Shown here in pieces: positions 1 to 64,000 of a stretch of DNA of 64,000 nt. Below the pieces are notes generated by a model. That model was not told the DNA's origin. It searched no databases and saw nothing but the letters and a program-made list of their open reading frames with translations. Numbering within the stretch: the stretch's first letter is position 1; the number at the start of each line of letters is the position of its first letter. This stretch comes from Candidatus Nomurabacteria bacterium (GTDB lineage: Bacteria; Patescibacteriota; Patescibacteriia; HK-STAS-PATE-3). Where the stretch lies: NCBI GenBank assembly GCA_023898465.1, contig CP060223.1, positions 64,001 to 128,000 on the forward strand. Direction: 5' to 3'. A program made the translations under genes and the position numbers.

Positions 1-2
1 TT

Positions 3-3000
3 GGCACCGGCGCTTATGGATATGCTGGACTGAGTTTAGATGTGACGAATCCGGCGAATACATCTGTAAGTTTGGAAACTCGTACGTGCTCGGATGCTGG
101 ATGTGCTGGTGATGAAAACGATGCACATTGGAGTGATTGGGCAGAAGCGACCAGCACGCAAAGCCTTGGGAGCGTCACCTCATATACCGTTGCTTCCAGT
201 GTTGCGCAGTATGGTCAGGTTCGCATTCGCTTTGTGTCTGATCAACTCTATACCTCCAGCGTACATAGCCTTAGTTGGTCTTCGTATAGTGATGGAACTG
301 CACCAAATAATCCAAGCGCAGCTAGTGCGTATACTGATTCAGGCAAGACAACTGGAATCACGGACAATACTTGGACCGCTGAAACAACTCCGTATTTTGA
401 ATGGAGCTCCACAGATAATACCGGCGGTATAGGCGTACAGGGCGCTTATGTCTACTTTGGTACAAACAGCGCTCTTGATCCTGTCGACGATGCCGATGAT
501 GCAACGAACTTGGCCTATAAGAGTGGTACTAACTTCTATAACGCAAGTAGCGGAACAGTATCCTGGGATGCATCTACGCAGGCATCAGGATCCTTGAGCT
601 CTGGTACTTACTACCTCAAAGTAAAAACACAGGACTTTAATACAAATGTAACCGCATCGGCTGCATCTATCTTTACTTACAAAATTGATACACAGGTTCC
701 AACTGATCCAAGTGGTGTCTCAGCCGATCCAGCAGGATATACCTCGGTGAATAATTTTGACTTCTCTTGGACTGCTTCCTCCGACACACACTCAGGTGTG
801 ACTCAATATTGTTGGAAGACCGGGGACGTAGGCTCAACTGATACTTGTATCGATTCTAGCATAACAACGGTGACTGACATTCTGGCATATCAAACTCGTG
901 GCAATACCTTCTATGTTCGTGCCAAGGACAATGCGGGGAACTATTCTAACTACGCAACAACAACCTACTTCTATGCTGGTGATGCGCCGACGGAGCCGCT
1001 TACGCTTGTAGCCACTCCAACAACGGCTGAGAATACAAATGCCTTCTCATTCTCATGGAGCTTACCAAATACTTGTCTTGGCCGGACACCATGTCAGGCT
1101 GCTGACATTATTCGTTACTGTTATACGATTAACGAGTTGCCGAGTCAGGCAAACTGTGGCACAAATTTGGATGGCAACGCTACGCCAAGTCCGGACGGAG
1201 GATGGACCACGTCGACTCAGACATCTAATCGACTCTTGCCGGCCTTCTCAGCTGCGACTCAGCAGGATGTAAACACGCTCTACTTGGTAGCAGCTGATGC
1301 GATTAATAATATTGATTACGCGAATTACGCAGAAGTGAACTATACTTTCACTTCTACTGCCCCTGGACCTCCAGCCAGCTTGCAAGCAACTGACTCATCT
1401 GATCGGGCTAGCGAAGAATTTTCAACTACCTTAACTTGGAGCACGCCAAGCGATGTAGGGGACGGCGTTGAGTTATACAAAATTTATCGTTGTGACGAAA
1501 ATAGTACTGACTGTGATAATCCTTCATCAAGCGAAGATCCGCCAACCTATTACACCAATATCGCAAATACTACTACACGCGGTTATCTCGATGTTGAGCT
1601 AGATACGACCATTACTTATCGTTACTTTGTCCGGGCAATTGGGCCAGGTAATGCGCCGTCTGGTAATTCTGCTGTAGTAAGCATTAAGCCAGAGGGTAAG
1701 TTTGTGAATCCTCCACTCATTATTGGACAAGTATCAGCGGTGCCAAAGGTAACTACCGCTGAGATGGAGTGGTTGACCGCTGATGATGTAGGTACCGGTG
1801 GTGTTGTTATTCCTCACCCTGCTTCTTCCTTTGTTGAATATGGAGAAACTACCGCCTATGGTAACGAAACCGGTTCATCTGAATTGGTGAATGCGCACAG
1901 CGTGACTATAACCGGCTTAGCTGCTGATACCACCTATCATGCGCGGGCGTTCTGGATTGATGTCGATGGAAATCGTGGTGAGTCATCAGACTTTGAATTC
2001 ACTACCTTGGGCGCCCCATCTGCCCCAACAAACGTAACAGTAGATCCGACCACAAACACAGCAAATCGATTCACTTTCTCATGGGATGCACCAAGCGACG
2101 AAGGTATTGAGATTGGTGGGTATTTCTACTCAGTGAATACTTTGCCAAATGAAACGAATGCCAAGTTTACTGCGAACACCAGCGTGGGTCCGTTCCGAGC
2201 AGCTACTCAGCAGGATAAAAATACTTTCTACGTTGTGGCATCTGACACTTCAGCCAACGTCGATTTCGATAACTACGCTACGGTAGAATTTGAAGCACAT
2301 ACGACACCGCCTGAACCTCCGCTTAATCTCTTTATCGAAGACTCATCAAACCGTGATACTGAAAATTATCTCGCTACGCTGACCTGGTCCGAGCCGGGCA
2401 TTCCAACCAGTACAGGAGGTCTCGTTTCGAGTGAGGAAGTAGACGAGGAAATTTCTTACGAGGTGTATCGTAAAGCTGAAGGGGAGGATGACTTTAGTAA
2501 AATTGCTAGCGTCAGTTCAACCGCTTATCTTGATGCAGGACTAGAGGGTGGAAAAACATATGAGTATACTGTCACGGCAGCTGATTCGGCTGGTGCAACT
2601 TCAGACCAGGCTGAGGCGGTGGATGTCGTTCCAACTGGTCGCTACACAACACCGCCGGATATTACTCAGGGCCCAACAGTCACGGCTGATTCCTTTAGCG
2701 CCAAGGTAGAATGGGACACTGAACGTCCAACATCCTCATTCATAGAGTTTGGTCTCACAGCAGATTTAGGTGATGAGCAAGGCACCTCTGATCTTATTTC
2801 AGATCATAGTGTGATTGTTACTGGCTTGAAGCCTACTACAACATACTACTATCGCGTGAAGTCGATCGATATTGATGAAAACGTGGGCTATTCCAGCGTG
2901 GGTAGCTTTACTACCCTAGAGGCTCCGCGAGTGCTTGATGCAAAGATTAGTAACATACGTCTCTTTGACGCTACTATTACTTGGACCACCAACAAGGAAA

Positions 3001-3854
3001 CAACCACTGCCTTACAATATGGCACTACGACTAATTATGGATTTACAGTGAATGACACTAGTGGCTCATTTGCCTTCACACATACTTTGCAGCTACAAGG
3101 CTTGGCCGACGGCACGACATATAATGTCCAGTTAACCGGTACTGATCGTAGTGGAAATGCCGTCCAATCTGACAACTATGTATTTACTACGCTGACCTTC
3201 CCGCGCATCCTCAGCTTTGAAACTGAAAACAAAGCAGAGGGAGAGACTGAAGTTCGTTGGACTACCAATGTGCCAACTACTTCTCTCGTTGAGTACTATA
3301 ACGAAACAAGTCCGCCAAAAACACAAGGTAACACTGCCCTGGTGACTGATCACGCTATCCTCCTCTTTGGTCTCGAGGACGCTACAGTATACAACTATAC
3401 AATTCTCGGCGAAGATCAGTTTGGTAATAAGGTAGAGTCGGATGAAAATAATTTCCGTACCTTGGAAGATACCACGCCGCCAATTATTTCCAACGTAAAA
3501 GTAGAATCAAACACCATTGGTTCTGGTGAGGCTTCTCGTGTACAGATCATTGTTAGCTTCCGGACAAATGAACCCACCTCTACTCAAGTGCTCTATGGAC
3601 AGGGATCAGCAGGTACCACCCAAGAGACTGATGTAAATGGTGAGCTTGTGTATGATCATTTGATGGTTATTCAAGATCTTGATCCGGCGCGTACTTACGT
3701 CGTAAAAGCTGTGGCAGTTGATAAGGCCGGAAACGGTTCAGAGTCTGATGTGTACACTGTGTTGACGTCACGATCACGTGATTCCTTCCTCCAGCTTATC
3801 ATCGCCAACCTCGAAGACACCTTTGCCTGGCTCGGTAATTTGACTCCGGGTTAG
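3..3854 (+). CDS. giant FN3-repeat cell-surface protein (paralog 0), 5'-truncated by window edge; ends with conserved C-terminal tail
   Basis: The reading frame is open from nt 3, and the first in-frame GTG is at 42. There are multiple ~100-aa FN3-like repeats (TTPP...EW.T...YG...TTYYYRV). The C-terminus, RDSFLQLIIANLEDTFAWLGNLTPG, is homologous to the tails of the four downstream genes. Confidence 0.75.
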   Translation, partial: GTGAYGYAGLSLDVTNPANTSVSLETRTCSDAGCAGDENDAHWSDWAEATSTQSLGSVTSYTVASSVAQYGQVRIRFVSDQLYTSSVHSLSWSSYSDGTAPNNPSAASAYTDSGKTTGITDNTWTAETTPYFEWSSTDNTGGIGVQGAYVYFGTNSALDPVDDADDATNLAYKSGTNFYNASSGTVSWDASTQASGSLSSGTYYLKVKTQDFNTNVTASAASIFTYKIDTQVPTDPSGVSADPAGYTSVNNFDFSWTASSDTHSGVTQYCWKTGDVGSTDTCIDSSITTVTDILAYQTRGNTFYVRAKDNAGNYSNYATTTYFYAGDAPTEPLTLVATPTTAENTNAFSFSWSLPNTCLGRTPCQAADIIRYCYTINELPSQANCGTNLDGNATPSPDGGWTTSTQTSNRLLPAFSAATQQDVNTLYLVAADAINNIDYANYAEVNYTFTSTAPGPPASLQATDSSDRASEEFSTTLTWSTPSDVGDGVELYKIYRCDENSTDCDNPSSSEDPPTYYTNIANTTTRGYLDVELDTTITYRYFVRAIGPGNAPSGNSAVVSIKPEGKFVNPPLIIGQVSAVPKVTTAEMEWLTADDVGTGGVVIPHPASSFVEYGETTAYGNETGSSELVNAHSVTITGLAADTTYHARAFWIDVDGNRGESSDFEFTTLGAPSAPTNVTVDPTTNTANRFTFSWDAPSDEGIEIGGYFYSVNTLPNETNAKFTANTSVGPFRAATQQDKNTFYVVASDTSANVDFDNYATVEFEAHTTPPEPPLNLFIEDSSNRDTENYLATLTWSEPGIPTSTGGLVSSEEVDEEISYEVYRKAEGEDDFSKIASVSSTAYLDAGLEGGKTYEYTVTAADSAGATSDQAEAVDVVPTGRYTTPPDITQGPTVTADSFSAKVEWDTERPTSSFIEFGLTADLGDEQGTSDLISDHSVIVTGLKPTTTYYYRVKSIDIDENVGYSSVGSFTTLEAPRVLDAKISNIRLFDATITWTTNKETTTALQYGTTTNYGFTVNDTSGSFAFTHTLQLQGLADGTTYNVQLTGTDRSGNAVQSDNYVFTTLTFPRILSFETENKAEGETEVRWTTNVPTTSLVEYYNETSPPKTQGNTALVTDHAILLFGLEDATVYNYTILGEDQFGNKVESDENNFRTLEDTTPPIISNVKVESNTIGSGEASRVQIIVSFRTNEPTSTQVLYGQGSAGTTQETDVNGELVYDHLMVIQDLDPARTYVVKAVAVDKAGNGSESDVYTVLTSRSRDSFLQLIIANLEDTFAWLGNLTPG

Positions 3855-3991
3855 CGAGATAAGATAGGGTAAAAATCCTTTTTGGGTTTGAAAAAACTCA
3901 GAGTGTTTTGTTGTTGACGAAATGATGAAAATATATCAAAATAAAACGGTAGTTTAACTTTTCTTTACTGAAAGAAAAAGGGGGATTTGGC

Positions 3992-6900
3992 TTGAAGATT
4001 AGCCAAGGAAAGAAAAAACAGGACTGGAAGGCTAGAAAAAAGAGAAAGTCAGGAAGATTCAGCCTTTTCAGTAATTTTTTTCAGAAAAATCGACGTCGTC
4101 AGACTAAACTGGAGCAACCCCACAGCTTAAAGCCTGGGGCTGTTTTATTGCAGCTTTTTAGACAGACGCGACGTTACCGGGCTCAACAGCTTGTCTCTAT
4201 TAGTCTGGCAATTGTTTTGCTCTTGGCTTTTGGTTTTCAAATGTTTGTTGTAGCGGCGCCACCTGAAACTGCTTTTACGACGGTAAGCTCCGATGCTGAA
4301 TGGAATATGGGCACGCTTGAAGATGTCACTGTGAATAGTGGCAGCATTGAAATTTCTGGAGACGGGGGAGCTGGCTGGTTGAGTGGATGGCAAAATAGGC
4401 AGCCGGTCACAATTACCAATACCGGTTCAGCGCAGACAAACTATCAAGTAAGAGTTGATGTTACCTATGATGCCAAAATGCAGGCGGATTTTGATGATTT
4501 ACGTTTTGCAAAAGCTGATGGCACTGAGCTGGACTTTTGGCTGCAATCTAAAGTTGATTCTACCTCAGCCGTTGTTTGGGTGGAGGTGGATTCTTTGGCT
4601 GGATCGGGCGATACGGTGATCTACATGTATTACAATAATTCTGGCGCTTCGAGTACATCGGACGGAGCGGCGACTTTTCCTCTCTTTGATGATTTCAATG
4701 ATGCAAGTATAGACACGGGTAAATGGGTAGAAGTTGATCCCAGCTCAAAAATTGATGAATCAGCCGGATCGCTCCGTTTCCTTTACGGGTCTGGTAGTGG
4801 AGCATGGAATGCAAGTGTGTATGGCGTCACTTCTTTTACGCGGGCGGATTGGAGTTTTGAGTGGGATCAAACTTGGATTAGCGATTATAATCCATATGAC
4901 GCCTTCATGTTTGGCTGGAAAGATGATGGCGGAGCGGTAAGTTACACAAATCTCGTGTATGGCTACTACAATAGTGGGTCGGGTTTTTGTACAACGAACT
5001 GTACAGGGAATGTGTATGAAGATGGGAATAGTCGGGGAAATGCTGGAGTATGGGACAAAGATGTAACGTATAATCTGCGGGTTCGCATGCGAAGTGCTGG
5101 CGGAGCTTACTATGAAAAGAGTACAAACAATGGGGGATCATGGACAACCGATTATACAAGCACCTATTCAACTGAGGCTTCTCTTCATCCAGCCTGGATG
5201 CATTACGCAGGTGATTATTTGATTGATAATGTGCGGGTACGTAAATGGATGGCAAGCGAGCCAAGTCTTGTCTTTGGCACCGAAGAATCCGCCCTCCAAT
5301 CACCTGGGACCTACACCTCCCACAACCTTGATCTCCAGTATATCTACCAATGGGGAGACTGTGCCTCTGGCTGTAATGACTCTTCCACTGCCTTCACTAC
5401 CAACATCACGGTTCCCAGTAACACCTCAGTCCAGTTTGAACTCCGCCATTCAGCTGACGGCTCCACCAACTGGTCATCATGGACATCCCTGGCTACCTAC
5501 ACTACCTCTGGTACCAAAACGCTCACCCGAGGAGACCTAGTGGGTCTCATTGGTGATATCTTCAATCGTTATGTCCAAACTCGGATTACGCTGACCTCCT
5601 CAGATGGGAGTAGTAATCCTTCCATCGCTGACTACCGCTACGACTACACCAGAGAAACTGATCCGCCCAGTAATCCCAACACGCAGAATGGCTATGCCTC
5701 GAATGGAGGAGCAGCCATTACTTCAGGTAATTGGTACAACCATCCAGCTCCCTACTTCACCTGGAGTGGCGCCAGTGACACTGATGCTGGTATGTCCGGA
5801 GGCTACTCCGGCTACTGGGTCTGCTTTGGCACCTCATCCTGTGAACCTACCTCTGGTACCTTTGTGTCTTCCGCTGCCTACACGGCTGGGAGTCTCACTA
5901 CCAATACGACCTACTACCTCCGCATCAAAGCGAGAGATGCTGCCGGCAATGTGGCCACCTCAGCCTACGATGCCTTTACCTACAAATACGACGCCACCCC
6001 ACCAGCCAATCCCTCTGGTATCCTGCCTGATCCGGCTGGCTTTACCAATGTGAATGACTTTGACTTCACCTGGAATACCGGCTCCGATGCGGGTGGCTCT
6101 GGTATTGCTGAATACTGCTACAAGACCGGAGAAGATGGCTATGTCGAAACCTGTACCGCCTCCACCTCAGTCACGGGTATTACTGCCTACCAAGAAGGAG
6201 CCAATATCTTTTACGTGAGAAGTAAAGATATCGCTGGCAACCTCCCCACCTTCTACACCCAGGTCTCTTACTACTACTCTGCCAATGCGCCTTCACCACC
6301 GCAAGGACTCGAGGTGGACCCCACAGAGAACACGGCCAACTCCTTTACCTTTACCTGGCTACTTCCCGCCTCCTACTCCAATCCGATTGCCACCTACCAT
6401 TACTCGGTAAATGCCTTACCCACGGCAAGTAACACGACCGCAACGACCAACCTCAGTGTCGGTCCTGGTGCCTTTGCCACCCAACAAGGCACGAACATCT
6501 TCTATGTCGTCGCCAAAGACACCGCTGGCAACGTGGAATGGGACTCCTACGCTGCAGTTGAGTTCACCGCCAATACCACTGCTCCAGGTATTCCAACTGG
6601 TGTGACCCTGACAGACTCATCCATTCGGGCCCAGAACAAGTATTCCCTCACCCTCACCTGGGATGCTCCAGAGAACGAAGGCTCAGGTATTGATCACTAC
6701 GTCATTGACCGCTCAACCACTATCGGCTGCAGTGATGGTTCAGGTACCTGGGTCCAGCATGCCACCACCACCGCTGAAGGCTACTTTGATCCGAATCTTT
6801 CCAATACCACGACCTACTGCTACCGCGTGAAGGCAGCCGACAATGCCGGAGCCCAATCCGCCACCTCCTCTATTGTCTCCATGCGTCCAGAAGGCCGCTT

Positions 6901-7528
6901 CACTGAACCTCCAGAACTCATTGGCTCCCCAGGGGTTGAAGCCTACATCCAGTCGGCGACCGTCGAGTGGCTGACTGATCGCGAAGGCAGCTCCTTTGTG
7001 GAGTTTGGCACGTCCTCAGATACTCTTGATCGTGTCATGGGCCAAGACGACTTTGTGACCAGTCACAGTGTCACCCTCCTCGACCTTGATCCGGCTACTA
7101 CCTACTACTATCGTACGAAATACACTGACCAAGACAGTAATACCGGCTATTCTTCAGTCCTCTCCTTTACCACTGCTGATGCACCGTCAGCTCCGACCAA
7201 CCTCAGTGTGGACCCAGAGAGTAATACCCGAAACTCCTTTACCTTTGCCTGGGATCCCCCCAGTGATGCTGGAGTCACTATTCAAGGCTACTTCTACAGT
7301 GTGAATGATGTCCCCACCAGTACGAATACCTCCTTCACTGCTCAGCAAGAGCTTGGCCCTGGCGCATATGCCACGAGACAAGGGAGAACGTCTTCTACCT
7401 TGTCGCTATTGATGAAGGAACAATGTGAACTACGACAACTATGCTGCAGTCGCTTTCACTGCCACGACCCCCGCTCCTGCCATCCCCACCGGCCTCATCA
7501 TTACCGATGCCTCGAACCGAGAAACTGA
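3992..7528 (+). CDS. giant surface protein paralog 1, N-terminal 1178-aa part (basic tail + TM anchor, DUF2341-like, ConA/glucanase-like head, FN3 array); frame lost near 7381-7420
   Basis: A TTG start is preceded by the RBS aaaggggga. A K/R-rich N-terminus is followed by a hydrophobic helix. The motif W.NRQPVTI...DFDDLRFAKADGTELDFWLQ...VWVEV...IYMYYNN matches DUF2341, and FDDFND..IDTGKW opens a ConA-like domain, followed by FN3 repeats. The ORF stops after two 1-nt deletions (GGGG->GGG at ~7384, loss of c at ~7419) relative to the intact copy at 22700. Confidence 0.7.
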   Translation: MKISQGKKKQDWKARKKRKSGRFSLFSNFFQKNRRRQTKLEQPHSLKPGAVLLQLFRQTRRYRAQQLVSISLAIVLLLAFGFQMFVVAAPPETAFTTVSSDAEWNMGTLEDVTVNSGSIEISGDGGAGWLSGWQNRQPVTITNTGSAQTNYQVRVDVTYDAKMQADFDDLRFAKADGTELDFWLQSKVDSTSAVVWVEVDSLAGSGDTVIYMYYNNSGASSTSDGAATFPLFDDFNDASIDTGKWVEVDPSSKIDESAGSLRFLYGSGSGAWNASVYGVTSFTRADWSFEWDQTWISDYNPYDAFMFGWKDDGGAVSYTNLVYGYYNSGSGFCTTNCTGNVYEDGNSRGNAGVWDKDVTYNLRVRMRSAGGAYYEKSTNNGGSWTTDYTSTYSTEASLHPAWMHYAGDYLIDNVRVRKWMASEPSLVFGTEESALQSPGTYTSHNLDLQYIYQWGDCASGCNDSSTAFTTNITVPSNTSVQFELRHSADGSTNWSSWTSLATYTTSGTKTLTRGDLVGLIGDIFNRYVQTRITLTSSDGSSNPSIADYRYDYTRETDPPSNPNTQNGYASNGGAAITSGNWYNHPAPYFTWSGASDTDAGMSGGYSGYWVCFGTSSCEPTSGTFVSSAAYTAGSLTTNTTYYLRIKARDAAGNVATSAYDAFTYKYDATPPANPSGILPDPAGFTNVNDFDFTWNTGSDAGGSGIAEYCYKTGEDGYVETCTASTSVTGITAYQEGANIFYVRSKDIAGNLPTFYTQVSYYYSANAPSPPQGLEVDPTENTANSFTFTWLLPASYSNPIATYHYSVNALPTASNTTATTNLSVGPGAFATQQGTNIFYVVAKDTAGNVEWDSYAAVEFTANTTAPGIPTGVTLTDSSIRAQNKYSLTLTWDAPENEGSGIDHYVIDRSTTIGCSDGSGTWVQHATTTAEGYFDPNLSNTTTYCYRVKAADNAGAQSATSSIVSMRPEGRFTEPPELIGSPGVEAYIQSATVEWLTDREGSSFVEFGTSSDTLDRVMGQDDFVTSHSVTLLDLDPATTYYYRTKYTDQDSNTGYSSVLSFTTADAPSAPTNLSVDPESNTRNSFTFAWDPPSDAGVTIQGYFYSVNDVPTSTNTSFTAQQELGPGAYATRQGRTSSTLSLLMKEQCELRQLCCSRFHCHDPRSCHPHRPHHYRCLEPRN

Positions 7529-8999
7529 AGACTACTCTATTGCCTTGAAGTGGAAAGCAGTGACCACTGAACAAGCCGGTAGCCTGGAAGATGACGCGGT
7601 GACCTACGAGATTCTCCGTTCCACTGATGGAGACAGCTTCTCCACCGTGGCCAACATTACCTCGACTGGCTACCTGGACGTCGATCTCGACAATACGACG
7701 GAGTATTACTACCAAGTGAAAGCCAAAGACTCCGCCGGCGCTGCTTCAGCTCCTTCGACCACCGTCTCAGATATCCCTGAGGGGAGATATACCACTCCAC
7801 CGGAGATTACCAAAGCCCCCCACGTTACTCCTTCCAGCTTCTCAGCCAAGGTAGAGTGGAGTACTGGACGGCCAACTACCTCCTTTGTTCAATTTGGCAC
7901 TAACCCCGCCTCATTAACAGAAGAGCAGGGTACTTCAAACCTTATCGCTGACCACGAGGTAACCATTGAGGGTTTGCAGCCTGAAACTACGTATTCATAT
8001 AGAGTAAAAAGTGTTGATGTGGATGGAAACATTTCACATTCAAGTGTTGCTACATTTACCACCCAGGCTGCTCCACGTGTTTCAAATGTAGGCATCAGCG
8101 ACGTACGTTTATTTGATGCTCTCATTAGCTGGGAAACAAATAAAGCGACCACAACTTCACTTGAGTATGGCACCACCACGAACTATGGTACAACGGTGAG
8201 CGATGCAACAGGATCAACTACCACATCTCATTTATATAAGTTAGAGAATTTGCAAGATGACACGCTCTACCATCTTCGTTTCCGTGGCGTTGATGCAGAA
8301 GGGACGCAAGTTAGTTCCGACGACTACACCTTCACCACCCTGACTTTCCCCCGGGTCGAGAACATCACCTGGGCTAATCAAGCCGAAGGCGAGACCGAAG
8401 TGCAATGGACTACGAATGTCCCCACCACCTCCCAAGTGGAATATTACAACGAAACTACTCCAGCCAAGACCCAAGGTAATACGGTCCTGACCACGGAACA
8501 CTCCGTCCTCCTCTTTGGCCTCGACGATGCCACCATTTACCAATTCCAAGTCCGAGGCACTGACCAATTTGGCTACGAAGCCATCTCAGATGAGCAAGAG
8601 TTCCGTACCCTGGAAGATACTACCCCTCCAGTCGTGAGTAATGTGCAGGTAGAGTCCAATACCATTGGCTCAGGTGAGCTCTCTCGTGTGCAGATCATTG
8701 TCCGCTGGACCACCAATGAGCCTACCTCTTCTCAAGTCCGCTTTGGTGAAGGAAATAACCTTTCCTCTGAATCAGATGTGAACCCAGAGTTAGTCTATGA
8801 TCACCTCCTTGTCGTCTCAGACCTAGAACCAGCGAGAACCTACAATATTCAAGCTATTGCCGTCGACAAAGCAGGGAATAGTACTGACTCTGATACCTAC
8901 CGAGTGCTTACCACCCGTCGGAGAGATTCCTTCCTCCAACTGGTCATTGGCAACCTGGAAGACACCTTTGCCTGGTTTACTAATATTGGAGGACTCTGA
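7425..8999 (+). CDS. C-terminal continuation of paralog 1 (FN3 repeats + conserved C-terminal tail) in shifted frame
   Basis: It translates as ...YDNYAAVAFTATTPAPAIPTGLIITDASNRETE..., collinear with residues ~1190-1712 of the intact paralog 4. It ends in ...RRRDSFLQLVIGNLEDTFAWFTNIGGL. Confidence 0.65.
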   Translation: MNYDNYAAVAFTATTPAPAIPTGLIITDASNRETEDYSIALKWKAVTTEQAGSLEDDAVTYEILRSTDGDSFSTVANITSTGYLDVDLDNTTEYYYQVKAKDSAGAASAPSTTVSDIPEGRYTTPPEITKAPHVTPSSFSAKVEWSTGRPTTSFVQFGTNPASLTEEQGTSNLIADHEVTIEGLQPETTYSYRVKSVDVDGNISHSSVATFTTQAAPRVSNVGISDVRLFDALISWETNKATTTSLEYGTTTNYGTTVSDATGSTTTSHLYKLENLQDDTLYHLRFRGVDAEGTQVSSDDYTFTTLTFPRVENITWANQAEGETEVQWTTNVPTTSQVEYYNETTPAKTQGNTVLTTEHSVLLFGLDDATIYQFQVRGTDQFGYEAISDEQEFRTLEDTTPPVVSNVQVESNTIGSGELSRVQIIVRWTTNEPTSSQVRFGEGNNLSSESDVNPELVYDHLLVVSDLEPARTYNIQAIAVDKAGNSTDSDTYRVLTTRRRDSFLQLVIGNLEDTFAWFTNIGGL

Positions 9000-11900
9000 T
9001 GGCACGGACGATGAAACATTGGCATAGAGGTGCAAAGAAGCGACCAGCTCATCCAGCAACACGTACGAGCTATCGTCGAAAATATCGCCAGCAAGTAGGT
9101 ATCTCGATTGCGGTGTTTTCACTTTTCCTACTCACTATCTCGTCATTTATCCAGGCAGCCGCACCAGAAGCCACCTACGTTGAAGTAACTTCAGACGCGG
9201 ACTGGAACATGGGCACCTTGAGCGATGTTACGGTGAATAGTGGGAGTATTGAAATCTCTGGAGATGGGGGAGCAAACTGGATAGCAGAATCAGGATGGCA
9301 ATTGCGGCAAAAGATTACCTTTGATGCTTCTACGCTCACGACATCTCTGAGTTATTTTCCCATCATGGTGCATATTGATAATACAAATACGGATTTTTGG
9401 GCAGGAGCGGCAAGTCGTGACGAAGTACGCTTCGGTGATAGCGATGGTGCCGTTTTAGATTTTCATTTTGAAAAATTTGATCATACTGCCGATGATGCCA
9501 TTGCCTGGGTTGAAGTGCCAACGCTAACTAATGATTCTTCTGATCACATATATCTCTATTATGGACACGCTTCACCAGCTAACGGTGAAGATGAAGCGGG
9601 CACCTATGATAATGACGGAAATTTTGTTGGCGTTTGGCACATGGCAGAGACAAGTGGTACGTCATATGATTCTACAAGTAATAACGTTGACCTCACTCCT
9701 CGCAATGCACCAACCCAAGATGAAACTGGCAAGGTAAATGGAGGAGATGGCTTCACAGGAAACGGCGACGCGCTCCATAATCAAACGTCAAGTATCGTAT
9801 TTGGAAATAGTATTACTCTAGAAGGTTGGTTTAAGCGAACCGGATCCGGTACTGGGTCCGGAAGAATTTTAGAATTTTCCCTGGATGGCGACGCTGATAG
9901 CCACGCCTTAGCCGTCGATTCAGACGGTTCACTTCGAGCCTGGGTGCAATGTACGACTGGTCGAGTTGGCAGCGCTGATGATCCTACTGTATATGGTACA
10001 GGAACTTGGTATTACTTCGCTTACACCTATGACGGATCGATTGGTCGACTTTATGTGAATGGTGTTCAGAAAAAAACTGCAAGTGGATCTTGTGCAAATT
10101 TAGATGATGCAGGGGACACTATTCTTGGAGCAATTTCTGACCAGAGCGGTGCTTACTCCCTGCCGCAACATGAATTTGATGGATATTTAGATGAACATCG
10201 TGCTTCTGATGTAGCTCGATCAGCTGATTGGATTAAAGCTGCTTATCTCTCCGAAACCGACACCCTCATCTCGACCTGGGGAAGTGAAGAATCCGCCCTC
10301 CAATCACCTGGCACTTACACCTCCCACAACCTTGATCTCCAGTATATCTACCAATGGGGAGACTGTGCCTCTGGCTGTAATGACTCTTCCACTGCCTTCA
10401 CTACCAACATCACGGTTCCCAGTAACACCTCAGTTCAGTTTGAACTCCGCCATTCAGCTGACGGCTCCACCAACTGGTCATCATGGACATCCCTGGCCAC
10501 CTACACCTCCTCTGGTACCAAAACGCTCACCCGAGGAGAGATGGTCACCCTCGTAGGCGATATCTTCAATCGTTATGTCCAAACCAGAATTACCCTCAGC
10601 TCCTCAGATGGCAGTAGTAATCCTTCCATCGCTGACTACCGCTACGACTACACCAGAGAAACTGATCCCCCCAGTAATCCCAACACCCAGAATGGCTATG
10701 CCTCGAATGGAGGAGCAGCCATTACTTCAGGTAATTGGTACAACCATCCTGCTCCCTACTTCACCTGGAGTGGAGCCAGTGATACTGATGCTGGTATGTC
10801 CGGAGGCTACTCCGGCTACTGGGTCTGCTTTGGCACCTCATCCTGTGAACCTACCTCTGGTACCTTTGTGTCTTCCGCTGCCTACACGGCTGGGAGTCTC
10901 ACTACCAATACGACCTACTACCTCCGCATCAAAGCGAGAGATGCTGCCGGCAATGTGGCCACCTCAGCCTACGATGCCTTTACCTACAAATACGACGCCA
11001 CCCCACCAGCCAATCCCTCTGGTATCCTGCCTGATCCGGCTGGCTTTACCAATGTGAATGACTTTGACTTCACCTGGAATACCGGCTCCGATGCGGGTGG
11101 CTCTGGTATTGCTGAATACTGCTACAAGACCGGAGAAGACGGCTATGTCGAAACCTGTACCGCCTCCACCTCAGTCACGGGTATTACTGCCTACCAAGAA
11201 GGAGCCAATATCTTTTACGTGAGAAGTAAAGATATCGCTGGCAACCTTCCCACCTTCTACACCCAGGTGTCCTACTACTACTCGGCCAATGCTCCTTCAC
11301 CACCGCAGGGACTTGCGGTTGATCCGACCGAGAACACGGCGAACTCCTTTACCTTTACCTGGCTTGCTCCCGCCTCCTACTCCAACCCGATTGCCACCTA
11401 CCATTACTCGGTGAATGCCTTACCCACGGCAAGTAACACGACCGCAACGACCAACCTCAGTGTCGGTCCTGGTGCCTTTGCCACCCAACAAGGCACGAAC
11501 ATCTTCTATGTCGTCGCCAAAGACACCGCTGGCAACGTGGAATGGGACTCCTACGCTGCAGTTGAGTTCACCGCCAATACCACTGCTCCAGGTATTCCAA
11601 CTGGTGTGACCCTGACCGACTCATCCATTCGGGCCCAGAACAAGTATTCCCTCACCCTCACCTGGGATGCTCCAGAGAACGAAGGCTCAGGTATTGATCA
11701 CTACGTCATTGACCGCTCAACCACTATCGGCTGCAGTGATGGTTCAGGTACCTGGGTCCAGCATGCCACCACCACCGCTGAAGGCTACTTTGATCCGAAT
11801 CTTTCCAATACCACCACCTACTGCTACCGCGTGAAGGCAGCCGACAATGCCGGAGCCCAATCCGCCACCTCCTCTATTGTCTCCATGCGTCCAGAAGGCC

Positions 11901-12268
11901 GCTTCACTGAACCCCCAGAACTCATTGGTTCCCCAGGGGTTGAAGCCTACATCCAGTCGGCGACTATTGAATGGTTAACAGATCGTGAGGCGAATTCATT
12001 TGTTGAATTCGGAGTAGCGTCTGACACTTTGGACCGAATTATGGGACAGGACGATTTCGTTTCCTCGCATACAGTACAATTATTGGATCTAGAGCCTGCC
12101 ACAACATATTATTATCGAACCAAGCATACTGATCAGGATAGCAATACTGGTTACTCTACAATTTTGTCATTTTCAACGGCGGACGCCCTCTGCTCCAACA
12201 AATTTGACCGTGAGCCCAGAAAGCAACACACGCAATTCATTTACTTTTTCATGGGATGCGCCAAGTGA
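8999..12268 (+). CDS. giant surface protein paralog 2, N-terminal part (basic tail + TM anchor, DUF2341-like, Laminin_G_3-like head, FN3 array); frameshifted near 12185
   Basis: An ATG overlaps the upstream stop (cTGATGg). Both the DUF2341 motif (...DEVRFGDSDGAVLDFHFEKFD...IAWVEVP...IYLYYGH) and the LamG_3 motif (VWHM..TSG..DST..N...GTWYYFAYTYDG..GRLYVNGV) are present. From ~10290 the sequence is near-identical at nt level to 5280-7200, 15470-17400 and 21300-22700. Confidence 0.7.
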   Translation: MARTMKHWHRGAKKRPAHPATRTSYRRKYRQQVGISIAVFSLFLLTISSFIQAAAPEATYVEVTSDADWNMGTLSDVTVNSGSIEISGDGGANWIAESGWQLRQKITFDASTLTTSLSYFPIMVHIDNTNTDFWAGAASRDEVRFGDSDGAVLDFHFEKFDHTADDAIAWVEVPTLTNDSSDHIYLYYGHASPANGEDEAGTYDNDGNFVGVWHMAETSGTSYDSTSNNVDLTPRNAPTQDETGKVNGGDGFTGNGDALHNQTSSIVFGNSITLEGWFKRTGSGTGSGRILEFSLDGDADSHALAVDSDGSLRAWVQCTTGRVGSADDPTVYGTGTWYYFAYTYDGSIGRLYVNGVQKKTASGSCANLDDAGDTILGAISDQSGAYSLPQHEFDGYLDEHRASDVARSADWIKAAYLSETDTLISTWGSEESALQSPGTYTSHNLDLQYIYQWGDCASGCNDSSTAFTTNITVPSNTSVQFELRHSADGSTNWSSWTSLATYTSSGTKTLTRGEMVTLVGDIFNRYVQTRITLSSSDGSSNPSIADYRYDYTRETDPPSNPNTQNGYASNGGAAITSGNWYNHPAPYFTWSGASDTDAGMSGGYSGYWVCFGTSSCEPTSGTFVSSAAYTAGSLTTNTTYYLRIKARDAAGNVATSAYDAFTYKYDATPPANPSGILPDPAGFTNVNDFDFTWNTGSDAGGSGIAEYCYKTGEDGYVETCTASTSVTGITAYQEGANIFYVRSKDIAGNLPTFYTQVSYYYSANAPSPPQGLAVDPTENTANSFTFTWLAPASYSNPIATYHYSVNALPTASNTTATTNLSVGPGAFATQQGTNIFYVVAKDTAGNVEWDSYAAVEFTANTTAPGIPTGVTLTDSSIRAQNKYSLTLTWDAPENEGSGIDHYVIDRSTTIGCSDGSGTWVQHATTTAEGYFDPNLSNTTTYCYRVKAADNAGAQSATSSIVSMRPEGRFTEPPELIGSPGVEAYIQSATIEWLTDREANSFVEFGVASDTLDRIMGQDDFVSSHTVQLLDLEPATTYYYRTKHTDQDSNTGYSTILSFSTADALCSNKFDREPRKQHTQFIYFFMGCAK

Positions 12269-12279
12269 TGAAGGAGTAG

Positions 12280-13563
12280 ATGCAGGGATATTTCTACAGT
12301 ATTAATGACGTGCCAACTAGTACAAACACTTCCTTCACTACGCAAACTGAATTAGGTCCAGGTGCATATGCTAGCCGGCAGGGTGAAAATGTGTTTTATG
12401 TAGTAGCGATCGATGATGCAAATAATATTAATTATAGTAATTACGCAAGTATTTCATTTAGTGCTGAAACCCCCGCTCCTGCCATCCCCACCGGCCTCAT
12501 CATTACCGATGCCTCGAACCGAGAAACTGAAGACTACTCTATTGCCTTGAAGTGGAAAGCAGTGACCACTGAACAAGCCGGTAGCCTGGAAGATGATGCG
12601 GTGACCTACGAGATTCTCCGTTCCACTGATGGAGACAGCTTCTCCACCGTGGCCAACATTACCTCGACTGGCTACCTGGATGTCGATCTCGACAATACGA
12701 CGGAGTATTACTACCAAGTGAAAGCCAAAGACTCCGCCGGCGCTGCTTCAGCTCCTTCGACCACCGTCTCAGATATCCCTGAGGGGAGATATACCACTCC
12801 ACCGGAGATTACCAAAGCCCCCCACGTTACTCCTTCCAGCTTCTCAGCCAAGGTAGAGTGGAGTACTGACCGTGATGCTGATTCCCACGTAGAATATGGC
12901 AGCACCTCAGATCTCACTGAAGAGCAAGGGACGATTGATGAAACTGATGAACATAGCATCCAACTCGAAGGACTCCAACCAGAAACGACCTATTACTACC
13001 GCATTCGTTCACGTGACCAAGATGGCAATGTAGCCCTCTCGAGCATCACTACCTTTACTACCTTGGAGGCACCGAGGGTGTCAAACGTAAAGATAAGCGA
13101 CATTCGTTTATTTGATGCTTTTCTTACTTGGGATACGAATGTTGCTTTAACTACTGAACTTGAGTATGGCATTTCTACAAATTACGGAACCATTGTGAGT
13201 GATGCCACAGCCTCAAGAACAACCAGCCACACGGTAAGACTGCAAAACCTCACTGATGGTACACTTTACCACTTACGTTTACGAGGAACAGATAGTGAAG
13301 GAAACTTACTTTTGTCCGACGACTACACCTTCACCACCCTGACCTTCCCCCGGGTCGAGAACATCACCTGGGCTAATCAAGCCGAAGGCGAGACCGAAGT
13401 GCAATGGACTACGAATGTCCCCACCACCTCCCAAGTGGAATATTACAACGAAACGACTCCAGCCAAGACCCAAGGTAATACGGTCCTGACCACGGAACAC
13501 TCCGTCCTCTCCTCTTTGGCCTCGACGATGCCACCATTTACCAATTCAAGTCCGAGGTACTGA
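12280..13563 (+). CDS. paralog 2 middle fragment (FN3 repeats) after frameshifts
   Basis: It translates as QGYFYSINDVPTSTNTSF..., collinear with the other copies. The 11990-12480 stretch is a diverged, more AT-rich variant of the shared module with two frame changes. Confidence 0.6.
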   Translation: MQGYFYSINDVPTSTNTSFTTQTELGPGAYASRQGENVFYVVAIDDANNINYSNYASISFSAETPAPAIPTGLIITDASNRETEDYSIALKWKAVTTEQAGSLEDDAVTYEILRSTDGDSFSTVANITSTGYLDVDLDNTTEYYYQVKAKDSAGAASAPSTTVSDIPEGRYTTPPEITKAPHVTPSSFSAKVEWSTDRDADSHVEYGSTSDLTEEQGTIDETDEHSIQLEGLQPETTYYYRIRSRDQDGNVALSSITTFTTLEAPRVSNVKISDIRLFDAFLTWDTNVALTTELEYGISTNYGTIVSDATASRTTSHTVRLQNLTDGTLYHLRLRGTDSEGNLLLSDDYTFTTLTFPRVENITWANQAEGETEVQWTTNVPTTSQVEYYNETTPAKTQGNTVLTTEHSVLSSLASTMPPFTNSSPRY

Positions 13564-13632
13564 CCAATTTGGCTACGAAGCCATCTCAGATGAGCAAGAG
13601 TTCCGTACCCTGGAAGATACTACCCCTCAGTC

Positions 13633-13998
13633 GTGAGTAATGTGCAGGTAGAGTCCAATACCATTGGCTCAGGTGAGCTCTCTCGTGTGCAGATCATTGT
13701 CCGCTGGACCACCAATGAGCCTACCTCTTCCCAAGTCCGCTTTGGTGAAGGAAATAGCCTTTCCTCTGAATCAGATGTGAACCCAGAGTTAGTCTATGAT
13801 CACCTCCTTGTCGTCTCAGACCTAGAACCAGCGAGAACCTACAATATTCAGGCTATTGCCGTTGACAAAGCAGGGAATAGTACTGACTCTGATACCTACC
13901 GAGTGCTTACCACCCGTCGGAGAGATTCCTTCCTCCAACTGGTCATTGGCAACCTGGAAGACACCTTTGCCTGGTTTACCAATATTGGGGGGTTGTAG
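13633..13998 (+). CDS. paralog 2 C-terminal fragment (FN3 + conserved tail)
   Basis: It follows a 2-nt insertion (ctcTCctc) and single-C deletions at 13500-13630 relative to 8500-8640. It ends in the conserved tail ...DSFLQLVIGNLEDTFAWFTNIGGL. Confidence 0.6.
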   Translation: MSNVQVESNTIGSGELSRVQIIVRWTTNEPTSSQVRFGEGNSLSSESDVNPELVYDHLLVVSDLEPARTYNIQAIAVDKAGNSTDSDTYRVLTTRRRDSFLQLVIGNLEDTFAWFTNIGGL

Positions 13999-14036
13999 CA
14001 TAGAGAAAGTTGAAGAAGTTTTAGGAATTTCCTGAT

Positions 14037-14065
14037 TTGACTAAATCAAGGAAAAATTTTACAAT
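14037..14065 (+). promoter_or_regulatory. sigma70-like promoter for paralog 3 (TTGACT-N17-TACAAT)
   Basis: The sequence is ttgact aaatcaaggaaaaattt tacaat. It lies 50 nt upstream of the TTG start context at 14112. Confidence 0.45.
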
Positions 14066-14423
14066 ATAACAACAAAAAATAATTTTAATTTGCGAAATTA
14101 AGGATTTTGGCTTGAAGATTAGCCAAAAAATTTTTTTCGGGGAAGAGAAAAAGAGCCAAGGCTCAAATATCTCAAGCACGAAAAAAACAAGACTTCAAAG
14201 CTATCTAACTGGTAGCATGCTTCATAGAAAAGAAAAAAACCAGGCAACTCTGCGCGTGGTTTTTTTGTGCTGACAAAAAAATATCGCCTGCAGTCAGTCA
14301 TCTCGGTAATGCTTGCCATTACTTTAGGTTTCGGCATTTTTTGCAGTTTAATGCAATTGCCGCTCCACCAGAAGCCACTTACATTGAAGTAACTTCAGAC
14401 GCAGACTGGAACATGGGCACCTT

Positions 14424-17400
14424 TTGAGCGATGTTACAGTGAATAGCGGGAGTATTGAGATCTCCGGAGATGGGGGAGCGAACTGGATAGCAGAGTCTGG
14501 CTGGCAATTCAGACAGCAATTGACCTTTGATGCATCTTCATTAAGTGCTCCAGTCGCCAATATGCCGATTATGGTGCATATCAGTGCATCCAACACTGAC
14601 TACTGGGGCGAAGTGACCTCAAGAGATGAAACCCGTTTCGGCGATAGCGATGGTACGGCTTTAGACTTTCATTTTGAGAAATTTGATGATGCCAATGATG
14701 ATGCGATTGCCTGGGTAGAAGTGCCTCAGGTTGATAATGCTGATACCGACTCCATCTATCTTTACTATGGAAATGATGCGGCAACGAATGGTGAAGATGG
14801 GGCGGGCACCTATGATAATGATGGGAATTTTCAGGGTGTATGGCACATGAATAATGCAACCAGCACCACAATCAGCGATAGTACTGGACATGGTTATACC
14901 GGTACAAAGGGTGCGAGCACGGCTGCCCCAACTCAGGTCAACGGACAAATTGGTTATGCACAATCTTTCGACGGCGGTGACTATATTGATTTTGGCAACG
15001 TTCTTAATCCAGGAAGTAATGATTGGACTGTAGAAATTTGGTTTAAAACAACTTCAAATGGGAGTCCTAGTTCACGAATTCTCTATAATAAAGAGAATTT
15101 GTACGAGGCTGCGGCAGCCGGAAGTTCTTACCACGACTACGCCTGGCAGCCGCACTGGGCTTGGGATGGAGGAACTGCTTTTTCCGTTACAAATAATGTT
15201 TGGCATTTGTCTGGGACGACATACGATAAGTCCAAGCAACGTTTATATAAGAATGGTGTCCTTGTGTACAACCGGGACCAGGGTGGCGTCATGGGGACAA
15301 CCACTTCACGCTTACAATTTGGCGCCCGAGGAGATACTGGGCACTCATCTTTTTATATTGGAGAGATTGATGAAGTGCGCATGTCGAGTACGGCTCGGAG
15401 CGCAGACTGGTTAGCCTTAGCGCATCTCTCCGAAACCGACACCCTCATCTCGACCTGGGGAAGTGAAGAATCCGCCCTCCAATCACCTGGCACTTACACC
15501 TCCCACAACCTTGATCTCCAGTATATCTACCAATGGGGAGACTGTGCCTCTGGCTGTAATGACTCTTCCACTGCCTTCACTACCAACATCACGGTTCCCA
15601 GTAACACCTCAGTTCAGTTTGAACTCCGCCATTCAGCTGACGGCTCCACCAACTGGTCATCATGGACATCCCTGGCCACCTACACCTCCTCTGGTACCAA
15701 AACGCTCACCCGAGGAGAGATGGTCACCCTCGTAGGCGATATCTTCAATCGTTATGTCCAAACCAGAATTACCCTCAGCTCCTCAGATGGCAGTAGTAAT
15801 CCTTCCATCGCTGACTACCGCTACGACTACACCAGAGAAACTGATCCGCCCAGTAATCCCAACACCCAGAATGGCTATGCCTCGAATGGAGGAGCAGCCA
15901 TTACTTCAGGTAATTGGTACAACCATCCAGCTCCCTACTTCACCTGGAGTGGCGCCAGTGATACTGATGCTGGTATGTCCGGAGGCTACTCCGGCTACTG
16001 GGTCTGCTTTGGCACCTCATCCTGTGAACCTACCTCTGGTACCTTTGTGTCTTCCGCTGCCTACACGGCTGGGAGTCTCACTACCAATACGACCTACTAC
16101 CTCCGCATCAAAGCGAGAGATGCTGCCGGCAATGTGGCCACCTCAGCCTACGATGCCTTTACCTACAAATACGACGCCACCCCACCAGCCAATCCCTCTG
16201 GTATCCTGCCTGATCCGGCTGGCTTTACCAATGTGAATGACTTTGACTTCACCTGGAATACCGGCTCCGATGCGGGTGGCTCTGGTATTGCTGAATACTG
16301 CTACAAGACCGGAGAAGACGGCTATGTCGAAACCTGTACCGCCTCCACCTCAGTCACGGGTATTACTGCCTACCAAGAAGGAGCCAATATCTTTTACGTG
16401 AGAAGTAAAGATATCGCTGGCAACCTTCCCACCTTCTACACTCAGGTGTCCTACTACTACTCGGCCAATGCCCCTTCACCACCCCAGGGACTTGCGGTTG
16501 ATCCTACCGAGAACACGGCGAACTCCTTTACCTTTACCTGGCTACTTCCCGCCTCCTACTCCAACCCGATTGCCACCTACCACTACTCGGTGAATGCCTT
16601 ACCCACGGCAAGTAACACGACCGCAACGACCAACCTCAGTGTCGGTCCTGGTGCCTTTGCCACCCAACAAGGCACGAACATCTTCTATGTCGTCGCCAAA
16701 GACACGGCTGGCAACGTGGAATGGGACTCCTACGCTGCAGTTGAGTTCACTGCCAATACCACTGCTCCAGGTATTCCAACTGGTGTGACCCTGACCGACT
16801 CATCCATTCGGGCCCAGAACAAGTATTCCCTCACCCTCACCTGGGATGCTCCAGAGAACGAAGGCTCAGGTATTGATCACTACGTCATTGACCGCTCAAC
16901 CACTATCGGCTGCAGTGATGGTTCAGGTACCTGGGTCCAGCATGCCACCACCACCGCTGAAGGCTACTTTGATCCGAATCTTTCCAATACCACCACCTAC
17001 TGCTACCGCGTGAAGGCAGCCGACAATGCCGGAGCCCAATCCGCCACCTCCTCTATTGTCTCCATGCGTCCAGAAGGCCGCTTCACTGAACCCCCAGAAC
17101 TCATTGGTTCCCCAGGGGTTGAAGCCTACATCCAGTCGGCCACCGTCGAGTGGCTGACTGATCGCGAAGGCAGCTCCTTTGTGGAGTTTGGCACGTCCTC
17201 AGATACTCTTGATCGTGTCATGGGCCAAGATGACTTTGTGACCAGTCACAGCGTCACCCTCCTCGACCTTGATCCGGCTACTACCTACTACTATCGTACG
17301 AAATACACTGACCAAGACAGTAATACCGGCTATTCTTCAGTCCTCTCCTTTACCACTGCTGATGCACCGTCAGCTCCGACCAACCTCAGTGTGGACCCAG

Positions 17401-17597
17401 AGAGTAATACCCAGAAACTCCTTTACCTTTGCCTGGGATCCCCCAGTGATGCTGGAGTCACTATTCAAGGCTACTTCTACAGTGTGAATGATGTCCCCCA
17501 CCAGTACGAATACCTCCCTTCACTGCTCAGCAAGAGCTTGGCCCTGGCGCATATGCCACGAGACAAGGGAGAACGTCTTCTACCTTGTCGCTATTGA
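14424..17597 (+). CDS. giant surface protein paralog 3, main fragment (DUF2341-like, LamG_3-like head, FN3 array); N-terminal leader 14112-14424 disrupted, frame lost near 17413-17520
   Basis: Upstream, 14112 carries the same TTG-AAG-ATT-AGC-CAA start context as gene 1 but is broken at A/T homopolymers, and a tt insertion at ~14425 (ggcaccttTTgagcg) cuts the frame. The body contains DUF2341 and LamG_3 motifs. Its shared module is near-identical to paralogs 1, 2 and 4. Confidence 0.7.
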   Translation: MSDVTVNSGSIEISGDGGANWIAESGWQFRQQLTFDASSLSAPVANMPIMVHISASNTDYWGEVTSRDETRFGDSDGTALDFHFEKFDDANDDAIAWVEVPQVDNADTDSIYLYYGNDAATNGEDGAGTYDNDGNFQGVWHMNNATSTTISDSTGHGYTGTKGASTAAPTQVNGQIGYAQSFDGGDYIDFGNVLNPGSNDWTVEIWFKTTSNGSPSSRILYNKENLYEAAAAGSSYHDYAWQPHWAWDGGTAFSVTNNVWHLSGTTYDKSKQRLYKNGVLVYNRDQGGVMGTTTSRLQFGARGDTGHSSFYIGEIDEVRMSSTARSADWLALAHLSETDTLISTWGSEESALQSPGTYTSHNLDLQYIYQWGDCASGCNDSSTAFTTNITVPSNTSVQFELRHSADGSTNWSSWTSLATYTSSGTKTLTRGEMVTLVGDIFNRYVQTRITLSSSDGSSNPSIADYRYDYTRETDPPSNPNTQNGYASNGGAAITSGNWYNHPAPYFTWSGASDTDAGMSGGYSGYWVCFGTSSCEPTSGTFVSSAAYTAGSLTTNTTYYLRIKARDAAGNVATSAYDAFTYKYDATPPANPSGILPDPAGFTNVNDFDFTWNTGSDAGGSGIAEYCYKTGEDGYVETCTASTSVTGITAYQEGANIFYVRSKDIAGNLPTFYTQVSYYYSANAPSPPQGLAVDPTENTANSFTFTWLLPASYSNPIATYHYSVNALPTASNTTATTNLSVGPGAFATQQGTNIFYVVAKDTAGNVEWDSYAAVEFTANTTAPGIPTGVTLTDSSIRAQNKYSLTLTWDAPENEGSGIDHYVIDRSTTIGCSDGSGTWVQHATTTAEGYFDPNLSNTTTYCYRVKAADNAGAQSATSSIVSMRPEGRFTEPPELIGSPGVEAYIQSATVEWLTDREGSSFVEFGTSSDTLDRVMGQDDFVTSHSVTLLDLDPATTYYYRTKYTDQDSNTGYSSVLSFTTADAPSAPTNLSVDPESNTQKLLYLCLGSPSDAGVTIQGYFYSVNDVPHQYEYLPSLLSKSLALAHMPRDKGERLLPCRY

Positions 17598-18051
17598 TGA
17601 AGCGAACAATGTGAACTACGACAACTATGCTGCAGTCGCTTTCACTGCCACGACCCCTGCTCCTGCCATCCCCACCGGCCTCATCATTACCGATGCCTCG
17701 AACCGAGAAACTGAAGACTACTCTATTGCCTTGAAGTGGAAAGCAGTGACCACTGAACAAGCCGGTAGCCTGGAAGATGATGCGGTGACCTACGAGATTC
17801 TCCGTTCCACTGATGGAGACAGCTTCTCCACCGTGGCCAACATTACCTCGACTGGCTACCTGGATGTCGATCTCGACAATACGACGGAGTATTACTACCA
17901 AGTGAAAGCCAAAGACTCCGCCGGCGCTGCTTCAGCTCCTTCGACCACCGTCTCAGATATCCCTGAGGGAGATATACCACTCCACCGGAGATTACCAAAG
18001 CCCCCACGTTACTCCTTCCAGCTTCTCAGCCAAGGTAGAGTGGAGTACTGA
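17488..18051 (+). CDS. paralog 3 fragment (FN3 repeat) between frameshifts
   Basis: The portion from ~17570 on reads ENVFYLVAIDEANNVNYDNYAAVAFTATTPAPAIPTGLIITD..., collinear with the other copies. It is flanked by homopolymer indels (acccAgaaac, C6->C5, C insertions at 17495-17520, loss of g at ~17970). Confidence 0.5.
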   Translation: MMSPTSTNTSLHCSARAWPWRICHETRENVFYLVAIDEANNVNYDNYAAVAFTATTPAPAIPTGLIITDASNRETEDYSIALKWKAVTTEQAGSLEDDAVTYEILRSTDGDSFSTVANITSTGYLDVDLDNTTEYYYQVKAKDSAGAASAPSTTVSDIPEGDIPLHRRLPKPPRYSFQLLSQGRVEY

Positions 18052-18244
18052 CCGTGATGCTGATTCCCACGTAGAATATGGCAGCACCTCAGATCTCACT
18101 GAAGAGCAAGGGACGATTGATGAAACTGATGAACATAGCATCCAACTCGAAGGACTCCAACCAGAAACGACCTATTACTACCGTATTCGTTCACGTGACC
18201 AAGATGGCAATGTAGCCCTCTCGAGCATCACTACCTTTACTACC

Positions 18245-19180
18245 TTGGAGGCACCGAGGGTGTCGGATGTGGTCATTTCTGATATCAAACTTTACGATGC
18301 GCTTATTGCGTGGAAAACAAACAAGGCAACAACAACGGTTTTGGAATATGGTACGACTGAGCAATACGGCCAAAGTCTCGCAGATACTTCTGGGTCCCTT
18401 ACCACGAACCATATTGTGAAGCTTGATAGCTTAACCGATGATACACTGTATCATTTCCGTCCTACTGGTTTCGACGAGAGCGGGAATGCTCCAGAGAGTA
18501 GCGACTACACCTTCACCACCCTGACCTTCCCCCGGGTCGAGAACATCACCTGGGCTAATCAAGCCGAAGGCGAGACCGAAGTGCAATGGACTACCAATGT
18601 CCCCACCACCTCCCAAGTGGAATACTACAACGAAACTACTCCAGCCAAGACCCAAGGTAATACGGTCCTGACCACGGAACACTCCGTCCTTCTCTTTGGC
18701 CTCGACGATGCCACCATTTACCAATTCCAAGTCCGAGGCACTGACCAATTTGGCTACGAAGCCATCTCAGATGAGCAAGAGTTCCGTACCCTGGAAGATA
18801 CTACCCCCCCAGTCGTGAGTAATGTGCAGGTAGAGTCCAATACCATTGGCTCAGGTGAGCTCTCTCGTGTGCAGATCATTGTCCGCTGGACCACCAATGA
18901 GCCTACCTCTTCCCAAGTCCGCTTTGGTGAAGGAAATAACCTTTCCTCTGAATCAGATGTGAACCCAGAGTTAGTCTATGATCACCTCCTTGTCGTCTCA
19001 GACCTAGAACCAGCGAGAACCTACAATATTCAGGCTATTGCCGTTGACAAAGCAGGGAATAGTACTGACTCTGATACCTACCGAGTGCTTACCACCCGTC
19101 GGAGAGATTCCTTCCTCCAACTGGTCATTGGCAACCTGGAAGACACCTTTGCCTGGTTTACCAATATTGGGGGGTTGTGA
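18245..19180 (+). CDS. paralog 3 C-terminal fragment (FN3 repeats + conserved tail)
   Basis: The collinear in-frame region starts at about 18010 (after the stop ending ORF 17488..18051) and ends in ...RRRDSFLQLVIGNLEDTFAWFTNIGGL. Its stop overlaps the next start (gTGATGa). Confidence 0.6.
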   Translation: MEAPRVSDVVISDIKLYDALIAWKTNKATTTVLEYGTTEQYGQSLADTSGSLTTNHIVKLDSLTDDTLYHFRPTGFDESGNAPESSDYTFTTLTFPRVENITWANQAEGETEVQWTTNVPTTSQVEYYNETTPAKTQGNTVLTTEHSVLLFGLDDATIYQFQVRGTDQFGYEAISDEQEFRTLEDTTPPVVSNVQVESNTIGSGELSRVQIIVRWTTNEPTSSQVRFGEGNNLSSESDVNPELVYDHLLVVSDLEPARTYNIQAIAVDKAGNSTDSDTYRVLTTRRRDSFLQLVIGNLEDTFAWFTNIGGL

Positions 19181-22100
19181 TGAGTCGACGGATGCGACAT
19201 TTTAGCGTAGGACATAAAGGATTAACTCCGAGAGTAAGTCGGAAAAACTCACGTCATTCAAAATTATCACGATATAAGTCAAGATATCACGTTCAAGTTA
19301 TTCTCACCTTGACGGTTCTTGTTTTTGCTTCAGTGTTTGGGGTAGCTATTCCATACCTACAAGCGGTTCCAACAAATAATACCGAGACCTTTACGCTGAG
19401 TAGCGATTTTAGTGGAGGGGTATTAACTGATGTTGATGTGAGTAATGACGAAATTAAACTGTCTGGAGGAGCGGAAAATTGGTGGGACGCAAACTATCAA
19501 TATCGTCGACAACTTACGGTTACAAATGATTCTGCTGGAACTGCTGAAGTAGGCACAACAGCTACCATCAGCATTGATACTTCGGCGCTTGAGACAGCAG
19601 GGAAGTTGCGTTCAGATCGTAATGACTGGCGAGTAGTATATTGGAACGGCTCGAGTAATGAAGAGCTTGATCGTGTCTACGAAAGTACTAGTTCGACTGT
19701 TTTTGCTATTCAGGCCACTATCGCGGGAAGTGGTGGATCAAGTAGTGATTATTATGTGTACTACGGGTACTCAAGTGAGTCCTCAACTCCGCCAAGTACG
19801 GTGGGTAACGTAAAGACGGTACTCAGCATGCATACAACCGCTAACCAAGTTTTAACAAGTGGAGTTACAAACCTTGGTATTGCTACTGACGGTGACTACG
19901 TTTACATGTCAAATGGGTCTCAGTTATCAAAACTTAACCTTGATGGGTCATTAGTTGGCACTAAGACAGTGAGTATTGGTGGTGCAAATAGAGGACTCGG
20001 TTTTGCTGATGGACGGGTTATTGGTCGAGACTTAAGTAATAATCTTTATGCGTATGACTGGGATAGCTCAACATTATCTCCATTGAGTATTCCAGGTGGA
20101 CATCCACTTTTATCAGGTCAATCCTGGATGAATCATAATCTTGTGACTGATTCGAGCGATCGGATTGGTACCGTGCAGTATGCATCTGGCGGTATGATTC
20201 TGCGTCGCTACACTATTAGTGGTAACACGCTCACTTGGTTAGATGATATCACCCTAGGTGGAACCTATCACTCAGTAGATAATCATGGCTTTACTATGAG
20301 CAACGACTATCTCGTAATGGTGAGTTATAGTGATGGATGGCGACGATGGAGCTTGCCTGATGGTACAGAGGAAGTTGACTTTGGGAATTTTGGCGGGACT
20401 GGTACAAATACTGAAACTCACCCTAGTGGGATGTCGAATCCAACTTTTATTGATTATAACTGGAAGACCGGGGAAATATATCTTGGTGACTATAGTTCAG
20501 CTGAGTATTTTCGATATGCTAATGAAGCTTTAGTTACTTCTCCTACTTTATCTGTTACTGATGGAGGTGAAGTTGGATCACTTACTCCTATTGGTACCTT
20601 TGCTTCAAATCAAACTGATACAGGGGATGACGCATTTATAAATCTTGCTCGCATCTTTGCCTGGGGGAGTGGTGGCGGTGATAGTGATACAGCATTTACC
20701 GCAAACGTAACGATGAGCGATCCTTCTCATTCGACACTTAGCTTTGAGCTACGTAGTGCTTCATCTATTGCTAATCTAGCGTCAGCAACATATTACTCAC
20801 TTGGCTCGCCAACGAGCTCTGGTGCATATACGCTGACCAAAGGACAGATGGATGCTTTAAATAGTGGAAGCGGGGTTTTACCCTCCAGTGTGAATAAGTA
20901 TTTTCAGTTACGCATTTCATTTACCTCAAGTGATGGCTTAGCCAACCCTTCAGTGCAGGATTTTGCTTTTCATTATCAGGAAGACAACGACGCCCCATCA
21001 CCACCATCGCCGGTTAACGGAGCTGGGTATGATGAAGAGGGTGGAGATGTCATCTCTCAAACTACCTGGTATAACTACCCAACTCCATACTTTACTTGGG
21101 ATGATGCCATAGATGGAGATTCTAGTATTGATGGGTATTATGTTTGCTTTGGAACTAGCAGTTGCGATCCAAGCGCTGGTTCCTATGTGACTACTGCAGA
21201 GTATACTGCAGTGTCGTTAACAAGCAATCAAAAGTATTCTTTACGAGTGAAGGCTCGTGACACTGCTGGGAATGTTTCTGCAACCTTCTCGGTATTTGAA
21301 TATTGGTACGACGCCACCCCACCAGCCAATCCCTCTGGTATCCTGCCTGATCCGGCTGGCTTTACCAATGTGAATGACTTTGACTTCACCTGGAATACCG
21401 GCTCCGATGCGGGTGGCTCTGGTATTGCTGAATACTGCTACAAGACCGGAGAAGATGGCTATGTCGAAACCTGTACCGCCTCCACCTCAGTCACGGGTAT
21501 TACTGCCTACCAAGAAGGAGCCAATATCTTTTACGTGAGAAGTAAAGATATCGCTGGCAACCTCCCCACCTTCTACACCCAGGTCTCTTACTACTACTCT
21601 GCCAATGCGCCTTCACCACCGCAAGGACTCGAGGTGGACCCCACAGAGAACACGGCCAACTCCTTTACCTTTACCTGGCTACTTCCCGCCTCCTACTCCA
21701 ATCCGATTGCCACCTACCATTACTCGGTAAATGCCTTACCCACGGCAAGTAACACGACCGCAACGACCAACCTCAGTGTCGGTCCTGGTGCCTTTGCCAC
21801 CCAACAAGGCACGAACATCTTCTATGTCGTCGCCAAAGACACGGCTGGCAACGTGGAATGGGACTCCTACGCTGCAGTTGAGTTCACCGCCAATACCACT
21901 GCTCCAGGTATTCCAACTGGTGTGACCCTGACAGACTCATCCATTCGGGCCCAGAACAAGTATTCCCTCACCCTCACCTGGGATGCTCCAGAGAACGAAG
22001 GCTCAGGTATTGATCACTACGTCATTGACCGCTCAACCACTATCGGCTGCAGTGATGGTTCAGGTACCTGGGTCCAGCATGCCACCACCACCGCTGAAGG

Positions 22101-24318
22101 CTACTTTGATCCGAATCTTTCCAATACCACGACCTACTGCTACCGCGTGAAGGCAGCCGACAATGCCGGAGCCCAATCAGCGACCTCTTCTATTGTTTCC
22201 ATGCGTCCAGAAGGCCGCTTCACTGAACCCCCAGAACTCATTGGCTCCCCAGGGGTTGAGGCCTACATCCAGTCGGCCACCGTCGAGTGGCTGACTGATC
22301 GCGAAGGCAGCTCCTTTGTGGAGTTTGGCACTGCTGCAGATACCCTTGATCGCATCATGGGCCAAGATGACTTTGTGACGAGTCACAGTGTCACCCTCCT
22401 CGATCTTGAGCCAGCCACCACCTACTACTATCGTACGAAATACACTGACCAAGACAGTAATACCGGCTATTCTTCAGTCCTCTCCTTTACCACTGCTGAT
22501 GCACCGTCAGCTCCGACCAACCTCAGTGTGGACCCAGAGAGTAATACCCGAAACTCCTTTACCTTTGCCTGGGATCCCCCCAGTGATGCTGGAGTCACTA
22601 TTCAAGGCTACTTCTACAGTGTGAATGATGTCCCCACCAGTACGAATACCTCCTTCACTGCTCAGCAAGAGCTTGGCCCTGGCGCATATGCCACGAGACA
22701 AGGGGAGAACGTCTTCTACCTTGTCGCTATTGATGAAGCGAACAATGTGAACTACGACAACTATGCTGCAGTCGCTTTCACTGCCACGACCCCCGCTCCT
22801 GCCATCCCCACCGGCCTCATCATTACCGATGCCTCGAACCGAGAAACTGAAGACTACTCTATTGCCTTGAAGTGGAAAGCAGTGACCACTGAACAAGCCG
22901 GTAGCCTGGAAGATGACGCGGTGACCTACGAGATTCTCCGTTCCACTGATGGAGACAGCTTCTCCACCGTGGCCAACATTACCTCGACTGGCTACCTGGA
23001 CGTCGATCTCGACAATACGACGGAGTATTACTACCAAGTGAAAGCCAAAGACTCCGCCGGCGCTGCTTCAGCTCCTTCGACCACCGTCTCAGATATCCCT
23101 GAGGGGAGATATACCACTCCACCGGAGATTACGAAGGGTCCAAATGTAACCCCGGATTCATTTGAAGCAGGCATTGCCTGGGAAACCGATCGAGACGCAG
23201 ACTCGCATGTTGAGTACGGGACGAATTCTTCTTTAGGGGAGGAACAGGGTACAATCGATGAGACTGACGATCATTCCGTCCAACTCGAAGGACTCCAACC
23301 AGAAACGACTTATTACTATCGCATTCGTTCACGTGACCAAGATGGCAATGTAGCCCTCTCGAGCATCACTACCTTTACTACCTTGGAGGCACCTTTTGTT
23401 TCTGAAGTGCTTGTCTCAGATATTCGCCTCTATGATGCATATATTAATTGGACAACAAATAAAGCGACCACAACTTCACTTGAGTATGGTACTACGACTG
23501 GTTATGGACAGACTATTACTGACACTTCAGGATCACTCACAACAACCCATACCGTACATTTAGAGAATTTAACTGACGATACCACATACAATTTTAAGCC
23601 AACAGGAGTGGATATTACTGGCAATAACCCGGCGAGTGGTAACTACACCTTCACCACCCTGACCTTCCCCCGGGTCGAGAACATCACCTGGGCTAATCAA
23701 GCCGAAGGCGAGACCGAAGTGCAATGGACTACCAATGTCCCCACCACCTCCCAAGTGGAATATTACAACGAAACTACTCCAGCCAAGACCCAAGGTAATA
23801 CGGTCCTGACCACGGAACACTCCGTCCTTCTCTTTGGCCTCGACGATGCCACCATTTACCAATTCCAAGTCCGAGGCACTGACCAATTTGGCTACGAAGC
23901 CATCTCAGATGAGCAAGAGTTCCGTACCCTGGAAGATACTACCCCTCCAGTCGTGAGTAATGTGCAGGTAGAGTCCAATACCATTGGCTCAGGTGAGCTC
24001 TCTCGTGTGCAGATCATTGTCCGCTGGACCACCAATGAGCCTACCTCTTCCCAAGTCCGCTTTGGTGAAGGAAATAACCTTTCCTCTGAATCAGATGTGA
24101 ACCCAGAGTTAGTCTATGATCACCTCCTTGTCGTCTCAGACCTAGAACCAGCGAGAACCTACAATATTCAGGCTATTGCCGTTGACAAAGCAGGGAATAG
24201 TACTGACTCTGATACCTACCGAGTGCTTACCACCCGTCGGAGAGATTCCTTCCTCCAACTGGTCATTGGCAACCTGGAAGACACCTTTGCCTGGTTTACC
24301 AATATTGGGGGGTTTTAA
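19180..24318 (+). CDS. giant surface protein paralog 4, intact (~1712 aa): basic tail + TM anchor, DUF2341-like, unique ~550-aa head (repetitive, propeller-like), shared FN3 module, conserved C-terminal tail
   Basis: The ATG at 19180 overlaps the upstream TGA (an in-frame GTG lies at 19177). The frame is uninterrupted. N-terminal motifs are NYQYRRQLTV...DWRVVYWNG...YYVYYGY. The region 21300-22700 is ~identical to the other copies. Confidence 0.8.
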   Translation: MSRRMRHFSVGHKGLTPRVSRKNSRHSKLSRYKSRYHVQVILTLTVLVFASVFGVAIPYLQAVPTNNTETFTLSSDFSGGVLTDVDVSNDEIKLSGGAENWWDANYQYRRQLTVTNDSAGTAEVGTTATISIDTSALETAGKLRSDRNDWRVVYWNGSSNEELDRVYESTSSTVFAIQATIAGSGGSSSDYYVYYGYSSESSTPPSTVGNVKTVLSMHTTANQVLTSGVTNLGIATDGDYVYMSNGSQLSKLNLDGSLVGTKTVSIGGANRGLGFADGRVIGRDLSNNLYAYDWDSSTLSPLSIPGGHPLLSGQSWMNHNLVTDSSDRIGTVQYASGGMILRRYTISGNTLTWLDDITLGGTYHSVDNHGFTMSNDYLVMVSYSDGWRRWSLPDGTEEVDFGNFGGTGTNTETHPSGMSNPTFIDYNWKTGEIYLGDYSSAEYFRYANEALVTSPTLSVTDGGEVGSLTPIGTFASNQTDTGDDAFINLARIFAWGSGGGDSDTAFTANVTMSDPSHSTLSFELRSASSIANLASATYYSLGSPTSSGAYTLTKGQMDALNSGSGVLPSSVNKYFQLRISFTSSDGLANPSVQDFAFHYQEDNDAPSPPSPVNGAGYDEEGGDVISQTTWYNYPTPYFTWDDAIDGDSSIDGYYVCFGTSSCDPSAGSYVTTAEYTAVSLTSNQKYSLRVKARDTAGNVSATFSVFEYWYDATPPANPSGILPDPAGFTNVNDFDFTWNTGSDAGGSGIAEYCYKTGEDGYVETCTASTSVTGITAYQEGANIFYVRSKDIAGNLPTFYTQVSYYYSANAPSPPQGLEVDPTENTANSFTFTWLLPASYSNPIATYHYSVNALPTASNTTATTNLSVGPGAFATQQGTNIFYVVAKDTAGNVEWDSYAAVEFTANTTAPGIPTGVTLTDSSIRAQNKYSLTLTWDAPENEGSGIDHYVIDRSTTIGCSDGSGTWVQHATTTAEGYFDPNLSNTTTYCYRVKAADNAGAQSATSSIVSMRPEGRFTEPPELIGSPGVEAYIQSATVEWLTDREGSSFVEFGTAADTLDRIMGQDDFVTSHSVTLLDLEPATTYYYRTKYTDQDSNTGYSSVLSFTTADAPSAPTNLSVDPESNTRNSFTFAWDPPSDAGVTIQGYFYSVNDVPTSTNTSFTAQQELGPGAYATRQGENVFYLVAIDEANNVNYDNYAAVAFTATTPAPAIPTGLIITDASNRETEDYSIALKWKAVTTEQAGSLEDDAVTYEILRSTDGDSFSTVANITSTGYLDVDLDNTTEYYYQVKAKDSAGAASAPSTTVSDIPEGRYTTPPEITKGPNVTPDSFEAGIAWETDRDADSHVEYGTNSSLGEEQGTIDETDDHSVQLEGLQPETTYYYRIRSRDQDGNVALSSITTFTTLEAPFVSEVLVSDIRLYDAYINWTTNKATTTSLEYGTTTGYGQTITDTSGSLTTTHTVHLENLTDDTTYNFKPTGVDITGNNPASGNYTFTTLTFPRVENITWANQAEGETEVQWTTNVPTTSQVEYYNETTPAKTQGNTVLTTEHSVLLFGLDDATIYQFQVRGTDQFGYEAISDEQEFRTLEDTTPPVVSNVQVESNTIGSGELSRVQIIVRWTTNEPTSSQVRFGEGNNLSSESDVNPELVYDHLLVVSDLEPARTYNIQAIAVDKAGNSTDSDTYRVLTTRRRDSFLQLVIGNLEDTFAWFTNIGGF

Positions 24319-24367
24319 GAATTCTTTAATCTATGGTATAGTATTCAAGTAAAAAATACAGACCGAC

Positions 24368-25090
24368 ATGGCTGAGCAAAGCAGAAAAAAACCGATTATC
24401 GAACTCAAAAATATTATCAAAGAATTCCGAGTGGGGAAGAATACGATTCGTGTCCTTAAAGATATTAACGCACGAATTGAACCACAGGAGTTTATCATTA
24501 TTCTCGGACCATCTGGATCAGGAAAGTCGACGCTTTTGAATACCATAATTGGTTTAGAGCGCCCCACCTCCGGTCAAGTTTTGGTTGCGAATGAAGATCT
24601 CACTACACTCAGCTCTGATAAGTTGGCAGCTTTTCGTTTACAGAATTACGGCGTGGTATACCAGCGTCCTGACTGGATAAAAGCTTTGAATATCGTACAA
24701 AATGTAGCCTTTCCTTTAGCTATTGCAAATCATTCCATGACAGAAGCAATTCCTAAGGCAATCGAACTTCTAAAGCGCTTTGGTATGGACGATCATGCTG
24801 AATATGCGCCAAGCGAACTCTCTGGTGGACAACAACAGAAGTGCGAAATTGCTCGATCCTTAATAATGGATCCAGACATTGTTATTGCTGACGAGCCTAC
24901 AGGAAACCTGGATACTGATTCAGCTGAGCGCGTGATGAATATATTTACCGAATTGCGAGAAAAGGATAAGAAAACTGTAATCATGGTTACTCATAACATT
25001 GAATATGTTCGCTATGCGACCCATACTATTTATGTACGAGATGGTCGTGTATTAGAAGGTGAACAATCATTCGGCACAAAGAAGAAGTAG
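24368..25090 (+). CDS. ABC transporter ATP-binding protein, MacB/LolD/FtsE-type
   Basis: The Walker A motif is GPSGSGKST, the signature motif is LSGGQQQKCEIARSL, and the Walker B motif is IVIADEPTGNLD. It lies immediately upstream of the FtsX-domain permease. Confidence 0.85.
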   Translation: MAEQSRKKPIIELKNIIKEFRVGKNTIRVLKDINARIEPQEFIIILGPSGSGKSTLLNTIIGLERPTSGQVLVANEDLTTLSSDKLAAFRLQNYGVVYQRPDWIKALNIVQNVAFPLAIANHSMTEAIPKAIELLKRFGMDDHAEYAPSELSGGQQQKCEIARSLIMDPDIVIADEPTGNLDTDSAERVMNIFTELREKDKKTVIMVTHNIEYVRYATHTIYVRDGRVLEGEQSFGTKKK

Positions 25091-25093
25091 AGT

Positions 25094-26314
25094 ATGAAGT
25101 TTAGCTATATTGCTTTTCTCTCAACACAAAATTTGCGCAAACGTAAGCTGCGTAGCTTTTTGACAATTGGAGGTATGGCAATCGGTATCAGCTCAATTGT
25201 TTTCTTGGTTTCGCTTGGTTTTGGCTTACAGCGCCTCATTACCTCACAGGTAACTAATCTGGAAGCGCTTACCATACTTGATGTAAGTACCGGCACCTCA
25301 ACCTTGCTACAAATTGATGATGATCGCATTGCTGGCTTTAAAGAGATTCCTCACGTGCTTGATGTAAGTCCCTCGTACAGTATTTCTGGTCAGGTAGCCT
25401 ATACCGGGTCAGTCACTGATATTGCCATGTTTGGCATTCAACCGGAGTATGTAGGGCTAGAAGGTATAACACCGGCTTTTGGTCGAGTTTTTTCAATCCC
25501 TGATGGCAATGAAACAGTTATTAGCACTACGGCAGCTGAATTGCTTGGTGTTGAGGACTTTGCTTCTTTAATTGGCAAAACAGTTACGTATAGCGTTTCA
25601 GTAGAGCAAACGACTGATGAGAATGGCGCACCACTTGATCCAAATCTACCCCCACCGGCCCCTGAAGTAGTTGATTTTGATGTGGAGGTCATTGGAGTCG
25701 TGGATGATGAATTAACTCTAGCGTATTTACCTATTAGCATCTTGGAAATTACGCAACCAGAAAATTATGATTTAGCGCGCGTAAAAGTAGATAATAGAGA
25801 TAATCTGGTCGGTGTCCGCCAAGAAATTGAAGGGCTAGGGTATCAAGTTGATTCAGTGGCTGATACTGTTGGTCAGATTGATCGTATCTTCCTGGTCTTT
25901 GAAATAGTCATGGCTGGATTTGGCTTTATTGCCATGTTGGTCGCATCCTTGGGCGCATTTAACACCTTAACCGTTTCTTTACTTGAACGTACGCGTGAAG
26001 TAGGAATCATGAAGGCGTTAGGCACACCGAGTAAGGATGTGTACCGACTTTTCTTGAGCGAGTCATTTTTGATTGGATTTTCAGGTGGAAGCTTGGGAAT
26101 ATTAATAGGATATTCCTTAGGTGAAATTGCCAACGTGGTAGTAAATTATTTGGCGAATCGTTATGGTGGTCAATCAGTTGATATTTTCTTCACTCCATTT
26201 TTGCTCATTGTTGTCATTTTCTCAATTATCGTGTTGGTGAGTTTCTTGACTGGTGTTTATCCTGCTCGTCGTGCGTCTAAACTCAATCCTTTGGACGCTC
26301 TGCGCTACGAATAA
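25094..26314 (+). CDS. ABC transporter permease with FtsX-like domain (MacB-like: N-terminal TM, ~230-aa extracytoplasmic domain, 3 C-terminal TM)
   Basis: The order of hydrophobic segments fits this layout. The gene starts 4 nt after the ATPase. Confidence 0.75.
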   Translation: MKFSYIAFLSTQNLRKRKLRSFLTIGGMAIGISSIVFLVSLGFGLQRLITSQVTNLEALTILDVSTGTSTLLQIDDDRIAGFKEIPHVLDVSPSYSISGQVAYTGSVTDIAMFGIQPEYVGLEGITPAFGRVFSIPDGNETVISTTAAELLGVEDFASLIGKTVTYSVSVEQTTDENGAPLDPNLPPPAPEVVDFDVEVIGVVDDELTLAYLPISILEITQPENYDLARVKVDNRDNLVGVRQEIEGLGYQVDSVADTVGQIDRIFLVFEIVMAGFGFIAMLVASLGAFNTLTVSLLERTREVGIMKALGTPSKDVYRLFLSESFLIGFSGGSLGILIGYSLGEIANVVVNYLANRYGGQSVDIFFTPFLLIVVIFSIIVLVSFLTGVYPARRASKLNPLDALRYE

Positions 26315-26329
26315 TTTTTCCAAAAACGA

Positions 26330-26372
26330 ATAAACGAAAACGGACGCATGTAATTGCTTCCGTTTTCGTATC
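26330..26372. terminator. bidirectional intrinsic terminator between permease and convergent small ORF
   Basis: The hairpin gaaaacgga-N14-tccgttttc has T-runs on both sides. Confidence 0.5.
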
Positions 26373-26379
26373 TATCAGG

Positions 26380-26490
26380 TTAGGCGTTCTCGCCACCAGC
26401 CTCACCCATATCAGCGTCACCAGCGTTTTCTTCTGTGGTTTCGCCACCTTCCATTGGAGTCTGGTTCTCTTCTCCGTCGAATTTGAACAT
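26380..26490 (-). CDS. small acidic peptide (36 aa, MFKFDGEENQTPMEGGETTEENAGDADMGEAGGENA)
   Basis: A strong SD (aaaggaggtgat) sits 4 nt before the ATG. A terminator hairpin follows the stop. The ORF track reports a different frame here. Confidence 0.4.
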   Translation of the reverse strand: MFKFDGEENQTPMEGGETTEENAGDADMGEAGGENA

Positions 26491-26660
26491 GCAATCACCT
26501 CCTTTCAATTGATGTGATTTCACGTAGGGTCTAGTGTACGTGTCTGAGAACGTATTGTCTAGACTCTGTCAACCCCATACCACATTGGGTATAGGGTTGT
26601 ATCGCGCACCGATTCTGGTGCGAGGTCAACCCTTCGCGAGTGAACAAAAAAGACTTTCTG

Positions 26661-27761
26661 CTAAATTACTAGGTTTTTTGGCTTTTGTCGGAGAAAAGAA
26701 AGAATGTTATCTATCGTCGTATCAGCGATGCGCTGAATTGCCTCGGTTGTGTTATATGCATTATGAGGTGTGTAGAGCACATTTGGATGTCGAATCAACT
26801 CAGCATTCATCTGAGCAATTCGTGCTTCTTGTTTATTTGCAGGCTTCCAGGATGGTTTCAACACACTCGCTTCATCTTCTAGTACATCCAATCCTGCTCC
26901 GGCAATACTTCCATTTTTTATACCGCGATACAGTGCTTCAGTTTCGATGAGTTCTCCGCGAGCAGTGTTAATCAGGTACATACCTTTTTTACATTGGCTG
27001 AGATTTTTCTTATTTAAAATGTGATGCGTGCTTGGGAAATATGGCGCATGTACAGTGAGCACGTCAGATTTTTTAACTAAGCTGCTGAGGTTAGCATATT
27101 GAAAGCCTAATTCTTTTGCCAGTTGTGCGTTACGTTTAGGATCATAGGCGAGCACCTTCATACCGAAACCTAAGCCCATGCGAATTGCATGTTGGCCAAT
27201 GCGACCAGCGCCGACAACGCCAAGTGTTTTACCACGCAAGTCTATACCACGTAAATCATCGCGAGAACAATTTCCATCCTGAATGCGGCAATATGTCGGA
27301 TGAATTTTTCTCGTCATGCTTAACAACAAAGCAAAAGCCATCTCCGCCACTGTGTTTTCGCCGTAACTTGGCACGTTGGCTACCTTTACACCCCTCTCTT
27401 TGAGTAACGTGCTTTCACAATGATCATAACCAGTTGATCGAGTGGCAATATATTTAACATTCGGAAATTGCTTAAGCAGCGCTTCATCAATCGGTGTGGT
27501 GATAAAAACAGATAGCACAGTAGTTTTTTCACCGATTGCACGCTGTGACGGAGGCAAAGTTACCTGCTTGAGAAACGAAGCAGGCGTTGCACGGAACTTG
27601 GAACGAAAATAATTTAACTCCCAATCATCACAGCCTAGAAAAGTCGTGTGCTGATTTAAATTCTTTTTACGCGTTGAGATTTTTTTCACAAAATAAGTAT
27701 AGCAACCGAGTTGACATGCGTATACATCTCTTGTGGATAACTTGGTTGTCCACTGACTCAA
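26661..27761 (-). CDS. D-isomer-specific 2-hydroxyacid dehydrogenase family protein (glycerate/phosphoglycerate/lactate DH-like)
   Basis: The NAD-binding motif is GKTLGVVGAGRIGQ, and the core ...NTARGELIE...GAGLDVLEDE is present. The start is TTG with an AGAAGG RBS (an in-frame GTG at 27689 is an alternative). Confidence 0.8.
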   Translation of the reverse strand: MSQWTTKLSTRDVYACQLGCYTYFVKKISTRKKNLNQHTTFLGCDDWELNYFRSKFRATPASFLKQVTLPPSQRAIGEKTTVLSVFITTPIDEALLKQFPNVKYIATRSTGYDHCESTLLKERGVKVANVPSYGENTVAEMAFALLLSMTRKIHPTYCRIQDGNCSRDDLRGIDLRGKTLGVVGAGRIGQHAIRMGLGFGMKVLAYDPKRNAQLAKELGFQYANLSSLVKKSDVLTVHAPYFPSTHHILNKKNLSQCKKGMYLINTARGELIETEALYRGIKNGSIAGAGLDVLEDEASVLKPSWKPANKQEARIAQMNAELIRHPNVLYTPHNAYNTTEAIQRIADTTIDNILSFLRQKPKNLVI

Positions 27762-27856
27762 TACCTTCTAGGATGGAGACATGCAACGCACGGGGGGACT
27801 GTGCGTGTTTGGAACGTTGACATGCTATAAGGATGTTGATCCGGGAGTGAAGAGTC

Positions 27857-28957
27857 ATGGGAAACGTACTCGTGGTTGGGACGGGAACGATCGGCAAGCC
27901 GCTCATCGGTTTGCTCACCAAGAGAATGGAAGGTCTTGGTATCAGTCAGGTTGCTTTTCACAAGCGGACTCCGCAAGCCGATACCACGCCTTCGATTCGT
28001 CGACTAGTTGATCGTGGTGCGCTCTTGGTCTGTGATGAAGAGGCGAGGGATGATTTCCATCGCTATGGCCTGGAGCCGCAGATGACGCGCGATGAGGCGT
28101 TAGCCTGGGCTGACGTGGTGATAGACTGCACGCCAGCCGGCAACGCACACAAGACTGGTCGAGCGGTGAACAAGAAGGGTGTGGTGGTTGAGTGCCCACC
28201 CTGGTATCCAGCCCACGAAGACAGTACCCTCGGCTTCATCGCCCAGGGTTCAGAAGAGGGCTTTGGCCAGCCTTTTGCGTTGGACATCAACAACGAACAG
28301 GTTGATCCGAACGCACACAAGTACGTCCAGGTTGTGTCGTGTAACACGCATAACCTCCTCGTGCTACTTGATCTCTTCGGGAAGCTCGGAGTGGGCAGGA
28401 TCAAGGGTCGTTTCGTGATGATTCGCCGCGCGACGGACATCAGTCAACCGGACAATGTTTCTGCTCCCAAGGTCGATAAGCACAAGGAGCTTCGGGGCGA
28501 TCGACACTTCGGTACACACCACGCCTACGATGCTTGGCGGGTTCTTCAGACCATGGGCGTTGATTACGACCTGTTTTCTTCAGCACTGCAGACACCGACC
28601 CAGTACATGCATGTCTTGCATTTCTTCCTCGAGGTTGAGCGTCCACCGAGTCATGAAGAAATCATCGCAGCAATTCGCGAGCGTCCTCTCGTGGCAACTA
28701 CTGAGTACTGCAACACGGGACAGGCCTTCTCGGAAGCGCGCGACGACGGGTTCTACGGTCGAGTACTCGACCAGACGGTCATTCCAGTGAAGACCTTGGT
28801 AGTGAACGGGAATGAGATCACTGGTTTCGCGTTCACTCCGCAGGACGGCAACAGTCTGCTCTCAACCGCAGCGGCGGCTGCACGCTTCCTCGATCCAGTT
28901 GGTTGGAGAGATCGGATCACTAACTGTTTCGGGAAGTACATGTTCGACGAGGTCTGA
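27857..28957 (+). CDS. gap: glyceraldehyde-3-phosphate dehydrogenase, archaeal-type (class II)
   Basis: The N-terminal motif is VVGTGTIGK, followed by DVVIDCTPAG. The active-site region VQVVSCNTHNL and the motif VMIRRATD are hallmarks of class II GAPDH. The gene is visibly GC-richer than its neighbours. Confidence 0.7.
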   Translation: MGNVLVVGTGTIGKPLIGLLTKRMEGLGISQVAFHKRTPQADTTPSIRRLVDRGALLVCDEEARDDFHRYGLEPQMTRDEALAWADVVIDCTPAGNAHKTGRAVNKKGVVVECPPWYPAHEDSTLGFIAQGSEEGFGQPFALDINNEQVDPNAHKYVQVVSCNTHNLLVLLDLFGKLGVGRIKGRFVMIRRATDISQPDNVSAPKVDKHKELRGDRHFGTHHAYDAWRVLQTMGVDYDLFSSALQTPTQYMHVLHFFLEVERPPSHEEIIAAIRERPLVATTEYCNTGQAFSEARDDGFYGRVLDQTVIPVKTLVVNGNEITGFAFTPQDGNSLLSTAAAAARFLDPVGWRDRITNCFGKYMFDEV

Positions 28958-29002
28958 TCAAGCACACTGTTCATTCACGTCCCGCCTCAAGTGAGGATCA
29001 CT

Positions 29003-29536
29003 ATGATCCAAAATCAAGAGGCGGGACTTTTTCTTTTCTTCAAGATTGGGGAGTGCTATGATATAGCTACCATGCATATTAGTTTAAACTTGCCACAATT
29101 CCGTCGTCAGCGCGCACTATTTATCGTGACCGATAAGGAACACGCGAAGTTTTTTGAAGTTTCCAATGGTGAGATTAACGAGCTGGAAGAGATGGCAATT
29201 CATCCTGACCCGAGTGAAGGTAGATTAGCCAGCGGCGGTCGTCGTAAAAAAATTCCCCGCAAAGGTAGGCTTGTTAAGTCACCACTCGGCCAAGAGGGGC
29301 TTTATTATCAGTTTGCCAAAAAAGTAAGTCAGGGCGGTTTAGCTTTGGAAAAAAAGCGGCCCTATAAAGCGATTTATCTTTTTGCGCCACATCACTACCG
29401 ACATGAATTACTTGATCGCCTGCATGCCTATGTGACCAAAAAAATCGCCCACGTGATTGATGGCGACTATATTCATGAACATCCAGTGGAATTACTGCAT
29501 CGTGTTCGTTCAATTGCAAAACTGGATGGAGTATAA
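29003..29536 (+). CDS. Hap (host-attachment protein)/baeRF-like family protein
   Basis: The segments LFIVTDKEHAKFFEV ... IHPDP..GR ... YKAIYLFAPHHYRHELLDRLHAYV...HVIDGDY follow the Host_attach family layout. A GAGGA RBS lies 7 nt before the ATG at 29003. Confidence 0.45.
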   Translation: MIQNQEAGLFLFFKIGECYDIATMHISLNLPQFRRQRALFIVTDKEHAKFFEVSNGEINELEEMAIHPDPSEGRLASGGRRKKIPRKGRLVKSPLGQEGLYYQFAKKVSQGGLALEKKRPYKAIYLFAPHHYRHELLDRLHAYVTKKIAHVIDGDYIHEHPVELLHRVRSIAKLDGV

Positions 29537-29743
29537 GTAGTTTTGTATTGGGAAGGAGCTACACAATTAAATGAAATAATGTTGTAGTATTTCGTAAAAT
29601 CTTGCGAATTATTTTTTTATTTGCGCGTTTTTTTATATGTAATGAGTTTTGTGTGAATATTTTTTTGCGTACATTATGTAAAAAATATTTTATGTGTTGT
29701 TGTGTACAAATGTAATTTGTTGTATATTTTGTGTACAATGTAC

Positions 29744-29772
29744 TTGACAAGATTTCGGATGACTTTTTTAAT
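29744..29772 (+). promoter_or_regulatory. sigma70-like promoter (TTGACA-N17-TTTAAT) preceded by AT-rich region with two TGTGTACAA repeats
   Basis: The sequence is cttgacaagatttcggatgactttTTTAAT, followed by the RBS aaggggg and the ATG at 29815. The tgtgtacaa repeats sit at 29701 and 29730. Confidence 0.45.
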
Positions 29773-29814
29773 GAGAGTATATTGAATACATCGCACATGA
29801 AAGGGGGTGGCGAT

Positions 29815-29964
29815 ATGGCAACAAAGAAGCGCGCAACAAAGCGCAAGACCAAGAAGCCTGCAAAGCGAAAGGTAGTACGCCGCAAGGTAGCAAAAAAAAC
29901 TACAAAGCGAAAGACAACCAAGCGCAAAACAACAAAGCGTAAGACGACTAAGCGTAAGCGCTAG
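29815..29964 (+). CDS. small lysine-rich histone H1-like DNA-binding protein (49 aa, KRKTT repeats)
   Basis: The product is MATKKRATKRKTKKPAKRKVVRRKVAKKTTKRKTTKRKTTKRKTTKRKR. It has an RBS, a promoter and a downstream T-rich terminator. Confidence 0.6.
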   Translation: MATKKRATKRKTKKPAKRKVVRRKVAKKTTKRKTTKRKTTKRKTTKRKR

Positions 29965-30062
29965 TCTTTTTTCGTCTTCGTAAATCAGAAGGGGTCTCAC
30001 ACAGAGGCTCTTTCTGTTTTTTATATGCTATGGTATACTTTTTCGGTAAATATATTAGGGGG

Positions 30063-30935
30063 ATGTCCGATCACGCAATAACAATTCGTGAAGAGTATCA
30101 GCGAAAGGTCTTTATATTTATTTCGCTTTTTTTGTTACTCGCCTTAATCGCCGCTGGTATATTTGCTTTTTCATTCCGTAGTAACCAGATATTGCAAGAA
30201 CGCCAGCAAGAATTGCAGGAAGCTGCTTTTAGGGTTGCTAGAAAAATACCAATTACTGCGCATGAGGCTCTTATTTCGAGAGATCAACAAGAAAGCGATG
30301 AATATCTTGAAGTTCAGACATTATTGAAGGCAATTTTAGATGCAAATCCGGGCTTTGACGATGTGTATACATTACGCCCTACTCAAACAGCGCATATTTT
30401 TCAATTTATTGTAAGTGGTAAAGATACTGAAGATGAGAATAATGATGGTATTATTGATGAAAGCGAAGAAAAAGCTTATTTAACAGAATTATATGACGCC
30501 ACAAATTCTCCAGAATTAGAAAAAGGCTTACTTGCCCCTACTGCAGACAAAAATATTACTTATGATAAATGGGGATCGTGGTTGTCAGGGTACGCACCTT
30601 TACGTAATGCAAAAGGACAAGCAGTTGCAGTTGTGGGTGTAGACATGAAAGCGGAGCTAATTAAAGAACGACGCGCAGAGTTAGCAAGGAATGTTGGAAT
30701 TGCGATGCTGCTTGTCGTGCCAATTATTATTTTAGCCGCCTTTTTATTAGCGCGCTGGTTAAGCCGGCCTTTTGAGGTGCTTGCGCTAGGTATGTCACGA
30801 GTATCGCATGGTGACTACCATTATCGCTTGCCCATGAAGGGCGATAAGATAAATGATGCCTTTAGTGAACTGTTCAATAATATGTTGAACATGTACGATC
30901 CAGAACATCGACCAAAGCGGGATCAAAAAAATTAG
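30063..30935 (+). CDS. membrane sensor-like protein: TM, Cache/PDC-like extracytoplasmic domain, TM, HAMP domain, no output domain
   Basis: It has two hydrophobic helices and a HAMP-like segment (RPFEVLALGMSRVSHGDYHYRLPMKGDKINDAFSELFNNM). It stops 40 aa after the HAMP segment. The RBS ttaggggg precedes the ATG at 30063. Confidence 0.5.
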   Translation: MSDHAITIREEYQRKVFIFISLFLLLALIAAGIFAFSFRSNQILQERQQELQEAAFRVARKIPITAHEALISRDQQESDEYLEVQTLLKAILDANPGFDDVYTLRPTQTAHIFQFIVSGKDTEDENNDGIIDESEEKAYLTELYDATNSPELEKGLLAPTADKNITYDKWGSWLSGYAPLRNAKGQAVAVVGVDMKAELIKERRAELARNVGIAMLLVVPIIILAAFLLARWLSRPFEVLALGMSRVSHGDYHYRLPMKGDKINDAFSELFNNMLNMYDPEHRPKRDQKN

Positions 30936-31077
30936 CTAAATATATACTCGTTTATTTATACTCTTTGATCTTGTCATTTGTGGGTGACAGGGTTGACAAA
31001 AAGGGGTGTTTTGGCATACTTTATCTAGTTCTTTGATCCGCAGGCGAACCACAACTCTTTGACAAGGAGTGACACGG

Positions 31078-31260
31078 ATGAATCAGTCTGTAGCGCAGGG
31101 AAGCGAAGTCCAGAGTGTACACATCCACTGTGTACAGGAAGGCGGATCTCGCTGTTCGGTTTGCCATACCCAGTTTGCTGACGGCGATGACGTCTGCCAG
31201 CAGGGCCATCAGATCGGCGAGACCTACGAGGTTTCCGTCCCTATCAACAAGGCTGCCTAG
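31078..31260 (+). CDS. small Cys4 zinc-ribbon-like protein (60 aa)
   Basis: The Cys pattern is HCVQEGGSRCSVCHTQFADGDDVCQQGH. An aaggag RBS sits 8 nt upstream, and a hairpin plus T-run lies downstream. It is GC-richer than its flanks. Confidence 0.4.
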   Translation: MNQSVAQGSEVQSVHIHCVQEGGSRCSVCHTQFADGDDVCQQGHQIGETYEVSVPINKAA

Positions 31261-31322
31261 CAGCCACAATGCTCCTCTTCGCAGCTTGCGCGGAGGAGTA
31301 TTTCTTTATTTTAGGCTATCCC

Positions 31323-31351
31323 TTGACAAGATAGGGTTTTTCATGTAGTAT
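31323..31351 (+). promoter_or_regulatory. sigma70-like promoter (TTGACA-N17-TAGTAT)
   Basis: The sequence is cttgacaagatagggtttttcatgTAGTAT, 20 nt upstream of the pilin-like gene. Confidence 0.5.
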
Positions 31352-31371
31352 TCGCGGTTAACTTATCACCT

Positions 31372-31962
31372 ATGCAAAAGAACACCCTACAAGTCATCGC
31401 AATATTGGGCTTAAGCGTTCTCGTAGCACTCGAGCTCGCGCTACTCATTACCCGCTTTTTTGGCATAATTTCGCTAGAACAAGCCAAAAATGAGGAAAAA
31501 GCCAGTCAAAATACTGTGGTTGTGCTTTCTCCGCAAAAGCGGATCGAAGAAGTGCAAAGTATTGTTGCAGCATTGAAAGAGTATAACGAGGATCGCAAAA
31601 GCTATCCTAAGACGCTGCAAGGCTTAGTTCCGGCCTACTTATCAGGCCCAAGCGATCCGAGCACTGGATTTTCCGCCTATCGTTATGTCCCAATTGGTGA
31701 GCCGATTGAGTTTTACACGCTTACCTACACCATTACCGAGGACTACAACGAGCAATTACTGGCCGGCCAGCACGTGGCAAGTCCAAAAGGCTTAACTGGT
31801 GGAGAATTCCCACTAAGCGGCTCTGATTTAGATAATGATGGTGTGGATGACGCTGTAGAAATTTATGTCTATCGCACTGATAGTCAAAATCCTGACACTG
31901 ATAATGATGGATTCTCTGATGGTGTCGAGATTAGCAGCGGTCATAACCCACGAGGAAAATAG
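31372..31962 (+). CDS. type IV pilin/pseudopilin-like protein with C-terminal thrombospondin-type-3 Ca-binding repeats
   Basis: An N-terminal TM helix is followed by a GspG-like segment (IEEVQSIVAALKEYNEDRKSYPKTLQGLVPAYLS..PSDP). Two DxDxDGxxD repeats are present (DLDNDGVDDAVE, DTDNDGFSDGVE). There is no canonical G/FTLIE prepilin site. Confidence 0.45.
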   Translation: MQKNTLQVIAILGLSVLVALELALLITRFFGIISLEQAKNEEKASQNTVVVLSPQKRIEEVQSIVAALKEYNEDRKSYPKTLQGLVPAYLSGPSDPSTGFSAYRYVPIGEPIEFYTLTYTITEDYNEQLLAGQHVASPKGLTGGEFPLSGSDLDNDGVDDAVEIYVYRTDSQNPDTDNDGFSDGVEISSGHNPRGK

Positions 31963-31963
31963 T

Positions 31964-32728
31964 ATGGAATCTACGCAATCAACAACTTTTACAAGCAAAT
32001 TACTACGCCGCAAAGGCGTGGTCAGCATCGTGGTGTTATTGGCTCTGGCGATGAGCTACGGCGTGCTCTTAACTCAACCTTTTCTTTATCAGGCACGTGT
32101 GGAGCTGCTTATTATTCAGCAGCAGTCAGAGAATCAAGATTTACTCTCTGCACTTCGCGCCACTGAACAGGTTGGTAAAGGCTTAGTTGATGTTATTAGC
32201 ACCAGTTCATTCTTTGATAAGGTGCTGGCAACCGACTTTCCAATTACTGATGATTTCGGCACAAATCCGGAAGAGCGTCGCTTAGCTTGGCAAAAAACTG
32301 CCCATGCATCTATTTCTCAGCAATCTGGAATCTTAACAGTCACCGTGCTGCACAAGAATAAAGAGCAGGCAGCGGTGATTGCCCGCGGCGTGGCGCAAGT
32401 ACTTACCACCGAGAGTCAAGAGTTTCACGGTAAGGCAAATATCATTGTGAAGGTAGTAGATGATGTCTATACCAAGCAATGGCCTGTGCAACCAAACATT
32501 CTTGGTACTACCGTAGCCGCGCTTTTCTTTGGCATCATTGCCGGTGTTGGAATTGTCGCCCTCCTTCCTTTGCCAAAAGCAAAAGAAGCCGCGCCAGCAA
32601 TTCGTCGTACTGAAAATGATATGAGTGGAGCAGCGCCAAGTGCGCGAAAGACTTTGCATGAAATACGTATGAAGTCGACTCCGCCTCCGAGCCTACCGGG
32701 CATCGATGAAGAGGAAGACGATCTCTAA
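31964..32728 (+). CDS. Wzz/GumC-like polysaccharide chain-length determinant family protein
   Basis: It has N- and C-terminal TM helices flanking a ~170-aa domain. The ATG lies 2 nt after the upstream stop. Confidence 0.4.
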   Translation: MESTQSTTFTSKLLRRKGVVSIVVLLALAMSYGVLLTQPFLYQARVELLIIQQQSENQDLLSALRATEQVGKGLVDVISTSSFFDKVLATDFPITDDFGTNPEERRLAWQKTAHASISQQSGILTVTVLHKNKEQAAVIARGVAQVLTTESQEFHGKANIIVKVVDDVYTKQWPVQPNILGTTVAALFFGIIAGVGIVALLPLPKAKEAAPAIRRTENDMSGAAPSARKTLHEIRMKSTPPPSLPGIDEEEDDL

Positions 32729-32861
32729 CACGTCGTGCATTCTCAAGGGATGGAAGAGCTTCCATCCCGGAATGAGTGCGAGACCCGTACTCTGAACGTT
32801 GACAATTGAACGTATCAGGACTGGTTCCTGCATACGACGAGATAAACTTGGAGGTTTCCGT

Positions 32862-34085
32862 ATGCGCTGTTTGACCATGGCGTTGTGCCTTTGGCTCATC
32901 TTCGTGGCCAATGCGGCGCATGCAGGTGAGTATCAGAATCTCCGACCCGGTCCGCCGGTGTTGGAGCTGGGTGCGTTTTTCGCATCAACCTTTCCCGAAG
33001 CTCTACCACAGCTGCCAGCTGGCACGGTGGTAGCACACTTCCCGTGTCCGGTGCCGGCGACATTCGTGTTTGCCGATCGGAGTCTCCGCACCTACTCACT
33101 TCCGAGTGAGGCAAAGGTGGTGGCGACGGAGCTGCGTCGGGACGATGGTGGAGCGTACTACCAGTTGCTCTATCTCCTCTCGAATAAGCAGGCGAGCTAC
33201 GCGGAGCGATTCGCGTATCCGATCTGGCTGAATAGCGATCCGGTCTACGTCCCCAACAACACCAAACTCTTGGTATTGGAACGTGGTCCCGAGCAAGCGA
33301 CGGTTGTCACTTCTGCTCCTGTGACTGCGACACCGCAGCAGCAGGGTGAAGCGATCAAGACGACGCCGGTGGTGAGAAACACGCCCGTGTCCTCTGCGCC
33401 ATCGACTGGACGGGTTGAGGGTGAGCACATCATCCATCACCCCTTCATTCGCGGGCAGCTTGATTTGAGGACGGAGTTCCTCGGTGTGAAACCCGAGAAC
33501 ATCTTCACTCATCAAGTGATTCCATCGCTTTGGCTGAACCAACACCTTGGTTTGACCGGACGTTGGGAGCGGCACGAAGCGAAGGATCTCGATCCATCGC
33601 AGGGCTGGGGAGTCGGGCTCTGTTACCGGACAGCTCCTATACATCGATTGTCGGTCGAGTACGCTCGATTGACATTTGGTGAGATGAGTTCGTCCGGGCA
33701 AAGCATTCAGCTCGTGCATTTCGAATCCAGGCTACAAACCTGGTTCCTGCATCACGAGTTGGAAGCAGAGCAGCGGGATAACGACGCGAAGGAAGTTTGG
33801 ACTCGACTACGGTCGGGGCTTGCTTTCCAAGTCGGCTATCGTAGCCGGCTGCAGATGGGCGGAGAGTTAGCTAACCTGAACTACGAACTCGTAGCACAGG
33901 ACGGCTACTACTACGTGTCTGCACTTGGGACGCGCTTCAATCGATCTCACTACGGAGCATTTGCCAGCTTGGATACCCATCTGGGTGATCACTTCCCACT
34001 ACGACTTCTGGTCGGCGGCGGGAAGGGCAGTGTTCCAGAATGGAACTACATCAATGCCGAGCTGAGACTCGGAGTTGATTTCTGA
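32862..34085 (+). CDS. secreted OMP-like protein: signal peptide, N-domain, S/T/P linker, C-terminal beta-barrel-like domain ending in Phe
   Basis: The signal peptide is MRCLTMALCLWLIFVANAAHA, and a GGAGG RBS precedes the start. The C-terminal 230 aa show an alternating hydrophobic pattern and end in ...AELRLGVDF*. The GC content is high. Confidence 0.6.
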   Translation: MRCLTMALCLWLIFVANAAHAGEYQNLRPGPPVLELGAFFASTFPEALPQLPAGTVVAHFPCPVPATFVFADRSLRTYSLPSEAKVVATELRRDDGGAYYQLLYLLSNKQASYAERFAYPIWLNSDPVYVPNNTKLLVLERGPEQATVVTSAPVTATPQQQGEAIKTTPVVRNTPVSSAPSTGRVEGEHIIHHPFIRGQLDLRTEFLGVKPENIFTHQVIPSLWLNQHLGLTGRWERHEAKDLDPSQGWGVGLCYRTAPIHRLSVEYARLTFGEMSSSGQSIQLVHFESRLQTWFLHHELEAEQRDNDAKEVWTRLRSGLAFQVGYRSRLQMGGELANLNYELVAQDGYYYVSALGTRFNRSHYGAFASLDTHLGDHFPLRLLVGGGKGSVPEWNYINAELRLGVDF

Positions 34086-34335
34086 TGTACGAATCCTGGC
34101 CACTTGGTCAGTACTCATAACTCGTCGGGTGGTCAGGAGATCCGTAAGGATTTCTACAAAAGGACCTAAGGGTCCGCGACCTGTGCCGAACGCACACGGA
34201 GGACAACATGCGAAAGCGTGCTCCGCCGACTATCTGATGAGCTTGTGTAACTGACCATGCCCCAATCAACTTGTTTGGGGCTAGGGATTAACCTGCCCCG
34301 ACAACAAAAAATTGGGGCAAGCCAAGGAGGAAGCC

Positions 34336-35625
34336 TTGTTCAAGCTTCGCATCAGCGCGATCTTCGCGCTTCTCATCCTTCTGGGTGCCGGTCTCTATGG
34401 CTGCGCTCAGGAGCCCATCGTGTTCCAGCCCGATCAGGATGTGCCGACCGATCAGCTGCCGGGCGATGGCACAGCCACGCTCAGTCTGCAGATCGGCGGC
34501 GTACCGGCCCAGCACAATGGAGGCGCTTCGAGTGCTTTCATGGTGACCAATACGGTGCAGGTGATCGGCAACATCTTCCTCACCGGTGACCGACTGGACA
34601 CCGAGTGGAAGATGCAGAACTGGAGCAGCGGCGATGTCCAAATCCAGACCATGAACGGTCGTTGGTATTCGGTCGCTCCTTCGGTCGACGGCAACGTCCA
34701 GATCACCAACTTCCTCATCAACGACATCCAGCCGCAGCATTTCGTGCAGCTGGATGAGATGAAGGGGATCTTCGCCCAGGTCAAGCTGTTGCCGGATTCG
34801 TCTGGCTTCCAGTTGTATCAGCTCGAAGACAACCGGGATCAGCTGATGACGGTGCACTACCGAGTCTACGATCCTGCCCCGGCTGACTTCCAGGGACTCC
34901 AGATCGTGGGAACTTCCACGAACTGGAATCAGATGTATCCGGAGGCGATCTACAGCTCCGACTACGGTATCTGGGAGTGGTGGGGTCCGGCGTTGAAGGC
35001 GAGCGGCAACAAGGTCGCTTTCCGGATTCGCGGAAGTGGGGCTCTGCCGACCTCGTATTTGATCACTGCCCAAGGCGAAGTGAACGGTACGCCGGTTGGT
35101 GAAGAGGTCCAGCTCGACTGTACGGAGTTGGTGGAGAACGTGAATACGTACTTCGCCAGCACGACCTGGTTCACCGACCGCGGTTGGTTGGCTGGGAAGC
35201 GAGTCTACCGACTCATCATCCACGAAGATGGTGGTATCGAACAGGGATGCGGAGGCATCCCGATTCAGACGACCATCTCGATCACGAACAACCGCATTCC
35301 GCAGGATCACCACCTGATGTGTGTCTACGACGGCTACAACGACAATCAGCCGTTCGAGATTCCTCGGGTGAGCGGCAAGTGGGAAACCACGCAGATCACG
35401 CTCCATTCTGGTCCGGCGGCTCTGTCGGTCTGGGATACGAGTGACGGAGACAAGCCGATCATCACCACGGTGAAGATCGGCAGCCAGGAAGTGAAGCACC
35501 TCGAAGTGTTTCAGGATCCTGGTTCGGAGCCGACGGTTCACTTCACCTTCGTCCTTGGCGAGGGTCCGACCCTGCAACAGGGGACGGACAATCGCACTGG
35601 TACGATCGGAGGAGAGAACTACTAA
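34336..35625 (+). CDS. lipoprotein, unknown function
   Basis: The RBS aaggagg lies 5 nt before the TTG at 34336 (the ORF track uses TTG 34312). The lipobox is LLGAGLYGC. The antisense 456-aa ORF is Arg-rich and spurious. Confidence 0.6.
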   Translation: MFKLRISAIFALLILLGAGLYGCAQEPIVFQPDQDVPTDQLPGDGTATLSLQIGGVPAQHNGGASSAFMVTNTVQVIGNIFLTGDRLDTEWKMQNWSSGDVQIQTMNGRWYSVAPSVDGNVQITNFLINDIQPQHFVQLDEMKGIFAQVKLLPDSSGFQLYQLEDNRDQLMTVHYRVYDPAPADFQGLQIVGTSTNWNQMYPEAIYSSDYGIWEWWGPALKASGNKVAFRIRGSGALPTSYLITAQGEVNGTPVGEEVQLDCTELVENVNTYFASTTWFTDRGWLAGKRVYRLIIHEDGGIEQGCGGIPIQTTISITNNRIPQDHHLMCVYDGYNDNQPFEIPRVSGKWETTQITLHSGPAALSVWDTSDGDKPIITTVKIGSQEVKHLEVFQDPGSEPTVHFTFVLGEGPTLQQGTDNRTGTIGGENY

Positions 35626-35667
35626 TCGCCAGCCCTGGGAACGCTGACGATTGCACATTCTTGCCCC

Positions 35668-35712
35668 GCCCGCTACAACACTTTGTGTTGAAGCGCGGCG
35701 GGGCTTTCTTTT
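35668..35712 (+). terminator. intrinsic terminator (GC hairpin + ctttctttt)
   Basis: The sequence is gccccgcccgct...agcgcggcggggc followed by a T-run. A TTGACA promoter lies 70 nt downstream (35782). Confidence 0.5.
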
Positions 35713-36010
35713 ACCTTGGCAGGATGGAAATGTAACTAGTCTTCAAGTTCTGATGTTTGTTGAAGCAATGTTTCGTAGGGCTTGACAAAATAGCACTTTT
35801 CCTGCTAAAGTTCGCCGTTAACCAATGCGTAAAACCATCTAAAAAACGAACATTTTTACCACAACGACCTTAGTCGTTTGTGCTACTTATGGACATGAAT
35901 GGCTTGAGAAATGCCTAGCATTCCTCAACCGATTCTGGACCGGAAGTACTGCAGTAATTGTCATTCTTTGACAATTGAATTCAGAAGTCATTCTCACAGA
36001 GGAGGGTCTC

Positions 36011-37207
36011 ATGCGGACCTGGTATGTGGTTCTTGCGCTACTGGCGCTCGTCTCCTTTGGGTCCGCTCGGGCCCAGGTCATCGAAATCCCGATCGACTAC
36101 GTCGCGACGGATTCGGTGATTGCGAACTGGCCGCATCTCAACATCGGGGGCAACCCGGTGTACAAGAGCGGCTACCCGGCTGATTCCTTGGCAGTACATG
36201 CTGCTCGGGACGGCTGGTTCAAGACGACCTTCAACTTTCCCGTCGGGATCTACTGTCTCGATAAGGATGGGAAGATCATCAAGGGACGTGTCGAACCCGG
36301 ACAAACCATGAAGAATGGTGCCCGGGCCGATACGCTGATCGTGTCTATTCTAGCTGAGACGCCGGAGCAGACGCTGTATCAGATCCACGTTATTCAGGCG
36401 TGCGGTAACCCCGTGCTCTGGTCAGGCGTCGGTGTGTTGAAAGCACCGAAGCCGACTGGCCCACTGCCGCCGCCAACCCTGACTGTTCCGAAGCCCCCAG
36501 CACCACCTCCCATTGCGGAGACGGAGCCGCCGATCGTAGTAGAGCCTGAAAAACACTTCAGGCTACCGATCGATGGTTGGGCTGGAGTGGCAGGAAGTAA
36601 GTCACTCGAGTCCAAGGCTTGGTCGCTCTTCGAGGGCGTCTACATCGACTTTCCGTTGATCGTGGACAAGCTCACGTTCAAGTTTGGGGCGGCAACGTCT
36701 CAGGCAAACTACGAGAAGCTCCGTGGTCGGACGAGTTACCGAGGTGTTGGCGGCGATATGAGTCGCTGGCAAGTCGGCCTCTTCTACCGGCCTTGGGACA
36801 ACATCCAGGTTACCGGCCTGATTGGTCAGCAGTATGACCATAAGGCTGGCGACTGGCAGGATGGCGTCCAGCTGGAAGGAGTGCTGGGTTTCCCCATCGG
36901 TCGCTGGTGGAACGATGAGGATGTCAGCTACGGCACTACGACCAAAGCACTTTGGTTCCGCACTCGACATGCCTACAAGCTGTCGGGTGAAGGAATGCAT
37001 TGGTGGTCGATCGGCGGCGAGTTTGTCTATGACTCGTTCATGGACAACGATGGTCGATTCTACACTTCGCGCGTTCACGTATTTGGGAAGCGAGAGTTTC
37101 CCGGATTCTGGAATCGCGAGGCTGTCTTCATCTTCGGTGGCGGAAGAGGGAGTAAAGACGAGGCTTGGGGCCTCATAGCAGAACTAGGGCAGCGGCTCTG
37201 GTTCTAG
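36011..37207 (+). CDS. secreted OMP-like protein: signal peptide, N-domain, Pro-rich linker, C-terminal beta-barrel-like domain ending in Phe
   Basis: The signal peptide is MRTWYVVLALLALVSFGSARA, with a GGAGGG RBS. The linker is PKPTGPLPPPTLTVPKPPAPPPIAETEPP. It ends in ...GQRLWF*. The architecture matches the gene at 32862. Confidence 0.6.
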   Translation: MRTWYVVLALLALVSFGSARAQVIEIPIDYVATDSVIANWPHLNIGGNPVYKSGYPADSLAVHAARDGWFKTTFNFPVGIYCLDKDGKIIKGRVEPGQTMKNGARADTLIVSILAETPEQTLYQIHVIQACGNPVLWSGVGVLKAPKPTGPLPPPTLTVPKPPAPPPIAETEPPIVVEPEKHFRLPIDGWAGVAGSKSLESKAWSLFEGVYIDFPLIVDKLTFKFGAATSQANYEKLRGRTSYRGVGGDMSRWQVGLFYRPWDNIQVTGLIGQQYDHKAGDWQDGVQLEGVLGFPIGRWWNDEDVSYGTTTKALWFRTRHAYKLSGEGMHWWSIGGEFVYDSFMDNDGRFYTSRVHVFGKREFPGFWNREAVFIFGGGRGSKDEAWGLIAELGQRLWF

Positions 37208-37221
37208 AAGGGAGATTCCTG

Positions 37222-38385
37222 ATGCGTTTTCTCCGTTTCATGGCCGCTGCGCTGTTGCTGCTCGGTGCCTTCGGGTGCCAGAAGCTCCCCAGCGAGCCGA
37301 TCGACACCGGTGGCAGTCAGCCGCCGCAGGAGTACAACGGACCTGAGTCTGGTCTCGCGCTCAACTTCGAGCGTGGCGCCGGACAATACGAATTCGTTTC
37401 CGACATGTTCATCCATCAGGGTGGCGTGACGGATTGGGCGACTGTAACAGTCAACCCGGATAACTTCTTCCTCACCACCTACGCTGGACACTGGTATAGC
37501 GACATGCTGACCAGGGACGGTGTGCCGGTGCTGGGAGACTACACTCTGGCCGGTTCGACTCCGTCCAACTACTGGATGGATGAGAACCGCGGTGTTTTCG
37601 CGAGCCACATGGTTCTCGTCAGCGACGCTGACAGTGCCTGGGTCTGGCAGTGGCCCTCCAATGCCAGCCAGTTGGTCGACCTCGACATCGAGGTGCTCAA
37701 CTGGTCATCGGCAACGGATCTTGGCGTGGTCGGTACGCCGACGTGTTACGTCGTGCACCCGGCCATGTTGAACCACTTGCATGACAACGTCTACGGACGC
37801 TCGCTACGCCTCCTGCCCGGTGATGCCAAAATCGCTGTGATGGATATGTACGAGCGAGTTGGTCTGGGTGATGCAGTCACGGTCCGTATCAACGGCACCG
37901 AGCTGGTCGCCTACGTCGATGACTTCACGCATGACAACCAGCCGACGGTACATCGTTACTTCCGCTTTCACGTGAACGCGGATGGGACGGTGAGCTCGAT
38001 CGGTACTGAGAACCGATTCTCGTATGGGAACACGGTCTCGGTCAGCAATTCCAATATCGATCCCAGCGCTACGGTGTATCTCAACGGCACAGGCCTCACC
38101 AACGGTGAGATGATGCCGATGACCTATGTCGGCAGCTGGACCTGGCAGCTCACCGGTCTCACGACCTGGGTGGGCGAGCAGGATTTGAGGGTGAGTATGG
38201 AAGACGGGACTGGTGTGTTTCGTACCGTTCGCTTGAACGGAACGGAGTTGCACCACCTGGCTGCCGTGCCGCTCGACCCGGATCCTCCGATCCAGGTCTT
38301 CCGATGCACGCCCATGCATGACCACACGGTGATGCAGGGCGAGGACAACCGGGCCGCTGACATCGGCATGGAGACCGGCGGATGA
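37222..38385 (+). CDS. lipoprotein, unknown function
   Basis: The lipobox is LLLLGAFGCQK. An RBS gaagggag is present. Confidence 0.6.
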   Translation: MRFLRFMAAALLLLGAFGCQKLPSEPIDTGGSQPPQEYNGPESGLALNFERGAGQYEFVSDMFIHQGGVTDWATVTVNPDNFFLTTYAGHWYSDMLTRDGVPVLGDYTLAGSTPSNYWMDENRGVFASHMVLVSDADSAWVWQWPSNASQLVDLDIEVLNWSSATDLGVVGTPTCYVVHPAMLNHLHDNVYGRSLRLLPGDAKIAVMDMYERVGLGDAVTVRINGTELVAYVDDFTHDNQPTVHRYFRFHVNADGTVSSIGTENRFSYGNTVSVSNSNIDPSATVYLNGTGLTNGEMMPMTYVGSWTWQLTGLTTWVGEQDLRVSMEDGTGVFRTVRLNGTELHHLAAVPLDPDPPIQVFRCTPMHDHTVMQGEDNRAADIGMETGG

Positions 38386-39869
38386 GCGAAGAAGGTGATG
38401 CGACAAGTCGTGAGGTGCCTCCCCAAGTAAGAGAGGTACTTCGCCAAATGCAACGAGTCGCGAAGAGAGATCGCAAAAAGAAGGCGAAGCATCGAGCCCG
38501 CAGAGAGGAACGGAAAAAACAGGCAAAGGCAAGAGTGAAAGCTCGAACGGGTGAGCAGTCAACAGGTTCTCCAAGGAAAGGAGATGAACCTCGTCGTCCT
38601 GTTCCGCCGCCTCAGCCTGCACCAAGTGCTTCGCCGTCCTACGCATCTCTACTGGGAGATAAGCTTGGGGGAATTCCTCAAGTAAGACGAAATCCGAAGA
38701 GAGCAGAAACAAACCTGGGAGGCTCGCCGAGCTTCCCCCAAGATGAGGAGGGTCATGTAATGCCCGAGGTGTCCATGCGCGAAGAAGGAGGATCGAGGAA
38801 GCTTTTGATTGCCACTGTGGCGATCTTGTGCGTCCTCTTGGTCGGGGTGCTGATCTACACGCATCCCTGGAGTCCTCAGCAAGGTCTGACGGAGACCGAG
38901 GTGTCGGATATGATCAGGGAGTTCGCTGATCAGATGCCGGCTCCGGTCGCTGAAATCCCCGATGACGTGGTACGCAAGGGTGACCTTGCTTCGATGCAGC
39001 CGGCGGCGATCACTCTCAGCGCTTTCGACGAGACCTATCTCGATACGCTGTGGGCGACGGTCAAGGATCCGGTGACCGGGAAGATCGACTCGACGATGGT
39101 CGTGAAGACCCGGACGAGGAATCCCATCACTGATTTGCAGAAGGACGTGAAGAGTACCAATGCCGAGGCTCGTGCAGCCAAGGTTGCGGCACGGAATGCG
39201 GAGAAGCGTCTCAAGGAGACGCCGACCCAATTCGCCGTGACCGTGCCTTCGACTTCCACATCGACTTCGCTTCACCAGCCTGGTGGAGTGCAGTTGGGTG
39301 GTACCACGACCACGACGGCGCCTGTGCAGATGACGACTCGAACGAGTACGCAAGCCGGGCTGGTGGCTGGTACGATCGGAGGTGGTTCGCCGCCCCCGCC
39401 GCCGGCTAGCAACGTCGCTGTGTCCATGACTACCACGATGGTTCCGGCCGGTGAACAGGTGATGGGTGGGGACGGCTTGATGAAGCAGGGTCCGGCCGTT
39501 GCCTTTGTCTACAACGGTCAGACCTACGTTCGTCGGGATCTGGTGCAGCGCAACAAGTACGGCGACCCGATCAACCCCAGTCGAGCTGACCAGAACTTCT
39601 ACGTGATGGCCGGCGAGCAGGGGATGAACTGGAAGCTCGTCAATCCGGCCAAGCAGAAGATGACGGTCCAGGGCGACTATTTGGTCTGGCCTGGCGTGAT
39701 CAAAGGTCCTTTCCAGGTCGGCTGGGTGGATCCGAACGACCCGGCCTACATGCCTGAAAGTGGCGTAGTCTGGGCTCCGATCGCTGAGTTCTACTCCGGC
39801 TACGACGGGACCTTCTGTCGTGACCCCGACTATCAGTTGAGGGCTGTGGCGATCCAGCAGATGCCGTAG
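38382..39869 (+). CDS. membrane-anchored protein: K/R-rich cytoplasmic N-tail, one TM, T/S/P-rich region, C-terminal ~130-aa domain shared with the gene at 40047
   Basis: An ATGA overlap joins it to the upstream gene. The TM is LLIATVAILCVLLVGVLIY. The C-terminal segment GPAVAFVYNGQTYVRRDLVQRNKYGDPINP...GDYLVWPGVIKGPFQVGWVDPNDP...VWAPIAEFYSG aligns with residues ~265-375 of the next gene. Confidence 0.6.
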   Translation: MSEEGDATSREVPPQVREVLRQMQRVAKRDRKKKAKHRARREERKKQAKARVKARTGEQSTGSPRKGDEPRRPVPPPQPAPSASPSYASLLGDKLGGIPQVRRNPKRAETNLGGSPSFPQDEEGHVMPEVSMREEGGSRKLLIATVAILCVLLVGVLIYTHPWSPQQGLTETEVSDMIREFADQMPAPVAEIPDDVVRKGDLASMQPAAITLSAFDETYLDTLWATVKDPVTGKIDSTMVVKTRTRNPITDLQKDVKSTNAEARAAKVAARNAEKRLKETPTQFAVTVPSTSTSTSLHQPGGVQLGGTTTTTAPVQMTTRTSTQAGLVAGTIGGGSPPPPPASNVAVSMTTTMVPAGEQVMGGDGLMKQGPAVAFVYNGQTYVRRDLVQRNKYGDPINPSRADQNFYVMAGEQGMNWKLVNPAKQKMTVQGDYLVWPGVIKGPFQVGWVDPNDPAYMPESGVVWAPIAEFYSGYDGTFCRDPDYQLRAVAIQQMP

Positions 39870-39897
39870 TCCGCGACTGCAACGTTCTTTACTTCAA

Positions 39898-39936
39898 CCC
39901 CCGCTATATCTACGGATGTAGCGGGGCTTTCTTTTT
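39898..39936 (+). terminator. intrinsic terminator (cccccgcta-N12-tagcgggg + T-run)
   Basis: A perfect 8-bp stem is followed by ctttcttttt. Confidence 0.7.
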
Positions 39937-39943
39937 ACTATGC

Positions 39944-39972
39944 TTGACAAAATGCCAAAAATAGCATACTAT
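39944..39972 (+). promoter_or_regulatory. sigma70 consensus-like promoter (TTGACA-N17-TACTAT)
   Basis: The sequence is cttgacaaaatgccaaaaatagcaTACTAT, 75 nt upstream of the 40047 start. Confidence 0.6.
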
Positions 39973-40046
39973 AGCCGGTTCTTTTTGCACCTCACAATCT
40001 AGTTACACAAGCGAGAGACACTACACATCCCAACCGGGAGGACTAC

Positions 40047-41225
40047 ATGCTCCAACGTTTCTTTGCGTGGTCTTTGCTGGCGCTCTTCGCCTTCGGCTGT
40101 GCCGGAGGTAGTGCCACGCTGAAGCAGCATCAGCAGCCCGTCGGGCAGGTCTACGTGGGCGACTGCGTGCCGTCGGATGGCATTCATCCGACTGGCTACC
40201 TTCGCCTGACCAAGCCGCCGGAGGACTTCAACTCGATGCTGTCGATGTGGCACGCTGTTCAGGCCGAGGGTTCATCCGAGCCCTCGAAGATCGAGGTCGA
40301 CTACATCCGGGTCTACGCCCACGTAGCCGGCCGCGATTCACTGCTCGACAGCGACGAGTACAACGACATGATCGGGGACGGAGGTCTCTATCTTCGTCAT
40401 CCCTCGTGGTTCTACAACGATGACCATACGAGTCTGCCCTGCGAGTTCGACATGGTCAACGGTTACTTGGTCTTGCGACCGAGCGACTACCCGGATCGAG
40501 TCTTTCACTGGTGGAATTCCTACCATCCAGCGGAGGATGTCTGGCGTGTCACTATTCCGGCCGGTGCTACCAACTGCTGGGCAGAGACTCGGATTCGGAT
40601 TACGGGTCCAGCCTATGTCCAGGGCGGCATTGACTACTGGCGTTCACTCACTGCTCCGTACGGCGGCGTCGAAGTGAACAACCGGGAAGCCTGCATGTCC
40701 AACTGGACTTGCTCGGCTGATCCGGGTTGGCAGACCATCGTGGTTGGTAAGGACAAGCCGCAGGGCGACAGCGCTGTGGTCGATGCCGATGAGAACGGGA
40801 AACCGAAAGTCGTCCAGGCTCCGGTCTACGATCCTTTCGAGAGCAAGGCCGACGGTCTCCTCAAGAAAGGCGCTGCTGTCTGTTTTGTACAAGACGGACG
40901 CACCTACTTCCCGAAGGAGATCGTGGCGACGAACAAGTACAGCGATCCGGCTCGCCCCAAGAATGGCAAGTACTACTTGCTGGGCGGGGTGAAGCCATGG
41001 GCTATCGCCGGCGACGATCAAGAGCTCCGGGAAAACGGGGATTACCTCTACTATCCCGGCGTGGTCGACAAGGTGTGTCAGGTGGGCTGGGAGGATCCGG
41101 CCGACGCTTCGGCCGATCCGTCCGGAACCGTATGGAGCGCTTCAGCGGAACTTTTCTCGGGTCGCCCGGGATCAGTTTCGAAGAACGGTCAGTACGGCTA
41201 CCTGCCAGTCAATCTCTCCAACTAG
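40047..41225 (+). CDS. lipoprotein with C-terminal domain paralogous to the gene at 38382
   Basis: The lipobox is LLALFAFGCAGGS, with a GGGAGG RBS. The C-terminal segment AVCFVQDGRTYFPKEIVATNKYSDPARP...GDYLYYPGVVDKVCQVGWEDPAD...VWSASAELFSG aligns with the upstream gene. Confidence 0.6.
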   Translation: MLQRFFAWSLLALFAFGCAGGSATLKQHQQPVGQVYVGDCVPSDGIHPTGYLRLTKPPEDFNSMLSMWHAVQAEGSSEPSKIEVDYIRVYAHVAGRDSLLDSDEYNDMIGDGGLYLRHPSWFYNDDHTSLPCEFDMVNGYLVLRPSDYPDRVFHWWNSYHPAEDVWRVTIPAGATNCWAETRIRITGPAYVQGGIDYWRSLTAPYGGVEVNNREACMSNWTCSADPGWQTIVVGKDKPQGDSAVVDADENGKPKVVQAPVYDPFESKADGLLKKGAAVCFVQDGRTYFPKEIVATNKYSDPARPKNGKYYLLGGVKPWAIAGDDQELRENGDYLYYPGVVDKVCQVGWEDPADASADPSGTVWSASAELFSGRPGSVSKNGQYGYLPVNLSN

Positions 41226-41334
41226 GAGAAGGTGATTCACCCCGGTGCATGCAATGCGTGCGCCGGGTTTTCTTATTGACCATGGGCAATATTTTTGCTA
41301 TAGTCGCCTGTTCACTTTCTTTTACTGAGTTGTA

Positions 41335-43107
41335 ATGTTACGCAATATTCTTGTCATTCTCGGACTCGCCATTTCACTCACCAGCTTCACGCCAAAGCAG
41401 GAGAGTCGCGATGGCGTGTATGCGTTTACCACGCCTCCTTTAAGTATTGGTCAAGGAGTGGTGGTGACAAATGATGGCATTGTGATTGGCGATGGCGTGA
41501 CTGATTCCCGGCAAGGAATACAGGAGCTGCTTAGTGGTGATGACTTGGAACATTTTCTTGACCAAAGCTCTCAGCAGTTTGATGCCGTAGAGCTGCGTAT
41601 CTGGACATGGTTCCTGGGTCAAAACGATTTTACTATTGGCACGGTGAATAATTTCCTTGCCCGTGCTCATGCCCACGGCTTGCAAGTGTACTTAAATACT
41701 TGGGAATATCCTGGCACACATCCCGACCTTCTGCCTGCTGAGTATCAGGCATATAAACTTGCTGACACCGGACAACGCGTGCCGGCCCTAGTGAATGATG
41801 GACAAATCAGCGCGCAGCACATTGATAAAGCAAACCCCGCTGCACTGGAATGGATGAGTGGGCAACTGCGGAGTGCGCTGACTTCTTTTGACGTTTTCGA
41901 TGGATACCTCATTGTTGAGGATAGGGTTTCCGATTGGGTGCATGGGTCTTTCCCACAGTATGTACGTTATTGGGATTCACCGACCTATTCCGATGCAGCG
42001 CTTGATTCATTTCAACATTATCTCCTACTGCATGGTCAGGATGCAACACAGCGATTCCCAGTGGATCGTCCGGAGTTAGTTTCTCAATTCACCCAGTATG
42101 TTCCTTCAGCCCCAGAAAGTGCTTTATGGAAGTATTGGTATCAATGGCGCTTTGAACTTTTTGCTGACTATGTGGAGAGTCTGAGTAATGCGGTGAAGTC
42201 AGTGCAAAGGGTGCCAGTGCTTTACATGCCTTGGCAACGTGTGGTGGATGAATTTGATTACGCCTACGCTGATGATTGGTCAGCCAATCGTTGGGATGTT
42301 GGATACGGTCCGGGCAATCCCGAGAATGCCATCTTCGGCGTCTCGCTTCACACCCTGGCAAAACGCGGATCAATTGATGCCTACGTGCATGAATTTGGAG
42401 AGGATGGTACGCATGAGCTCTGGCCAATGTCTTTTAATGCGCTGCAGTTAGAAAAAGCCAAAATTGCTTTGTCAGATTCTTATGTTACCCTAGGCAGCTT
42501 TATTCAATTTTTTAATTACGAAGGTAGAGAAATAGTTTCCCCTGAACTACTTCAAGATGCCTTAGCCATCGGACGGCAAAACGAGGCAAAGATTTTTGTA
42601 GCTTACGATGTTGCCACACTGTATGATCGTTCAGGTCGCTATGATGCACATACCTCAGCGCTTTGGCAGCAAGCAAGAACACATGCATATGCCATTGATG
42701 AAGAGGAAATCCGAAACGCAAGTCAGCTAGCGCCAGCGCAGGTTTTTGCTCGAAAATTACCTGAACAGATTCCAGAAGGAGTGGCCGCCTGGACTGCCGA
42801 TGATGGGTATGTGTATGTGCGGACCGAGGCTCTGCCCGGTAACGGACCATACTATGTCGTATACGATCACTGGAATGCACCACTACTTGATGCGCAGCAC
42901 CTTATGGAATACTATCCAGAGCATGGTTTAGTCGCTATACATGCTGATGGGTTAAAAGGCGCTGCTTTTCAAATCATTACTCCGGGACCGCAGGGTAGCG
43001 TCGCGTGGTCAGAAATTCGTGAACAGCTTTGTGAGCTGGGGTATCAAGGGATCGTATGTAGCCCAAATAGTTGGCTTTATCAACCAGTGGGGCTTCATTC
43101 CATGTAG
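41335..43107 (+). CDS. secreted protein, putative TIM-barrel glycoside hydrolase-like (tentative)
   Basis: The signal peptide is MLRNILVILGLAISLTSF. NTWEYPG and YLIVEDRVSDW are possible clan GH-A acid/nucleophile-like motifs. A terminator and a promoter (TTGACC-N17-TATAGT) lie upstream. Confidence 0.35.
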   Translation: MLRNILVILGLAISLTSFTPKQESRDGVYAFTTPPLSIGQGVVVTNDGIVIGDGVTDSRQGIQELLSGDDLEHFLDQSSQQFDAVELRIWTWFLGQNDFTIGTVNNFLARAHAHGLQVYLNTWEYPGTHPDLLPAEYQAYKLADTGQRVPALVNDGQISAQHIDKANPAALEWMSGQLRSALTSFDVFDGYLIVEDRVSDWVHGSFPQYVRYWDSPTYSDAALDSFQHYLLLHGQDATQRFPVDRPELVSQFTQYVPSAPESALWKYWYQWRFELFADYVESLSNAVKSVQRVPVLYMPWQRVVDEFDYAYADDWSANRWDVGYGPGNPENAIFGVSLHTLAKRGSIDAYVHEFGEDGTHELWPMSFNALQLEKAKIALSDSYVTLGSFIQFFNYEGREIVSPELLQDALAIGRQNEAKIFVAYDVATLYDRSGRYDAHTSALWQQARTHAYAIDEEEIRNASQLAPAQVFARKLPEQIPEGVAAWTADDGYVYVRTEALPGNGPYYVVYDHWNAPLLDAQHLMEYYPEHGLVAIHADGLKGAAFQIITPGPQGSVAWSEIREQLCELGYQGIVCSPNSWLYQPVGLHSM

Positions 43108-43135
43108 GGAGTTCTTTGTCAGAGGAGGAGTGAAT

Positions 43136-43600
43136 ATGCAGTGGAGGTTGTGGATCTACGTGTTGGCTTGCGTACTGTGCGCATCGCAGTCTGCGTACGG
43201 TCAGTCTGAGCAATTCCAGCCAATGTACAGCATAGCGCCAGAGTATCCACTTTCAGCGTGGATTGCTGGTGAGTCTGGGTCGGTGATGGTGGGAATGCAG
43301 ATTGACCCGGTCGGCCGTGTGGAGGAGGTCTGGGTTCAGTCTTCAACAAGCTCGTTGTTTGAGCGGTATGCGCTCGAGGCGGCGAAGCAGTGGGTTTTTG
43401 TACCGATCATGCCCATGGTGGATCTGATCGACGCGGTGGATGGCGTTATGGTCTTGCGTAGAATTCCGGAGCTTGAAACAGCGAGTTACCTGGAAACACA
43501 TCCGGGAATCATTGACAGTCTCGTCTACGAGTGGACGGAAAAACAGGACCAACCGTCCCCGGTCCGTAGCGTCAGTATCCCTTTCAATTTCAACCACTAA
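43136..43600 (+). CDS. secreted TonB C-terminal domain protein (stand-alone, no Pro-rich/TM part)
   Basis: The RBS agaggagg precedes the start, and a signal peptide is present. The motif YSIAPEYPLSAWIAGESGSVMVGMQIDPVGRVEEVWVQSSTSSLFERYALEAAKQWVFVP matches the TonB_C fold signature (YP..A...G.SG.V.V.F.I...G.V). Confidence 0.55.
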   Translation: MQWRLWIYVLACVLCASQSAYGQSEQFQPMYSIAPEYPLSAWIAGESGSVMVGMQIDPVGRVEEVWVQSSTSSLFERYALEAAKQWVFVPIMPMVDLIDAVDGVMVLRRIPELETASYLETHPGIIDSLVYEWTEKQDQPSPVRSVSIPFNFNH

Positions 43601-43634
43601 GTACGAGCCGCTTATCCTCTGGGTAGGCGGCTTT

Positions 43635-43832
43635 CTATATATTCAAATCAAGCGATTGAATCAAGACAGGCAGAAGAAGCAGTACGCCAATCAAGGGGAG
43701 TAAGAATAAGAGAAGGTTGGCAACTAAGGACCATAGGAAATATTTCCGCGTTTTTTCTGTTGACTGATAGATGGCCTTGAGTAAAGCATCTTGATCATCA
43801 AGTCGTTTTTTTAGTTCGTCGTCCATATGCAT
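43635..43832 (-). CDS. small membrane protein (65 aa)
   Basis: It has a hydrophobic C-terminal half. Its start overlaps the stop of the upstream ORF, indicating an operon with the flavodoxin gene. Confidence 0.35.
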   Translation of the reverse strand: MHMDDELKKRLDDQDALLKAIYQSTEKTRKYFLWSLVANLLLFLLPLIGVLLLLPVLIQSLDLNI

Positions 43833-44221
43833 TAACTTAAGAAATCAAGGTAAATGCCAATAAGAATGGCCAGTGTTGAAGAGGTAAATATGACAATATA
43901 GTTCCAGCGTTCTTTCGATGAGCCAAGCGTTGTAAAGATATAACGCATTGCAGATCGCTCTTCCTCTGATAGGTTATCAAGTGATTGAATACGTTCAGCG
44001 AGCTTATATTCAGCAATGACACGCGCTCTTTTTTTCGCAACTTGGTAACGATGCAAAAAATAGAGCACAAAACCGACCGTACCAAAATACCAGACCACTT
44101 GCACCCAAACTGTTCCGATATTGTTCAGTACAATAATACTGCGATAGGCGATGGTGGCAAGTATGCCTATCCAAAAAAAGAGTAAGCGAAGTCCTGCCGA
44201 ATGAGGTTTCAAGGTTTCCAT
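43832..44221 (-). CDS. membrane protein (129 aa, ~3 TM), unknown function
   Basis: Its start ATG overlaps the flavodoxin stop (taATGg). Confidence 0.4.
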   Translation of the reverse strand: METLKPHSAGLRLLFFWIGILATIAYRSIIVLNNIGTVWVQVVWYFGTVGFVLYFLHRYQVAKKRARVIAEYKLAERIQSLDNLSEEERSAMRYIFTTLGSSKERWNYIVIFTSSTLAILIGIYLDFLS

Positions 44222-44700
44222 TACTTGCTGTTTGCTTTATCTAGTACATGTGTAGCCCAGGCCTGTACACGCTGACGATTTTTATCCAAATCGTAGAAAT
44301 AATGAAGCAGCCGAAGTGTTGCGCCTATCTTTTTTCCACCTACATCAGTAACCAATTTTTCGAGGTGGTCAGCAGCCGCGCAAGTTTCTTGATACGATTC
44401 GTCACCTAATCCGTAGACAGCAAAATTTTGCTTATGCAAGGAGACGCCATGAAGTTTTTCAACCAGTTCCCGCATATGTTGTTGCAGTTGACCTTCTAGA
44501 CGTTTACCATCTTCAGTAATATGTTCCCAGGTACAGGAGCCTAGGAAAACAAAATCCGGCTGGCGAAGCTCCTCTGCTTGTACAGAATCGGCCCGGCGGA
44601 TATGTACGGTGTGTCCAGCTTCTTGCCAGACTGATGCGATTTGTTTGGCCACGTCCAGCGTGCCGCCGGAATTCGTGCCATAGACAATGAAAACCTCCAT
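44221..44700 (-). CDS. flavodoxin (short-chain)
   Basis: The N-terminal flavodoxin signature is MEVFIVYGTNSGGT. It is ~159 aa. The longer ORF to 44919 runs through the tRNA gene and is rejected. Confidence 0.7.
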   Translation of the reverse strand: MEVFIVYGTNSGGTLDVAKQIASVWQEAGHTVHIRRADSVQAEELRQPDFVFLGSCTWEHITEDGKRLEGQLQQHMRELVEKLHGVSLHKQNFAVYGLGDESYQETCAAADHLEKLVTDVGGKKIGATLRLLHYFYDLDKNRQRVQAWATHVLDKANSK

Positions 44701-44792
44701 ATATATATAGTGTACGGTATTTTCTCGCATTCGGCTACTGTAGGATGTTGTAAAAAAGAAAAAGAACGGACACATAGCCCATTCTTTTTCTT

Positions 44793-44867
44793 TGGCTCCG
44801 GGGACAGGGATCGAACCTGCGACCAAGTGGTTAACAGCCACCTGCTCTACCACTGAGCTACCCCGGA
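44793..44867 (-). tRNA. tRNA-Asn (anticodon GTT), CCA encoded
   Basis: The reverse complement is TCCGGGGTAGCTCAGTGGTAGAGCAGGTGGCTGTTAACCACTTGGTCGCAGGTTCGATCCCTGTCCCCGGAGCCA. It has a 7-bp acceptor stem, a D-arm, an anticodon loop CTGTTAA and a T-arm GGTTCGATCC. Confidence 0.85.
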
Positions 44868-45047
44868 ATACACCCACTTGAACGAAGCCTAGTGTAGCGT
44901 GCTCAGCCTTTCTTGGCAACTATAGGCTTGAAAGAATAAGGCATTGACAAATGTATCATATATAGTATGATGGAATTGCTTGTTAGCTCTTTGCATCAAC
45001 GAGACACGTTGTTCGGCAAAGCTGACATCTAGAAAAAGGAGTATGAG

Positions 45048-45230
45048 ATGAGTGAAGGTAGCTCTGGGGGCGGACTCGCTTCTTTGTTGGGCCTTCTTTT
45101 CGGCGCTCTGATTTGGCAAGGACTTGCTGAGCGAACGCACGCGAAGGACAAGCCGCCGCCCGTTCAGAAGCCTGAACCTGCACCAGCCCCAGCACCGCGT
45201 CCAGTCATTCCGTTTCGGGAGCACAAGTAA
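45048..45230 (+). CDS. small protein (60 aa): hydrophobic N-terminal segment, Pro/Ala-rich tail
   Basis: An aaaggag RBS lies 7 nt before the ATG. A strong terminator lies downstream. Confidence 0.4.
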   Translation: MSEGSSGGGLASLLGLLFGALIWQGLAERTHAKDKPPPVQKPEPAPAPAPRPVIPFREHK

Positions 45231-45259
45231 CCAAGGGGTAGGGAATGCGTGTCTTATCA

Positions 45260-45298
45260 AAGATCCGTCACAGGGATATGACGGATCTTTTCTTTTAC
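45260..45298. terminator. bidirectional intrinsic terminator (11-bp perfect stem aagatccgtca/tgacggatctt + T-run)
   Basis: The + strand ends in ttcttttac. On the - strand a second hairpin, cggagctcacgggctccg + tttt (45304-45321), terminates rpoD. Confidence 0.7.
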
Positions 45299-45347
45299 AC
45301 AAAACGGAGCCCGTGAGCTCCGCTTTGCCTTCGCCTGAGTATTGCGA

Positions 45348-46580
45348 CTAGTAATCTTTGAGTTTACGCATGCCTTCATGTGACTGGATTTTTTCCAGTG
45401 CCTTAGCTTCAATCTGTCGGATACGCTCACGGGTCACGCCAAATTCCTGACCCACTTCCTCCAGGGTATGTGCGACACCGTCAGTTAGTCCGAAACGCAT
45501 CTCCAGGATTTTTTGCTCGCGAGGTTGTAGCTCGCGAATGATTTGCTGCACGTGATCTTTCAGTAGTTGCATCGCTGCAACACGATCCGGCGAAACCGAT
45601 TTCACATCTTCAATGAAATCGCCCAGGGTTGAGTCTTCGTCACCTTCACCCACGGAAGTTTCCAAGGAGACAGTGTCTTGGCTGATTTTGATGATTTGGT
45701 GAATTTTCTCAACCGGTTCACCCATTTCCGCGGCGATTTCTTCTGGCAGTGGTTCACGACCCAGATCTTGGATAAGCTGCCGTTCAATCTGCTGGAATTT
45801 ATTAATCGTTTCAACCATGTGTACCGGGATGCGGATAGTTCTTGATTGATCAGCGAGAGCGCGAGTAATGGCTTGGCGAATCCACCAAGTAGCATAGGTA
45901 GAGAATTTATATCCTTTACGATAATCGAATTTCTCTACTGCGCGGAAGAGTCCAATGTTACCCTCCTGAATGAGGTCAAGCAGAGAAAGTGATCGACCAG
46001 TAAACTTCTTCGCAATGGACACGACGAGACGTAGGTTTGCTTCAACCAAGCGACGGTGCGCTTCTTGCTCACCTCGTTCTTTACGTTTTGCTAAAGCCAC
46101 CTCTTCTTCAGTGGTTAACAAAGGCACCTTGCCGATTTCTCGAAGGTACATCTGGATAGAGTCGTTGGAGATATCACCCAGGTCGAAGTGTCGTTCCTCA
46201 GTGCTGAGGCCAATTTTTTCTCGAATGCTGGATTGATCGTCGTTGAGATTGAGAATGCTTTCTCCAGTTTCCACCACACTGATGCCTTGCATCTCGAAGC
46301 GATCAAGGAGCGTATCGTAGTAGTCCAGATACTCTTCTAATTCAGGTAGGGCAAAAAGAATCTCCGTTTCAGTTACAAAACCGCGAATACGTCCCTTGTG
46401 CACAAGCTGGTCTACTGCTGCAGCATCTGGTTCAATCGGCGCCTTAGCTTTTGCGCGTGGCTTCGTAGTGGTCTTTGCTTTGCCTGTAGTTTTTTTCTTT
46501 GCTACCGCTTTTGTGCTCTTTACTTTTTTTGTTTTTTTTACACTTTTGGTCGACTTCTTGGCAGGAGACTTTTTCTTCAT
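45348..46580 (-). CDS. rpoD: RNA polymerase sigma factor RpoD/SigA (primary sigma-70) with lysine-rich N-terminal extension
   Basis: Region 2 reads ...[39 protein letters not shown]. Regions 3 and 4.2 (...[19 protein letters not shown]) are present. It lies downstream of dnaG (MMS operon arrangement). Confidence 0.9.
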
Positions 46581-46623
46581 ACGTAAAAAGTTGCGCTAGA
46601 GAGTGAGAAATGAGAGCGATGTC

Positions 46624-48411
46624 TTATTCAGACAAGGCGTTGCGGCGAGCGCTTAGCTCACTAAATTGTTCGAGCAAGTGCTGTACCTGCTCCTGATTTT
46701 GCTCTGTCTCTGCCTGACGAAGGGCTGCTTGGACTGTTGCGATGGACTGCTCGATGCTTCGTTTGAGGAGGAAATGTGCGCAAGTGCGCAGCTCTTTTGA
46801 GAGCTCTCCAGTTTGGCGTCCATCAAAATATTGTGCAGCGAATAATTGAAGCTGCGGAATCTCAGAAGCGAGTTCCGGTGCTCGGCGTGTTATTTCGCGT
46901 TGCAAATCGTCAAGACTGACAGAGTGGTTACTAGTATACTGATCTCGTAGTATCTTGTAAAGGGTGTGATAGGGGGGGTGAAGCAGCTCAGCCTGGAAGT
47001 CCGCTGGCAGCGAGTCAAGGAATTCTAGCTGATGGATGAGTAGGGCGGCGAGAAGTTGACTGACCTGCCAATGGCGACCTTGGCGTGGTTGCGCTACTTG
47101 CGCGGGATTTACTGTGCTTGCTTTTGGTCGAGGCGTTTTTCCTTTTTGCATTTGTTCTCGTAGCAACTCCTCATTCACCTGGACGGCCTGCGCAAGTTTC
47201 GAGAGATAGTGACTCTGCTCAACGGGATTTGCCACCATGGTAAGTAAAGGAAGGAGATTTTTTACTGCCTTCTTTTTATCATCAACCTTTGTCAGATCAA
47301 GCGGGGCAAAAGTGCTGCGAAGCGCATAGTCGAGATAAGGCTCTGCTTTTGCCACTGCCTCGGGCCAAGCTTTTGGATCTTGTCGAATTAATTCATCCGG
47401 GTCTTTGCCGCTTGGTACGCTGATGACCTTAATGGTAAATTCTTGCTGCAAGGCTAGCTCAATACCGCGACGGGTAGCTGATTGTCCGGCCATGTCAGTA
47501 TCAAAGCCGATGAGGAGAGTATCAGTGAAGCGTCGGATAAGCTTCAATTGATCAGTGGTAAGCGCTGTTCCACTAGCAGCGATCGCCTGCGTGACGCCAA
47601 CGCGATGTGAGGCAATCACGTCCAGATAGCCTTCCACAACAATTGCATAACCAGCACTTCGGATTGACTGCTTCGCCAGATGCAGGCCATAGAGCACTGT
47701 GCTTTTGTTATACACGTCGCTTTGCGGGGAGTTCACATACTTTGCCGCATCCTCAGGTGCTGGCGGCATTACGCGACCACCAAAGCCAATCACATTGCCG
47801 TGCACATCAGCAATTGGAAACATGAGTCGGTTGCGGAAGCGGTCATAATAGCGAGCGCTACCTTCTTTTTGCTGGAGTAGGCCAGCTCGGGCCATGTCGA
47901 GGTCCTTGATATTTTTTTTGGCTAAAGCGTTTTTTACATTTTCCCAGCCCTCTGGCGCAAAGCCGATTTGGAAGTTTTCAATGTCCTCGCTCGTAATACT
48001 CCTCTGCTCTATATACTGCCGCGCCGAGGCTGCTTCTTTCGCCCGCAGGAGGACTTGGTGATAAAAACGAGACGCAGTAGCCAGGATATCCAGCAGGTGC
48101 GTTCGTTGATCTTGCAGTTTGGGGTCAAAGCGAGGAATCTCGACATTGGCCTTCTTTGCCAGCAGGCGGAGTGTCTCAGGGAAGTCCATACCTTCCATCT
48201 CTTGGATAAAGGTAAAGAGATCACCACCTTTACCACAGCCAAAGCAGTGCCAGATGCCATTTGCTCGATCCACCATAAAGGAAGGTGTCTTTTCATGGTG
48301 AATAGGACACAGAGCCTTATGATACTTCCCGGATGGTTTGAGCGTGACGTACTCGCCAATCAGCTCAACCAGGTCCAGACGCTGCTTAATTTCATCGGTG
48401 ACTTGGGCCAT
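46624..48411 (-). CDS. dnaG: DNA primase DnaG
   Basis: The CHC2 zinc finger is CPIHHEKTPSFMVDRANGIWHCFGCGKGGD. A TOPRIM segment (...VVEGYLDV...GFDTDMAGQSA) is present. Confidence 0.9.
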   Translation of the reverse strand: MAQVTDEIKQRLDLVELIGEYVTLKPSGKYHKALCPIHHEKTPSFMVDRANGIWHCFGCGKGGDLFTFIQEMEGMDFPETLRLLAKKANVEIPRFDPKLQDQRTHLLDILATASRFYHQVLLRAKEAASARQYIEQRSITSEDIENFQIGFAPEGWENVKNALAKKNIKDLDMARAGLLQQKEGSARYYDRFRNRLMFPIADVHGNVIGFGGRVMPPAPEDAAKYVNSPQSDVYNKSTVLYGLHLAKQSIRSAGYAIVVEGYLDVIASHRVGVTQAIAASGTALTTDQLKLIRRFTDTLLIGFDTDMAGQSATRRGIELALQQEFTIKVISVPSGKDPDELIRQDPKAWPEAVAKAEPYLDYALRSTFAPLDLTKVDDKKKAVKNLLPLLTMVANPVEQSHYLSKLAQAVQVNEELLREQMQKGKTPRPKASTVNPAQVAQPRQGRHWQVSQLLAALLIHQLEFLDSLPADFQAELLHPPYHTLYKILRDQYTSNHSVSLDDLQREITRRAPELASEIPQLQLFAAQYFDGRQTGELSKELRTCAHFLLKRSIEQSIATVQAALRQAETEQNQEQVQHLLEQFSELSARRNALSE

Positions 48412-48499
48412 ACCTGCATTCTGTCTTAGCTGAGCAAAAAGAACAAGTCAAGCTTCCTTGACAGCAGGGTGATGCTACAGTAGGCTCTGAATACGCACA

Positions 48500-48700
48500 T
48501 TAGTATCTCACTTCATAGATGAGGAACTCCGGTGAAAATCCGGGGCACTGCCGGTACGGTATCCTACCTTCGCTAAAGCTATGGTGGGGAGCCCGATACT
48601 CAGCTATGTTGTTTCAATCGTTCTTCCTCCGAGCAGAGGACAAGGCGTGCAAGTGCACTGTGCGTTATGACTTCTGCTCGAAACAGAAGTTTTATTCTTA
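48500..48700 (+). promoter_or_regulatory. structured 5' leader, candidate cobalamin-riboswitch-like element with intrinsic terminator (48671-48699)
   Basis: A TTGACA at 48458 precedes it. The motif GAGGAAcuccGGUGAAAAUCCgg resembles the cobalamin riboswitch core AGGGAA...GGUGNAANUCC. GCACUG B12-box-like elements are present. The terminator cttctg-ctcgaaa-cagaag+ttttattctt lies just before the RBS of the DUF4430 gene. A confident covariance-model hit is lacking. Confidence 0.3.
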
Positions 48701-48712
48701 TCTCAAAAAAGT

Positions 48713-49555
48713 ATGCGAGTATTTCAGGTATTCTTGTTTGTCCTCATGATGAGTTTCAGTTTGCCCGTAGTGGCGCAGACGAGCGCTCCTCAAGTAAATG
48801 TAAGAGTTGAATCCGCGGATTCCACCTTGTTCAATAGTTCGGTGCTGGTCGACGCCTGTACGGTGACTGATACCAGTGGAGATGTGCATGAGTATGCTGC
48901 TGGCGCAGGAGTTTGTGCAATGGTGGCAGCGGCCGATCAAGCGGGAATCAGCTACAGTTTTCAAAATTTTGATTTTGGTCTTTTGTTGGCTGCGGTGAAT
49001 GGTGTAGATAATGGAACTGATGAAAACTGGATCTATTGGGTGAATGATAAGGCGGCAACAGTTGGGATGACAGACTATGTATTGCAAGAAGGTGATGAGT
49101 TTCTATTAGCGTACGTGCCCTGGACTGCCTCACCACTTCGCTTAACGCTTGAAGAAAGTGCAACACAGGCAGGTGAAGCTATCGCGCGGGTGACTGCGTA
49201 TTCGATTGATGATGATGCTTTTCTCCCAGTCGATGGAGCAAAGGTGAAGGTAGGAGAAGTCGAGGGTGTAAGCAACGCAGCTGGTGAAGTAACCCTGCGA
49301 GCAAGTGCAGCTGGTCGCTATATGGTGCAAGCGGAAAAAGAAGGATATGTCCGCAGCACTATGCAAGATTTTCATCCAGAGGATGTTGCGACAGATGCCG
49401 AATCTGATGAAGAAGGTGTAGTGGTGCTCAGCTCAGCCGATGCTACGGCCTCAGAGTCTGATCAATTCTCTACTACGCAAAGAACCGTGCTTTGGTTAGC
49501 CGGAATCGGCGTCCTACTTGCCTTTAGTATTGGCTTTTTCCGTCGAAACGGATAA
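48713..49555 (+). CDS. secreted DUF4430 (transcobalamin-like) domain protein with C-terminal TM anchor
   Basis: The signal peptide is MRVFQVFLFVLMMSFSLPVVAQT. A ...NWIYWVNDKAAT...EGDEFLLAYVPW motif is present. A C-terminal hydrophobic helix is followed by RRNG. Confidence 0.55.
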   Translation: MRVFQVFLFVLMMSFSLPVVAQTSAPQVNVRVESADSTLFNSSVLVDACTVTDTSGDVHEYAAGAGVCAMVAAADQAGISYSFQNFDFGLLLAAVNGVDNGTDENWIYWVNDKAATVGMTDYVLQEGDEFLLAYVPWTASPLRLTLEESATQAGEAIARVTAYSIDDDAFLPVDGAKVKVGEVEGVSNAAGEVTLRASAAGRYMVQAEKEGYVRSTMQDFHPEDVATDAESDEEGVVVLSSADATASESDQFSTTQRTVLWLAGIGVLLAFSIGFFRRNG

Positions 49556-49600
49556 GGGTTTGGTCAGGGCAGTATCAACTTGATATACTGATACTGCCCT

Positions 49601-50599
49601 ATGACCACCTTATCAAAAAACGAACAGGGGATACTCGCCACCTTGGCATATTTTGATGTATTTGATTATCCTTTGCGTGAAGAGGAAATACTGCGCTGGT
49701 TTTACGTCACCTCTCCAAGCGAGCATTGGGAAAAGTCGACCGTCCAAGAAACCCTACGACACAGTCAGGCTTTGTCCGAGTATATTGAGCAGCGTGAGGG
49801 TTGGTATACCTTAAAACATCGAGGTCAGCTCATTGAACGTCGAGTTCAGCGAAGGAGGATAAGTATGCGAAAATGGCGAATCGCTCGTTTTGCTACTCGC
49901 TTGCTTCGGGTTATTCCTTTTATTCGCATGGTGGCGGTTTGCAACACGCTGGCTTTAAATAATGCCAGAGAAGAGAGTGACATTGATTTTTTCATTATTG
50001 CGCGTCAGGGTCGTATGTGGACCATGCGTTTCCTCACAACGACCCTGCTTGATTTTGCTCGCATACGGCGCAAGGGCGCGGCGATTAAGGATAAAATTTG
50101 TCTGAGTTTCTATGTAACTGACGCGGCTATGAATTTGGAGCCTTTGCGTTTGCAGCCGGTTGACCCGCACTTTGTGTATTGGGCTGATCAGTTTGTCCTG
50201 TTGTATGACACTGCCGCAGTGTTTCAGGACTACCAGCAGGCGAATGTCTGGGGCAAGCAATATTTGCCCTTTGCCTTTTCTCAGTCTTCCCAGCCACAGA
50301 TACGAGATACCTTATTGACCAGCATGATGAAGCAAAGCGCGGAGTGGATTTTAGGTGGGCGTATTGGCGATTGGTTTGAGAAGTTCTTCCGTCGCATTCA
50401 GCTGCGCAAGATGGATCGGAATGTGCATAGCCGAGCATGGGAGAATGACAGTCAGGTGATTATCTCTGACAACATCCTCAAATTTCATGAGCAAGATCGA
50501 CGCGAAGAATATCGCCGTCTTTTTGAAGGCCGCTTATGGGAAATTTTGCGCAAGCCACGACCCGTAGTAGGGGAAGAGCATAGACCGCCTTTGGAGTGA
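49601..50599 (+). CDS. hypothetical protein with putative nucleotidyltransferase-fold motif (...NAREESDIDFFII...)
   Basis: A 332-aa uninterrupted ORF. An h-x-x-SDID-hhh motif follows a G/S-poor loop. No further assignment is possible. Confidence 0.35.
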   Translation: MTTLSKNEQGILATLAYFDVFDYPLREEEILRWFYVTSPSEHWEKSTVQETLRHSQALSEYIEQREGWYTLKHRGQLIERRVQRRRISMRKWRIARFATRLLRVIPFIRMVAVCNTLALNNAREESDIDFFIIARQGRMWTMRFLTTTLLDFARIRRKGAAIKDKICLSFYVTDAAMNLEPLRLQPVDPHFVYWADQFVLLYDTAAVFQDYQQANVWGKQYLPFAFSQSSQPQIRDTLLTSMMKQSAEWILGGRIGDWFEKFFRRIQLRKMDRNVHSRAWENDSQVIISDNILKFHEQDRREEYRRLFEGRLWEILRKPRPVVGEEHRPPLE

Positions 50600-50619
50600 G
50601 TTTTCAATTATCTCTTAAC

Positions 50620-50648
50620 TTGACAGGGATTTTGCTTTTTCTTATACT
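50620..50648 (+). promoter_or_regulatory. sigma70 consensus-like promoter (TTGACA-N17-TATACT) upstream of groES
   Basis: The sequence is cttgacagggattttgctttttctTATACT. Confidence 0.6.
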
Positions 50649-50734
50649 GCGAACGCAGTATTTAGCACTCTATAAATTTGAGTGCTAATTTACTCCCTTA
50701 GATACTTATCTCATTAGTAATACCGTAATCTACT

Positions 50735-51010
50735 ATGCAATTACGTCCTCTCGGAGATCGGATTGTAGTGAAGCCTTCCACCGAGGAAGAAGTCACTAAG
50801 TCCGGTATTGTCTTACCTGACACTGTTGAAAAAGAAAAAAAGGAGCAAGGTGAAATCGTTGCCATTGGCAGCGGTGAAAAAATTCAAAAGCTCGGCCTCA
50901 AAGTTGGTGATATGGTCGTCTTTGGTAAATATGCCGGAGATGAATTCGAGCATGAAGATGTCGAATACAAAATCCTCAAGGAAGAGGATGTCTTAGCCGT
51001 ACTAGAATAA
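50735..51010 (+). CDS. groES: co-chaperonin GroES
   Basis: The N-terminus reads MQLRPLGDRIVVKP...VLPDT.... It is 91 aa and lies upstream of groEL. Confidence 0.9.
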   Translation: MQLRPLGDRIVVKPSTEEEVTKSGIVLPDTVEKEKKEQGEIVAIGSGEKIQKLGLKVGDMVVFGKYAGDEFEHEDVEYKILKEEDVLAVLE

Positions 51011-52678
<1,668 letters not shown>

Positions 52679-52703
52679 TTTTGCTCTGACGAATTGAATA
52701 GAC

Positions 52704-52745
52704 ATAGGCGAGGATGATCATCCTCGCCTATGTTGTATTTACTCC
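52704..52745 (+). terminator. intrinsic terminator after groEL (palindrome ataggcgaggatgatcatcctcgcctat)
   Basis: It is a 12-bp perfect stem. Confidence 0.55.
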
Positions 52746-52787
52746 TTCAAGCACTTCACGCTATACTGCAAGTGAAGCGGGGAAGTA

Positions 52788-53266
52788 TGGAACAAGCAAC
52801 ATCACAAAATACATCCGAGCAAGAAGTCTACGTAGCTGGTCTACGTTTGAGTGATTATTGGCGTATGGCTAGATGGCCAGTAGCCGCCGCAACGCTTGTG
52901 AACGCGGCGCTTCTCGCTGCCCAGCAGCCCTGGCCTTATCTCTGGGGAATAAATGTCCTAAGCTTTCTAGGTTTAGCCTATTGGCTGCAGCTAAAAAAGC
53001 GTCTTACTTTTGGCAGCGCCAGTGCGATGGGAATTGTCGCTGGTCTCAGTTTAGGTTTCTTTGTTGCGATATTCCGCTTAGTGATTGAGCGACACGCCTA
53101 CCTCTTCTTCAATCTGATTACCGAGCCGCTACTCACCGCGGCTGGCGGCTTTCTTTTTTCTACGCTACTCTATAGTCTCTTACATCGGAAGCCAAAAAAA
53201 CCGGCCACCGATGTCAAAATGCGAAAGGAGGTGAAAACGAATGAGCGAACCAATGACCAAGAATAA
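52788..53266 (+). CDS. membrane protein, unknown function (4 predicted TM)
   Basis: An RBS ggggaag is present. The ORF-track start at 52730 lies inside the terminator. Confidence 0.4.
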
Positions 53267-53540
53267 TAATGACGACCGACTGCTTGCTTTAGCTTCGTAT
53301 GTTTGGATACTCAGCGTGTTGATCTTATTGTTGAAGAAGGACAGTGACTTTGTACGTTTTCATGCGCGACAGGGTTTTGTTCTCTTTATTATCTCAGTAA
53401 TCTGCTCCATCTTGGCAATTTTCTGGTGGGTGAATCTTATTGTCGCCGTGATGGCGTTAATAGGTATGTACAAGGCCTACCAAGGCGAGAAATGGAAAAT
53501 GCCTTTAGTTGGCATGTTAGCAGAAAAAATAAATTTCTAA
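53241..53540 (+). CDS. small membrane protein, DUF4870-like (FHARQG motif)
   Basis: A strong RBS aaaggaggtgaaaacga precedes the ATG. Two TM helices flank FVRFHARQGFVLFI. Confidence 0.45.
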   Translation: MSEPMTKNNNDDRLLALASYVWILSVLILLLKKDSDFVRFHARQGFVLFIISVICSILAIFWWVNLIVAVMALIGMYKAYQGEKWKMPLVGMLAEKINF

Positions 53541-53687
53541 CCCAAGCTTTATCAAGGCAATCAGCGTCCTTATCGATTCTCTGTGTGCGTAGAATCGTTC
53601 GGGGCGCTTTGGGTTTGACTCCGTTGTTGCTCAAGCGATTTTCGCGTATACTAAGCATGTTTCTACTATTGAGATTATTAGGGGACT

Positions 53688-56099
53688 ATGGCACAACGCG
53701 CAAAAGAACACATCCTTTGGTTCAACCAGGTAAGTAATAAGGACGTAGGATTAGTTGGAGGCAAGAATGCAAGCTTGGGTGAAATGTATCGTCGTTTAAC
53801 CAAGAAGGGCGTGTATGTGCCAAATGGCTTCGCTATCACGGCTGAGGCCTACCAGCATTTTATTACCAAGGGCGGCATTAAGAAGGAAATTCGCCGCATT
53901 TTAAAGACCCTCAATACGCGAGATACTCGTAACTTGATGGCGCACGGTGAAAAAGTGCGTGCACTGTTACTAAAGACTCCAATGCCAGCTGACCTGGAGG
54001 AGGAGATTAAGCTAGCCTATGACAAGCTTTCGAAGGAGTTTGGGACGGCTAACGTGGATGTCGCCGTCCGTTCGTCGGCAACAGCTGAGGATTTGCCTGA
54101 TGCTTCTTTCGCTGGCCAACAAGAGACCTATTTGAATATTCGAGGTCATGAGGCTTTACTCGATGCCTGCCGCAAAGGTTTTGCCTCACTCTTCACTAAC
54201 CGTGCAATTTCTTATCGCGAAGATAAGGGCTTTGATCACTTCAAAATCTCCCTTTCCCTTGGCGTGCAAAAGATGGTCCGATCTGACTTGTCATCCTCTG
54301 GTGTGATGTTCTCGATTGATACCGAGTCTGGTTTCCGCGATGCTGTATTGGTCAGCGGTTCCTACGGTCTAGGTGAAAACATTGTCCAGGGCGCTGTGAC
54401 GCCAGATGAGTGGTATGTATTTAAGCCAACCCTAGCTCAAGGCTATCAGGCGATTATCTCCCGCAAGTTGGGCGATAAGAAGATTAAAATGATCTACACA
54501 AAGGATTTGAAAAATCCAACTAAGAATGTTCCTGTTCCAACGGTAGATCGTCCAAAATATTGTTTAACAGATAAAGAAGTCACGCAGTTGGCAAAGTGGG
54601 CCGTGCTCATTGAAAAGCACTATAAGAAGCCAATGGATATGGAGTGGGCTAAGGATGGTCAGACTGGTCAGCTCTATATTGTGCAGGCTCGACCGGAAAC
54701 GGTTATGAGTCAGCGTGATACCAGCGTGCTTGAGGAATACAGCATTGGCAAGCGTGGCCGTGTCCTAAGCGAAGGTACGAGCGTCGGCAGTAAGATCGGC
54801 GTGGGTAAAGTACGAGTCATTAAGGATGTTTCCCAAATTCACAGCTTCAAAGCCGGCGAGGTTTTGGTAACGCGCATGACAGATCCGGACTGGGAACCAA
54901 TTATGAAAATCGCCAGCGCGATTGTTACTGAAGAGGGTGGACGCACTTCGCACGCGGCAATTGTTTCTCGTGAGTTAGGTTTACCAGCTGTGGTTGGTAC
55001 AGGAAACGCCACCAAGAAGCTGAAGACCGGCCAAATGGTCACGATAAGCTGTGCGGAAGGTGAGCGTGGATATATTTACGCTGGCAAGCTTCCTTTCACG
55101 GTGAATACAACCAATTTGAAGAATCTCAAAAAGCCAAAGACCAAGATACAAATTATCTTTGGTACGCCGGAATTCGCCTTCCAGACCTCGCAGATTCCAA
55201 ACGATGGCGTGGGGTTGGCTCGTGAAGAAGTAATCACTGCTTCACACATTCAGGTCCACCCGCTTGCTTTGATTCACTTTGCGAAATTGAAGGACCAAGA
55301 GGCAAAGAAGAAAATTGAAGCGCTGACCGTAGGCTACGACAACAAGAAGCAATACTACGTTGATACTTTGGCGCAAGGTATTGCCATGATTGCGGCAGCC
55401 TTTTATCCCAAAGAAGTTATTCTACGTTTGGCTGACTTCCGATCAAACGAATATGCTGAGTTAATCGGTGGGCATGAATTTGAGCCGGAGGAGCGTAACC
55501 CGATGATTGGTTGGCGCGGCGCTTCCCGCTACTATGATCCAAAATACCGACCAGCCTTTGATCTGGAGTGTAAGGCAATTAAAAAAGTGCGTGATGAGAT
55601 GGGTCTGAAAAACCTCAAGATCATGGTGCCGTTCTGCCGTACCGTAGAAGAGGGTAAAAAGGTTATCGCTATTTTGAAGGAGAATGGCCTGGTCCAGCAC
55701 AAAGATGGTTTGGAAATCTTCGTCATGTGTGAAATTCCTTCCAACGTTGTTTTAGCTGATAAGTTTGCTGATATCTTTGATGGCTTCTCCATTGGTTCGA
55801 ACGACCTGACGCAGTTAACTCTAGGACTCGACCGTGACTCCGCCCTGATTGCGCACGTGGGGAATGAAAACAACGAGGCAGTGCATCGACTCCTCGCTCA
55901 GGTGATTGAAGTAGCGAAGCGCCGTAAGAAAAAGATCGGTATTTGCGGACAAGGTCCATCAGACTATCCGCAGCTAGCTCGCTTCCTGGTTGAGCAAGGT
56001 ATTGATGCGCTCTCGATTAACCCTGATACGGTTTTGAAGACCATGGTTGATATAACAAAGTTTGAGAAGCGCAAACGCGGGAAGCGCCGTAAGAAGTAA
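53688..56099 (+). CDS. ppsA: phosphoenolpyruvate synthase (pyruvate, water dikinase)
   Basis: The N-terminal PEP-utilising domain (GGKNASLGEM) is present. The phosphohistidine region reads TEEGGRTSHAAIVSRELGLPAVVG. It is 803 aa with a C-terminal TIM domain. Confidence 0.9.
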   Translation: MAQRAKEHILWFNQVSNKDVGLVGGKNASLGEMYRRLTKKGVYVPNGFAITAEAYQHFITKGGIKKEIRRILKTLNTRDTRNLMAHGEKVRALLLKTPMPADLEEEIKLAYDKLSKEFGTANVDVAVRSSATAEDLPDASFAGQQETYLNIRGHEALLDACRKGFASLFTNRAISYREDKGFDHFKISLSLGVQKMVRSDLSSSGVMFSIDTESGFRDAVLVSGSYGLGENIVQGAVTPDEWYVFKPTLAQGYQAIISRKLGDKKIKMIYTKDLKNPTKNVPVPTVDRPKYCLTDKEVTQLAKWAVLIEKHYKKPMDMEWAKDGQTGQLYIVQARPETVMSQRDTSVLEEYSIGKRGRVLSEGTSVGSKIGVGKVRVIKDVSQIHSFKAGEVLVTRMTDPDWEPIMKIASAIVTEEGGRTSHAAIVSRELGLPAVVGTGNATKKLKTGQMVTISCAEGERGYIYAGKLPFTVNTTNLKNLKKPKTKIQIIFGTPEFAFQTSQIPNDGVGLAREEVITASHIQVHPLALIHFAKLKDQEAKKKIEALTVGYDNKKQYYVDTLAQGIAMIAAAFYPKEVILRLADFRSNEYAELIGGHEFEPEERNPMIGWRGASRYYDPKYRPAFDLECKAIKKVRDEMGLKNLKIMVPFCRTVEEGKKVIAILKENGLVQHKDGLEIFVMCEIPSNVVLADKFADIFDGFSIGSNDLTQLTLGLDRDSALIAHVGNENNEAVHRLLAQVIEVAKRRKKKIGICGQGPSDYPQLARFLVEQGIDALSINPDTVLKTMVDITKFEKRKRGKRRKK

Positions 56100-56104
56100 G
56101 GGTT

Positions 56105-56809
56105 ATGCCAACTCAATCTGAACATATTCATGAGCGATACGGGGATGACTCGTATCGCTCAGTGGAATTACGAAACCCGGAAGAACTTCGAGAGTTTGCA
56201 TTAGCATTTCGTCAGTACTACGGTAAGTCTATAGCGGATGTGACACAGGAAGAGAAAGAGGTAGATGCTTTGACTGAGCGTTTACTTGAGCAGCAAAAGG
56301 ATTCGGCGGCGAGTGTGCGTTTCTATGGTATGCGATACGGCACGAAGTTGGTTGCTACTGGACGCTTAAAAGTGAGCACTGATCCAAGTACTGGAGAGCG
56401 AGTTGCTTTACTTTCGCATTTGTCAGTTGATCCAGATCATCGTGGCAAAAAAATAAGCACTCGATTAAGTGTTGAACGTATTGCAGAAGCGCAGCACCTA
56501 GGGGCAAGTCGTATCCTGGCTCATGTAGCGCAGCATAATGTTGCCTCACTAAGCTTGAAGCTGCGTGAAGGATTTCAGGTGACCGGATTTGTCTATTATG
56601 ATGCAGCGAAGCAGCACGGTCGTTTTGAGCTATCGCAAAACCTTCCCAGCAATAAGGCCGGCTCAGTTTCATTTGAACAACGTGAAGTGTTGCTGAGCGA
56701 CACAAAAACGCTTGATGAGCTATTACACTCGGACTGGGTGGGGATTGCGCTTAGGGGCACTAGAGAGGAACCAAGCCTGGAGATTCGCAAACATCTCTCT
56801 TCCCAATAG
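56105..56809 (+). CDS. GNAT family N-acetyltransferase
   Basis: A motif A-like segment reads ALLSHLSVDPDHRGKKISTRLSVERIAEAQHLGASRILAHV. Confidence 0.5.
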   Translation: MPTQSEHIHERYGDDSYRSVELRNPEELREFALAFRQYYGKSIADVTQEEKEVDALTERLLEQQKDSAASVRFYGMRYGTKLVATGRLKVSTDPSTGERVALLSHLSVDPDHRGKKISTRLSVERIAEAQHLGASRILAHVAQHNVASLSLKLREGFQVTGFVYYDAAKQHGRFELSQNLPSNKAGSVSFEQREVLLSDTKTLDELLHSDWVGIALRGTREEPSLEIRKHLSSQ

Positions 56810-56812
56810 ATA

Positions 56813-56902
56813 TGGCGGAGAGGGGGAGATTCGAACTCCCGAAGGGCTTTCACCCTTACTTGCTTTCCAAGCAAGCGCACTAGGCCACTATGCGACCTCT
56901 CC
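56813..56902 (-). tRNA. tRNA-Ser (anticodon GGA), long variable arm, CCA encoded
   Basis: The reverse complement is GGAGAGGTCGCATAGTGGCCTAGTGCGCTTGCTTGGAAAGCAAGTAAGGGTGAAAGCCCTTCGGGAGTTCGAATCTCCCCCTCTCCGCCA. Confidence 0.85.
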
Positions 56903-57207
56903 ACGAATTATTTTTTTCTTATCGTGCCGTTCAGTAAGGCGTGAAATTGCACACCGCCTTTGTATTTCTTTATTCTTAACTCTGCTTTTCGTGCCTCGCT
57001 CCTTGTTCCATACTTTTCCGCATATATTATTTCCAGGGAACTCCAGACTTCGTTGATCGAACACGAGACGCATTGTGCTCAATTATTCTTGTGGATATAT
57101 TTTCACAATGGCCTATATAATACCTTCCTGTTTTTTCGCTTTGTAGAATATATGTTATAAACATACATTTTGCTTTCTGCCGCGGAGCGGCATCCCGCCC
57201 CGCGGGA

Positions 57208-57242
57208 CAAGCAAGCGCACTAGGCCACTATGCGACCTCTCC
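57208..57242 (-). repeat. 35-nt exact copy of the 5' half of tRNA-Ser(GGA) (acceptor/D-arm/anticodon stem) followed by unrelated hairpin sequence
   Basis: The segment caagcaagcgcactaggccactatgcgacctctcc is identical to 56868-56902. After the anticodon-stem position the copy continues tcccgcggggcgggatgccgctccgcggcagAAAGCAA, then diverges. There is no T-arm. Confidence 0.7.
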
Positions 57243-57346
57243 AGGTTGCGTGATTTGTAACGGGACAATCCTAGCGAAAAATTACCTATTTGGCAAGGCG
57301 AAAATACAGAGTAAAATTCGACAAACAGGTCCCGCTCGGCTAGGAT

Positions 57347-57922
57347 ATGGATATGCGCGTAGAAGCAAGTCCAGAAACCCAGGTAGTAAAAAAGAAAAAA
57401 GGGAGCTGGCGGAAACTCGTCCTTTCGCTCTTTGTGTTGACCGCTCTAGTAGTAATCGTGCAGCAAGCTTTTGACACTTCCACATCCTCAAGCGAAACAG
57501 ACACTCAGGAGCAAAACGTCTTAGGTGAGAGTACGAGTCAACCCGAAAATACTGTTCGAGTACGTTTGAGTGAGGAAGAATTGAATAACCGTTTACAAGA
57601 ACAGATTGGACAGAGTAGTCAGGGAAATACTTTAGCTGATGCACATATAGAGATCCAAGACAGCCTCGGCATTTTACGTATGCGCTGGGAGGGAGGACAA
57701 ACTCTCGAAGCGCAAATTGTGGTAGGTGATTCTCAAAAGGAATTAGTTGTACGTAATGCGAGAGTTGAGGGTGCCGGAATTCTCAATAGCGTTTTTGAAA
57801 CGCTGGCCAAAAGTACGATTGATCAAGCATTGAAGATTATTACCAATAAGCAGGGAGATCGATTGGTTTCTCTGGCGATGGTGGATGGTGCACTTCACGC
57901 GTATTATCGCTTAGCACAATAA
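57347..57922 (+). CDS. membrane-anchored hypothetical protein (N-terminal TM, Ser/Thr-rich linker)
   Basis: A 191-aa uninterrupted ORF. Its stop overlaps the next start. Confidence 0.4.
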   Translation: MDMRVEASPETQVVKKKKGSWRKLVLSLFVLTALVVIVQQAFDTSTSSSETDTQEQNVLGESTSQPENTVRVRLSEEELNNRLQEQIGQSSQGNTLADAHIEIQDSLGILRMRWEGGQTLEAQIVVGDSQKELVVRNARVEGAGILNSVFETLAKSTIDQALKIITNKQGDRLVSLAMVDGALHAYYRLAQ

Positions 57923-58185
57923 TGCCTCGCACATTGCCGAAGGACGTGTTGCTAGAAATCCCCGGTGTAGGAAAAAGTATTGCAAAGGATTTACACGAAT
58001 TAAACATCCATAAGGTAGAAGATTTGCGCCGGCAAAACCCGGAACAACTTTATGAAAACCTGCAGCGTCAGCAAGGAGCGCCAATTGATCGTTGTATACT
58101 CTATGTATTTCGTTGTGCAGTGTATTACGCGAGTCATACTCGTCACGATGTAGAAAAATTGAAATGGTGGAATTGGAAAGATTAA
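57922..58185 (+). CDS. helix-hairpin-helix domain small protein
   Basis: The HhH-like motif is LLEIPGVGKSIAKDL. Confidence 0.4.
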   Translation: MPRTLPKDVLLEIPGVGKSIAKDLHELNIHKVEDLRRQNPEQLYENLQRQQGAPIDRCILYVFRCAVYYASHTRHDVEKLKWWNWKD

Positions 58186-58189
58186 AAAT

Positions 58190-59395
58190 ATGTGGAAGCA
58201 TTCATTTATAGTTATCCTTACCTGCCTCTTCTTCCTTTTCGGTGTAGGTTTTGCAATACAAACTTCTACCTTTAACGCCCCAGATGAGCGAGGGCATTAT
58301 TTATATGTGCAATACGTGCATGAGACCGGGTTATTGCCGGTGCTCTCGGCTGATTCACCAAATAAGGAGGCGCATCAACCACCCTTGTACTATTGGCTGA
58401 GTCAGCCAGTCTTTTCTTTGACCCAGCATTGGTCAGAGCGGGCGCAGGTACTAGCACTTCGTTTTTGGTCGCTTATACTCAGTAGTGGTGTGGTCTTGCT
58501 GACCTATGCGGCAATTCGCCGACTCCTCCCAACCCGTCGACTCCTTGCCTACCTCGCCACGGTTTTTGTGGCCCTAAATCCTCAGTTTCTTTTCATGAGC
58601 AGCGTGATTAATAATGATGCGCTCACAAATCTTCTGGGTGCAGCATGGGTCTTTGCCATTGTTTTTCTTTTTACGCGACAAAGTGTTTTATTAAAAAAAT
58701 CTACCAATGTTTGGATGGTGCTTTTAGCTGCGGCAATGTTTCTCACAAAAGCATCACTCTGGCCATTAGTCGCGCTTCTTGGTCTTGTGCATTTTTTCCG
58801 AGTGCCCATCTCAGAGCGTAAACGTGTAGCGTTGTATTGGATACCCGCCCTTCTGATTATGCTTTGGTGGCTGACTCGAAATACTCTTATCTACGGTGAT
58901 CCGACGGTACATCAAGTGCAGCATGATTTGTGGTATGCTGAGCAGCATCGAAATTTTCTTAGCCCTTCAGGTGTATGGCAGTGGCTAGTTACCCTGGTTG
59001 AAAGTTTTTGGGCGAGATTTGCCTATTTTAATATTGCCCTGCCTGGGATTTTTTATCTTTTTATCAAGCTAGGTCTCATGATGGGGGCGATTGGTTTTCT
59101 GCGCTACACCTTCCAGCATTGGAGTGAAAAATGGCAGCCTCGAATGCAAGCGATCTGGATACTTTGTTTGGGCGCGCTGAGTGTTTTTGTCGGTGTGTTC
59201 TGGTATAGCTTGAGTTTTTATCAGCCACAAGGGCGTTATCTCTTTGCTGTCCTGCCCGTTTTTAGTGCGCTGCTTAGTCTGGGTCTCCTGGTATGGTTGC
59301 CAAAAAAACTTCAATGGTTAGTATTTGCTCTTATCGTTGTTGCTCTCGTCCTGGCTGATGTGAAGAGCTATGCATTGCTCAGTAAGTACGGATAA
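58190..59395 (+). CDS. GT-C fold membrane glycosyltransferase-like protein (PMT_2/ArnT-like)
   Basis: It has ~10 TM helices. The first extracytoplasmic loop carries a DE motif (NAPDERGHYLY). Confidence 0.4.
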   Translation: MWKHSFIVILTCLFFLFGVGFAIQTSTFNAPDERGHYLYVQYVHETGLLPVLSADSPNKEAHQPPLYYWLSQPVFSLTQHWSERAQVLALRFWSLILSSGVVLLTYAAIRRLLPTRRLLAYLATVFVALNPQFLFMSSVINNDALTNLLGAAWVFAIVFLFTRQSVLLKKSTNVWMVLLAAAMFLTKASLWPLVALLGLVHFFRVPISERKRVALYWIPALLIMLWWLTRNTLIYGDPTVHQVQHDLWYAEQHRNFLSPSGVWQWLVTLVESFWARFAYFNIALPGIFYLFIKLGLMMGAIGFLRYTFQHWSEKWQPRMQAIWILCLGALSVFVGVFWYSLSFYQPQGRYLFAVLPVFSALLSLGLLVWLPKKLQWLVFALIVVALVLADVKSYALLSKYG

Positions 59396-59525
59396 ACTTC
59401 GAAACCTCAATACCGAAATACTAAGCAAATTCTAAATAAGAACTTCAAAATACGCCAAATTACTTTGGGAAGCATGTTTAGATATAGTTTTTGTTTCGAG
59501 ATTCGAACTTAGAATTTAGGAATTA

Positions 59526-60626
59526 TTATTCGCATTCCGGATCGTCGTAGCGATGTACGATTCCATGAATAACTTGTCCCAGCATGAGTAGGCTAAGTGC
59601 GAGAAGGAAGAAAGTGGCACCAAGTCGTGGAGCAAAAGTTCCTACGAGGATAATAAGCAGTGCGCCACCAAAGCGAATGCCGCGATCGCTTTTTTTATGC
59701 TCAACATCGTGTTGGTCAGGCACCAGAGTCAGCTCTAGTAAGCCATTAAAGAGGAGAGTAATAGCTGCTCCGCCACAGAGGAGCCATATGATTTCGCTGC
59801 GCAGGAGATTAGCCCCATTTGCAATGATGGCTAACATGGCAGCTCCAATTGCGCCAGTGCCGATATGCAAGGGCAAATGTCCATAGCCCCAAGCTGCCTT
59901 AACCCATTCGTTCTGTCTCACTCGGCGTACCGGTATGGTATTGAAGTAGAGCCACCATAATCCAAATGCGAGTAACATTCCTAGACCGCCAATGAGGAGA
60001 GAGTGAGTAGTCATAACAGGAAGGTCAGCAATTTTTTCTGCTGTTGCGATAATGGTCTCACCTAGGACAATAATCACTAATAAACCAAAACGTTCAGGTA
60101 GATGAGAGTTGCTGAAGCGTGGAAGCTTGCTTTGCTCTCCAAAGGTAAGCGCTGGAGTAAACAGGTCGATAGCGAGTCCAAGTCCTCGTAATATAAGTTG
60201 GAGTGGGGCTGGGACAAAGAGTGAAATGGTCCACAGGATAACTGAGGTGCTGAAGCCAATGGAATAGATACCGGTAGTTTTTCGGATTTCTGGATTATGA
60301 TATCCGCCCCGTATCCAAAGGAAGATGAGTACAAGTCGGGCAAGAATATATGAGACCCCGAAGCCAAATGCGGTACTATCGAGTCCATCGCGTGCAAATA
60401 TTGCCAATCCAGCGATCGGCAGCATCATCAGGAAGGTCAGGAGCTTGTGACTCACATCGTCTGTCTCAAAGCGATCGTTGTAGAGCGTGTGTCCAATCCA
60501 AACCCACCAGATTGGGATAAAGAGTAAAACAAAGCGAAGTACGCCGCTCCAGTCTGGCTGGTCAGCGAGAGCATGGATAAGCTCTCTGATTGCCGCAACA
60601 AAAACAAGGTCAAAAAATAGCTCTAA
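59526..60626 (-). CDS. ltrA: low-temperature-requirement A (LtrA) family membrane protein; N-terminus interrupted by a frameshift at a T-run (~60620)
   Basis: An ERFGLLVIIVLGE motif is present. In-frame upstream of the ORF-track start the sequence reads LELFFDLVFVAAIRELIH, the LtrA N-terminal signature. The likely true start MKMKIKSVEQR (60660) lies in the -1 frame across gattagagctattttttgac. Confidence 0.55.
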   Translation of the reverse strand, partial: LELFFDLVFVAAIRELIHALADQPDWSGVLRFVLLFIPIWWVWIGHTLYNDRFETDDVSHKLLTFLMMLPIAGLAIFARDGLDSTAFGFGVSYILARLVLIFLWIRGGYHNPEIRKTTGIYSIGFSTSVILWTISLFVPAPLQLILRGLGLAIDLFTPALTFGEQSKLPRFSNSHLPERFGLLVIIVLGETIIATAEKIADLPVMTTHSLLIGGLGMLLAFGLWWLYFNTIPVRRVRQNEWVKAAWGYGHLPLHIGTGAIGAAMLAIIANGANLLRSEIIWLLCGGAAITLLFNGLLELTLVPDQHDVEHKKSDRGIRFGGALLIILVGTFAPRLGATFFLLALSLLMLGQVIHGIVHRYDDPECE

Positions 60627-60807
60627 TCACGTTGCTCGACGCTCTTGATTTTCATCTTCATCACGCCGTAAAACCGGATGTTGCCACCAGTGTTTGTGAG
60701 GATTCCATTCGTGTCCCGTATGCATTGCGCGCCGATTGTAGCACATATTTTTAAGCTTGTCATGGCTGGCCTGAGCGATAAAAATGTGTTAAAGTTGTGA
60801 TGAAAAT

Positions 60808-61194
60808 ATGCCACGAGTCATTCATTTTGAAATTCATGCCAGTGATCCAGAACGAGCTGCGCAGTTTTATGCACGCGTTTTTGATTGGGATATACAGAAG
60901 TGGGATGGTCCAGAAGAGTACTGGCTAGTAAACACCGGTGCAGATACGCAAGCCGGTATCAATGGCGCAATTTTTAGGCGTCAGGGTGAATTAAGCCAGC
61001 ATGATGCGGTGATCGCCTTTGTGTGTACTATTGATGTGCCGAATGTTGATGCGTATATAGAGAAAGTGAAGCAACATGGTGGACATGTCGAATTGCAAAA
61101 AATGGCCGTGCCCGGAGTGGGCTGGATGGCATATTGCAAAGACACCGAAGGAAATATTTTTGGGATGATGCAAGCTGACCCGGAGGCAGTTTAA
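60808..61194 (+). CDS. VOC (glyoxalase/bleomycin-resistance) family protein
   Basis: It is 128 aa. The motifs HFEIHASDPERAAQFY...GNIFGM are present. Confidence 0.6.
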   Translation: MPRVIHFEIHASDPERAAQFYARVFDWDIQKWDGPEEYWLVNTGADTQAGINGAIFRRQGELSQHDAVIAFVCTIDVPNVDAYIEKVKQHGGHVELQKMAVPGVGWMAYCKDTEGNIFGMMQADPEAV

Positions 61195-61195
61195 G

Positions 61196-61774
61196 ATGCA
61201 ACACGAACTACTCGATATTATCAATGAAGAGGACGAGGTAATAGGCCAAGCAACTCGGCAAGAGTTGTATGATAAGGGCCTTACTTGTCGCATCGTGCAT
61301 GTGTTTGTGCAAAATAGCCAAGGCCAGTTTGCCATTCAGAAACGCAGTGAAGTGGTGAGCTTTCTCCCGGGCCACTGGAGCTCCTCGGCCAGTGGACATG
61401 TCAAAAAAGGCGAGTCATATGACGAAGCGGCTGCACGTGAACTGCAAGAAGAGTTAGGCATTGAAGCACCTTTAGAAAATGCCTTAACAACTTGGTACAC
61501 CGTGCCAGACCGAAATATCCGCCGTCGTATTGGCGTTTACCTTGCTAAGCACGAGGGACCTTTTGAGCTTGAGGCAATTGAAGTGGCTGAAGTTGTTTGG
61601 CATGAGCCTGAAGAAGTCTTAGCAATGGCCAAGAAAGGCGAGCCATTCCAACCGGAATTGGCAATTAGGAAATCATATTCACCCTATCGAAAGAGTATCT
61701 GGTCATTACATTGCTTTATTGCTCGTAATTGTCAGAAGGCAGGCGAACCACAATTGGACGGGGGAGAAAAATAG
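61196..61774 (+). CDS. NUDIX hydrolase
   Basis: The Nudix box is GHVKKGESYDEAAARELQEELGI. The C-terminal 38 aa have no counterpart in the downstream decayed copy. Confidence 0.7.
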   Translation: MQHELLDIINEEDEVIGQATRQELYDKGLTCRIVHVFVQNSQGQFAIQKRSEVVSFLPGHWSSSASGHVKKGESYDEAAARELQEELGIEAPLENALTTWYTVPDRNIRRRIGVYLAKHEGPFELEAIEVAEVVWHEPEEVLAMAKKGEPFQPELAIRKSYSPYRKSIWSLHCFIARNCQKAGEPQLDGGEK

Positions 61775-62281
61775 AAGACCAGCTTATTACTTTTGAAGAC
61801 TTCTCGCGTGTAATGATTATGTTTACTGAGCGCGAGACTTGTTCCAGGTTTTACCAGATGCGACTGGATCCACAGAAGAAGAAAGAATTCTATAAGATTC
61901 TTTTAATACCTAAAATGGAAGAATCCGGAAATATTAAAATATTCGGCATGGATTGGCTGAAATTTGCACGATCTTTTAATTTTCACTTGCAGGGGCTGGG
62001 TGTGATGTTATTTTACAATCAAAAACTCATAAAGATAAACGATTGAATATTGATTTTTATCTCCATCAATTCTTTTTAACATTAAACATTCATTAGAGTT
62101 GTTTGTAAAAATGACAATGGAGATATTAGATCAAAAAGTTAAAAGACAACACAATACATTAAGCAATTTAATAATAGTCGAAGGTGTTATAAGGAAGTTG
62201 GATAATATCGTTTGTAGATATTTGGCTTCAAAGCAGACTAAGTAAATCAAAAGGTAAGTATGATACGTATTATCTAGACAC

Positions 62282-62575
62282 ATGGAGGAACGGATGGAGG
62301 GAAATTCGAGTGATGGTGGAGTACTACAGCAATTTAAACTTTTGAAAGATCGTGGACTTTCTCAAAAATTATTAAAAGATACTGAGAACACCTTATTTCG
62401 ATATCCTGATTCCAGCATGATAAAGAAGTTGAAGTATAATGAGGTTTTTGCAAAAATTAATATTCTTGACGTTAAAAACTTTAAGAAAGACGTTAATAAT
62501 TCCGGAACACTATTTACAGATCTTTTTCTCATACTTTTATTTTTTCGATACGAGATAGTCGAAGGTGTTGATTAG
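62282..62575 (+). CDS. hypothetical protein (97 aa) inside AT-rich inserted segment
   Basis: The ORF is uninterrupted in ~30% GC DNA. It is flanked by 14-nt direct repeats atagtcgaaggtgtt (62180, 62553). There is no recognisable motif. Confidence 0.25.
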   Translation: MEERMEGNSSDGGVLQQFKLLKDRGLSQKLLKDTENTLFRYPDSSMIKKLKYNEVFAKINILDVKNFKKDVNNSGTLFTDLFLILLFFRYEIVEGVD

Positions 62576-62596
62576 AGAGTTATTATATAAATATGT

Positions 62597-63110
62597 ATGC
62601 AACATGAACTACTCGATATTATCAACGAAAGGACGAAATGTCAGGCCAAACAACTCGGCAAGAGTTGTATGATAAGGAGCCTTACTTGTCGTATCGTGCA
62701 TGTGTTTGTGCAAAATAGCCAAGGCCAGTTTGCCATTCAGAAACGCAGTGAAGTGGTGAGAGCTTTCTCCCGGGCCACTGGAGCTCCTCGGCCAGTGGAC
62801 AGTCAAAAAGGCGAGTCATATGACGATGCGGCTGCACGTGGAGTGCAAGAAAGAGCTAGGCATTGAAGCACCTTTAGAAAATGCCTTAACAACTTGGTAC
62901 ACCGTGCCAGATCGAGATATTCGTCGTCGTATTGGTGTTTATCTTGCCAAGCACGAGGGACCATTTGAGCTTGAGGCAATTGAAGTGGCCGAAGTTGTTT
63001 GGCATAAGCCCGAAGAAGTCTTAGCAATGGCTAAGAAAGGTGAGCCATTCCAACCAGAATTTCTCGACATGTTTAAGCTTGTTATTGAGAGGGACACCAA
63101 TGAAAATTAA
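62597..63110 (+). pseudogene. decayed duplicate of the NUDIX hydrolase 5' 465 bp (multiple indels)
   Basis: About 90% nt identity to 61196-61660. Frameshifts fall at 62630-62650, 62680, 62765 and 62800. It ends in a unique tail overlapping the MBL gene start. Confidence 0.65.
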
Positions 63111-63750
63111 AAAGTATCTTCATTCCTGTCTCCTCATTGAAGAAAATGGAAAGCGCTTGTTGATTGATCCGGGCAAGTTTTCTTTTGGAGATGAGGGGAT
63201 AAAAGCTGAAGAAGTAGGTGCAGTGGATGCAATACTAATCACGCACGAACATCAGGATCATTACTTTCCCGAAGCACTACGCGCTTTTAAAAACCTAGGC
63301 GATTGCGAGATTATCACCCATGCAGCAATTGGTAAGCTGCTTGATGAGGAAGGAATCGCTCATACACTTCTACAGGATGGTGAAGAAAGGGAGGTGGTTG
63401 GTTTTCATGTAAAGGGCTTTGCACGAAGTCACGGTCCTCTACCTTTACCTGTGCCAGACAACTTTGCATATCTTATTAATAGTAGATTATTGCATCCAGG
63501 TGATTCCTATGAGGCAAGTGATATTAGCTGCGAAGTGCTCGCCTTACCAGTCGTCGCGCCCTGGGCCAAGCTGACCGAAACAGTGGAATATGCAAAAGCG
63601 GTTGGCGCAAAAACAGTTATTCCAATTCACGACGCCTTTCTCAAAGACTTTATGCGTCACGGCGTGTACTACAATGTAGCAAAGATGAAGCTTGAGGAGC
63701 AGCATATTGCTTTTCAGGTTTTAGAAAGCGGCGACGAATTCGAGATCTAA
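63100..63750 (+). CDS. MBL-fold metallo-hydrolase
   Basis: The HxHxDH motif is ITHEHQDHY. An RBS gagaggga is present. It is 216 aa. Confidence 0.7.
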   Translation: MKIKKYLHSCLLIEENGKRLLIDPGKFSFGDEGIKAEEVGAVDAILITHEHQDHYFPEALRAFKNLGDCEIITHAAIGKLLDEEGIAHTLLQDGEEREVVGFHVKGFARSHGPLPLPVPDNFAYLINSRLLHPGDSYEASDISCEVLALPVVAPWAKLTETVEYAKAVGAKTVIPIHDAFLKDFMRHGVYYNVAKMKLEEQHIAFQVLESGDEFEI

Positions 63751-64000
63751 AATGAGTTAAAAAGACGGCAGTTGAGACAAGCCCAACTGCCGCGTGGACG
63801 CCTTCTCTGTGTTTCAGAGATGGTGTGGACCTGTTTGGTCCAACTCGACTGTAGTACAGTTGAGGGGATTTGTATAGCGGCATTTTTATTAGAAAAAGTC
63901 CCATACCACACTGGAATGTAAGGTATCTTTTTAAGCGGGACAGGAAACGCTGACATTTTTGCTTGACGACTTCCTTCTTAAGGAGTATGTAAAGAAGGCT

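Follow-up and report, generated by a model that had tools for sequence, protein, structure and literature searches.

We analysed a 64,000-nt window of a 1,082,586-bp Patescibacteria MAG assigned to 'Candidatus Nomurabacteria', a tiny symbiotic bacterium. Positions 1–24318 are filled by five giant coding units, U0 to U4, all on the + strand. The initial annotation had described five co-oriented giant genes over 24 kb, and this layout was recovered, although the window start truncates U0, and U4 is the sole intact full-length open reading frame of the array. Of the giant paralogue U0 (1–3854), the window contains the last 1283 codons, which are open in frame 3 from base 3 and match fn3 and Pur_ac_phosph_N; the 5' end lies outside. 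After correction of frameshifting indels, U1 (3992–8999), U2 (8999–13998) and U3 (14112–19180) read without a stop through 1669, 1667 and 1689 amino acids, respectively. The 1713-residue product of U4 (19177–24318) is 100% identical to P0001 (GenBank USN53612.1). While the start codon of U2 and the stop codon of U1 overlap by 1 nt, spacers of 137 nt and 113 nt precede U1 and U3. Each spacer holds a candidate promoter (3914–3942, +, TTGACG-17-CAAAAT, 9/12 positions; 14037–14065, +, TTGACT-17-TACAAT, 10/12), and a putative stem-loop (TTTTGGCTTGAAGATTAGCCAAAA, 14105–14128) spans the TTG start codon of U3; all three features are consensus matches only.

U1 to U4 follow a common plan. Each begins with a tail of 32–69 residues containing 11–21 lysines or arginines, followed by one strongly hydrophobic helix, just as previously noted for every copy. 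Behind this helix lies an AxA-like motif, and the segment can be read either as a Sec signal peptide or as a signal anchor. In U1, a DUF2341 domain, an orphan domain of about 210 residues, a pre-stalk domain, 11 FN3-like modules and a terminal helix follow. U2 has the same plan, but its head consists of DUF2341 and Laminin_G_3, and U3 joins a leader like that of U1 to a head like that of U2. In U4, a divergent DUF2341-like domain and a putative beta-propeller head precede the pre-stalk domain, again with 11 FN3-like modules and the terminal helix.

Domain searches supported most, but not all, of the families proposed initially: DUF2341, Laminin_G_3, fn3 and Pur_ac_phosph_N were found, whereas the ConA/glucanase-like head proposed for U1 was not. 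DUF2341 (PF10102) scored 91.2 bits in U1 (6e-26), 49.8 in U2 (5e-13) and 54.3 in U3 (1.9e-14) against a Pfam cutoff of 23.4. U4 gave no Pfam match to this family even at E<=5, and its DUF2341-like domain, expected in every copy, was recognized only as a divergent form, when a profile of the U4-type N-terminal domain was aligned with a profile of the DUF2341 region (hhalign, 96.9% probability, E 1.7e-10). Laminin_G_3 (PF13385) exceeded its cutoff of 27.6 bits in both copies for which it had been suggested, U2 (69.4 bits, 4.9e-19) and U3 (57.3 bits, 2.5e-15). The second head domain of U1, with its FDDF..W motif, matched nothing in Pfam at E<=5 and no PDB sequence at E<=10, and reached 0.2% probability against the LamG profile (hhalign). 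A word-indexed search returned a single homologue, P0082. The likeness of the motif to ConA-like families is a lead only.

Structure prediction of the heads of U1 and U4 yielded models of low confidence. The model of the second U1 domain (AlphaFold, mean pLDDT 38) was unusable, and that of the U4 head averaged 54.7, with residues 180–340 at 70–90. Foldseek listed mostly propellers for the latter, but at TM-scores of only 0.2–0.4, and no Pfam family matched, propeller repeats included. The model tentatively suggests a beta-propeller-like fold (Kelch/NHL/WD40-like). This head is not unique to copy 4, as had been thought: the orthologues P0002–P0004 share it at 44–45% identity over the head region, and its N-terminal part is the divergent DUF2341-like domain. 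Database homologues included proteins labelled in their source records as MshQ, as prepilin-type proteins and as ExbB fusions of about 600 residues. MshQ and the ExbB fusions, found in type IV pilus and ExbB contexts, carry the same DUF2341 and LamG pair as U2 and U3; in the array, however, this pair sits on an 11-module FN3 stalk, and Pfam scans of U1–U4 detected neither a pilin-type N-terminus (PF07963) nor MotA/ExbB (PF01618).

The stalk consists of eleven modules of 92–127 residues delimited by proline-rich linkers, within the range of 8–12 FN3-like repeats estimated earlier. In U4, fn3 (PF00041) scored 118 bits in five stretches and Pur_ac_phosph_N (PF16656) 109 bits in four; the corresponding values for U0 were 72 and 80 bits. 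The last two FN3-like domains together with a helix of about 25 residues (RRRDSFLQLVIGNLEDTFAWFTNIGG) form a terminal module, located at 23640–24318 in U4, 8321–8999 in U1, 13320–13998 in U2 and 18502–19180 in U3 (all +). These terminal 670–680 nt or so are 98.4–98.8% identical among U1–U4 (blastn), in line with the shared end of about 700 bp recognized before. The module is the most conserved part of the family, and the identity between U0 and U4 peaks there. The helix follows the pattern S-[FIV]-[LI]-Q-[LI]-[IV]-[IV]-x-N-[LF]-E-x-x-F-x-W in U0–U4 and in at least 72 of the best 150 library matches. With a mean Kyte-Doolittle hydropathy of 0.5–1.0, its last 18 residues are moderately hydrophobic and not transmembrane-like. 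No LPXTG motif was visible among the C-terminal sequences, and NCBIfam searches covering the LPXTG, PEP-CTERM, MYXO-CTERM and T9SS CTD sorting signals gave only sub-threshold matches at the level of FN3.

Between heads and terminal modules, the copies form a mosaic. U1 and U3 are 97.6% identical over 2589 nt (5282–7866 versus 15465–18050; blastn), U1 and U4 98.6% over 1829 nt (5987–7813 versus 21307–23135; blastn). Homogenized stalk tracts, with C-rich third codon positions (C3 0.41–0.47), lie at 5282–7866 in U1, at 10286–11890 and 12469–13082 in U2, at 15465–18264 in U3 and at 21307–23135 in U4 (all +). The shared tracts thus exist, but a 2-kb block identical in four copies overstates them: U4 enters the shared stalk only at 21307 (position 5987 in U1), U2 departs over 11890–12470, and near-identity of all four copies is confined to about 0.9 kb, about 0.35 kb and the terminal module. 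The U2-specific island (11890–12470, +) has 60–72% nucleotide and 80–88% protein identity to the version in U1, U3 and U4 (pS 0.91, pN 0.12), shows genome-typical codon usage (GC 0.43, C3 0.16) and contains two of the indels of U2. Apart from their heads, the copies differ in a stretch of about 1.5 FN3 modules near the C-terminus, at 23136–23639 in U4 and at 7867–8320, 13083–13319 and 18265–18501 in the other copies (all +), with 48–70% nucleotide identity and a dN/dS of 0.11–0.34.

Block-wise comparison revealed that the outlier copy changes from block to block along the stalk. A Sawyer-type run test was significant for all six pairs (p<=0.0005), and five of the seven breakpoints lie within seven residues of an FN3 linker. 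Every homogenized tract carries the same atypical, C-rich third-codon-position usage (C3 0.39–0.47, versus 0.16–0.30 in copy-specific parts). The sharp mosaic, the run test and the linker breakpoints make ongoing gene conversion among the copies, as already suspected, a well supported reading of these sequences. The shared modules are under purifying selection, with synonymous to non-synonymous differences of 25:1 between U1 and U3 and 26:4 between U1 and U2. A diversity-generating retroelement is defined by a template/variable repeat pair differing at adenines together with a reverse transcriptase. The almost exclusively synonymous differences between near-identical modules argue against its non-synonymous pattern, and no reverse transcriptase was found among the 30 window ORFs scanned, which cover only part of the small ORFs.

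Frameshifts, which the initial annotation had not noticed, occur in U1–U3 only. We located two 1-nt deletions in U1 (7383 and 7417), five indels in U2 (12183, 12279, 13508, 13546 and 13627) and about ten in U3 (14267, 14342, 14424, 17413, 17439, 17495, 17516, 17568, 17966 and 18000), three of the latter in T runs of the leader. Once these 17 indels were removed, no in-frame stop remained. The private single-base changes of the frameshifted copies are 15 synonymous and 1 non-synonymous, and since indels are about as frequent as private substitutions and nonsense changes are absent, the pattern is unlike pseudogene decay. A short-read scaffold, L003, carries none of the indels. Given the 15:1 ratio, we consider errors of the assembly consensus, and not gene decay, the most likely source of the frameshifts. 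Two observations run counter to this reading: the remaining 40 kb of the window appears free of such defects, including 10.8 kb that is 100% identical to a short-read contig, and five of the 17 indels fall in copy-specific sequence, which polishing with short reads ought to have corrected.

Alternatively, real slipped-strand indels in short homopolymers could switch copies off and on. Such phase variation would fit the many indels in base runs (C5/C6, G3/G4, T6/T7) and their restriction to surface-protein genes. Yet the runs are short, the events at 7417 and 17413 and the 2-nt events at 12279 and 13508 lie outside runs, and U3 would need about ten off-switches at once. Moreover, the rest of the window contains 199 runs of at least five bases, but its sigma-70, DnaG, GroEL and PEP synthase genes are all full length. 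We therefore regard phase variation as highly improbable.

Silent-cassette variation would give the frameshifts yet another meaning: U4, perhaps with one more copy, would be expressed, and U1–U3 would be true pseudogene donors, from which segments would pass into the expressed gene and alter the surface protein. In Neisseria pilE/pilS, Borrelia vlsE and Mycoplasma MgPar, tracts are likewise copied between clustered paralogous surface-protein sequences, and antigenic variation of giant Patescibacteria proteins has been speculated upon (PMC11809585). The evident conversion tracts, the confinement of frameshifts to U1–U3 beside a clean flank, and the five indels in copy-specific sequence would agree with such a system. 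Proteins of U0–U3 are missing from the public protein set, which fits annotation as pseudogenes. In addition, immediately upstream of the ABC gene in L003, a block resembling U4 passes into a variable block resembling U2, a junction that could be a recombinant expression-site variant but may also be a chimeric short-read path across identical repeats. Systems of the pilS or vls type are characterized by one expression site, truncated promoterless donors and conversion that diversifies a variable region. In the array, by contrast, every copy is full length and has a start, a signal helix and a head of its own, none stands out as a single expression site, and conversion has affected the conserved stalk and terminal modules, not the variable parts. 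Together with the 15:1 ratio and the lack of pseudogene-like decay, these features leave silent-cassette variation rather unlikely, and we retain consensus errors as the preferred explanation of the frameshifts.

The paralogues themselves are old. Synonymous sites are saturated in their heads and in several blocks of the stalk (pS 0.64–0.92). U0 resembles U1–U4 at only about 67% nucleotide identity, confined to the last 600 nt (blastn), but is 55% identical to residues 503–1799 of P0116 over 1315 residues, and P0109 matches U1 at 51% identity across more than 1100 residues, head included. Both are thus closer to proteins elsewhere than to their array neighbours, and the head types of U2/U3 and U4 also occur outside this array. 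The first 500 residues of P0116 resemble the Kelch-type repeat heads of homologues, and through this relative U0 is assigned, as probable, to the Kelch-headed type. Other Patescibacteria have comparable arrays, in which DUF2341-type genes come after a Kelch-type gene; a WWE3 genome encodes three tandem paralogues of 64–71% nucleotide identity. We drew 75 related loci from the best 80 of 298 matches, which tilts the set towards the terminal-module subtype seen here. They come overwhelmingly from MAGs whose titles name Patescibacteria group, Kerfeldbacteria, WWE3 or Saccharibacteria, and two or more co-oriented copies were present in 15 of 74 of these loci. Because of the saturated heads and the outside relatives of U0 and U1, we reject the recent duplication suggested initially in favour of ancient paralogues. 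The idea of variable heads on a conserved stalk holds for the architecture, but the heads represent old lineages and not recently shuffled parts.

The same data bear on whether the assembler unrolled one or two real genes into five. Assemblers struggle with near-identical modules of 0.7 to 2.6 kb, contig L002 from short reads ends 34 nt inside the U4 terminal module, and the indel noise is concentrated in the middle copies. However, the array contains four different heads and several synonymously saturated blocks, U0 and U1 have orthologues elsewhere at 51–55%, the U2/U3 and U4 head types recur, and independent MAGs contain tandem arrays of this kind. L003, too, documents at least two different variable blocks in short reads. 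An assembly expansion is accordingly very unlikely.

Directly downstream of the array, a gene for a LolD/MacB/FtsE-like ABC transporter ATPase (24368–25090, +; ABC_tran 2.8e-31, 109 bits; LolD 2.2e-62) begins 50 nt past the U4 stop (24318). It is followed by a MacB/LolC-type permease gene (25094–26314, +), whose product combines an extracytoplasmic MacB_PCD domain (1.2e-19, 71.8 bits) with an FtsX transmembrane domain (6.5e-22, 78.3 bits). With ABC_tran, MacB_PCD and FtsX all above their Pfam cutoffs, the pair belongs to the type VII ABC transporters. All NCBIfam equivalog scores remained below cutoff: 210 versus 308 for LolD, 186 versus 265 for FtsE, 76 versus 362 for LolCE (a full-length match to the permease, 3.2e-21), 81 versus 966 for MacB and 35–37 versus 225–255 for FtsX. 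A dehydrogenase and unrelated genes lie beyond the pair.

This gene order is conserved. Among the 75 related loci from the best 80 of 298 matches, the terminal module is immediately succeeded by an ATPase homologue in 64, and the permease comes after the ATPase in 62. In the same set, 67 of 93 terminal modules have a same-strand ATPase gene next, at a median distance of 51 nt; most others are followed by another giant gene or lack an ABC pair in the fetched flank. The loci with the ATPase include lineages whose terminal modules are only 33–65% identical, and giant gene and ABC pair were duplicated together in L043, L054 and L075. The succession seen in the window, a two-FN3 terminal module with helix, then ATPase, then permease, defines a cassette. 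As a clue to function, nothing at the locus is stronger than this conserved Lol/MacB-type ABC pair, which had been overlooked in the initial annotation. Judged from synteny alone, the transporter is probably the working partner of the giant proteins.

Instead, the giant proteins could be an ordinary adhesin family, exported by Sec and anchored by the N-terminal helix, beside an unrelated efflux or Lol-like transporter. All copies have Sec-type N-terminal signals, and no C-terminal sorting or secretion signal was recognized. The WWE3 array adjoins type IV pilus genes, and its fetched flank contains no ABC pair. Southlakia epibionticum encodes a MacB-type pair without an adjoining giant gene, and transporters of the LolCDE/MacAB type have been noted as general 'defence' genes in Saccharibacteria (PMC7427843). 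Chance neighbourhood is hard to reconcile, though, with the shared order, strand and spacing in 64 of 75 loci (best 80 of 298 matches), with their persistence across divergent lineages, with three co-duplications and with the fact that the transporter-adjacent module is the proteins' most conserved part. We thus consider an unrelated transporter doubtful and a partnership the better reading of the synteny.

How does this arrangement compare with known transporter systems? LapA with LapBCE, and SiiE, are long repetitive adhesins of type I secretion with a conserved C-terminal element and an adjoining dedicated ABC transporter. The array shares with them the giant repetitive protein, the conserved C-terminal element and the neighbouring ABC transporter, but its proteins bear N-terminal Sec-type signals, and the transporter is of the MacB/LolC fold type, not HlyB. 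Among the Pfam and NCBIfam matches reported there was no RTX repeat family, no C-terminal signal for type I secretion was recognized, and no membrane-fusion or TolC gene was seen downstream, which sets the locus apart from LapA-type RTX adhesins. Patescibacteria are commonly regarded as having no outer membrane. FtsEX with PcsB, EnvC or CwlO, and LolCDE, offer another parallel, with a separate ATPase and a four-TM permease bearing a large extracytoplasmic domain. In these systems, the transporter grips a helix of an extracellular partner or pulls a membrane-embedded anchor from the bilayer. By analogy, both modes would be compatible with the terminal or the N-terminal helix of the array proteins. 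Unlike FtsEX and LolCDE, the pair falls below every equivalog cutoff, and its proposed partner is an FN3 protein of 1700–2900 residues.

Large FN3, DUF2341 and concanavalin-like surface proteins of Patescibacteria (CPR) have been proposed as host-adhesion factors (PMC11809585, PMC13059738, PMC12911398), and domain reshuffling of such giants by homologous recombination has already been speculated (PMC11809585). The array proteins agree with them in phylum-level source, size class, domain set and presumed role in host attachment. The conserved C-terminal module with its helix, the tandem array with its domain-wise conversion tracts and the ABC link are absent from the descriptions in these papers, and in the literature searched on this point we found no account of a link between giant proteins and a Lol/MacB-type ABC pair.

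On balance, we favour as probable a conserved Patescibacteria cassette in which host-binding giant surface proteins are paired with a dedicated Lol/MacB-type transporter. Such a cassette would comprise at least one gene for a giant modular surface protein, followed on the same strand by the type VII ABC transporter, and in this genome it would have expanded to the five giant genes U0–U4. Beyond its basic tail and helix, each protein has a presumed binding head, in which DUF2341 is combined with a LamG, an orphan or a putative beta-propeller domain. The pre-stalk domain, a stalk of about 11 FN3-like modules and an invariant C-terminal module follow. Gene conversion has overwritten the entire terminal module and parts of the stalk between copies, in tracts that mostly end at FN3 linkers and all carry one allele with C-rich third positions. 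The terminal module may be identical in every copy because it works with the single downstream transporter, in docking, membrane release or mechanical actuation. The array may also be a repertoire for surface variation. The giant proteins are probably adhesive and exposed at the cell surface, and the old paralogues, with their differing heads, would probably bind different host-cell ligands.

Five giant coding units on the same strand fill positions 1-24318 of the window, and the ORF layout bore out the initial annotation on this point. U0 (1-3854) is open from the window's first bases, and its 5' end is cut off; behind it follow U1 (3992-8999), U2 (8999-13998), U3 (14112-19180) and U4 (19177-24318), all on the plus strand. 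U1 and U2 overlap by 1 nt and U3 and U4 by 4 nt, while the spacers 3855-3991 and 13999-14111 each contain one promoter-like site (consensus match). Judged by these spacers and overlaps, the arrangement behind U0 looks like two two-gene units. An inverted repeat (TTTTGGCTTGAAGATTAGCCAAAA, 14105-14128) surrounds the TTG start codon of U3 and could occlude it; a similar sequence is found at the start of U1 (3986-4006). U4, with 1713 aa, is the sole uninterrupted full-length ORF among the five and equals USN53612.1 of the 'Candidatus Nomurabacteria' MAG, where it is encoded on a contig of 1,082,586 bp.

Pfam agreed with the proposed DUF2341 domains in U1-U3, Laminin_G_3 in U2 and U3, and fn3 and Pur_ac_phosph_N in the stalks. 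Neither the N-terminal domain of U4 nor the rest of its head gave a Pfam match; the profile of the N-terminal domain matched that of DUF2341 with 96.9% probability. The structural model of the U4 head was weak (mean pLDDT 54.7), and the resemblance of its better part (pLDDT 70-90) mainly to beta-propellers, from a single fold search, is a hint only. This head had been described as unique, but is common to the homologous proteins P0002 (WWE3), P0003 and P0004. The ConA-like fold proposed for the second domain of U1 (FDDF..W) was recovered neither by Pfam at E<=5 nor by hhalign against LamG or a PDB profile search, and the predicted structure of the U1 head reached a mean pLDDT of 38. A word-indexed search returned one homologue of this domain (P0082), and it is also present in P0109. 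The U4 stalk consists of 11 modules of 92-127 residues each, bounded by Pro-rich linkers.

At the N-termini of U1-U4 we found the expected basic tail (32-69 residues with 11-21 K/R) and a strongly hydrophobic 19-mer, behind which an AxA-like motif is located. This N-terminus may be a long Sec signal peptide or, alternatively, a signal anchor; either end of the protein could thus be the distal one. All five proteins terminate in RRRDSFLQLVIGNLEDTFAWFTNIGG or a close variant, a segment too polar for a transmembrane helix. An NCBIfam search recognised no known sorting or secretion signal.

The near-identity of shared modules was confirmed by blastn among U1-U4 (U1/U3: 97.6% over 2589 nt; U1/U4: 98.6% over 1829 nt; terminal ~670-680 nt of all four: 98.4-98.8%), but did not extend to U0, which reached ~67% over its last 600 nt only. 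Sliding identity of the stalks revealed sharp blocks, and the outlier copy changes from one block to the next: U4 in the pre-stalk block, U2 at 11890-12470 and U1 at 7867-8080 (U1 coordinates). All four copies differ in the ~240 nt after the latter block, and all four are near-identical (98.4-98.8%) in the terminal module, which comprises the last two FN3-like domains and a helix of ~25 residues. In a Sawyer-type run test, each of the six pairs reached p<=0.0005. Of the seven major breakpoints, five are no more than 7 residues away from an FN3 linker, a position that we estimate a breakpoint to take by chance in ~14% of cases. The protein encoded by the U2 island is 80-88% identical to the other version, yet the synonymous difference per site (pS) is 0.91. 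Thus, mosaic blocks and run test support the ongoing gene conversion suggested earlier. A diversity-generating retroelement was rejected, since the copies differ from one another at synonymous sites. The array clearly exemplifies concerted evolution at the level of domains. Short-read MAGs probably under-report such cases, since identical modules are places where contigs are apt to break, as happened in the short-read contig L002.

Recent duplication had been offered as the alternative origin of the shared modules. Against it, the heads are saturated at synonymous sites, and relatives of U0 and U1 exist elsewhere: P0116 is 55% identical to U0 over 1315 residues, with Kelch-type-looking repeats over ~500 residues ahead of the aligned part, and P0109 is 51% identical to U1, head included. 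Three tandem paralogues of a WWE3 MAG (Kelch head, DUF2341 head and U4-type head) share only 64-71% nucleotide identity. By sequence divergence, U0-U4 are old paralogues rather than recent duplicates. The initial annotation was largely right in what it observed and partly right in how this was interpreted: gene conversion held up, recent duplication did not, and the suggested surface-variation repertoire is a possibility.

The homogenised tracts (5282-7866, 8321-8999 and their counterparts in U2-U4) also differ in codon usage. All have third-position C fractions (C3) of 0.39-0.47 and GC3 of 0.54-0.62, versus C3 of 0.16-0.30 in all copy-specific tracts, U0 and neighbouring genes. Plain GC-biased gene conversion is a doubtful cause, as C3 is raised but G3 is not. 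In this module, codon usage is similarly C3-rich in relatives with a locus GC of 0.50-0.59, a hint of an introgressed allele. One allele, possibly of such origin, appears to have spread over the paralogues.

In an alignment of the four stalks, U1 has 2, U2 has 5 and U3 has about 10 indels that break the frame, 17 altogether, many in short base runs (C5/C6, G3/G4, T6/T7) and several outside runs. With the indels removed, stop-free frames of 1669 (U1), 1667 (U2) and 1689 (U3) residues result. Differences between copies in the shared modules are almost all synonymous (synonymous to non-synonymous 25:1 for U1-U3 and 26:4 for U1-U2), and so are the single-base changes private to the frameshifted copies (15 versus 1). 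The indels are about as numerous as the private substitutions and are accompanied by no nonsense change, unlike in decaying genes. These three results argue for indels that are consensus errors or extremely recent. The remainder of the window appears clean, and sigma-70, DnaG, GroEL and PEP synthase there gave full-length domain matches. L002, which is independent, is 100% identical to 24285-35090 and begins 34 nt within the terminal module of U4, the expected break point of a short-read assembler. Five of the 17 indels, however, sit in copy-specific sequence, which counts against errors and does not fit polishing failure confined to repeats as their full explanation; that none of the U0-U3 proteins was found in the public protein set speaks in the same direction. 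When the U3 head was used to look for an intact, near-identical counterpart in short-read assemblies, no close match resulted, and no paper citing SRR12358676, the read set that yielded a 100%-identical contig, was found in the literature. On balance, we consider it quite likely from these substitution patterns that the U1-U3 indels are consensus errors. Public protein sets lack four of the five giant genes, probably since leftover indels led annotation pipelines to treat them as pseudogenes.

A further short-read sequence, L003 (ENA ERZ28655665, a 2875-bp scaffold), was compared with 22329-25203. In it, a block that matches U4 at 100% is joined to a variable block that matches U2 at 100%; the terminal module and the ABC gene come next, and none of the window's indels is present. 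L003 stems either from a chimeric path across repeats or from true recombination at the last array position.

The terminal module is the most conserved part of the giant proteins. With the terminal 229 residues as query, 8293 cluster representatives matched at E<=0.001, 1155 of them at E<=1e-30. Among the best 150 matches, at least 72 have the same C-terminal helix, in proteins that range from 700 to 6300 residues; others belong to unrelated FN3 proteins whose C-terminal tails differ. A scan of genome contigs with U4 alone found no relative, while a terminal-module alignment retrieved 298 from species-representative genomes, and 75 loci from the best 80 were kept. The great majority belong to MAGs with Patescibacteria group, Kerfeldbacteria, WWE3 or Saccharibacteria in the title. 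The Patescibacteria-type cassette also occurs in records titled 'uncultured Gammaproteobacteria', 'Pseudomonadales' or 'Coxiellaceae' (L008, L012, L017, L023, L028, L051, L052, L068, L071, L074 and L078), labels that are probably binning or naming errors. At least two co-oriented copies are present in 15 of 74 loci, with identities mostly of 66-84%. In the Saccharibacteria MAG locus L061, two tandem copies (5878-6540 and 10001-10687) are 99.8% identical over 411 nt, which indicates module homogenisation outside the source genome as well.

Only 50 nt past U4, an ABC ATPase gene (24368-25090, plus strand) is followed by a permease gene with MacB_PCD and FtsX domains (25094-26314, plus strand). 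The pair is closest to LolD/MacB/FtsE and LolC/E, yet falls under every equivalog cutoff. Among the 75 loci from the best 80 of 298 relatives, same-strand homologues directly 3' of the terminal module were detected in 64 (ATPase) and 62 (permease). The ATPase gene came next after 67 of 93 terminal modules, at a median distance of 51 nt; the remaining modules were mostly followed by another giant gene or lacked the ABC pair in the fetched flank. The closest relatives most commonly have one Kelch-headed giant gene and then the pair, and at some related loci DUF2341-type genes stand in between, as in the window. L043, L054 and L075 each carry a tandem duplication of the entire unit, from the giant gene through the ATPase to the permease. 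No ABC pair was found in the fetched flank of the WWE3 array (L001, 15219-24476; GCA_020429745.1); in its place, type IV pilus genes (pilin-like N_methyl proteins, PilM, T2SSF and T2SSE) adjoin on the opposite strand. In Southlakia, no giant gene neighbours the MacB-type pair SEML1_0053/0054, and SEML1_0890, an essential FN3 protein in Tn-seq tables, is with 195 residues not a family member. Synteny that is kept across the divergence of these related loci points to a working partnership of giant protein and transporter. Our preferred reading of the array is an enlarged version of a conserved cassette in which giant proteins are paired with a Lol/MacB-type transporter.

The ORF at 28991-29536, which lies a few genes past the cassette, matches Host_attach (PF10116) and baeRF_family12. 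The overlapping same-strand ORFs at 31372-31962 (TSP3_bac repeat) and 31865-32728 might be one frameshift-split gene; L002 is identical across 31372-32728, and its gene calls likewise give two genes. Between 32700 and 43600 the GC content is 53-58%, versus 43-48% elsewhere in the window, and L002 independently confirmed the low-GC/high-GC junction. This block holds seven ORFs of ~400-590 aa without Pfam match and with signal or lipobox-like N-termini (FGCAGGS, GAFGCQK, GLYGCAQE), and an ORF with a TonB_C domain (43019-43600). Both features are typical of outer-membrane bacteria and odd for a Patescibacteria genome.

Conceivable roles of the transporter are docking of the giant proteins, their release from the membrane or their mechanical movement. 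Going by FtsEX partners and LolCDE, it might grip the C-terminal helix, pull out the N-terminal helix or set the protein in motion. One transporter for five substrates would explain the identical terminal module, which we propose is kept identical because all five would be served by it. More broadly, we tentatively suggest, at somewhat less than even likelihood, a hitherto undescribed, phylum-wide surface machine of Patescibacteria, in which a dedicated Lol/MacB-type transporter, encoded immediately downstream, would handle giant FN3 proteins with conserved C-terminal module and helix. The window would be a five-substrate version, in which gene conversion with an introgressed C3-rich allele would keep the transporter-facing module identical in all copies, while the host-binding heads stay different.

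Giant FN3/DUF2341/ConA-like proteins have been proposed as Patescibacteria adhesion factors, and recombinational reshuffling of giant surface proteins has been speculated on already (PMC11809585, PMC13059738, PMC12911398). In Southlakia, epibiotic growth requires FN3-domain and lectin-like proteins of the envelope (PMC10633639); these are different proteins from the U0-U4 type. Neither the terminal module nor domain-wise conversion nor a link between giant proteins and MacB turned up in our literature search, and as far as could be found the cassette hypothesis is new.

The linkage spans Kerfeldbacteria-like lineages, Saccharibacteria and others. Apart from type IV pili, few means are known by which ultrasmall Patescibacteria could recognise their host cells and stay attached to them. 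A giant, head-variable FN3 family in such firm genetic linkage with an ABC transporter of the mechanotransmission type is a concrete, testable candidate for an attachment apparatus.

Follow-up and report, generated by a model that had tools for sequence, protein, structure and literature searches.

The giant proteins encoded in the stretch of Candidatus Nomurabacteria DNA analysed here (64,000 nucleotides, hereafter the window) end in a tail of about 30 residues which is the signature end of a large family of giant adhesin-like proteins of the Patescibacteria (CPR), and the genes carrying this tail almost always adjoin those of one particular MacB-type ABC transporter. The reading that we favour, tentatively and at a little less than an even chance, is that the adjacent transporter, of the MacB/LolC type, would recognise the tail as a handle and thereby anchor or actuate the Sec-exported giant proteins through a putative physical contact.

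Five giant paralogs, numbered 0 to 4, are encoded on the forward strand. Paralog 0 (3–3854) lies in a frame open to the window start, its N-terminus being outside the window. Paralog 1 (3992–8999), which has a DUF2341 head, is split into two ORFs, with 1-nt indels near 7382 and 7418, paralog 2 (8999–13998), with a DUF2341 and LamG head, into three ORFs, and paralog 3 (14100–19180, start approximate) is interrupted by several frameshifts, located where G or C is repeated a few times. Thus copies 1–3 are broken by 1-nt indels into two to four ORFs and copy 4 (19177–24318, 1713 aa) is the sole intact ORF; domain matches give for the latter a head unlike that of the other copies, which leads into a series of FN3 and purple-acid-phosphatase-N-like domains and finally into the tail. 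Where the sequence is almost the same as in copy 4, the indels fall at G or C homopolymers two to six nucleotides long (for example G4 to G3, C6 to C5), and judging from the letters the pattern in copies 1–3 looks like long-read assembly error.

Paralog 4 starts with a likely Sec signal peptide (19177–19365, forward strand), made of a K/R-rich region and a hydrophobic segment (best 19-residue Kyte-Doolittle mean 2.44), with cleavage predicted between YLQA and VPT. Sec-type N-terminal signals with a K/R-rich n-region, a hydrophobic segment and an AxA-like site are present in copies 1, 2 and 4. More widely, 48 of 67 full-length members carry a single signal-like segment at the N-terminus, with an AxA-like site and then a conserved ATYTWxQxxWSGG behind it, and only 1 of 81 members has a second strongly hydrophobic 19-mer. 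The giant proteins have no lipobox or acylation site.

Translation bore out the first-pass annotation in that all five paralogs end with the tail. That of paralog 0 (3765–3854), TSRSRDSFLQLIIANLEDTFAWLGNLTPG, is the sole diverged copy in the window; those of paralogs 1 (8910–8999), 2 (13909–13998) and 3 (19091–19180) read TTRRRDSFLQLVIGNLEDTFAWFTNIGGL, and that of the intact paralog 4 (24229–24318) differs from these in ending with GGF, each tail being on the forward strand and immediately followed by the stop. The stop/start overlaps that had been pointed out are also present, each joining successive paralogs: the stop of paralog 1 overlaps the ATG of paralog 2 (TGATG, 8997–9001) and in GTGATGA (19177–19183) the stop of paralog 3 shares nucleotides with the GTG/ATG start of paralog 4. 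A six-frame scan of the window recovered the motif at the five paralog ends and as one chance match on the non-coding strand, at 46534.

Within-window evidence alone proves little about conservation of the tail. Copies 1–4 share 98–99% DNA identity across the last ~670 nt, so that their identical tails represent one observation and not four. Copy 0 had been described as otherwise diverged and still keeping the tail, which was not confirmed: it is 68% identical to copy 4 over the last domain and the tail, and neighbouring domains are conserved as well as the tail itself, the amino-acid identity between the two copies (25-codon windows) being 0.72–0.80 in the tail and 0.80–0.88 at residues 1062–1101 or 1137–1181. 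Persistence of the tail in copy 0 and identity of copies 1–4 are therefore weak arguments. Constraint at the DNA level was also considered, measured as the share of DNA-identical codons among those with the same amino acid in copies 0 and 4, and was rejected, as the share in the tail (0.60–0.65) is equalled by residues 1157–1186.

Conservation beyond this paralog family was established by a profile search. While a single-sequence word-index search with the last 128 aa returned only the query protein itself, an exhaustive HMMER search with a two-copy profile, whose best representatives were taken as 50%-identity clusters, showed that the consensus motif T[IV]LTP[RQK]xx[EQ]S[VIF][LIF][QD][ILV]I[IVL]xN[FL]ExTF[GS][WF] forms the C-terminal end in 82 of the 150 best protein clusters. 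The motif ends giant genes at 35 genome loci, on which one alignment of the tail (flavour A) was used, and at no fewer than about 74 metagenome loci, at least, on which a second one (flavour B) was used. Among the best 150 cluster representatives it lies 2–11 residues from the C-terminus (mode 6) and is never internal, and its placement at the genome and metagenome loci is the same. Recurring in hundreds of unrelated contigs, and always terminal, the motif is far more than a chance resemblance.

All records that name a lineage below bacteria are from Patescibacteria (Nomura-, Kerfeld-, Uhr-, Pace- and Parcubacteria, CPR3). The remaining titles are one locus labelled only as bacterium and six TPA records titled uncultured Gammaproteobacteria, which we take as generic mislabels. 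The highest information content was found at F12 (80 of 81), I4, S-1, N7, E9 and Q/D2. Polar as well as hydrophobic positions are fixed even between clusters that share less than 50% identity, a pattern that is typical of a specific protein contact rather than of generic lipid binding. As the first-pass annotation had it, the tail matches no named motif: no Pfam or NCBIfam family corresponds to it, NCBIfam models of any kind, including those for sorting signals, gave no match to the tails at E values up to 1–10, and no LPXTG, PEP, PGF or GlyGly signature is visible in them. Neither the tail nor its linkage to an ABC transporter is described in the literature that we searched on CPR giant proteins, MacB/FtsX and sorting signals (including PMC10936435).

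An ABC ATPase gene of the LolD/MacB/FtsE type (24368–25090, forward strand) begins 49 nt past the stop of paralog 4 and is followed by a gene (25094–26314, forward strand) for an FtsX-family permease with a MacB-like periplasmic core domain. The ATPase matches the LolD, MacB and FtsE models, all below the equivalog cut-offs, and the permease scores 78 bits with PF02687 and 72 bits with PF12704. The pair has the features of a type VII ABC system, namely a LolD/FtsE-type ATPase together with a C-terminal FtsX module of 4 TM and, between TM1 and TM2, a MacB-like core. Among proteins of solved structure, those nearest to the permease are YtrF, MacB, LolF and LolC/E; its similarity to MacB (E 2e-22) and to LolF (E 4e-14) extends over the full length, that to YtrF (E 5e-32) over the FtsX half. 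Our literature search on YtrEF returned no paper reporting the YtrF structure. A promoter scan placed one promoter-like site (24315–24342) at the junction between copy 4 and the ATPase gene; scanned for promoters and terminators, this junction yielded nothing beyond shuffled expectation, and no terminator was found between the genes.

Orthologues of the ATPase and permease genes begin 3–500 nt past the stop of the last tail gene at 27 of the 35 genome loci, with 50–73% (ATPase) and 47–65% (permease) identity to the window genes. The same downstream pair was found in 39 of 56 informative metagenome loci among the matches listed, with 37–46% and 32–39% identity, respectively. The loci devoid of the pair are either tandem arrays truncated at the end of a contig or additional copies in genomes where another locus is linked to the ABC genes. 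In the reverse look-up, all six permease homologues on long contigs had a giant gene within ~2 kb. A tail gene was directly upstream in four of these loci; in the two others the order differs, the giant gene lying immediately or 2 kb downstream, and the sequence that was read excludes the C-termini of those giant proteins. The tail genes L003, L008, L011 and L017 stand alone, and any interaction between tail and ABC transporter must therefore also work in trans. No other conserved gene, and in particular no conserved peptidase gene, was found around the module in the loci that were read. At one locus (L064), an ORF which by eye looks like an MFP is found ~600 nt downstream of the tail-linked pair; it neighbours a second ABC pair and lies outside the conserved module. 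The suggestion that the tail might co-occur with a dedicated processing enzyme is thus upheld as regards a dedicated machine, since a MacB-type ABC transporter adjoins the tail genes, but not as regards its nature, the machine not being a processing peptidase.

The first-pass annotation had compared the tail to T1SS signals and to archaeosortase or exosortase tails. Such a classical C-terminal signal, which would either direct T1SS export by the adjacent ABC transporter or be cleaved by a dedicated peptidase in the manner of sortase, exosortase or rhombosortase substrates, would agree with the extreme C-terminal position, with the neighbouring ABC genes and with the basic patch ahead of a hydrophobic stretch. 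However, T1SS substrates have a Sec-free N-terminus, and Sec-type signals were found both in the window copies and in most full-length homologues, as described above. A T1SS exporter also requires an ABC_membrane-type transporter with an HlyD-family adaptor and an outer-membrane channel, whereas the linked permease is of the FtsX and MacB_PCD type and no HlyD/MFP-family gene or C39 partner stands beside the tail-linked ABC genes in the loci read. Tails of the sortase, exosortase, archaeosortase and rhombosortase systems (LPXTG, PEP-CTERM, PGF-CTERM, GlyGly-CTERM) need a transmembrane helix and a basic end; the best 19-residue Kyte-Doolittle mean of the present tail is 0.77, as against the value given above for the N-terminal segment of paralog 4, and it therefore holds no transmembrane helix. 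Together with the missing signatures, NCBIfam matches and peptidase gene, these observations make a classical secretion or cleavage signal highly improbable, and this reading is largely refuted.

The T9SS CTD, a beta-sandwich of 70–100 aa (TIGR04183/TIGR04131), was likewise discarded because the tails gave no match, while tail-less control relatives scored 26–43 bits with TIGR04183. Tail-less relatives with FN3 arrays carry a T9SS type A sorting domain at the corresponding terminal position, which, by position only, would fit a sorting or anchoring role for the tail. Like the T9SS CTD and the LPXTG, PEP-CTERM and PGF-CTERM systems, the present one associates a terminal tag on large variable surface proteins with a dedicated machine. 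Unlike the T9SS CTD, the tag is a helix of ~25 residues and not an 80-aa beta-sandwich, and unlike the three others it is not built from a motif, a transmembrane helix and a basic end. The linked machine is here an ABC transporter instead of a transpeptidase, and no cleavage is known for the tail.

The tail belongs to a terminal module of 127 aa (23935–24318 in paralog 4, forward strand), delimited by the profile matches and modelled with AF2. The model comprises a specialised FN3-like beta-sandwich (residues 1–98, pLDDT >95, last strand 95–98), a basic linker of 7 residues with a conserved Pro, and a predicted alpha-helix, FLQLVIGNLEDTFAWFT (residues 106–122, 24250–24300, forward strand, pLDDT ~80). 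In the tail family, the helix is 17–20 residues long and predicted to be amphipathic. The Pfam fn3, FN3_DSCAM and Big envelopes stop by residue 26–33 of a 60-aa fragment, at the latest at YRVLTT. Being located beyond the last FN3 domain, and kept outside the paralog family, the tail is not simply the last strands of an FN3 domain, a possibility raised in the first-pass annotation. Foldseek comparison of the module with the PDB recovered generic FN3 and ApaG-like sandwiches only, none of the matches including the helix or a comparable capping helix.

The helix might be purely structural, either capping the terminal FN3-like domain or bundling with other tails to join fibres, with no function in sorting or anchoring. 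This would account for the fact that the tail is always attached to the same specialised terminal domain, the profile matches spanning positions 1–125 as one unit, and that it was found on no other kind of protein among the about 120 loci listed. The helix is also modelled without any partner, and its broad hydrophobic surface (positions 0, 1, 3, 4, 5, 8, 12, 14 and 15) must be buried somewhere. Against this, the basic linker with its conserved Pro separates the helix from the domain, the plain FN3 matches of Foldseek offer no capping-helix precedent, and the linkage to the ABC genes is left unexplained. We consider a purely structural role unlikely.

In a further explanation, which we regard as slightly less probable still and which relies on analogy with the C-terminal helix of E. 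coli PBP5/PBP6, the helix would tether the fibre by itself as an autonomous in-plane anchor, lying in the cytoplasmic membrane at its outer leaflet, the ABC genes being linked for another reason. The PBP5/PBP6 proteins resemble the giant proteins in being exported by Sec, in losing their signal peptide (cleavage being predicted here), and in ending with an amphipathic helix ~18 residues long. Hydrophobic moments are similar, at 0.34 for flavour A and ~0.5 (up to 0.52) for flavour B versus 0.50 for the PBP5 tail in the same computation. The predicted helicity, the basic patch that precedes the helix and the K/R-rich end of flavour B (FGFLKKLKF), of a kind common in membrane-targeting helices, all speak for such an anchor, as does the fact that no other anchor is visible in the giant proteins. 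However, the helix proper of flavour A has a net charge of -3 and lacks a basic end, and the polar S-1, Q/D2, N7, E9 and T11 are conserved like the hydrophobic positions, both of which argue against binding of the tail to a bilayer on its own. Lipid-binding helices conserve character, not sequence. The tails of PBP5/PBP6 show no sequence conservation and work without a partner, whereas the present one keeps polar residues fixed, is acidic in flavour A and is linked genetically to an ABC transporter. That the tail genes adjoin one ABC clade in a near-obligate manner would be left without explanation.

We therefore favour recognition of the tail as a handle by the ABC transporter, on account of the breadth and strict terminal position of the motif, its fixed polar residues, the helix model, the ABC linkage and the lack of another anchor. 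Type VII ABC systems act on extracytoplasmic protein partners, as in FtsEX-EnvC/PcsB and LolCDE-lipoprotein. The giant protein, organised as a variable N-terminal head, an FN3-like stalk, the conserved terminal FN3-like domain, the short basic linker and the amphipathic helix, would be exported by Sec and probably freed of its signal peptide, and the transporter would then recognise the helix on the outer face of the membrane. The helix may dock on the large extracytoplasmic domain of the permease, as EnvC or PcsB does on FtsX, or it may be captured laterally at the outer leaflet, as LolCDE takes the acyl chains of lipoproteins. As a result, the fibre would be held at the cell surface, or ATP hydrolysis would be coupled to its placement, release or movement.

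Both routes have precedents that differ from the present system in several respects. With FtsEX-EnvC/PcsB/CwlO/RipC it shares an ATPase of the FtsE/LolD kind and an FtsX-family permease that has 4 TM and a large domain on the outside; in the FtsEX systems the exported partner is contacted via a helical element and nothing is transported across the membrane. Here, however, the ectodomain is of the MacB_PCD type (Porter/Sabre) and not an FtsX ECD, the putative partner is an FN3 fibre of 1,200–6,300 aa and not a hydrolase activator, its gene adjoins the ABC genes, and the putative contact element is a single terminal helix instead of a coiled coil. The permease is related in sequence to those of LolCDE/LolDF and MacB, and LolCDE extracts exported proteins from the outer leaflet by a hydrophobic handle. 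In the absence of acylation, the handle would here be a C-terminal peptide helix, unlike the N-terminal acyl chains on which LolCDE acts, and, unlike MacB, the transporter has no MFP or TolC partner. A further difference is that, as far as we know, an outer membrane is not expected in these organisms.

Several observations weigh against the handle. The genes might be adjacent for some other reason, as would be the case if the transporter's partner were the stalk or the entire giant protein rather than the tail. The charges of tail and ectodomain are not complementary: over 58 pairs, the tail net charge and the charge of the permease ectodomain gave r = +0.29, although the comparison says little, the ectodomain being acidic in all cases. 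Moreover, some tail genes stand alone, gene order differs at two of the reverse look-up loci, and a pLDDT of ~80 in the isolated module is compatible with packing of the helix on its own domain.

Patescibacteria make up a large share of bacterial diversity and are ultra-small; to our knowledge they live attached to other cells, yet little is understood of the way in which their surface structures are assembled and retained. The conserved, strictly terminal tag described here is borne by their largest and most variable surface proteins and is tied to one ABC clade across distant lineages, the tail gene, ATPase and permease forming a concrete three-gene module. The motif also provides a simple marker for adhesin-like genes and for true 3' ends in fragmented metagenome assemblies. 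It is conceivable, with somewhat more doubt than for the handle itself, that these elements constitute a sorting or anchoring system of the Patescibacteria's own, in which a helical tag of ~25 residues on giant fibres would be served by a dedicated MacB-type ABC mechanotransducer that would keep the fibres on the cell, or spend ATP in deploying, retracting or releasing them. A physical link would bring a new class of clients to the mechanotransmission ABC family (FtsEX, LolCDE, MacB) and add one more to the few C-terminal signals for sorting or anchoring known from bacteria. Taken together, the linkage between tag and ABC transporter suggests that Patescibacteria may hold or handle their surface proteins in a new way; if true, the combination of a C-terminal tag and a type VII ABC machine would be new, and may be part of the way in which these episymbionts attach to their hosts.

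The first 24.3 kb of the window are occupied by five tandem co-directional paralogs encoding giant proteins (copies 0 to 4). Translation confirmed the C-terminal tails of about 30 residues reported by the first-pass annotation, with the sequence it gave, at 3765-3854, 8910-8999, 13909-13998, 19091-19180 and 24229-24318, as well as the two TGATG overlaps between a stop and the next start (8997-9001 and 19178-19182). Elsewhere in the window the motif was absent, except for one chance match on the non-coding strand. Copy 4 (19177-24318, 1713 amino acids) is the sole unbroken ORF of the five. Copy 0 has a reading frame that runs off the window start; it is collinear with copy 4 from residue 513 on, at 46% identity overall, rising to 60-70% across the C-terminal half. 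Copies 1-3 consist of two to four ORFs each, and the breaks are single-base indels relative to copy 4 (1-nt length differences at 7382, 7418, 13509-13628, 17413-17967 and other sites). Within stretches near-identical to copy 4 these indels fall at G or C runs two to six long, for example CAAGGGGAG to CAAGGGAG and GATCCCCCC to GATCCCCC. Single-base indels at short G/C runs are typical of the errors that long-read assembly or polishing leaves in repeats. The frameshifts in this contig (1.08 Mb, from a 'Candidatus Nomurabacteria' MAG) look like such errors and not like true pseudogenes, and copies 1-3 are probably intact genes in the organism itself.

The in-window evidence for conservation of the tail is weaker than its appearance. 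Copies 1-4 share 98-99% DNA identity across their last 670 nt, so that their tails amount to one data point. Retention of the tail by the diverged copy 0 had been put forward in its favour; in 25-residue windows, however, its identity (0.72-0.80) does not exceed that reached elsewhere in the protein, several other parts of which score 0.80-0.88, and its synonymous-site identity is unexceptional. Over 3992-24318 the paralogs are mosaic, stalk segments 98-99% identical between copies (such as 5987-7810 and 21307-23132) lying beside segments of 87-93% and heads being entirely different (DUF2341 alone, DUF2341 plus LamG, or other), which suggests that heads were exchanged, or that gene conversion took place, on a common stalk and tail. 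The stalk regions 6001-8000, 10001-12000, 16001-18000 and 22001-24000 have a strongly negative GC skew (about -0.2), a raised GC content (0.51-0.54) and spurious long ORFs in other frames and on the opposite strand (e.g. 10575-11057, 15754-16236, 22507-23037), which we take as a compositional effect of repeated coding sequence and not as added genes.

A profile of the last domain plus the tail, run through HMMER against 1.84 billion cluster representatives, was used to look for conservation outside the paralogs. Among the best 150 of 5161 hits, the motif ends 82 proteins of 529-6321 amino acids, whose matches span profile positions 1 to about 125 and stop 1-5 residues short of the protein end. 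The consensus, T-[IV]-L-T-P-[RQK]-x-x-[EQ]-S-[VIF]-[LIF]-[QD]-[ILV]-I-[IVL]-x-N-[FL]-E-x-T-F-[GS]-[WF], is followed by 2-11 residues (mode 6) to the C-terminus, and no internal occurrence was found among the tail-bearing proteins compared. Two variants were distinguished: flavour A, that of the window (…LTSRKRESFLQLIIxNLExTFSWLGNxGxxF), and flavour B, with a basic end (…LTPRQKESVIDLIIKNFExTFGFLKKLKF). All members and loci named below the level of bacteria are Patescibacteria (Nomura-, Kerfeld-, Uhr-, Pace- and Parcubacteria, CPR3), apart from six loci in TPA records titled 'uncultured Gammaproteobacteria', which we take as generic mislabels; one further locus is titled just 'bacterium'. As the first-pass annotation had stated, no named motif is matched: no model in Pfam or NCBIfam matches the tail, even when E values up to 1-10 are allowed, and no published description was found in the literature searched. 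FN3-type Pfam envelopes stop at …YRVLTT at the latest, before the tail. Lying past these envelopes and conserved elsewhere, the tail is thus not just the last FN3 strands of a single paralog family.

An AlphaFold2 model of the 127-residue module (36-sequence alignment, mean pLDDT 91.8) predicted a beta-sandwich (residues 1-98, pLDDT above 95), a linker (99-105) and an alpha-helix (106-122, pLDDT about 80); Foldseek with this module returned plain FN3-like sandwiches only. Such a helix might be a purely structural cap or bundling element of the terminal domain, which we consider unlikely. The tail is amphipathic: its hydrophobic moment is 0.34 for flavour A and about 0.5 for flavour B, the same calculation giving 0.50 for the anchor helix of E. 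coli PBP5. That the tail is an autonomous in-plane anchor of the PBP5 kind is less probable still; the flavour A helix has a net charge of -3, and the best-conserved positions include polar S-1, Q/D2, N7, E9 and T11 alongside F12, I4 and W/F14, a pattern that we read, from sequence, as the likely mark of a specific protein contact.

The giant proteins are laid out in four parts. The N-terminus is K/R-rich with one hydrophobic segment (Kyte-Doolittle 2.44); the head varies, with DUF2341 alone in copy 1, DUF2341 combined with LamG in copy 2 (and, judged by eye, copy 3) and a different head in copy 4; the stalk is a long run of FN3 and Pur_ac_phosph_N-like domains; the tail forms the C-terminal end. 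Among the 67 tail-bearing representatives starting with Met, 48 have just one signal-like segment, at the N-terminus, with an AxA-like site no more than a few residues beyond it and then a strikingly conserved 'ATYTWxQxxWSGG'. Only 1 of 81 tail-bearing representatives has a second strongly hydrophobic 19-mer. If signal peptidase cuts at the AxA-like site, the mature protein would have no membrane anchor except for what the tail contributes. Variation at the head, with stalk and C-terminal tag both conserved, is the arrangement of C-terminally anchored adhesins. ATYTW(T/x)Q(x)(x)WSGG, shared by many tail-bearing proteins, is a further signature of the family, placed where the mature chain would begin (representatives P0002-P0151; 9150-9200 in copy 2), and it had no Pfam or NCBIfam match when the window's paralogs were scanned at full length or by their N-terminal parts.

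An ABC ATPase gene (24368-25090) matching LolD, MacB and FtsE models begins after a gap of 49 nt beyond copy 4. Behind it comes a permease gene (25094-26314) with FtsX and MacB_PCD domains, whose closest solved relatives are YtrF, MacB, LolF and LolC/E. The next genes, a 2-hydroxyacid dehydrogenase and a GAPDH-like gene, are unrelated. Orthologues of both ABC genes start within a few hundred bases of the last tail-gene stop in 27 of 35 flavour A genome loci; the other eight are four tandem arrays cut by a contig end and four solitary tail genes whose genomes also carry an ABC-linked locus. The same order was found in 39 of the 56 flavour B metagenome loci with enough downstream sequence, sometimes with a stop/start overlap at the junction. 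These ABC proteins share just 32-46% identity with their counterparts in the window. In all five flavour B loci of this order that were read completely, the ATPase bears a C-terminal extension of about 190-310 amino acids. Extended ATPases (428-549 amino acids in total; L038 862-2160, L044 8386-9669, L060 8375-10021, L064 3528-4880) show an apparent internally repeated segment (…GG(V/A)GL…R.A…); the window's 240-residue ATPase lacks the extension. Genes past the permease vary from locus to locus. Starting conversely from the permease, six homologues on long contigs were inspected: a tail-bearing giant gene lies directly upstream in four, and in the other two a giant gene lies directly or 2 kb downstream, its 3' end beyond the sequence covered. 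The conserved unit is at least one giant tail protein, the ATPase and the MacB-type permease.

Some neighbouring features were also recorded. Locus L064 carries, at 6762-11492, a second ABC pair behind a 638-residue ORF, by eye a putative coiled-coil HlyD-type adaptor (MFP); the tail-linked pair, with no MFP-like ORF alongside, looks like a separate system. At L118 (4700-5635), a reverse look-up locus, two N_methyl (type IV pilin-like) genes precede the ABC pair, which is separated from the giant gene by genes for a PAS histidine kinase and a response regulator. In the window, about 2.7 kb downstream of the permease gene, a 181-residue ORF (28991-29536) matches Host_attach (PF10116) and bacterial eRF1-like family 12 (PF18856). 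A GC-rich island at 32800-43100 (GC 0.55-0.58 against about 0.46 around) holds seven consecutive plus-strand ORFs without Pfam match, including two weak paralog pairs and several signal-peptide or lipobox-like N-termini (…GC…), and may be horizontally acquired.

The first-pass annotation had likened the tail to T1SS and exosortase-type signals. A classical T1SS or sortase-type signal is very improbable: an N-terminal signal peptide is present, the ABC is of the wrong type (FtsX/MacB_PCD), the tail is not membrane-spanning (best 19-residue Kyte-Doolittle mean 0.77), and neither HlyD adaptor nor peptidase occurs in the conserved unit. The broader proposal, that of a tag for sorting or anchoring served by a partner of its own, remains the leading hypothesis, although the analogies offered were wrong in detail and the adjoining candidate partner is an ABC pair, not a processing enzyme. 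The best-supported reading, which we hold tentatively, is that the tail is a putative recognition handle for the neighbouring type VII ABC machine. This ABC family is known for its action on extracytoplasmic partners and not for transmembrane pumping of solutes: through a helical element, FtsEX holds and activates EnvC, PcsB, CwlO and RipC, and LolCDE extracts lipoproteins from the outer leaflet by their hydrophobic handle. A conserved, wide-faced amphipathic helix ending a Sec-exported fibre would fit either mode, and its recognition would result in anchoring, or in extraction or actuation. Where FN3-array relatives from other organisms lack the tail, their C-terminus is instead a T9SS type A sorting domain (TIGR04183, 26-43 bits), so the terminal position is one that sorting elements occupy in proteins of this class. 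Taken together, the tail is real and reaches further than a single-sequence reading could tell. In kind it would be a variation on what is already known, either C-terminal tags served by their own machinery or type VII ABC systems acting on a client outside the cytoplasm.

What the first reader, a model, noticed from the sequence alone, without database searches (positions are those of the whole stretch)
4250..21300. Hypervariable head modules on a conserved stalk
Between the DUF2341-like segment and the shared stalk, each paralog carries a different ~350-550-aa head. The heads sit at 4650-5280 (FDDFND..IDTGKW ConA-like), 9600-10280 and 14850-15460 (two distinct Laminin_G_3-like variants), and 19800-21300 (a repetitive module with DGDYVYMSNGS/LYAYDWDSS motifs). 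The junction into the shared sequence is sharp: identity begins at ...TWGSEESALQSPGTYTSHNLDLQYIYQWGDC. That is the expected signature of cassette exchange by recombination.
Basis: seen in the sequence. Interest (0 to 1): 0.5.

Follow-up and report, generated by a model that had tools for sequence, protein, structure and literature searches.

The report
Surface-protein paralogs with gene-converted shared stalk
An ultrasmall (Nomurabacteria) bacterium carries a tandem row of giant surface-protein genes with different, ancient binding modules, joined to a long scaffold that recombination between the copies has recently made almost identical; this is a clear but ordinary case of concerted evolution, not a head-swapping system.

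Summary
Four tandem + strand paralogs (P1 3992-8999, P2 8999-13998, P3 ~14112-19180, P4 19177-24318), plus a fifth (P0) cut by the window edge, carry different modules after a DUF2341(-like) segment:
- P1: ConA-like jelly roll.
- P2 and P3: two Laminin_G_3 variants.
- P4: beta-propeller-like module.

All four continue into a fibronectin-III-rich scaffold that is 98-100% identical at nucleotide level. The junctions are sharp to the nucleotide (10245/15424, 5282, 21307).

- The stalk itself is a mosaic, with at least 10 sharp breakpoints and old divergent islands.
- Synonymous divergence is saturated in heads and islands, and 0.02-0.13 in shared blocks.
- The heads are not hypervariable. P1's and P4's are conserved families, collinear with their stalks in other Patescibacteria.
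- Upstream of the heads no exact match exceeds 21 nt, so the genome offers no 5' anchor for swapping heads.

Best reading: old paralogs whose scaffolds were recently homogenised by patchy gene conversion (concerted evolution).

P1-P3 carry 1-nt frameshifts, mostly in mononucleotide runs, and only P4 is intact. I could not tell whether these are real or sequencing errors.

This is a new member of a known kind, of modest interest.

The parts
42..3854 (+). P0: C-terminal 1270 aa of an upstream paralog whose N-terminus lies beyond the window edge. Its FN3 stalk has not been homogenised with the others.
   Evidence: Pfam fn3 and Pur_ac_phosph_N hits. Only 67% nt identity to P1-P4, and only over its last 600 nt. 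54-55% aa identity to the Kelch-headed 2954-aa protein upstream of the P1 ortholog in L003/L010.
3992..5281 (+). P1 unique N-terminal part: basic tail plus hydrophobic anchor, N-domain, DUF2341 (4487-4729) and a ConA-like jelly-roll head (~4730-5281).
   Evidence: Pfam DUF2341 E 1e-25. AF2 pLDDT 88.5. Foldseek hits to L-type lectins, CBM66 and GH16. Orthologs at 65-72% identity.
5282..8999 (+). P1 stalk, a mosaic. Shared with P2/P3 from 5282 and with all four from 5987. P1-specific island at 7867-8322. Shared again from 8323. Frame broken by 1-nt deletions at ~7384 and ~7418, giving ORFs 3992-7528 and 7425-8999.
8999..10244 (+). P2 unique N-terminal part: DUF2341 (~9419-9610) and a Laminin_G_3 head (~9785-10237). 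The start codon overlaps the P1 stop (TGATG).
   Evidence: Pfam hits. Junction at 10245. Start/stop overlap seen.
10245..13998 (+). P2 stalk. Identical to P3 from 10245. P2-specific old island at 11962-12468 (34-37% nt divergent, low C3). P2=P3 block up to 13082. Divergent at 13083-13319. Shared tail from 13320. Frameshifts at ~12184, ~13507, ~13547 and ~13628.
14112..15423 (+). P3 unique N-terminal part: DUF2341 (~14631-14819) and a second Laminin_G_3 variant (~14970-15413). The 5' 310 nt is split over three frames at A/T runs of 6-8 nt.
   Evidence: P2 versus P3 head: pS 0.57-0.93 (dS >= 1), with dN rising from 0.07 to about 1.
15424..19180 (+). P3 stalk. Identical to P2 from 15424 and to P1 from 15465. 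Carries at least 7 one-base indels (17412-17569, 17967, 18001). One of them (GGGG to GGG at 17569) is shared with P1 at 7384.
19177..20560 (+). P4 unique N-terminal part: DUF2341-like segment and a beta-propeller-like head (~19800-20560).
   Evidence: No Pfam hit. Profile-profile alignment to the DUF2341 region. Weak AF2 model (pLDDT 60) with propeller matches. 45-58% aa identity to WWE3, other metagenomic proteins and an Elusimicrobia MAG.
20560..21306 (+). P4's own, unconverted version of the first stalk domains. It is homologous to 5285-5986 at 49% aa identity, with synonymous sites saturated and native-like codon usage.
21307..24318 (+). P4 stalk, in the only uninterrupted gene (1713 aa). 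Shared with all paralogs from 21307. Own island at 23133-23278. Equal to P2/P3 at 23279-23405. Divergent to 23641. Shared tail from 23642.
   Evidence: 100% identical to an NCBI protein annotated from a Candidatus Nomurabacteria MAG.
24368..26314 (+). ABC ATPase (24368-25090) and MacB_PCD/FtsX permease (25094-26314), immediately downstream of the array.
   Evidence: Pfam hits. The same gene pair follows a two-paralog array in L023.

Best explanation
The locus is a tandem array of old paralogous genes for giant cell-surface proteins in a Candidatus Nomurabacteria (Patescibacteria/CPR) genome.

Architecture. Each protein has:
- an N-terminal basic tail and a hydrophobic anchor or signal;
- a small N-domain and a DUF2341(-like) domain;
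- one variable ligand-binding module (ConA-like jelly roll, Laminin_G_3 or beta-propeller);
- about 1,200 residues of FN3/Ig-like domains, ending in a conserved C-terminal motif.

The different heads were already attached to their stalks in the ancestors shared with other Patescibacteria.

Mechanism. In this genome, repeated homology-driven, non-reciprocal recombination between the neighbouring copies has overwritten most of the stalk with one C3-rich sequence version. This is intragenomic gene conversion, possibly together with unequal crossing-over. The tracts stop where homology ends, which is the head/stalk boundary, or mostly at conserved proline-rich inter-domain linkers. They leave unconverted islands of the old divergence. 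The sharp junction is therefore a homology cliff at the edge of conversion tracts, not the footprint of a head being swapped in.

What is shown: the array, the domain content, the mosaic with sharp breakpoints, the bimodal synonymous divergence, the compositional contrast, the conservation of the heads elsewhere, and the lack of 5' homology.

What is inferred: gene conversion as the molecular process; the P1 lineage as the likely donor of the shared version; and the function, a repertoire of lectin-like adhesins on a common scaffold for attachment to host cells or surfaces.
For: - Near-identity: 97.6-98.8% nt over 0.7-2.6 kb between copies, while the heads have no nt similarity.
- Breakpoints: ten junctions, each sharp to a few nt, max-chi2 46-364.
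- Site patterns: the dominant pattern changes block by block, and all three two-by-two partitions occur (14|23, 12|34, 13|24), including a ~100-nt patch at 6242-6342 where P1=P4 and P2=P3.
- Divergence is bimodal: pS 0.78-1.2 (saturated) in heads and islands, against dS 0.02-0.13 with dN/dS 0-0.11 in shared blocks.
- Composition: shared blocks have GC3 0.51-0.63 and C3 0.38-0.47. The unconverted homologous versions, the heads and P0 have GC3 0.32-0.48 and C3 0.15-0.34.
- Breakpoint positions: seven of ten lie at or within about 8 residues of a domain end or Pro-rich linker (YDATPPANP, TATTPAPAIPTG, RYTTPPEITK, TTLEAPxVS, TFTTLTFPR).
- Old head-stalk combinations: the P1 orthologs L013, P0023 and L010-12 are 62-72% identical across both head and stalk, with a P0 ortholog upstream. 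P4 versus WWE3 P0002 is 43% identical over 96% of the length.
- Arrays elsewhere have 64-75% nt stalk identity: WWE3 L002 and L023.
- The repeat is real. An independent short-read contig (L001) is 100% identical with no indel over 12,030 bp, and starts 34 nt before the P4 stop, where unique sequence begins.
- The P1-lineage ortholog L013 is closer to the shared version than to the private versions: block A 67-68% versus 43%, block C 68-72% versus 59%.
- Literature: giant DUF2341/FN3 proteins in Patescibacteria have been proposed to act in adhesion or host interaction (PMC11809585).
Against: - Gene conversion is inferred from the pattern. No recombination intermediates or population variants were seen.
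- The C-only enrichment at third positions (G3 unchanged, A3 also lower) does not look like GC-biased conversion, and it is not explained. A P1-lineage donor is only suggested: the ortholog in L003 shows a milder C3 rise in its stalk.
- No P4-type ortholog at a comparable evolutionary distance is available, so the direction of transfer cannot be polarised.
- The 1-nt indels in P1-P3 could be real. In that case three of the four copies are pseudogenes, which 'a repertoire of working adhesins' does not account for.
- No binding function has been tested. With an N-terminal anchor, the 'heads' could lie near the membrane rather than at the tip.
Confidence: 0.78

Rival explanations
1. Cassette exchange. 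The stalk is a constant scaffold, and head modules are moved or replaced between copies by recombination at the junction. This would generate new head-stalk combinations as a variation mechanism.
For: - The head/stalk junctions are sharp.
- The variable module sits between two segments that are homologous in all paralogs, DUF2341(-like) upstream and the stalk downstream.
- Over deep time the modules clearly are shuffled. The P1-type head occurs on FG-GAP/VCBS stalks (P0031-P0038). The P4-type propeller occurs on a different stalk (P0006) and in Elusimicrobia. The middle paralog of the WWE3 array carries yet another head.
Against: - No usable 5' homology now exists: the longest exact match upstream of the junction is 21 nt.
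- Head and stalk are collinear in orthologs of P1 and P4.
- Most breakpoints lie inside the stalk and involve different partners.
- The heads have different folds, with saturated synonymous divergence.
- Arrays elsewhere show the same head diversity without stalk identity.
Confidence: 0.1
2. Assembly or polishing artefact. The near-identity, the frameshifts, or both would arise from collapsing or cross-polishing of repeats in a long-read MAG assembly.
For: - The genome is a MAG on a single 1.08-Mb contig.
- P1-P3 carry many 1-nt indels, mostly in mononucleotide runs and clustered at 17412-17569. This is typical of residual long-read errors where short reads map ambiguously.
Against: - Polishing cannot turn sequence that differs at 30-50% of positions into identical sequence on one side of a single nucleotide.
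- An independent short-read contig matches 12,030 bp with no mismatch or indel, and ends at the repeat edge.
- Contigs of three related genomes also stop inside or just after the P1-type head.
- Several indels lie in sequence unique to one paralog (the P3 5' end and P2 12184).
- One indel is shared by P1 and P3.
Confidence: 0.05
3. Recent whole-gene tandem duplication followed by ordinary divergence, with faster evolution of the heads.
For: - The genes are tandem and in the same orientation, with overlapping stop/start codons.
- The P2 and P3 heads are homologous throughout, with dN rising towards the LamG domain.
Against: - Synonymous sites are saturated in heads and islands but nearly unchanged in shared blocks, with no gradient between them.
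- The P1, P2/P3 and P4 heads are different folds.
- Site patterns are incompatible with a single tree.
Confidence: 0.02

Closest known systems
Helicobacter pylori bab paralogs (babA/babB/babC): intragenomic gene conversion between adhesin paralogs (PMC4552749)
   Same: - Paralogous surface-protein genes with near-identical regions and a divergent binding region.
- Chimeras formed by homologous recombination between loci.
- Frameshifting at simple repeats puts some copies out of frame.
   Different: - The bab loci are dispersed, not tandem.
- The bab variable regions are versions of one domain, not different folds.
- bab phase variation uses CT dinucleotide repeats. Here the indels lie in mononucleotide runs (3-6 nt in the stalk, 6-8 nt at the P3 5' end) and are not verified.
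- Population data show bab exchange directly. No such data exist here.
Yeast FLO adhesin family: ectopic recombination between cell-surface paralogs (PMC3512402)
   Same: Recombination among repeat-rich scaffold regions of paralogous adhesins gives chimeric alleles. An N-terminal lectin-like domain sits on a repetitive stalk.
   Different: The FLO genes are eukaryotic and subtelomeric, and their stalks are low-complexity Ser/Thr repeats rather than folded FN3 domains.
Programmed cassette antigenic variation (Neisseria pilE/pilS, Mycoplasma genitalium MgPa/MgPar, Borrelia vlsE); from general knowledge, not tested against papers here
   Same: One intact copy (P4) lies next to several interrupted copies that share long identical sequence with it.
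   Different: - The interrupted copies are full-length genes with their own starts.
- The variable parts are unrelated folds, not variants of one segment.
- There is no conserved sequence on the 5' side.
- No population variants are known.
Giant DUF2341/FN3 proteins of Patescibacteria (PMC11809585); DUF2341 has been annotated as a predicted component of type IV pili-like systems
   Same: Same phylum-level group, same domain types and the same proposed adhesion/host-interaction role. The WWE3 homologous array lies next to type IV pilus genes.
   Different: That paper describes single proteins of more than 4000 aa. It does not report tandem arrays, alternative heads or concerted evolution. In this window an ABC/MacB pair, not pilus genes, follows the array.
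Leptospira LigA/LigB (identical N-terminal Ig-like repeats, then divergence); from general knowledge
   Same: Two paralogous multi-Ig-domain surface proteins share a long identical stretch that ends abruptly.
   Different: Lig is a two-gene case with a C-terminal variable part, and no multi-block mosaic is described.

Membership tests
Concerted evolution by intragenomic gene conversion among paralogs | Paralogs within one genome are far more similar over part of their length than over the rest, and more similar than to orthologs elsewhere. | tested here: met
   Shared blocks are 98-100% nt identical, while heads and islands differ at 30-70% of aligned positions. Orthologs L013 and P0023 are 59-72% aa identical to the shared blocks.
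Concerted evolution by intragenomic gene conversion among paralogs | Abrupt tract boundaries and a mosaic in which different blocks support different groupings. | tested here: met
   Ten junctions sharp to a few nt. Block-wise changes of site pattern, with all three 2|2 partitions present.
Concerted evolution by intragenomic gene conversion among paralogs | Bimodal synonymous divergence: near zero in converted tracts, old elsewhere. | tested here: met
   dS 0.02-0.13 in shared blocks, against pS >= 0.57-1.2 in heads and islands.
Concerted evolution by intragenomic gene conversion among paralogs | Homologous arrays in other lineages lack the homogenisation, which shows the paralogs are old. | tested here: met
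   Stalks are 64-71% nt identical in the WWE3 array L002 and 74% in L023.
Programmed cassette-type antigenic/adhesin variation (pilE/pilS-like) | One expression site plus silent, incomplete donor cassettes. | tested here: inconclusive
   Only P4 is uninterrupted, and P1-P3 have 1-nt indels. However, P1-P3 are full-length with their own starts, and the indels may be sequencing errors.
Programmed cassette-type antigenic/adhesin variation (pilE/pilS-like) | The variable segment is flanked on both sides by sequence shared between donor and recipient. | tested here: not met
   The 3' side is shared. On the 5' side the longest exact match is 10-21 nt.
Programmed cassette-type antigenic/adhesin variation (pilE/pilS-like) | Alternative variants are seen within a population or over time. 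| not testable with these tools
   No reads are available. No close relative was found in genome or JGI metagenome scans using exact 8-residue peptide patterns taken from P4.
Diversity-generating retroelement target | A template repeat with adenine-specific mismatches to the variable region, and a nearby reverse transcriptase. | tested here: not met
   The heads have no other nt match on either strand of the 64-kb window. No RT appeared among the ORFs scanned, but not every ORF was scanned.
Polymorphic toxin / Rhs-CDI type (constant trunk, variable tip, orphan cassettes) | A variable C-terminal toxin domain after a demarcation motif, followed by an immunity gene. | tested here: not met
   The variable part is N-terminal and lectin-like or propeller-like. 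The C-terminus is the most conserved block, and consecutive genes overlap or abut with no small immunity ORF between them.
DUF2341 (PF10102) plus ConA-like/LamG surface proteins | A Pfam hit above the gathering score. | tested here: met
   P1 90.3 bits, P2 50.7 and P3 53.5, against a cut-off of 23.4. Laminin_G_3: 67.2 and 55.5, against 27.6. P4 has no Pfam hit and aligns only profile-to-profile.

The most novel reading that the evidence does not exclude
The array could be a recombination-based adhesin-switching system of an episymbiotic ultrasmall bacterium. Under this reading:
- the 3'-most intact gene (P4, next to the MacB-type ABC pair) is the expressed copy;
- the frameshifted upstream copies are archives of alternative binding domains with different folds;
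- the near-identical stalk is maintained as the substrate for single crossovers or conversions. Such events would delete intervening units or repair frames, and so place another head in an intact reading frame.

If true, whole ligand-binding domains would be switched, rather than epitopes.
Probability: 0.08. Interest if true: 0.65.

Novelty: new member of a known kind. Interest (0 to 1): 0.33.

Why it matters
Patescibacteria/CPR bacteria are thought to live attached to other cells, and how they recognise hosts is largely unknown.

This locus shows that one such genome keeps several giant surface proteins with distinct lectin-like or propeller modules on a common FN3 scaffold. Homologous recombination still works efficiently between its copies: the scaffold is rewritten domain by domain while the binding modules stay intact.

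The locus gives concrete candidates for host-binding proteins and a clean natural example of module-wise gene conversion.

It also carries a practical warning. Such arrays break short-read assemblies, as seen in the contigs of the same organism and of three relatives, so they will be under-reported in MAG surveys.

The principle itself, concerted evolution of surface-protein paralogs, is well known.

Tried and rejected
- Exact-protein look-ups gave nothing on record. I tried P4, its NCBI twin P0001, and two small ORFs from the broken P3 5' end, hoping to find them in the independent short-read assembly. The frameshifts therefore could not be verified.
- Genome (GTDB) and JGI metagenome scans with P4 as a single protein found no close relative.
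- A nine-sequence stalk alignment was too divergent to seed a scan.
- GC-biased gene conversion as the cause of the GC3 rise: rejected as sufficient. Only C3 rises, G3 does not, and A3 falls, which implies A-to-C changes.
- Horizontal acquisition of the shared stalk: not supported. The ortholog in L003 shows a milder C3 rise in its stalk, and the P1-lineage orthologs match the shared version at the same identity as the head.
- DGR-type diversification: no template repeat was found.
- Promoter/terminator scan: the number of sites is not above the shuffle expectation. Only weak candidates lie upstream of P1 (3914-3942) and P3 (14037-14065).
- The self-similarity survey of 80 related loci cannot detect >98% identical multi-kb repeats, because short-read contigs break there.

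Full report
**1. What is there**

The first 24.3 kb of the window holds five + strand genes of one family.
- P0 (..42-3854) has its N-terminus beyond the window edge.
- P1 runs 3992-8999, P2 8999-13998 and P3 ~14112-19180.
- P4 (19177-24318) is an uninterrupted 1713-aa ORF.
- An ABC ATPase (24368-25090) and a MacB_PCD/FtsX permease (25094-26314) follow.

P4 is 100% identical to an NCBI protein from a 1.08-Mb contig of a Candidatus Nomurabacteria MAG. P1-P3 are annotated there as truncated proteins of 1178, 1085 and 1052 aa. P1/P2 and P3/P4 overlap stop-to-start (TGATG). A non-coding gap of ~110 nt separates P2 from P3.

**2. Check of the observation**

Domains:
- Pfam gives DUF2341 in P1-P3 and Laminin_G_3 in P2 and P3.
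- All five proteins, P0 included, have many fn3 and Pur_ac_phosph_N-type domains.
- The P1 segment after DUF2341 has no Pfam hit. It folds with high confidence (pLDDT 88.5) into a ConA-like lectin/glucanase jelly roll, and Foldseek finds Emp47p, VIP36, CBM66 and GH16.
- The P4 module is modelled poorly overall (pLDDT 60, but 70-93 for residues 160-330). It matches beta-propellers, best by target coverage to 5-bladed ones. I call it propeller-like only.
- P4's DUF2341-like segment is seen only by profile-profile alignment.

Shared sequence. Self-BLAST and a four-way alignment show 97.6-98.8% nt identity downstream of the heads. The junctions are abrupt:

| Junction | Position | Columns differing, left | Columns differing, right |
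|---|---|---|---|
| P2=P3 begins | 10245/15424 | 56% | 0.2% |
| P1 joins | 5282 | 70% | 2% |
| P4 joins | 21307 (=5987) | 45% | 0 of 305 |

The stated head sizes are too large, and the word 'conserved' hides internal divergent blocks.

**3. The stalk is itself a mosaic**

Counting site patterns in 50-column bins gives this order:

| Block | Pattern |
|---|---|
| A | P4 alone divergent |
| B | All four equal, with a ~100-nt patch at 6242-6342 where P1=P4 and P2=P3 |
| C (11962-12468) | P2 alone divergent |
| D | All equal |
| E (from 23133 in P4, from 7867 in P1) | P4 divergent, then P1 divergent, while P2=P3 (=P4 from 23279) |
| F | All four different |
| G (last ~670 nt) | All equal |

There are ten change-points with max-chi2 of 46-364, each located to a few nucleotides. 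Seven of them lie at domain ends or proline-rich linkers.

Synonymous divergence is bimodal.
- It is saturated in heads and islands (pS 0.57-1.2).
- In shared blocks dS is 0.02-0.13, with dN/dS of 0-0.11.

Composition differs as well.
- Shared blocks have GC3 0.51-0.63 and C3 0.38-0.47.
- The unconverted versions of the same blocks, the heads and P0 have GC3 0.32-0.48 and C3 0.15-0.34.

**4. Is it real?**

A short-read (Logan) contig from SRR12358676 is identical to window 24285-36314 over 12,030 bp, with no mismatch or indel. It begins 34 nt before the P4 stop, where sequence unique to P4 starts. So the repeat exists in independent reads, and the assembly is accurate outside it.

P1-P3 contain 1-nt indels relative to P4, mostly in mononucleotide runs.
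- The P3 5' end is split over three frames at A/T runs of 6-8 nt.
- Some indels lie in sequence unique to one copy.
- One indel (GGGG to GGG) is shared by P1 and P3.

I could not decide whether these indels are real pseudogenising mutations or residual long-read errors (searches found nothing).

**5. Relatives**

- P4 is collinear with a WWE3 (Katanobacteria) protein at 43% identity over 96% of its length, and the head is the best conserved part.
- That WWE3 contig carries three tandem paralogs: one Kelch-headed, one DUF2341-headed with yet another module, and one P4-like. Type IV pilus genes lie next to them. Their stalks are only 64-71% nt identical.
- The P4-type module also occurs on a different stalk (P0006) and in an Elusimicrobia MAG at 58% identity.
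- The P1 head has many relatives at 45-72% identity, some on FG-GAP/VCBS stalks.
- Three related genomes in one JGI metagenome (L010-L012) have a Kelch-headed P0 ortholog followed by a P1 ortholog. All three contigs stop inside the P1-like gene.
- L013 holds a complete single P1-type gene with a uniform 59-72% identity across head and stalk. It is closer to the shared version than to the private versions of blocks A and C.
- L023 has two tandem paralogs with 74% nt stalk identity, followed by the same ABC/MacB pair.

**6. Explanation**

The head diversity and the array are ancestral. What is special to this genome is the recent homogenisation of the scaffold. The pattern meets every criterion of concerted evolution by intragenomic gene conversion, possibly with unequal crossing-over. 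Tracts end where homology ends or at conserved linkers.

Head exchange in the present genome lacks a 5' anchor, because the longest exact match upstream is 21 nt. It is also contradicted by the head-stalk collinearity in orthologs. No DGR-type template exists in the window.

The proposed function is lectin-like adhesins on a common scaffold. It is inferred from the domain types and from the literature on Patescibacteria giant proteins. It has not been shown.

**7. Comparison and verdict**

The closest described cases are gene conversion among H. pylori bab adhesin paralogs and ectopic recombination among yeast FLO adhesins. This locus is a new member of that known kind in a CPR bacterium. It is tidy and instructive, but not surprising.

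Two points remain open: the cause of the C3-rich composition of the shared version, and whether the frameshifts are real. If the frameshifts are real, a low-probability switching model stays possible.

Noticed in passing
window 32799-43107: A run of + strand ORFs of about 390-590 aa with GC 0.55-0.60 and GC3 0.66-0.74, against about 0.43-0.49 GC in neighbouring genes. None of the four I scanned has a Pfam hit, and several have signal- or lipoprotein-like N-termini. Only weak pairwise similarity exists among them. This looks like a compositionally foreign island.
   Followed up: partly
window 24368-26314; L023 14462-16512: An ABC ATPase plus MacB_PCD/FtsX permease pair lies directly downstream of the paralog array, both here and in an unrelated metagenomic contig. 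This suggests a functional link, perhaps in export, anchoring or processing. The WWE3 array instead abuts type IV pilus genes.
   Followed up: partly
window 7384 and 17569: P1 and P3 share the same 1-nt deletion (GGGG to GGG) at homologous positions, while P4 has GGGG. Either a real frameshift was copied by gene conversion, or it is a recurrent consensus error.
   Followed up: partly
window 14130-14420: The P3 5' end contains six A or T runs of 6-8 nt and is split over three reading frames. The P3 start region shares a 21-nt exact match with the P1 start region (3986-4006 = 14106-14126).
   Followed up: partly
C-termini: window 8920-8996, 13920-13995, 19100-19177, 24240-24315, 3770-3851: A C-terminal motif (R/D-S-x-L-x-L-[IV]-I-x-N-L-E-x-T-F-x-W...) is conserved in all stalk homologs across Nomurabacteria, WWE3 and other metagenomic proteins. 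It could be a sorting or anchoring signal.
   Followed up: no
L010, L011, L012 (JGI 3300014208): Three co-occurring related genomes, 77-81% nt identical over 11 kb, share the synteny of a Kelch-headed giant protein followed by a P1-type gene. All three contigs terminate inside the P1-type gene, at P1 residues ~746, ~469 and ~400. This is consistent with repeated stalks there too.
   Followed up: partly
P0010-P0017: The P4 N-terminal DUF2341-like segment is 40-55% identical to a segment of ~1100-1400-aa proteins that also carry Laminin_G_3. Those proteins have a conserved N-terminus (…FVNKFGSGDSSYRDSTFWQ…) and look like phage tail or fibre-type proteins.
   Followed up: no
window 28991-29536: A 181-aa ORF matches Pfam Host_attach (PF10116) and baeRF_family12, about 4.7 kb downstream of the array.
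   Followed up: no
L013 199-5304 and 10639-11994: The single P1-type gene in this contig is flanked by five paralogous ORFs. Each ends in a PEP-utilizers mobile domain (PF00391).
   Followed up: no

Follow-up and report, generated by a model that had tools for sequence, protein, structure and literature searches.

Small indels interrupting a tandem array of giant surface-protein genes in a Patescibacteria genome are probably residual nanopore errors

Contingency loci are known as homopolymer or tetranucleotide tracts in surface genes of Neisseria, Haemophilus and Campylobacter, and silent-cassette systems based on gene conversion include pilE/pilS, vlsE/vls, msp2 and the MgPa repeats. Repeat copies can also carry errors of the assembly itself, as aligned reads prefer the error-free instance of a repeat and errors in repeats persist (Polypolish, Wick & Holt 2022, PMC8812927), and as Unicycler falls back on long-read consensus wherever the graph of short reads provides no path (Wick et al. 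2017, PMC5481147). The genome studied here, HK-STAS-PATE-3, is a circular Patescibacteria MAG of 1,082,586 bp with a GC of 0.470, obtained from ONT PromethION reads of 86.7% mean accuracy and 2x150 Illumina reads that were assembled with metaFlye and then per bin with Unicycler v0.4.8 (Liu et al. 2021, PMC8518188). We analysed one stretch of 64,000 nt from it (the window) and conclude that the indels breaking three paralogous genes, p1-p3, are probably residual nanopore errors of the hybrid metagenome assembly and absent from the DNA of the organism.

At least five giant genes for membrane-anchored surface proteins, p0 to p4, stand in tandem at this locus, with a shared layout of a TM anchor, DUF2341 with or without LamG, and then FN3-like repeats (Table 1). 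The array is organised as the pairs p1-p2 and p3-p4, each promoter-led and coupled by a stop/start overlap; the ATG start of p2 overlaps the p1 stop codon (TGATG), and the p3 stop overlaps the start of p4. In the present sequence, p1 is split into 3992..7528 (USN53606) and 7425..8999 (USN53607), p2 into 8999..12268, 12280..13563 (USN53609) and 13633..13998 (USN53610), and p3 into leader pieces followed by 14424..17597, 17488..18051 and 18245..19180; exact ORF look-ups found none of the p3 pieces among deposited proteins. At full length, p1, p2 and p3 each possess their own start codon and membrane anchor. A previous sequence-only reading of this DNA had regarded both p0 and p4 as intact, which is correct for p4; the p0 ORF is still open at the left edge of the window, so only its 3' 3.85 kb could be judged. 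The C-terminal module of p0 shows 67% DNA identity to the other copies. Each paralog is a mosaic in which blocks of 99-100% identity stand beside anciently diverged modules, and this mixture of identical and saturated blocks fits segmental gene conversion, but a graph-based assembler can also impose exact identity. Purifying selection on the modules is strong, with a pN of 0.13 where pS is saturated and dN/dS of 0.17-0.53 elsewhere.

Table 1. Coordinates of the genes, promoter-like sites and indel patches in the window
Feature	Position	Strand	Description
p0, 3' part	1..3854	+	FN3 / Pur_ac_phosph_N repeats
Promoter-like site, 5' of p1	3914..3942	+	TTGACG-17-CAAAAT, 9/12 matches
p1	3992..8999	+	TTG start, MKISQ leader, TM anchor, DUF2341, FN3 repeats
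p1 patch, 35 nt	7382..7419	+	GGGG>GGG at 7382-7384; C lost between 7418 and 7419
p2	8999..13998	+	DUF2341, Laminin_G_3, FN3 domains
p2 patch A	12184..12281	+	2-nt deficits at about 12184-12190 and about 12278-12281; 96 nt apart
p2 patch B	13505..13628	+	extra TC at about 13505-13513; C lost at 13547 and 13628; net 0
Promoter-like site, 5' of p3	14037..14065	+	TTGACT-17-TACAAT, 10/12 matches
p3	14112..19180	+	TTG MKISQ start as in p1
p3 leader patch	14260..14425	+	-1 at T7 (14260); -1 at T6 (14337); TT>TTTT (14422-14425)
p3 patch A	17413..17569	+	+A 17413; C6>C5 17440; C4>C5 17495-17499; CC>CCC 17516; GGGG>GGG 17567-17569
p3 patch B	17967..18005	+	GGGG>GGG 17967; C6>C5 18001
p4, intact	19177..24318	+	1713-codon ORF; NCBI USN53612 = 1708 aa
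ABC ATPase + MacB/FtsX permease, 3' of array	24368..26314	+	within the stretch matching short-read contig L001
Second NUDIX copy	62597..63110	+	about 6 indel events in about 220 nt; 92.7% duplicate

The four full paralogs were aligned with MAFFT, and indels were scored against the intact p4, to which the shared blocks were compared. This yielded 17 small indels (two in p1, five in p2 and ten in p3), made up of 13 one-nt and four two-nt events, or of 12 deletions against five insertions. Alignment is free of ambiguity where blocks are 99-100% identical, so the indel differences are not due to chance. All 17 events are held in six patches of 34-162 nt with a local indel density of 2-6%, flanked by kilobases without any indel. 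The runs at the lesions are mostly 1-6 nt long, with T7/A7 only in the p3 leader, and a minority of the events lie outside nucleotide runs. The surroundings of the p1 patch show no substitution relative to p4 over 710 nt. Patch A of p2 is located inside a diverged module (11969-12466) that is unique in the window, with a pS of about 1 and a pN of 0.13, and patch B of p2 contains one private C>T, its shifted frame meeting a stop at 13561-13563. The p3 leader patch is also unique sequence in the window, and its event at 14422 is given by the allele pair CATGGGCACCTTTTGAGCGATG / CATGGGCACCTTGAGCGATG, or equally by CACCTTTTGAGC / CACCTTGAGC. The five events of p3 patch A lie within 157 nt without any substitution relative to p4, and the GGGG>GGG lesion among them occupies the identical site to that of p1, while p3 patch B sits at the edge of a block shared with p4.

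The alignment bears out the G4>G3 change and the lost C that had been proposed for p1 near 7384 and 7419, the extra TC and two C losses in p2 (around 13548 and 13628), the frameshifted diverged module at about 11990-12480, in which we found two 2-nt deficits, and, in p3, the TT insertion at 14425, the added A, the C6>C5 change, the C insertions at 17495-17520 and the G loss near 17970. The p3 leader, described as broken at runs, indeed required three shifts, and minimal repairs at the T7, T6 and TTTT sites gave a clean ORF. Two p3 events had been overlooked, GGGG>GGG at 17567-17569 and C6>C5 at 18001, and a substitution near 13560 that had been read as G>T is C>T.

Reversion of the indels alone was sufficient to repair all three genes. 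The repaired p1 is a 1669-aa ORF (two indels reverted), p2 a 1667-aa ORF (five) and p3 a full-length ORF with a body of 1585 aa plus the leader (ten), and no nonsense codon was found in any of them after reversion. If p1-p3 were instead real genes that small indels inactivated very recently, with p4 and perhaps p0 still functional, weak mismatch repair might favour indels in such a reduced Patescibacteria genome, and gene conversion among the copies would keep the remainder of each gene intact-looking. We consider this unlikely, as 17 frameshifts, or 23 when the second NUDIX copy is added, stand against zero nonsense codons in p1-p3. Private changes in the shared blocks amount to no substitution beside two indels in p1, one beside six or seven in p3, and three beside three in p2, whereas substitutions should outnumber indels in bacterial mutation spectra. 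The mixed, gene-wide lesion spectrum of bona fide pseudogenes is absent from p1-p3; the lesions are confined to six compact patches, none longer than 162 nt, while 3-kb ORFs are untouched, and the block that holds the densest patch matches p4 at 100% identity and is the most recently homogenised. The long-term purifying selection on the modules, the promoter-like sites 5' of p1 and p3 and the overlap of p2 with the p1 stop also argue against gene decay. On the other hand, decay is usual in redundant tandem copies, and gene conversion could account for the sharing of the G3 allele by p1 and p3. Five lesions are in window-unique sequence, where short reads should correct errors, and other unique sequence is error-free. 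The window also contains a nonsense codon in ltrA, and a substitution is less likely than an indel as a nanopore error. The indels could also be real and mark short tracts of error-prone repair synthesis from inter-paralog gene conversion, given weak mismatch repair in a reduced genome, although we hold this to be quite improbable. If true, error-prone conversion would be a patchy, indel-only process that quickly silences and re-creates giant adhesin genes.

How short reads would be placed bears directly on residual error. Reads of 150 nt were simulated on the basis of the repaired copies, and own-locus placement was scored at the 12 indel events in shared blocks. Only 0-2 of 28 reads per site, and three of 364 overall, were placed at their own locus, and all 12 indels were unfixable in the simulation by polishing that gives each read one location. 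About 46% of p1-p3 can be starved of reads in this way, and the presence of 12 of the 17 events there is weakly non-random. The remaining five (three in the p3 leader and two in the diverged module of p2) lie in sequence that, at read length, occurs once in the window. Equally repetitive blocks are free of indels in every copy, for example where p1 equals p4 over about 870 nt; because these other repeat blocks are clean, a uniform error rate before polishing does not fit, and a uniform nanopore error over the whole bridge was rejected as too simple.

With residual error as the preferred explanation, the short-read graph would have lacked a path at a tangled repeat or dead end, and Unicycler would have pasted noisy long-read consensus, from which the patches at these particular sites would be derived. 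Polishing would then assign each short read one best location, such that reads from an error-bearing copy would go to a clean copy, mostly p4, and the error would stay. The five lesions in unique sequence would have escaped polishing, possibly because per-bin recruitment never gathered short reads for those stretches. Against assembly error, short-read polishing should ordinarily have fixed these five events. The clean repeat blocks, the low indel rates in mock benchmarks and the 2-nt and non-homopolymer events stand against it as well, and redundant paralogs are also the expected place of real pseudogenes. Among the points in its favour are the three intact tandem paralogs of a WWE3 relative and the purifying selection on the modules. 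For the allele pair GACAAGGGAGAACG / GACAAGGGGAGAACG, a ratio of about 2:1 would contradict assembly error.

The mock benchmarks of the workflow (QUAST) gave about 0.2-2 indels per 100 kb, far under the density observed here. Its fastmer insertion and deletion counts were discarded as a sign of an indel-rich pipeline, since SPAdes-only assemblies give equal counts, which therefore reflect differences from the reference. A Logan short-read contig, L001, corresponds to positions 24285-35090 of the window (10.8 kb) with no difference, including agreement at 152 homopolymers of at least 4 nt, and its start at 24285 was correctly given by a predicted Logan unitig boundary. The exact look-up of predicted unitig cut products was invalid, as the positive controls failed too, such products evidently not being indexed. 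RpoD, DnaG and PPDK are intact. A short-read scaffold, L002, is without any of the 17 indels, but may represent p4 or p2 only; it carries G4 where two of three window copies have G3, and it confirms the 3' 2 kb of p4 save one module that it takes from p2. The G3/G4 site pattern had no matches in metagenome contigs, and among genome contigs the p4 C-terminal protein matched a single one, from an unrelated Chitinophagales member, at 27% identity. Searching for homologues of the repaired p3 leader plus N-terminal domain gave nothing above 51% identity, and thus did not turn up a copy of p3 derived from short reads. Exact look-ups of the frameshift-bounded ORFs and of minus-strand ORFs in the p3 leader returned NCBI entries only, or none, and so lend independent weight to neither side.

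The module combination of L002, p4/p2/p4, differs from that of the window copies, and the presence of 100% identical blocks beside synonymous-saturated modules would fit a movement of segments between copies. Together with several A7/T7 runs in the p3 leader, these observations would suit slipped-strand switching of p1-p3 at short runs, or a role of the broken copies as gene-conversion donors for an expressed p4. This seems highly improbable. Most of the runs, at 1-6 nt, fall short of the length of a classical contingency tract, the genes p1-p3 do not contain the single long tract that sets the frame of contingency genes, and with 2-10 independent lesions per gene no single tract could toggle them. 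Donors with frameshifts would corrupt the copy that is expressed, and L002 may merely be a chimeric assembly path. Furthermore, promoterless, 5'-truncated donors with a single expression site are not seen here, where p2 and p4 overlap the preceding stops; considering their own starts and anchors, the promoter-like sites of p1 and p3 and the overlap of p2 with the p1 stop, p1-p3 are not promoterless truncated cassettes.

Two loci outside the array had been cited as showing the same kind of indels. The decayed NUDIX copy does so, and 27 substitutions accompany its indel events; after repair it has no stop, and its codon differences are 17 synonymous and 10 non-synonymous. The supposed T-run frameshift of ltrA near 60620 is instead a TGA that lies in frame (60627-60629) where a Trp is conserved, and because the lesion is a nonsense codon, ltrA is wrong as a supporting example. 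The gene encodes the low-temperature-requirement membrane protein PF06772, which rules out a group II intron reading of the name.

Taken all together, error-prone long-read input, small indels with few substitutions and ORFs restored by reversion, all as expected of assembly error, coincide at this locus. Between the two possibilities that the sequence-only reading had left side by side, uncorrected homopolymer errors are favoured by the provenance, the indel-only lesions, the full restoration of the ORFs and the read-starved positions, and the alternative of pseudogenes or phase-variable silent cassettes is not supported, real recent pseudogenes retaining a small probability. If the indels are artefacts, USN53606, USN53607, USN53609 and USN53610, together with the NUDIX piece USN53648, are fragments of probably four intact genes, and a 'complete' Patescibacteria genome under-reports its own largest surface proteins. 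Surveys of pseudogene load, phase variation and gene decay in nanopore-hybrid genomes of candidate phyla would then be misled by such loci. The underlying biology, in which membrane-anchored FN3 giants form a tandem family of mosaic genes, is of moderate interest in itself, as it bears on surface variation in episymbiont-like bacteria.

Compared with contingency loci, the array similarly has surface-protein genes put out of frame at nucleotide runs, but it shows many lesions per gene, mostly at runs of 1-6 nt, and no single long tract. It resembles silent-cassette systems in having one intact copy beside non-intact relatives and mosaic sharing of segments, and differs in that the non-intact copies are full-length, with starts, anchors and coupling, and have small indels as their sole defects. 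The WWE3 contig JAGQKZ010000006.1, from a short-read MAG, encodes the same domains at 43% identity to p4 in three same-strand tandem paralogs of at least 1645, 1852 and 1705 aa; all of its copies are intact, unlike p1-p3, and it adjoins a type IV pilus cluster, whereas the array here adjoins an ABC transporter. Residual long-read errors in repeats (PMC8812927, PMC5481147) share with this locus the nanopore input, the use of Unicycler, frameshifting indels mostly in short runs, and, for 12 of the 17 events, a place in repeat copies that have a clean counterpart, while unique sequence is perfect; the present case departs from them in that five of 17 events are window-unique, some are 2-nt or non-homopolymer events, and the density is well above that of the mock benchmarks.

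Five tandem paralogs (p0-p4) of giant surface proteins occupy positions 1-24318 of the window on the + strand. In the product of each, a basic N-terminus and a membrane anchor precede long repeats of the FN3 / Pur_ac_phosph_N type. According to Pfam, DUF2341 lies between the anchor and the repeats in p1, and DUF2341 together with Laminin_G_3 in p2 and p3, while the N-terminal region of p4 gave no Pfam match. The sequence-only reading took p0 and p4 to be intact; this holds for p4, and p0 is open, but it runs off the left edge so that its 3' part alone is visible. The p1 stop and p2 start overlap in TGATG, the p4 start overlaps the p3 stop, p1 and p3 have the start sequence TTG-MKISQ in common, and promoter-like sites lie upstream of both (TTGACT-17-TACAAT in p3). 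Considering these overlaps, shared starts and sites, the array is a two-gene unit present twice. A conserved inverted repeat, TTGGCT-N8-AGCCAA, encloses the TTG start codon in both p1 (3984-4003) and p3 (14105-14128), and the p3 repeat scores as terminator-like on the + strand because its 8-bp stem is followed by a T7 run. Downstream of the array are an ABC ATPase and a MacB/FtsX permease. A few kb downstream there is also a 181-aa protein matching Host_attach (PF10116) / baeRF family 12.

Features of the window, with the small indels that interrupt the paralogs
Feature	Position	Strand	Remark	Indels
p0	1..3854	+	ORF open at left edge	
p1	3992..8999	+		n = 2: G4>G3 at 7382-7384; C lost at 7418/7419
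p2	8999..13998	+		n = 5: 2-nt deficits at about 12184 and about 12280; +TC about 13507; -C 13547; -C 13628
p3	14112..19180	+		leader, n = 3: T7 at 14260; T6 at 14337; +TT at 14422; body, n = 7: +A 17413; C6>C5 17440; C4>C5 17499; CC>CCC 17516; G4>G3 17569; G4>G3 17967; C6>C5 18001
p4	19177..24318	+	intact, 1713 codons	
Host_attach protein	28991..29536			
GC-rich island	32800..43100			
tRNA-Ser(GGA)	56813..56902	-		
36-nt direct repeat	56868..56903; 57208..57243			
PF06772 gene	59526..60725	-	in-frame TGA at 60627-60629	
NUDIX copy 1	61196..61774			
NUDIX copy 2	62597..63110			

The 17 indel events in p1-p3 form six patches of 34-162 nt each, with kilobases free of lesions between them. Twelve are deletions and five are insertions, four involve 2 nt, and most fall in runs of 2-7 nt, with a few outside runs. 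When the indels alone were reverted, ORFs of 1669 aa (p1), 1667 aa (p2) and 1585 aa (p3 body) were obtained with no internal stops, and the repaired p3 leader is likewise a clean, stop-free 104 codons with the anchor architecture of p1. In a 710-nt block otherwise identical in p1, p3 and p4, private changes are two indels and no substitutions in p1 and 6-7 indels and one substitution in p3; p2 has three of each in its own shared block. The breaks listed from the sequence alone are all present, namely both in p1, the TC gain, two C losses and frameshifted diverged module of p2, and, in p3, the TT insertion, the leader frame breaks at nucleotide runs and five body indels. Two p3 events (17569 and 18001) had been overlooked, and a substitution near 13560 given as G>T is C>T.

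When the 3' 3 kb of the copies were aligned with p4, blocks of 99-100% identity alternated with modules of 50-70% identity. The p2 module at 11969-12466, compared with p4 22285-22786, shows a pN of 0.13 and a pS of about 1 (saturated synonymous sites), so that nearly the same protein is encoded with almost all synonymous sites changed, and it directly adjoins blocks of 100% identity. Other modules show dN/dS of 0.17-0.53. This sequence pattern indicates that the modules are old alleles under purifying selection, shuffled among the paralogs. We consider it unlikely that p1-p3 are real, recent pseudogenes, since natural decay must then have yielded 17 frameshifts (23 when NUDIX is counted) without a single nonsense codon, left almost no accompanying substitutions, and been confined to tight patches in genes under clear long-term purifying selection, with the greatest lesion density inside the block homogenised last. 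Given bacterial mutation spectra, decay meeting all these conditions together is very unusual. Phase variation or silent cassettes seem highly improbable, as each gene carries too many lesions, in runs of insufficient length, and the copies are coupled full-length genes, of which p1 and p3 are preceded by promoter-like sites.

The indels are probably an assembly artefact, that is, residual nanopore errors. The genome, HK-STAS-PATE-3, is circular with a GC content of 0.470 (Patescibacteria; ABY1; UBA10025) and had a relative abundance of 0.031% (Liu et al. 2021, Microbiome 9:205, PMC8518188). PromethION reads of 86.7% mean accuracy and 2x150 Illumina reads were taken through metaFlye, binning, per-bin read recruitment and two runs of Unicycler v0.4.8-beta, where short reads were kept at at least 80% identity and at least 80% coverage to the previous draft (PMC8518188). 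The p4 protein is identical to NCBI USN53612 (MAG: Candidatus Nomurabacteria bacterium; locus-tag prefix H6760), whose contig is single and 1,082,586 bp long. A Logan short-read contig (SRR12358676) equals window 24285-35090 with no differences over 10,806 nt, agrees at all 152 homopolymers of at least 4 nt (11 of at least 7 nt), and begins precisely where the repeat boundary was predicted; RpoD, DnaG and PPDK are intact. Unique sequence is accurate. In a read-placement simulation with Bowtie2-like scoring, 150-nt reads were drawn from the repaired copies at 28 per site. At each site of the 12 block indel events, just 0-2 of these reads (3/364 overall) were placed at their own locus in preference to another copy.

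A search for short-read contigs covering p1-p3 found none. A short-read ENA scaffold from another sample (ERZ28655665 scaffold_18052, 1-2040; SAMN08389244) has none of the indels, and reads G4 where two of three window copies read G3. It joins three segments, each 100% identical to the window sequence: p4 22329-23130, a module specific to p2 (12803-13330) and the 3' end of p4. This may reflect either a different, recombinant array in the population or a chimeric assembly path; as such, it is weak evidence for an artefact. Accession ranges and labels suggest the BioProject membership of SRR12358676 and SAMN08389244, and the latter sample probably belongs to the time series of the same plant.

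Several points do not fit an artefact. Five of the 17 events lie in window-unique sequence (all three of the p3 leader and both of the diverged p2 module) and should have been corrected by normal polishing; if copies were collapsed in the draft, the missing stretches would recruit no short reads, and such errors could survive. Other blocks, equally repetitive, have no indels, and because short reads would place at another, clean copy over about 46% of p1-p3, the presence of 12/17 events there shows only mild non-randomness. The mock benchmarks of the workflow, at just 0.2-2 indels per 100 kb, also count against an artefact, as does the fact that paralogs are a place where true pseudogenes arise too.

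Elsewhere in the window, the supposed T-run frameshift in ltrA, a PF06772 (LtrA-family) membrane protein gene, proved to be a nonsense substitution, a single in-frame TGA replacing the conserved Trp of RRATWLELFFDLVFV. With TGA read as Trp, the Pfam score rises from 166 to 266 bits and the match is extended to the whole profile, positions 1-353. This TGA could be a real nonsense mutation, read-through/recoding, or a rare substitution error. The two NUDIX genes, 1.4 kb apart, share 92.7% identity. Compared over 62597-63062, the second copy has 27 substitutions and about six indel events, concentrated in its 220 nt of highest similarity; when repaired, it is stop-free, and its codon differences from the first are 17 synonymous and 10 non-synonymous. 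As the sequence-only reading had proposed, its lesion signature is, by sequence comparison, that of the array. Separately, a perfect 36-nt direct repeat including the 5' part of tRNA-Ser(GGA) may be an integration-site remnant, and an island of high GC content (0.53-0.58; most flanking sequence has 0.43-0.48) holds seven large same-strand ORFs of 392-590 aa without Pfam match.

Other explanations take the remaining probability. Where a hybrid assembly contains short tracts of noisy consensus from nanopore reads, such a lesion pattern is ordinary. A WWE3 relative (JAGQKZ010000006.1, 1-25118), in which the paralogs adjoin a type IV pilus cluster (PilM, T2SSE, T2SSF, N_methyl pilins), carries three tandem paralogs, all of them intact (1645 aa or more, 1852 aa and 1705 aa).
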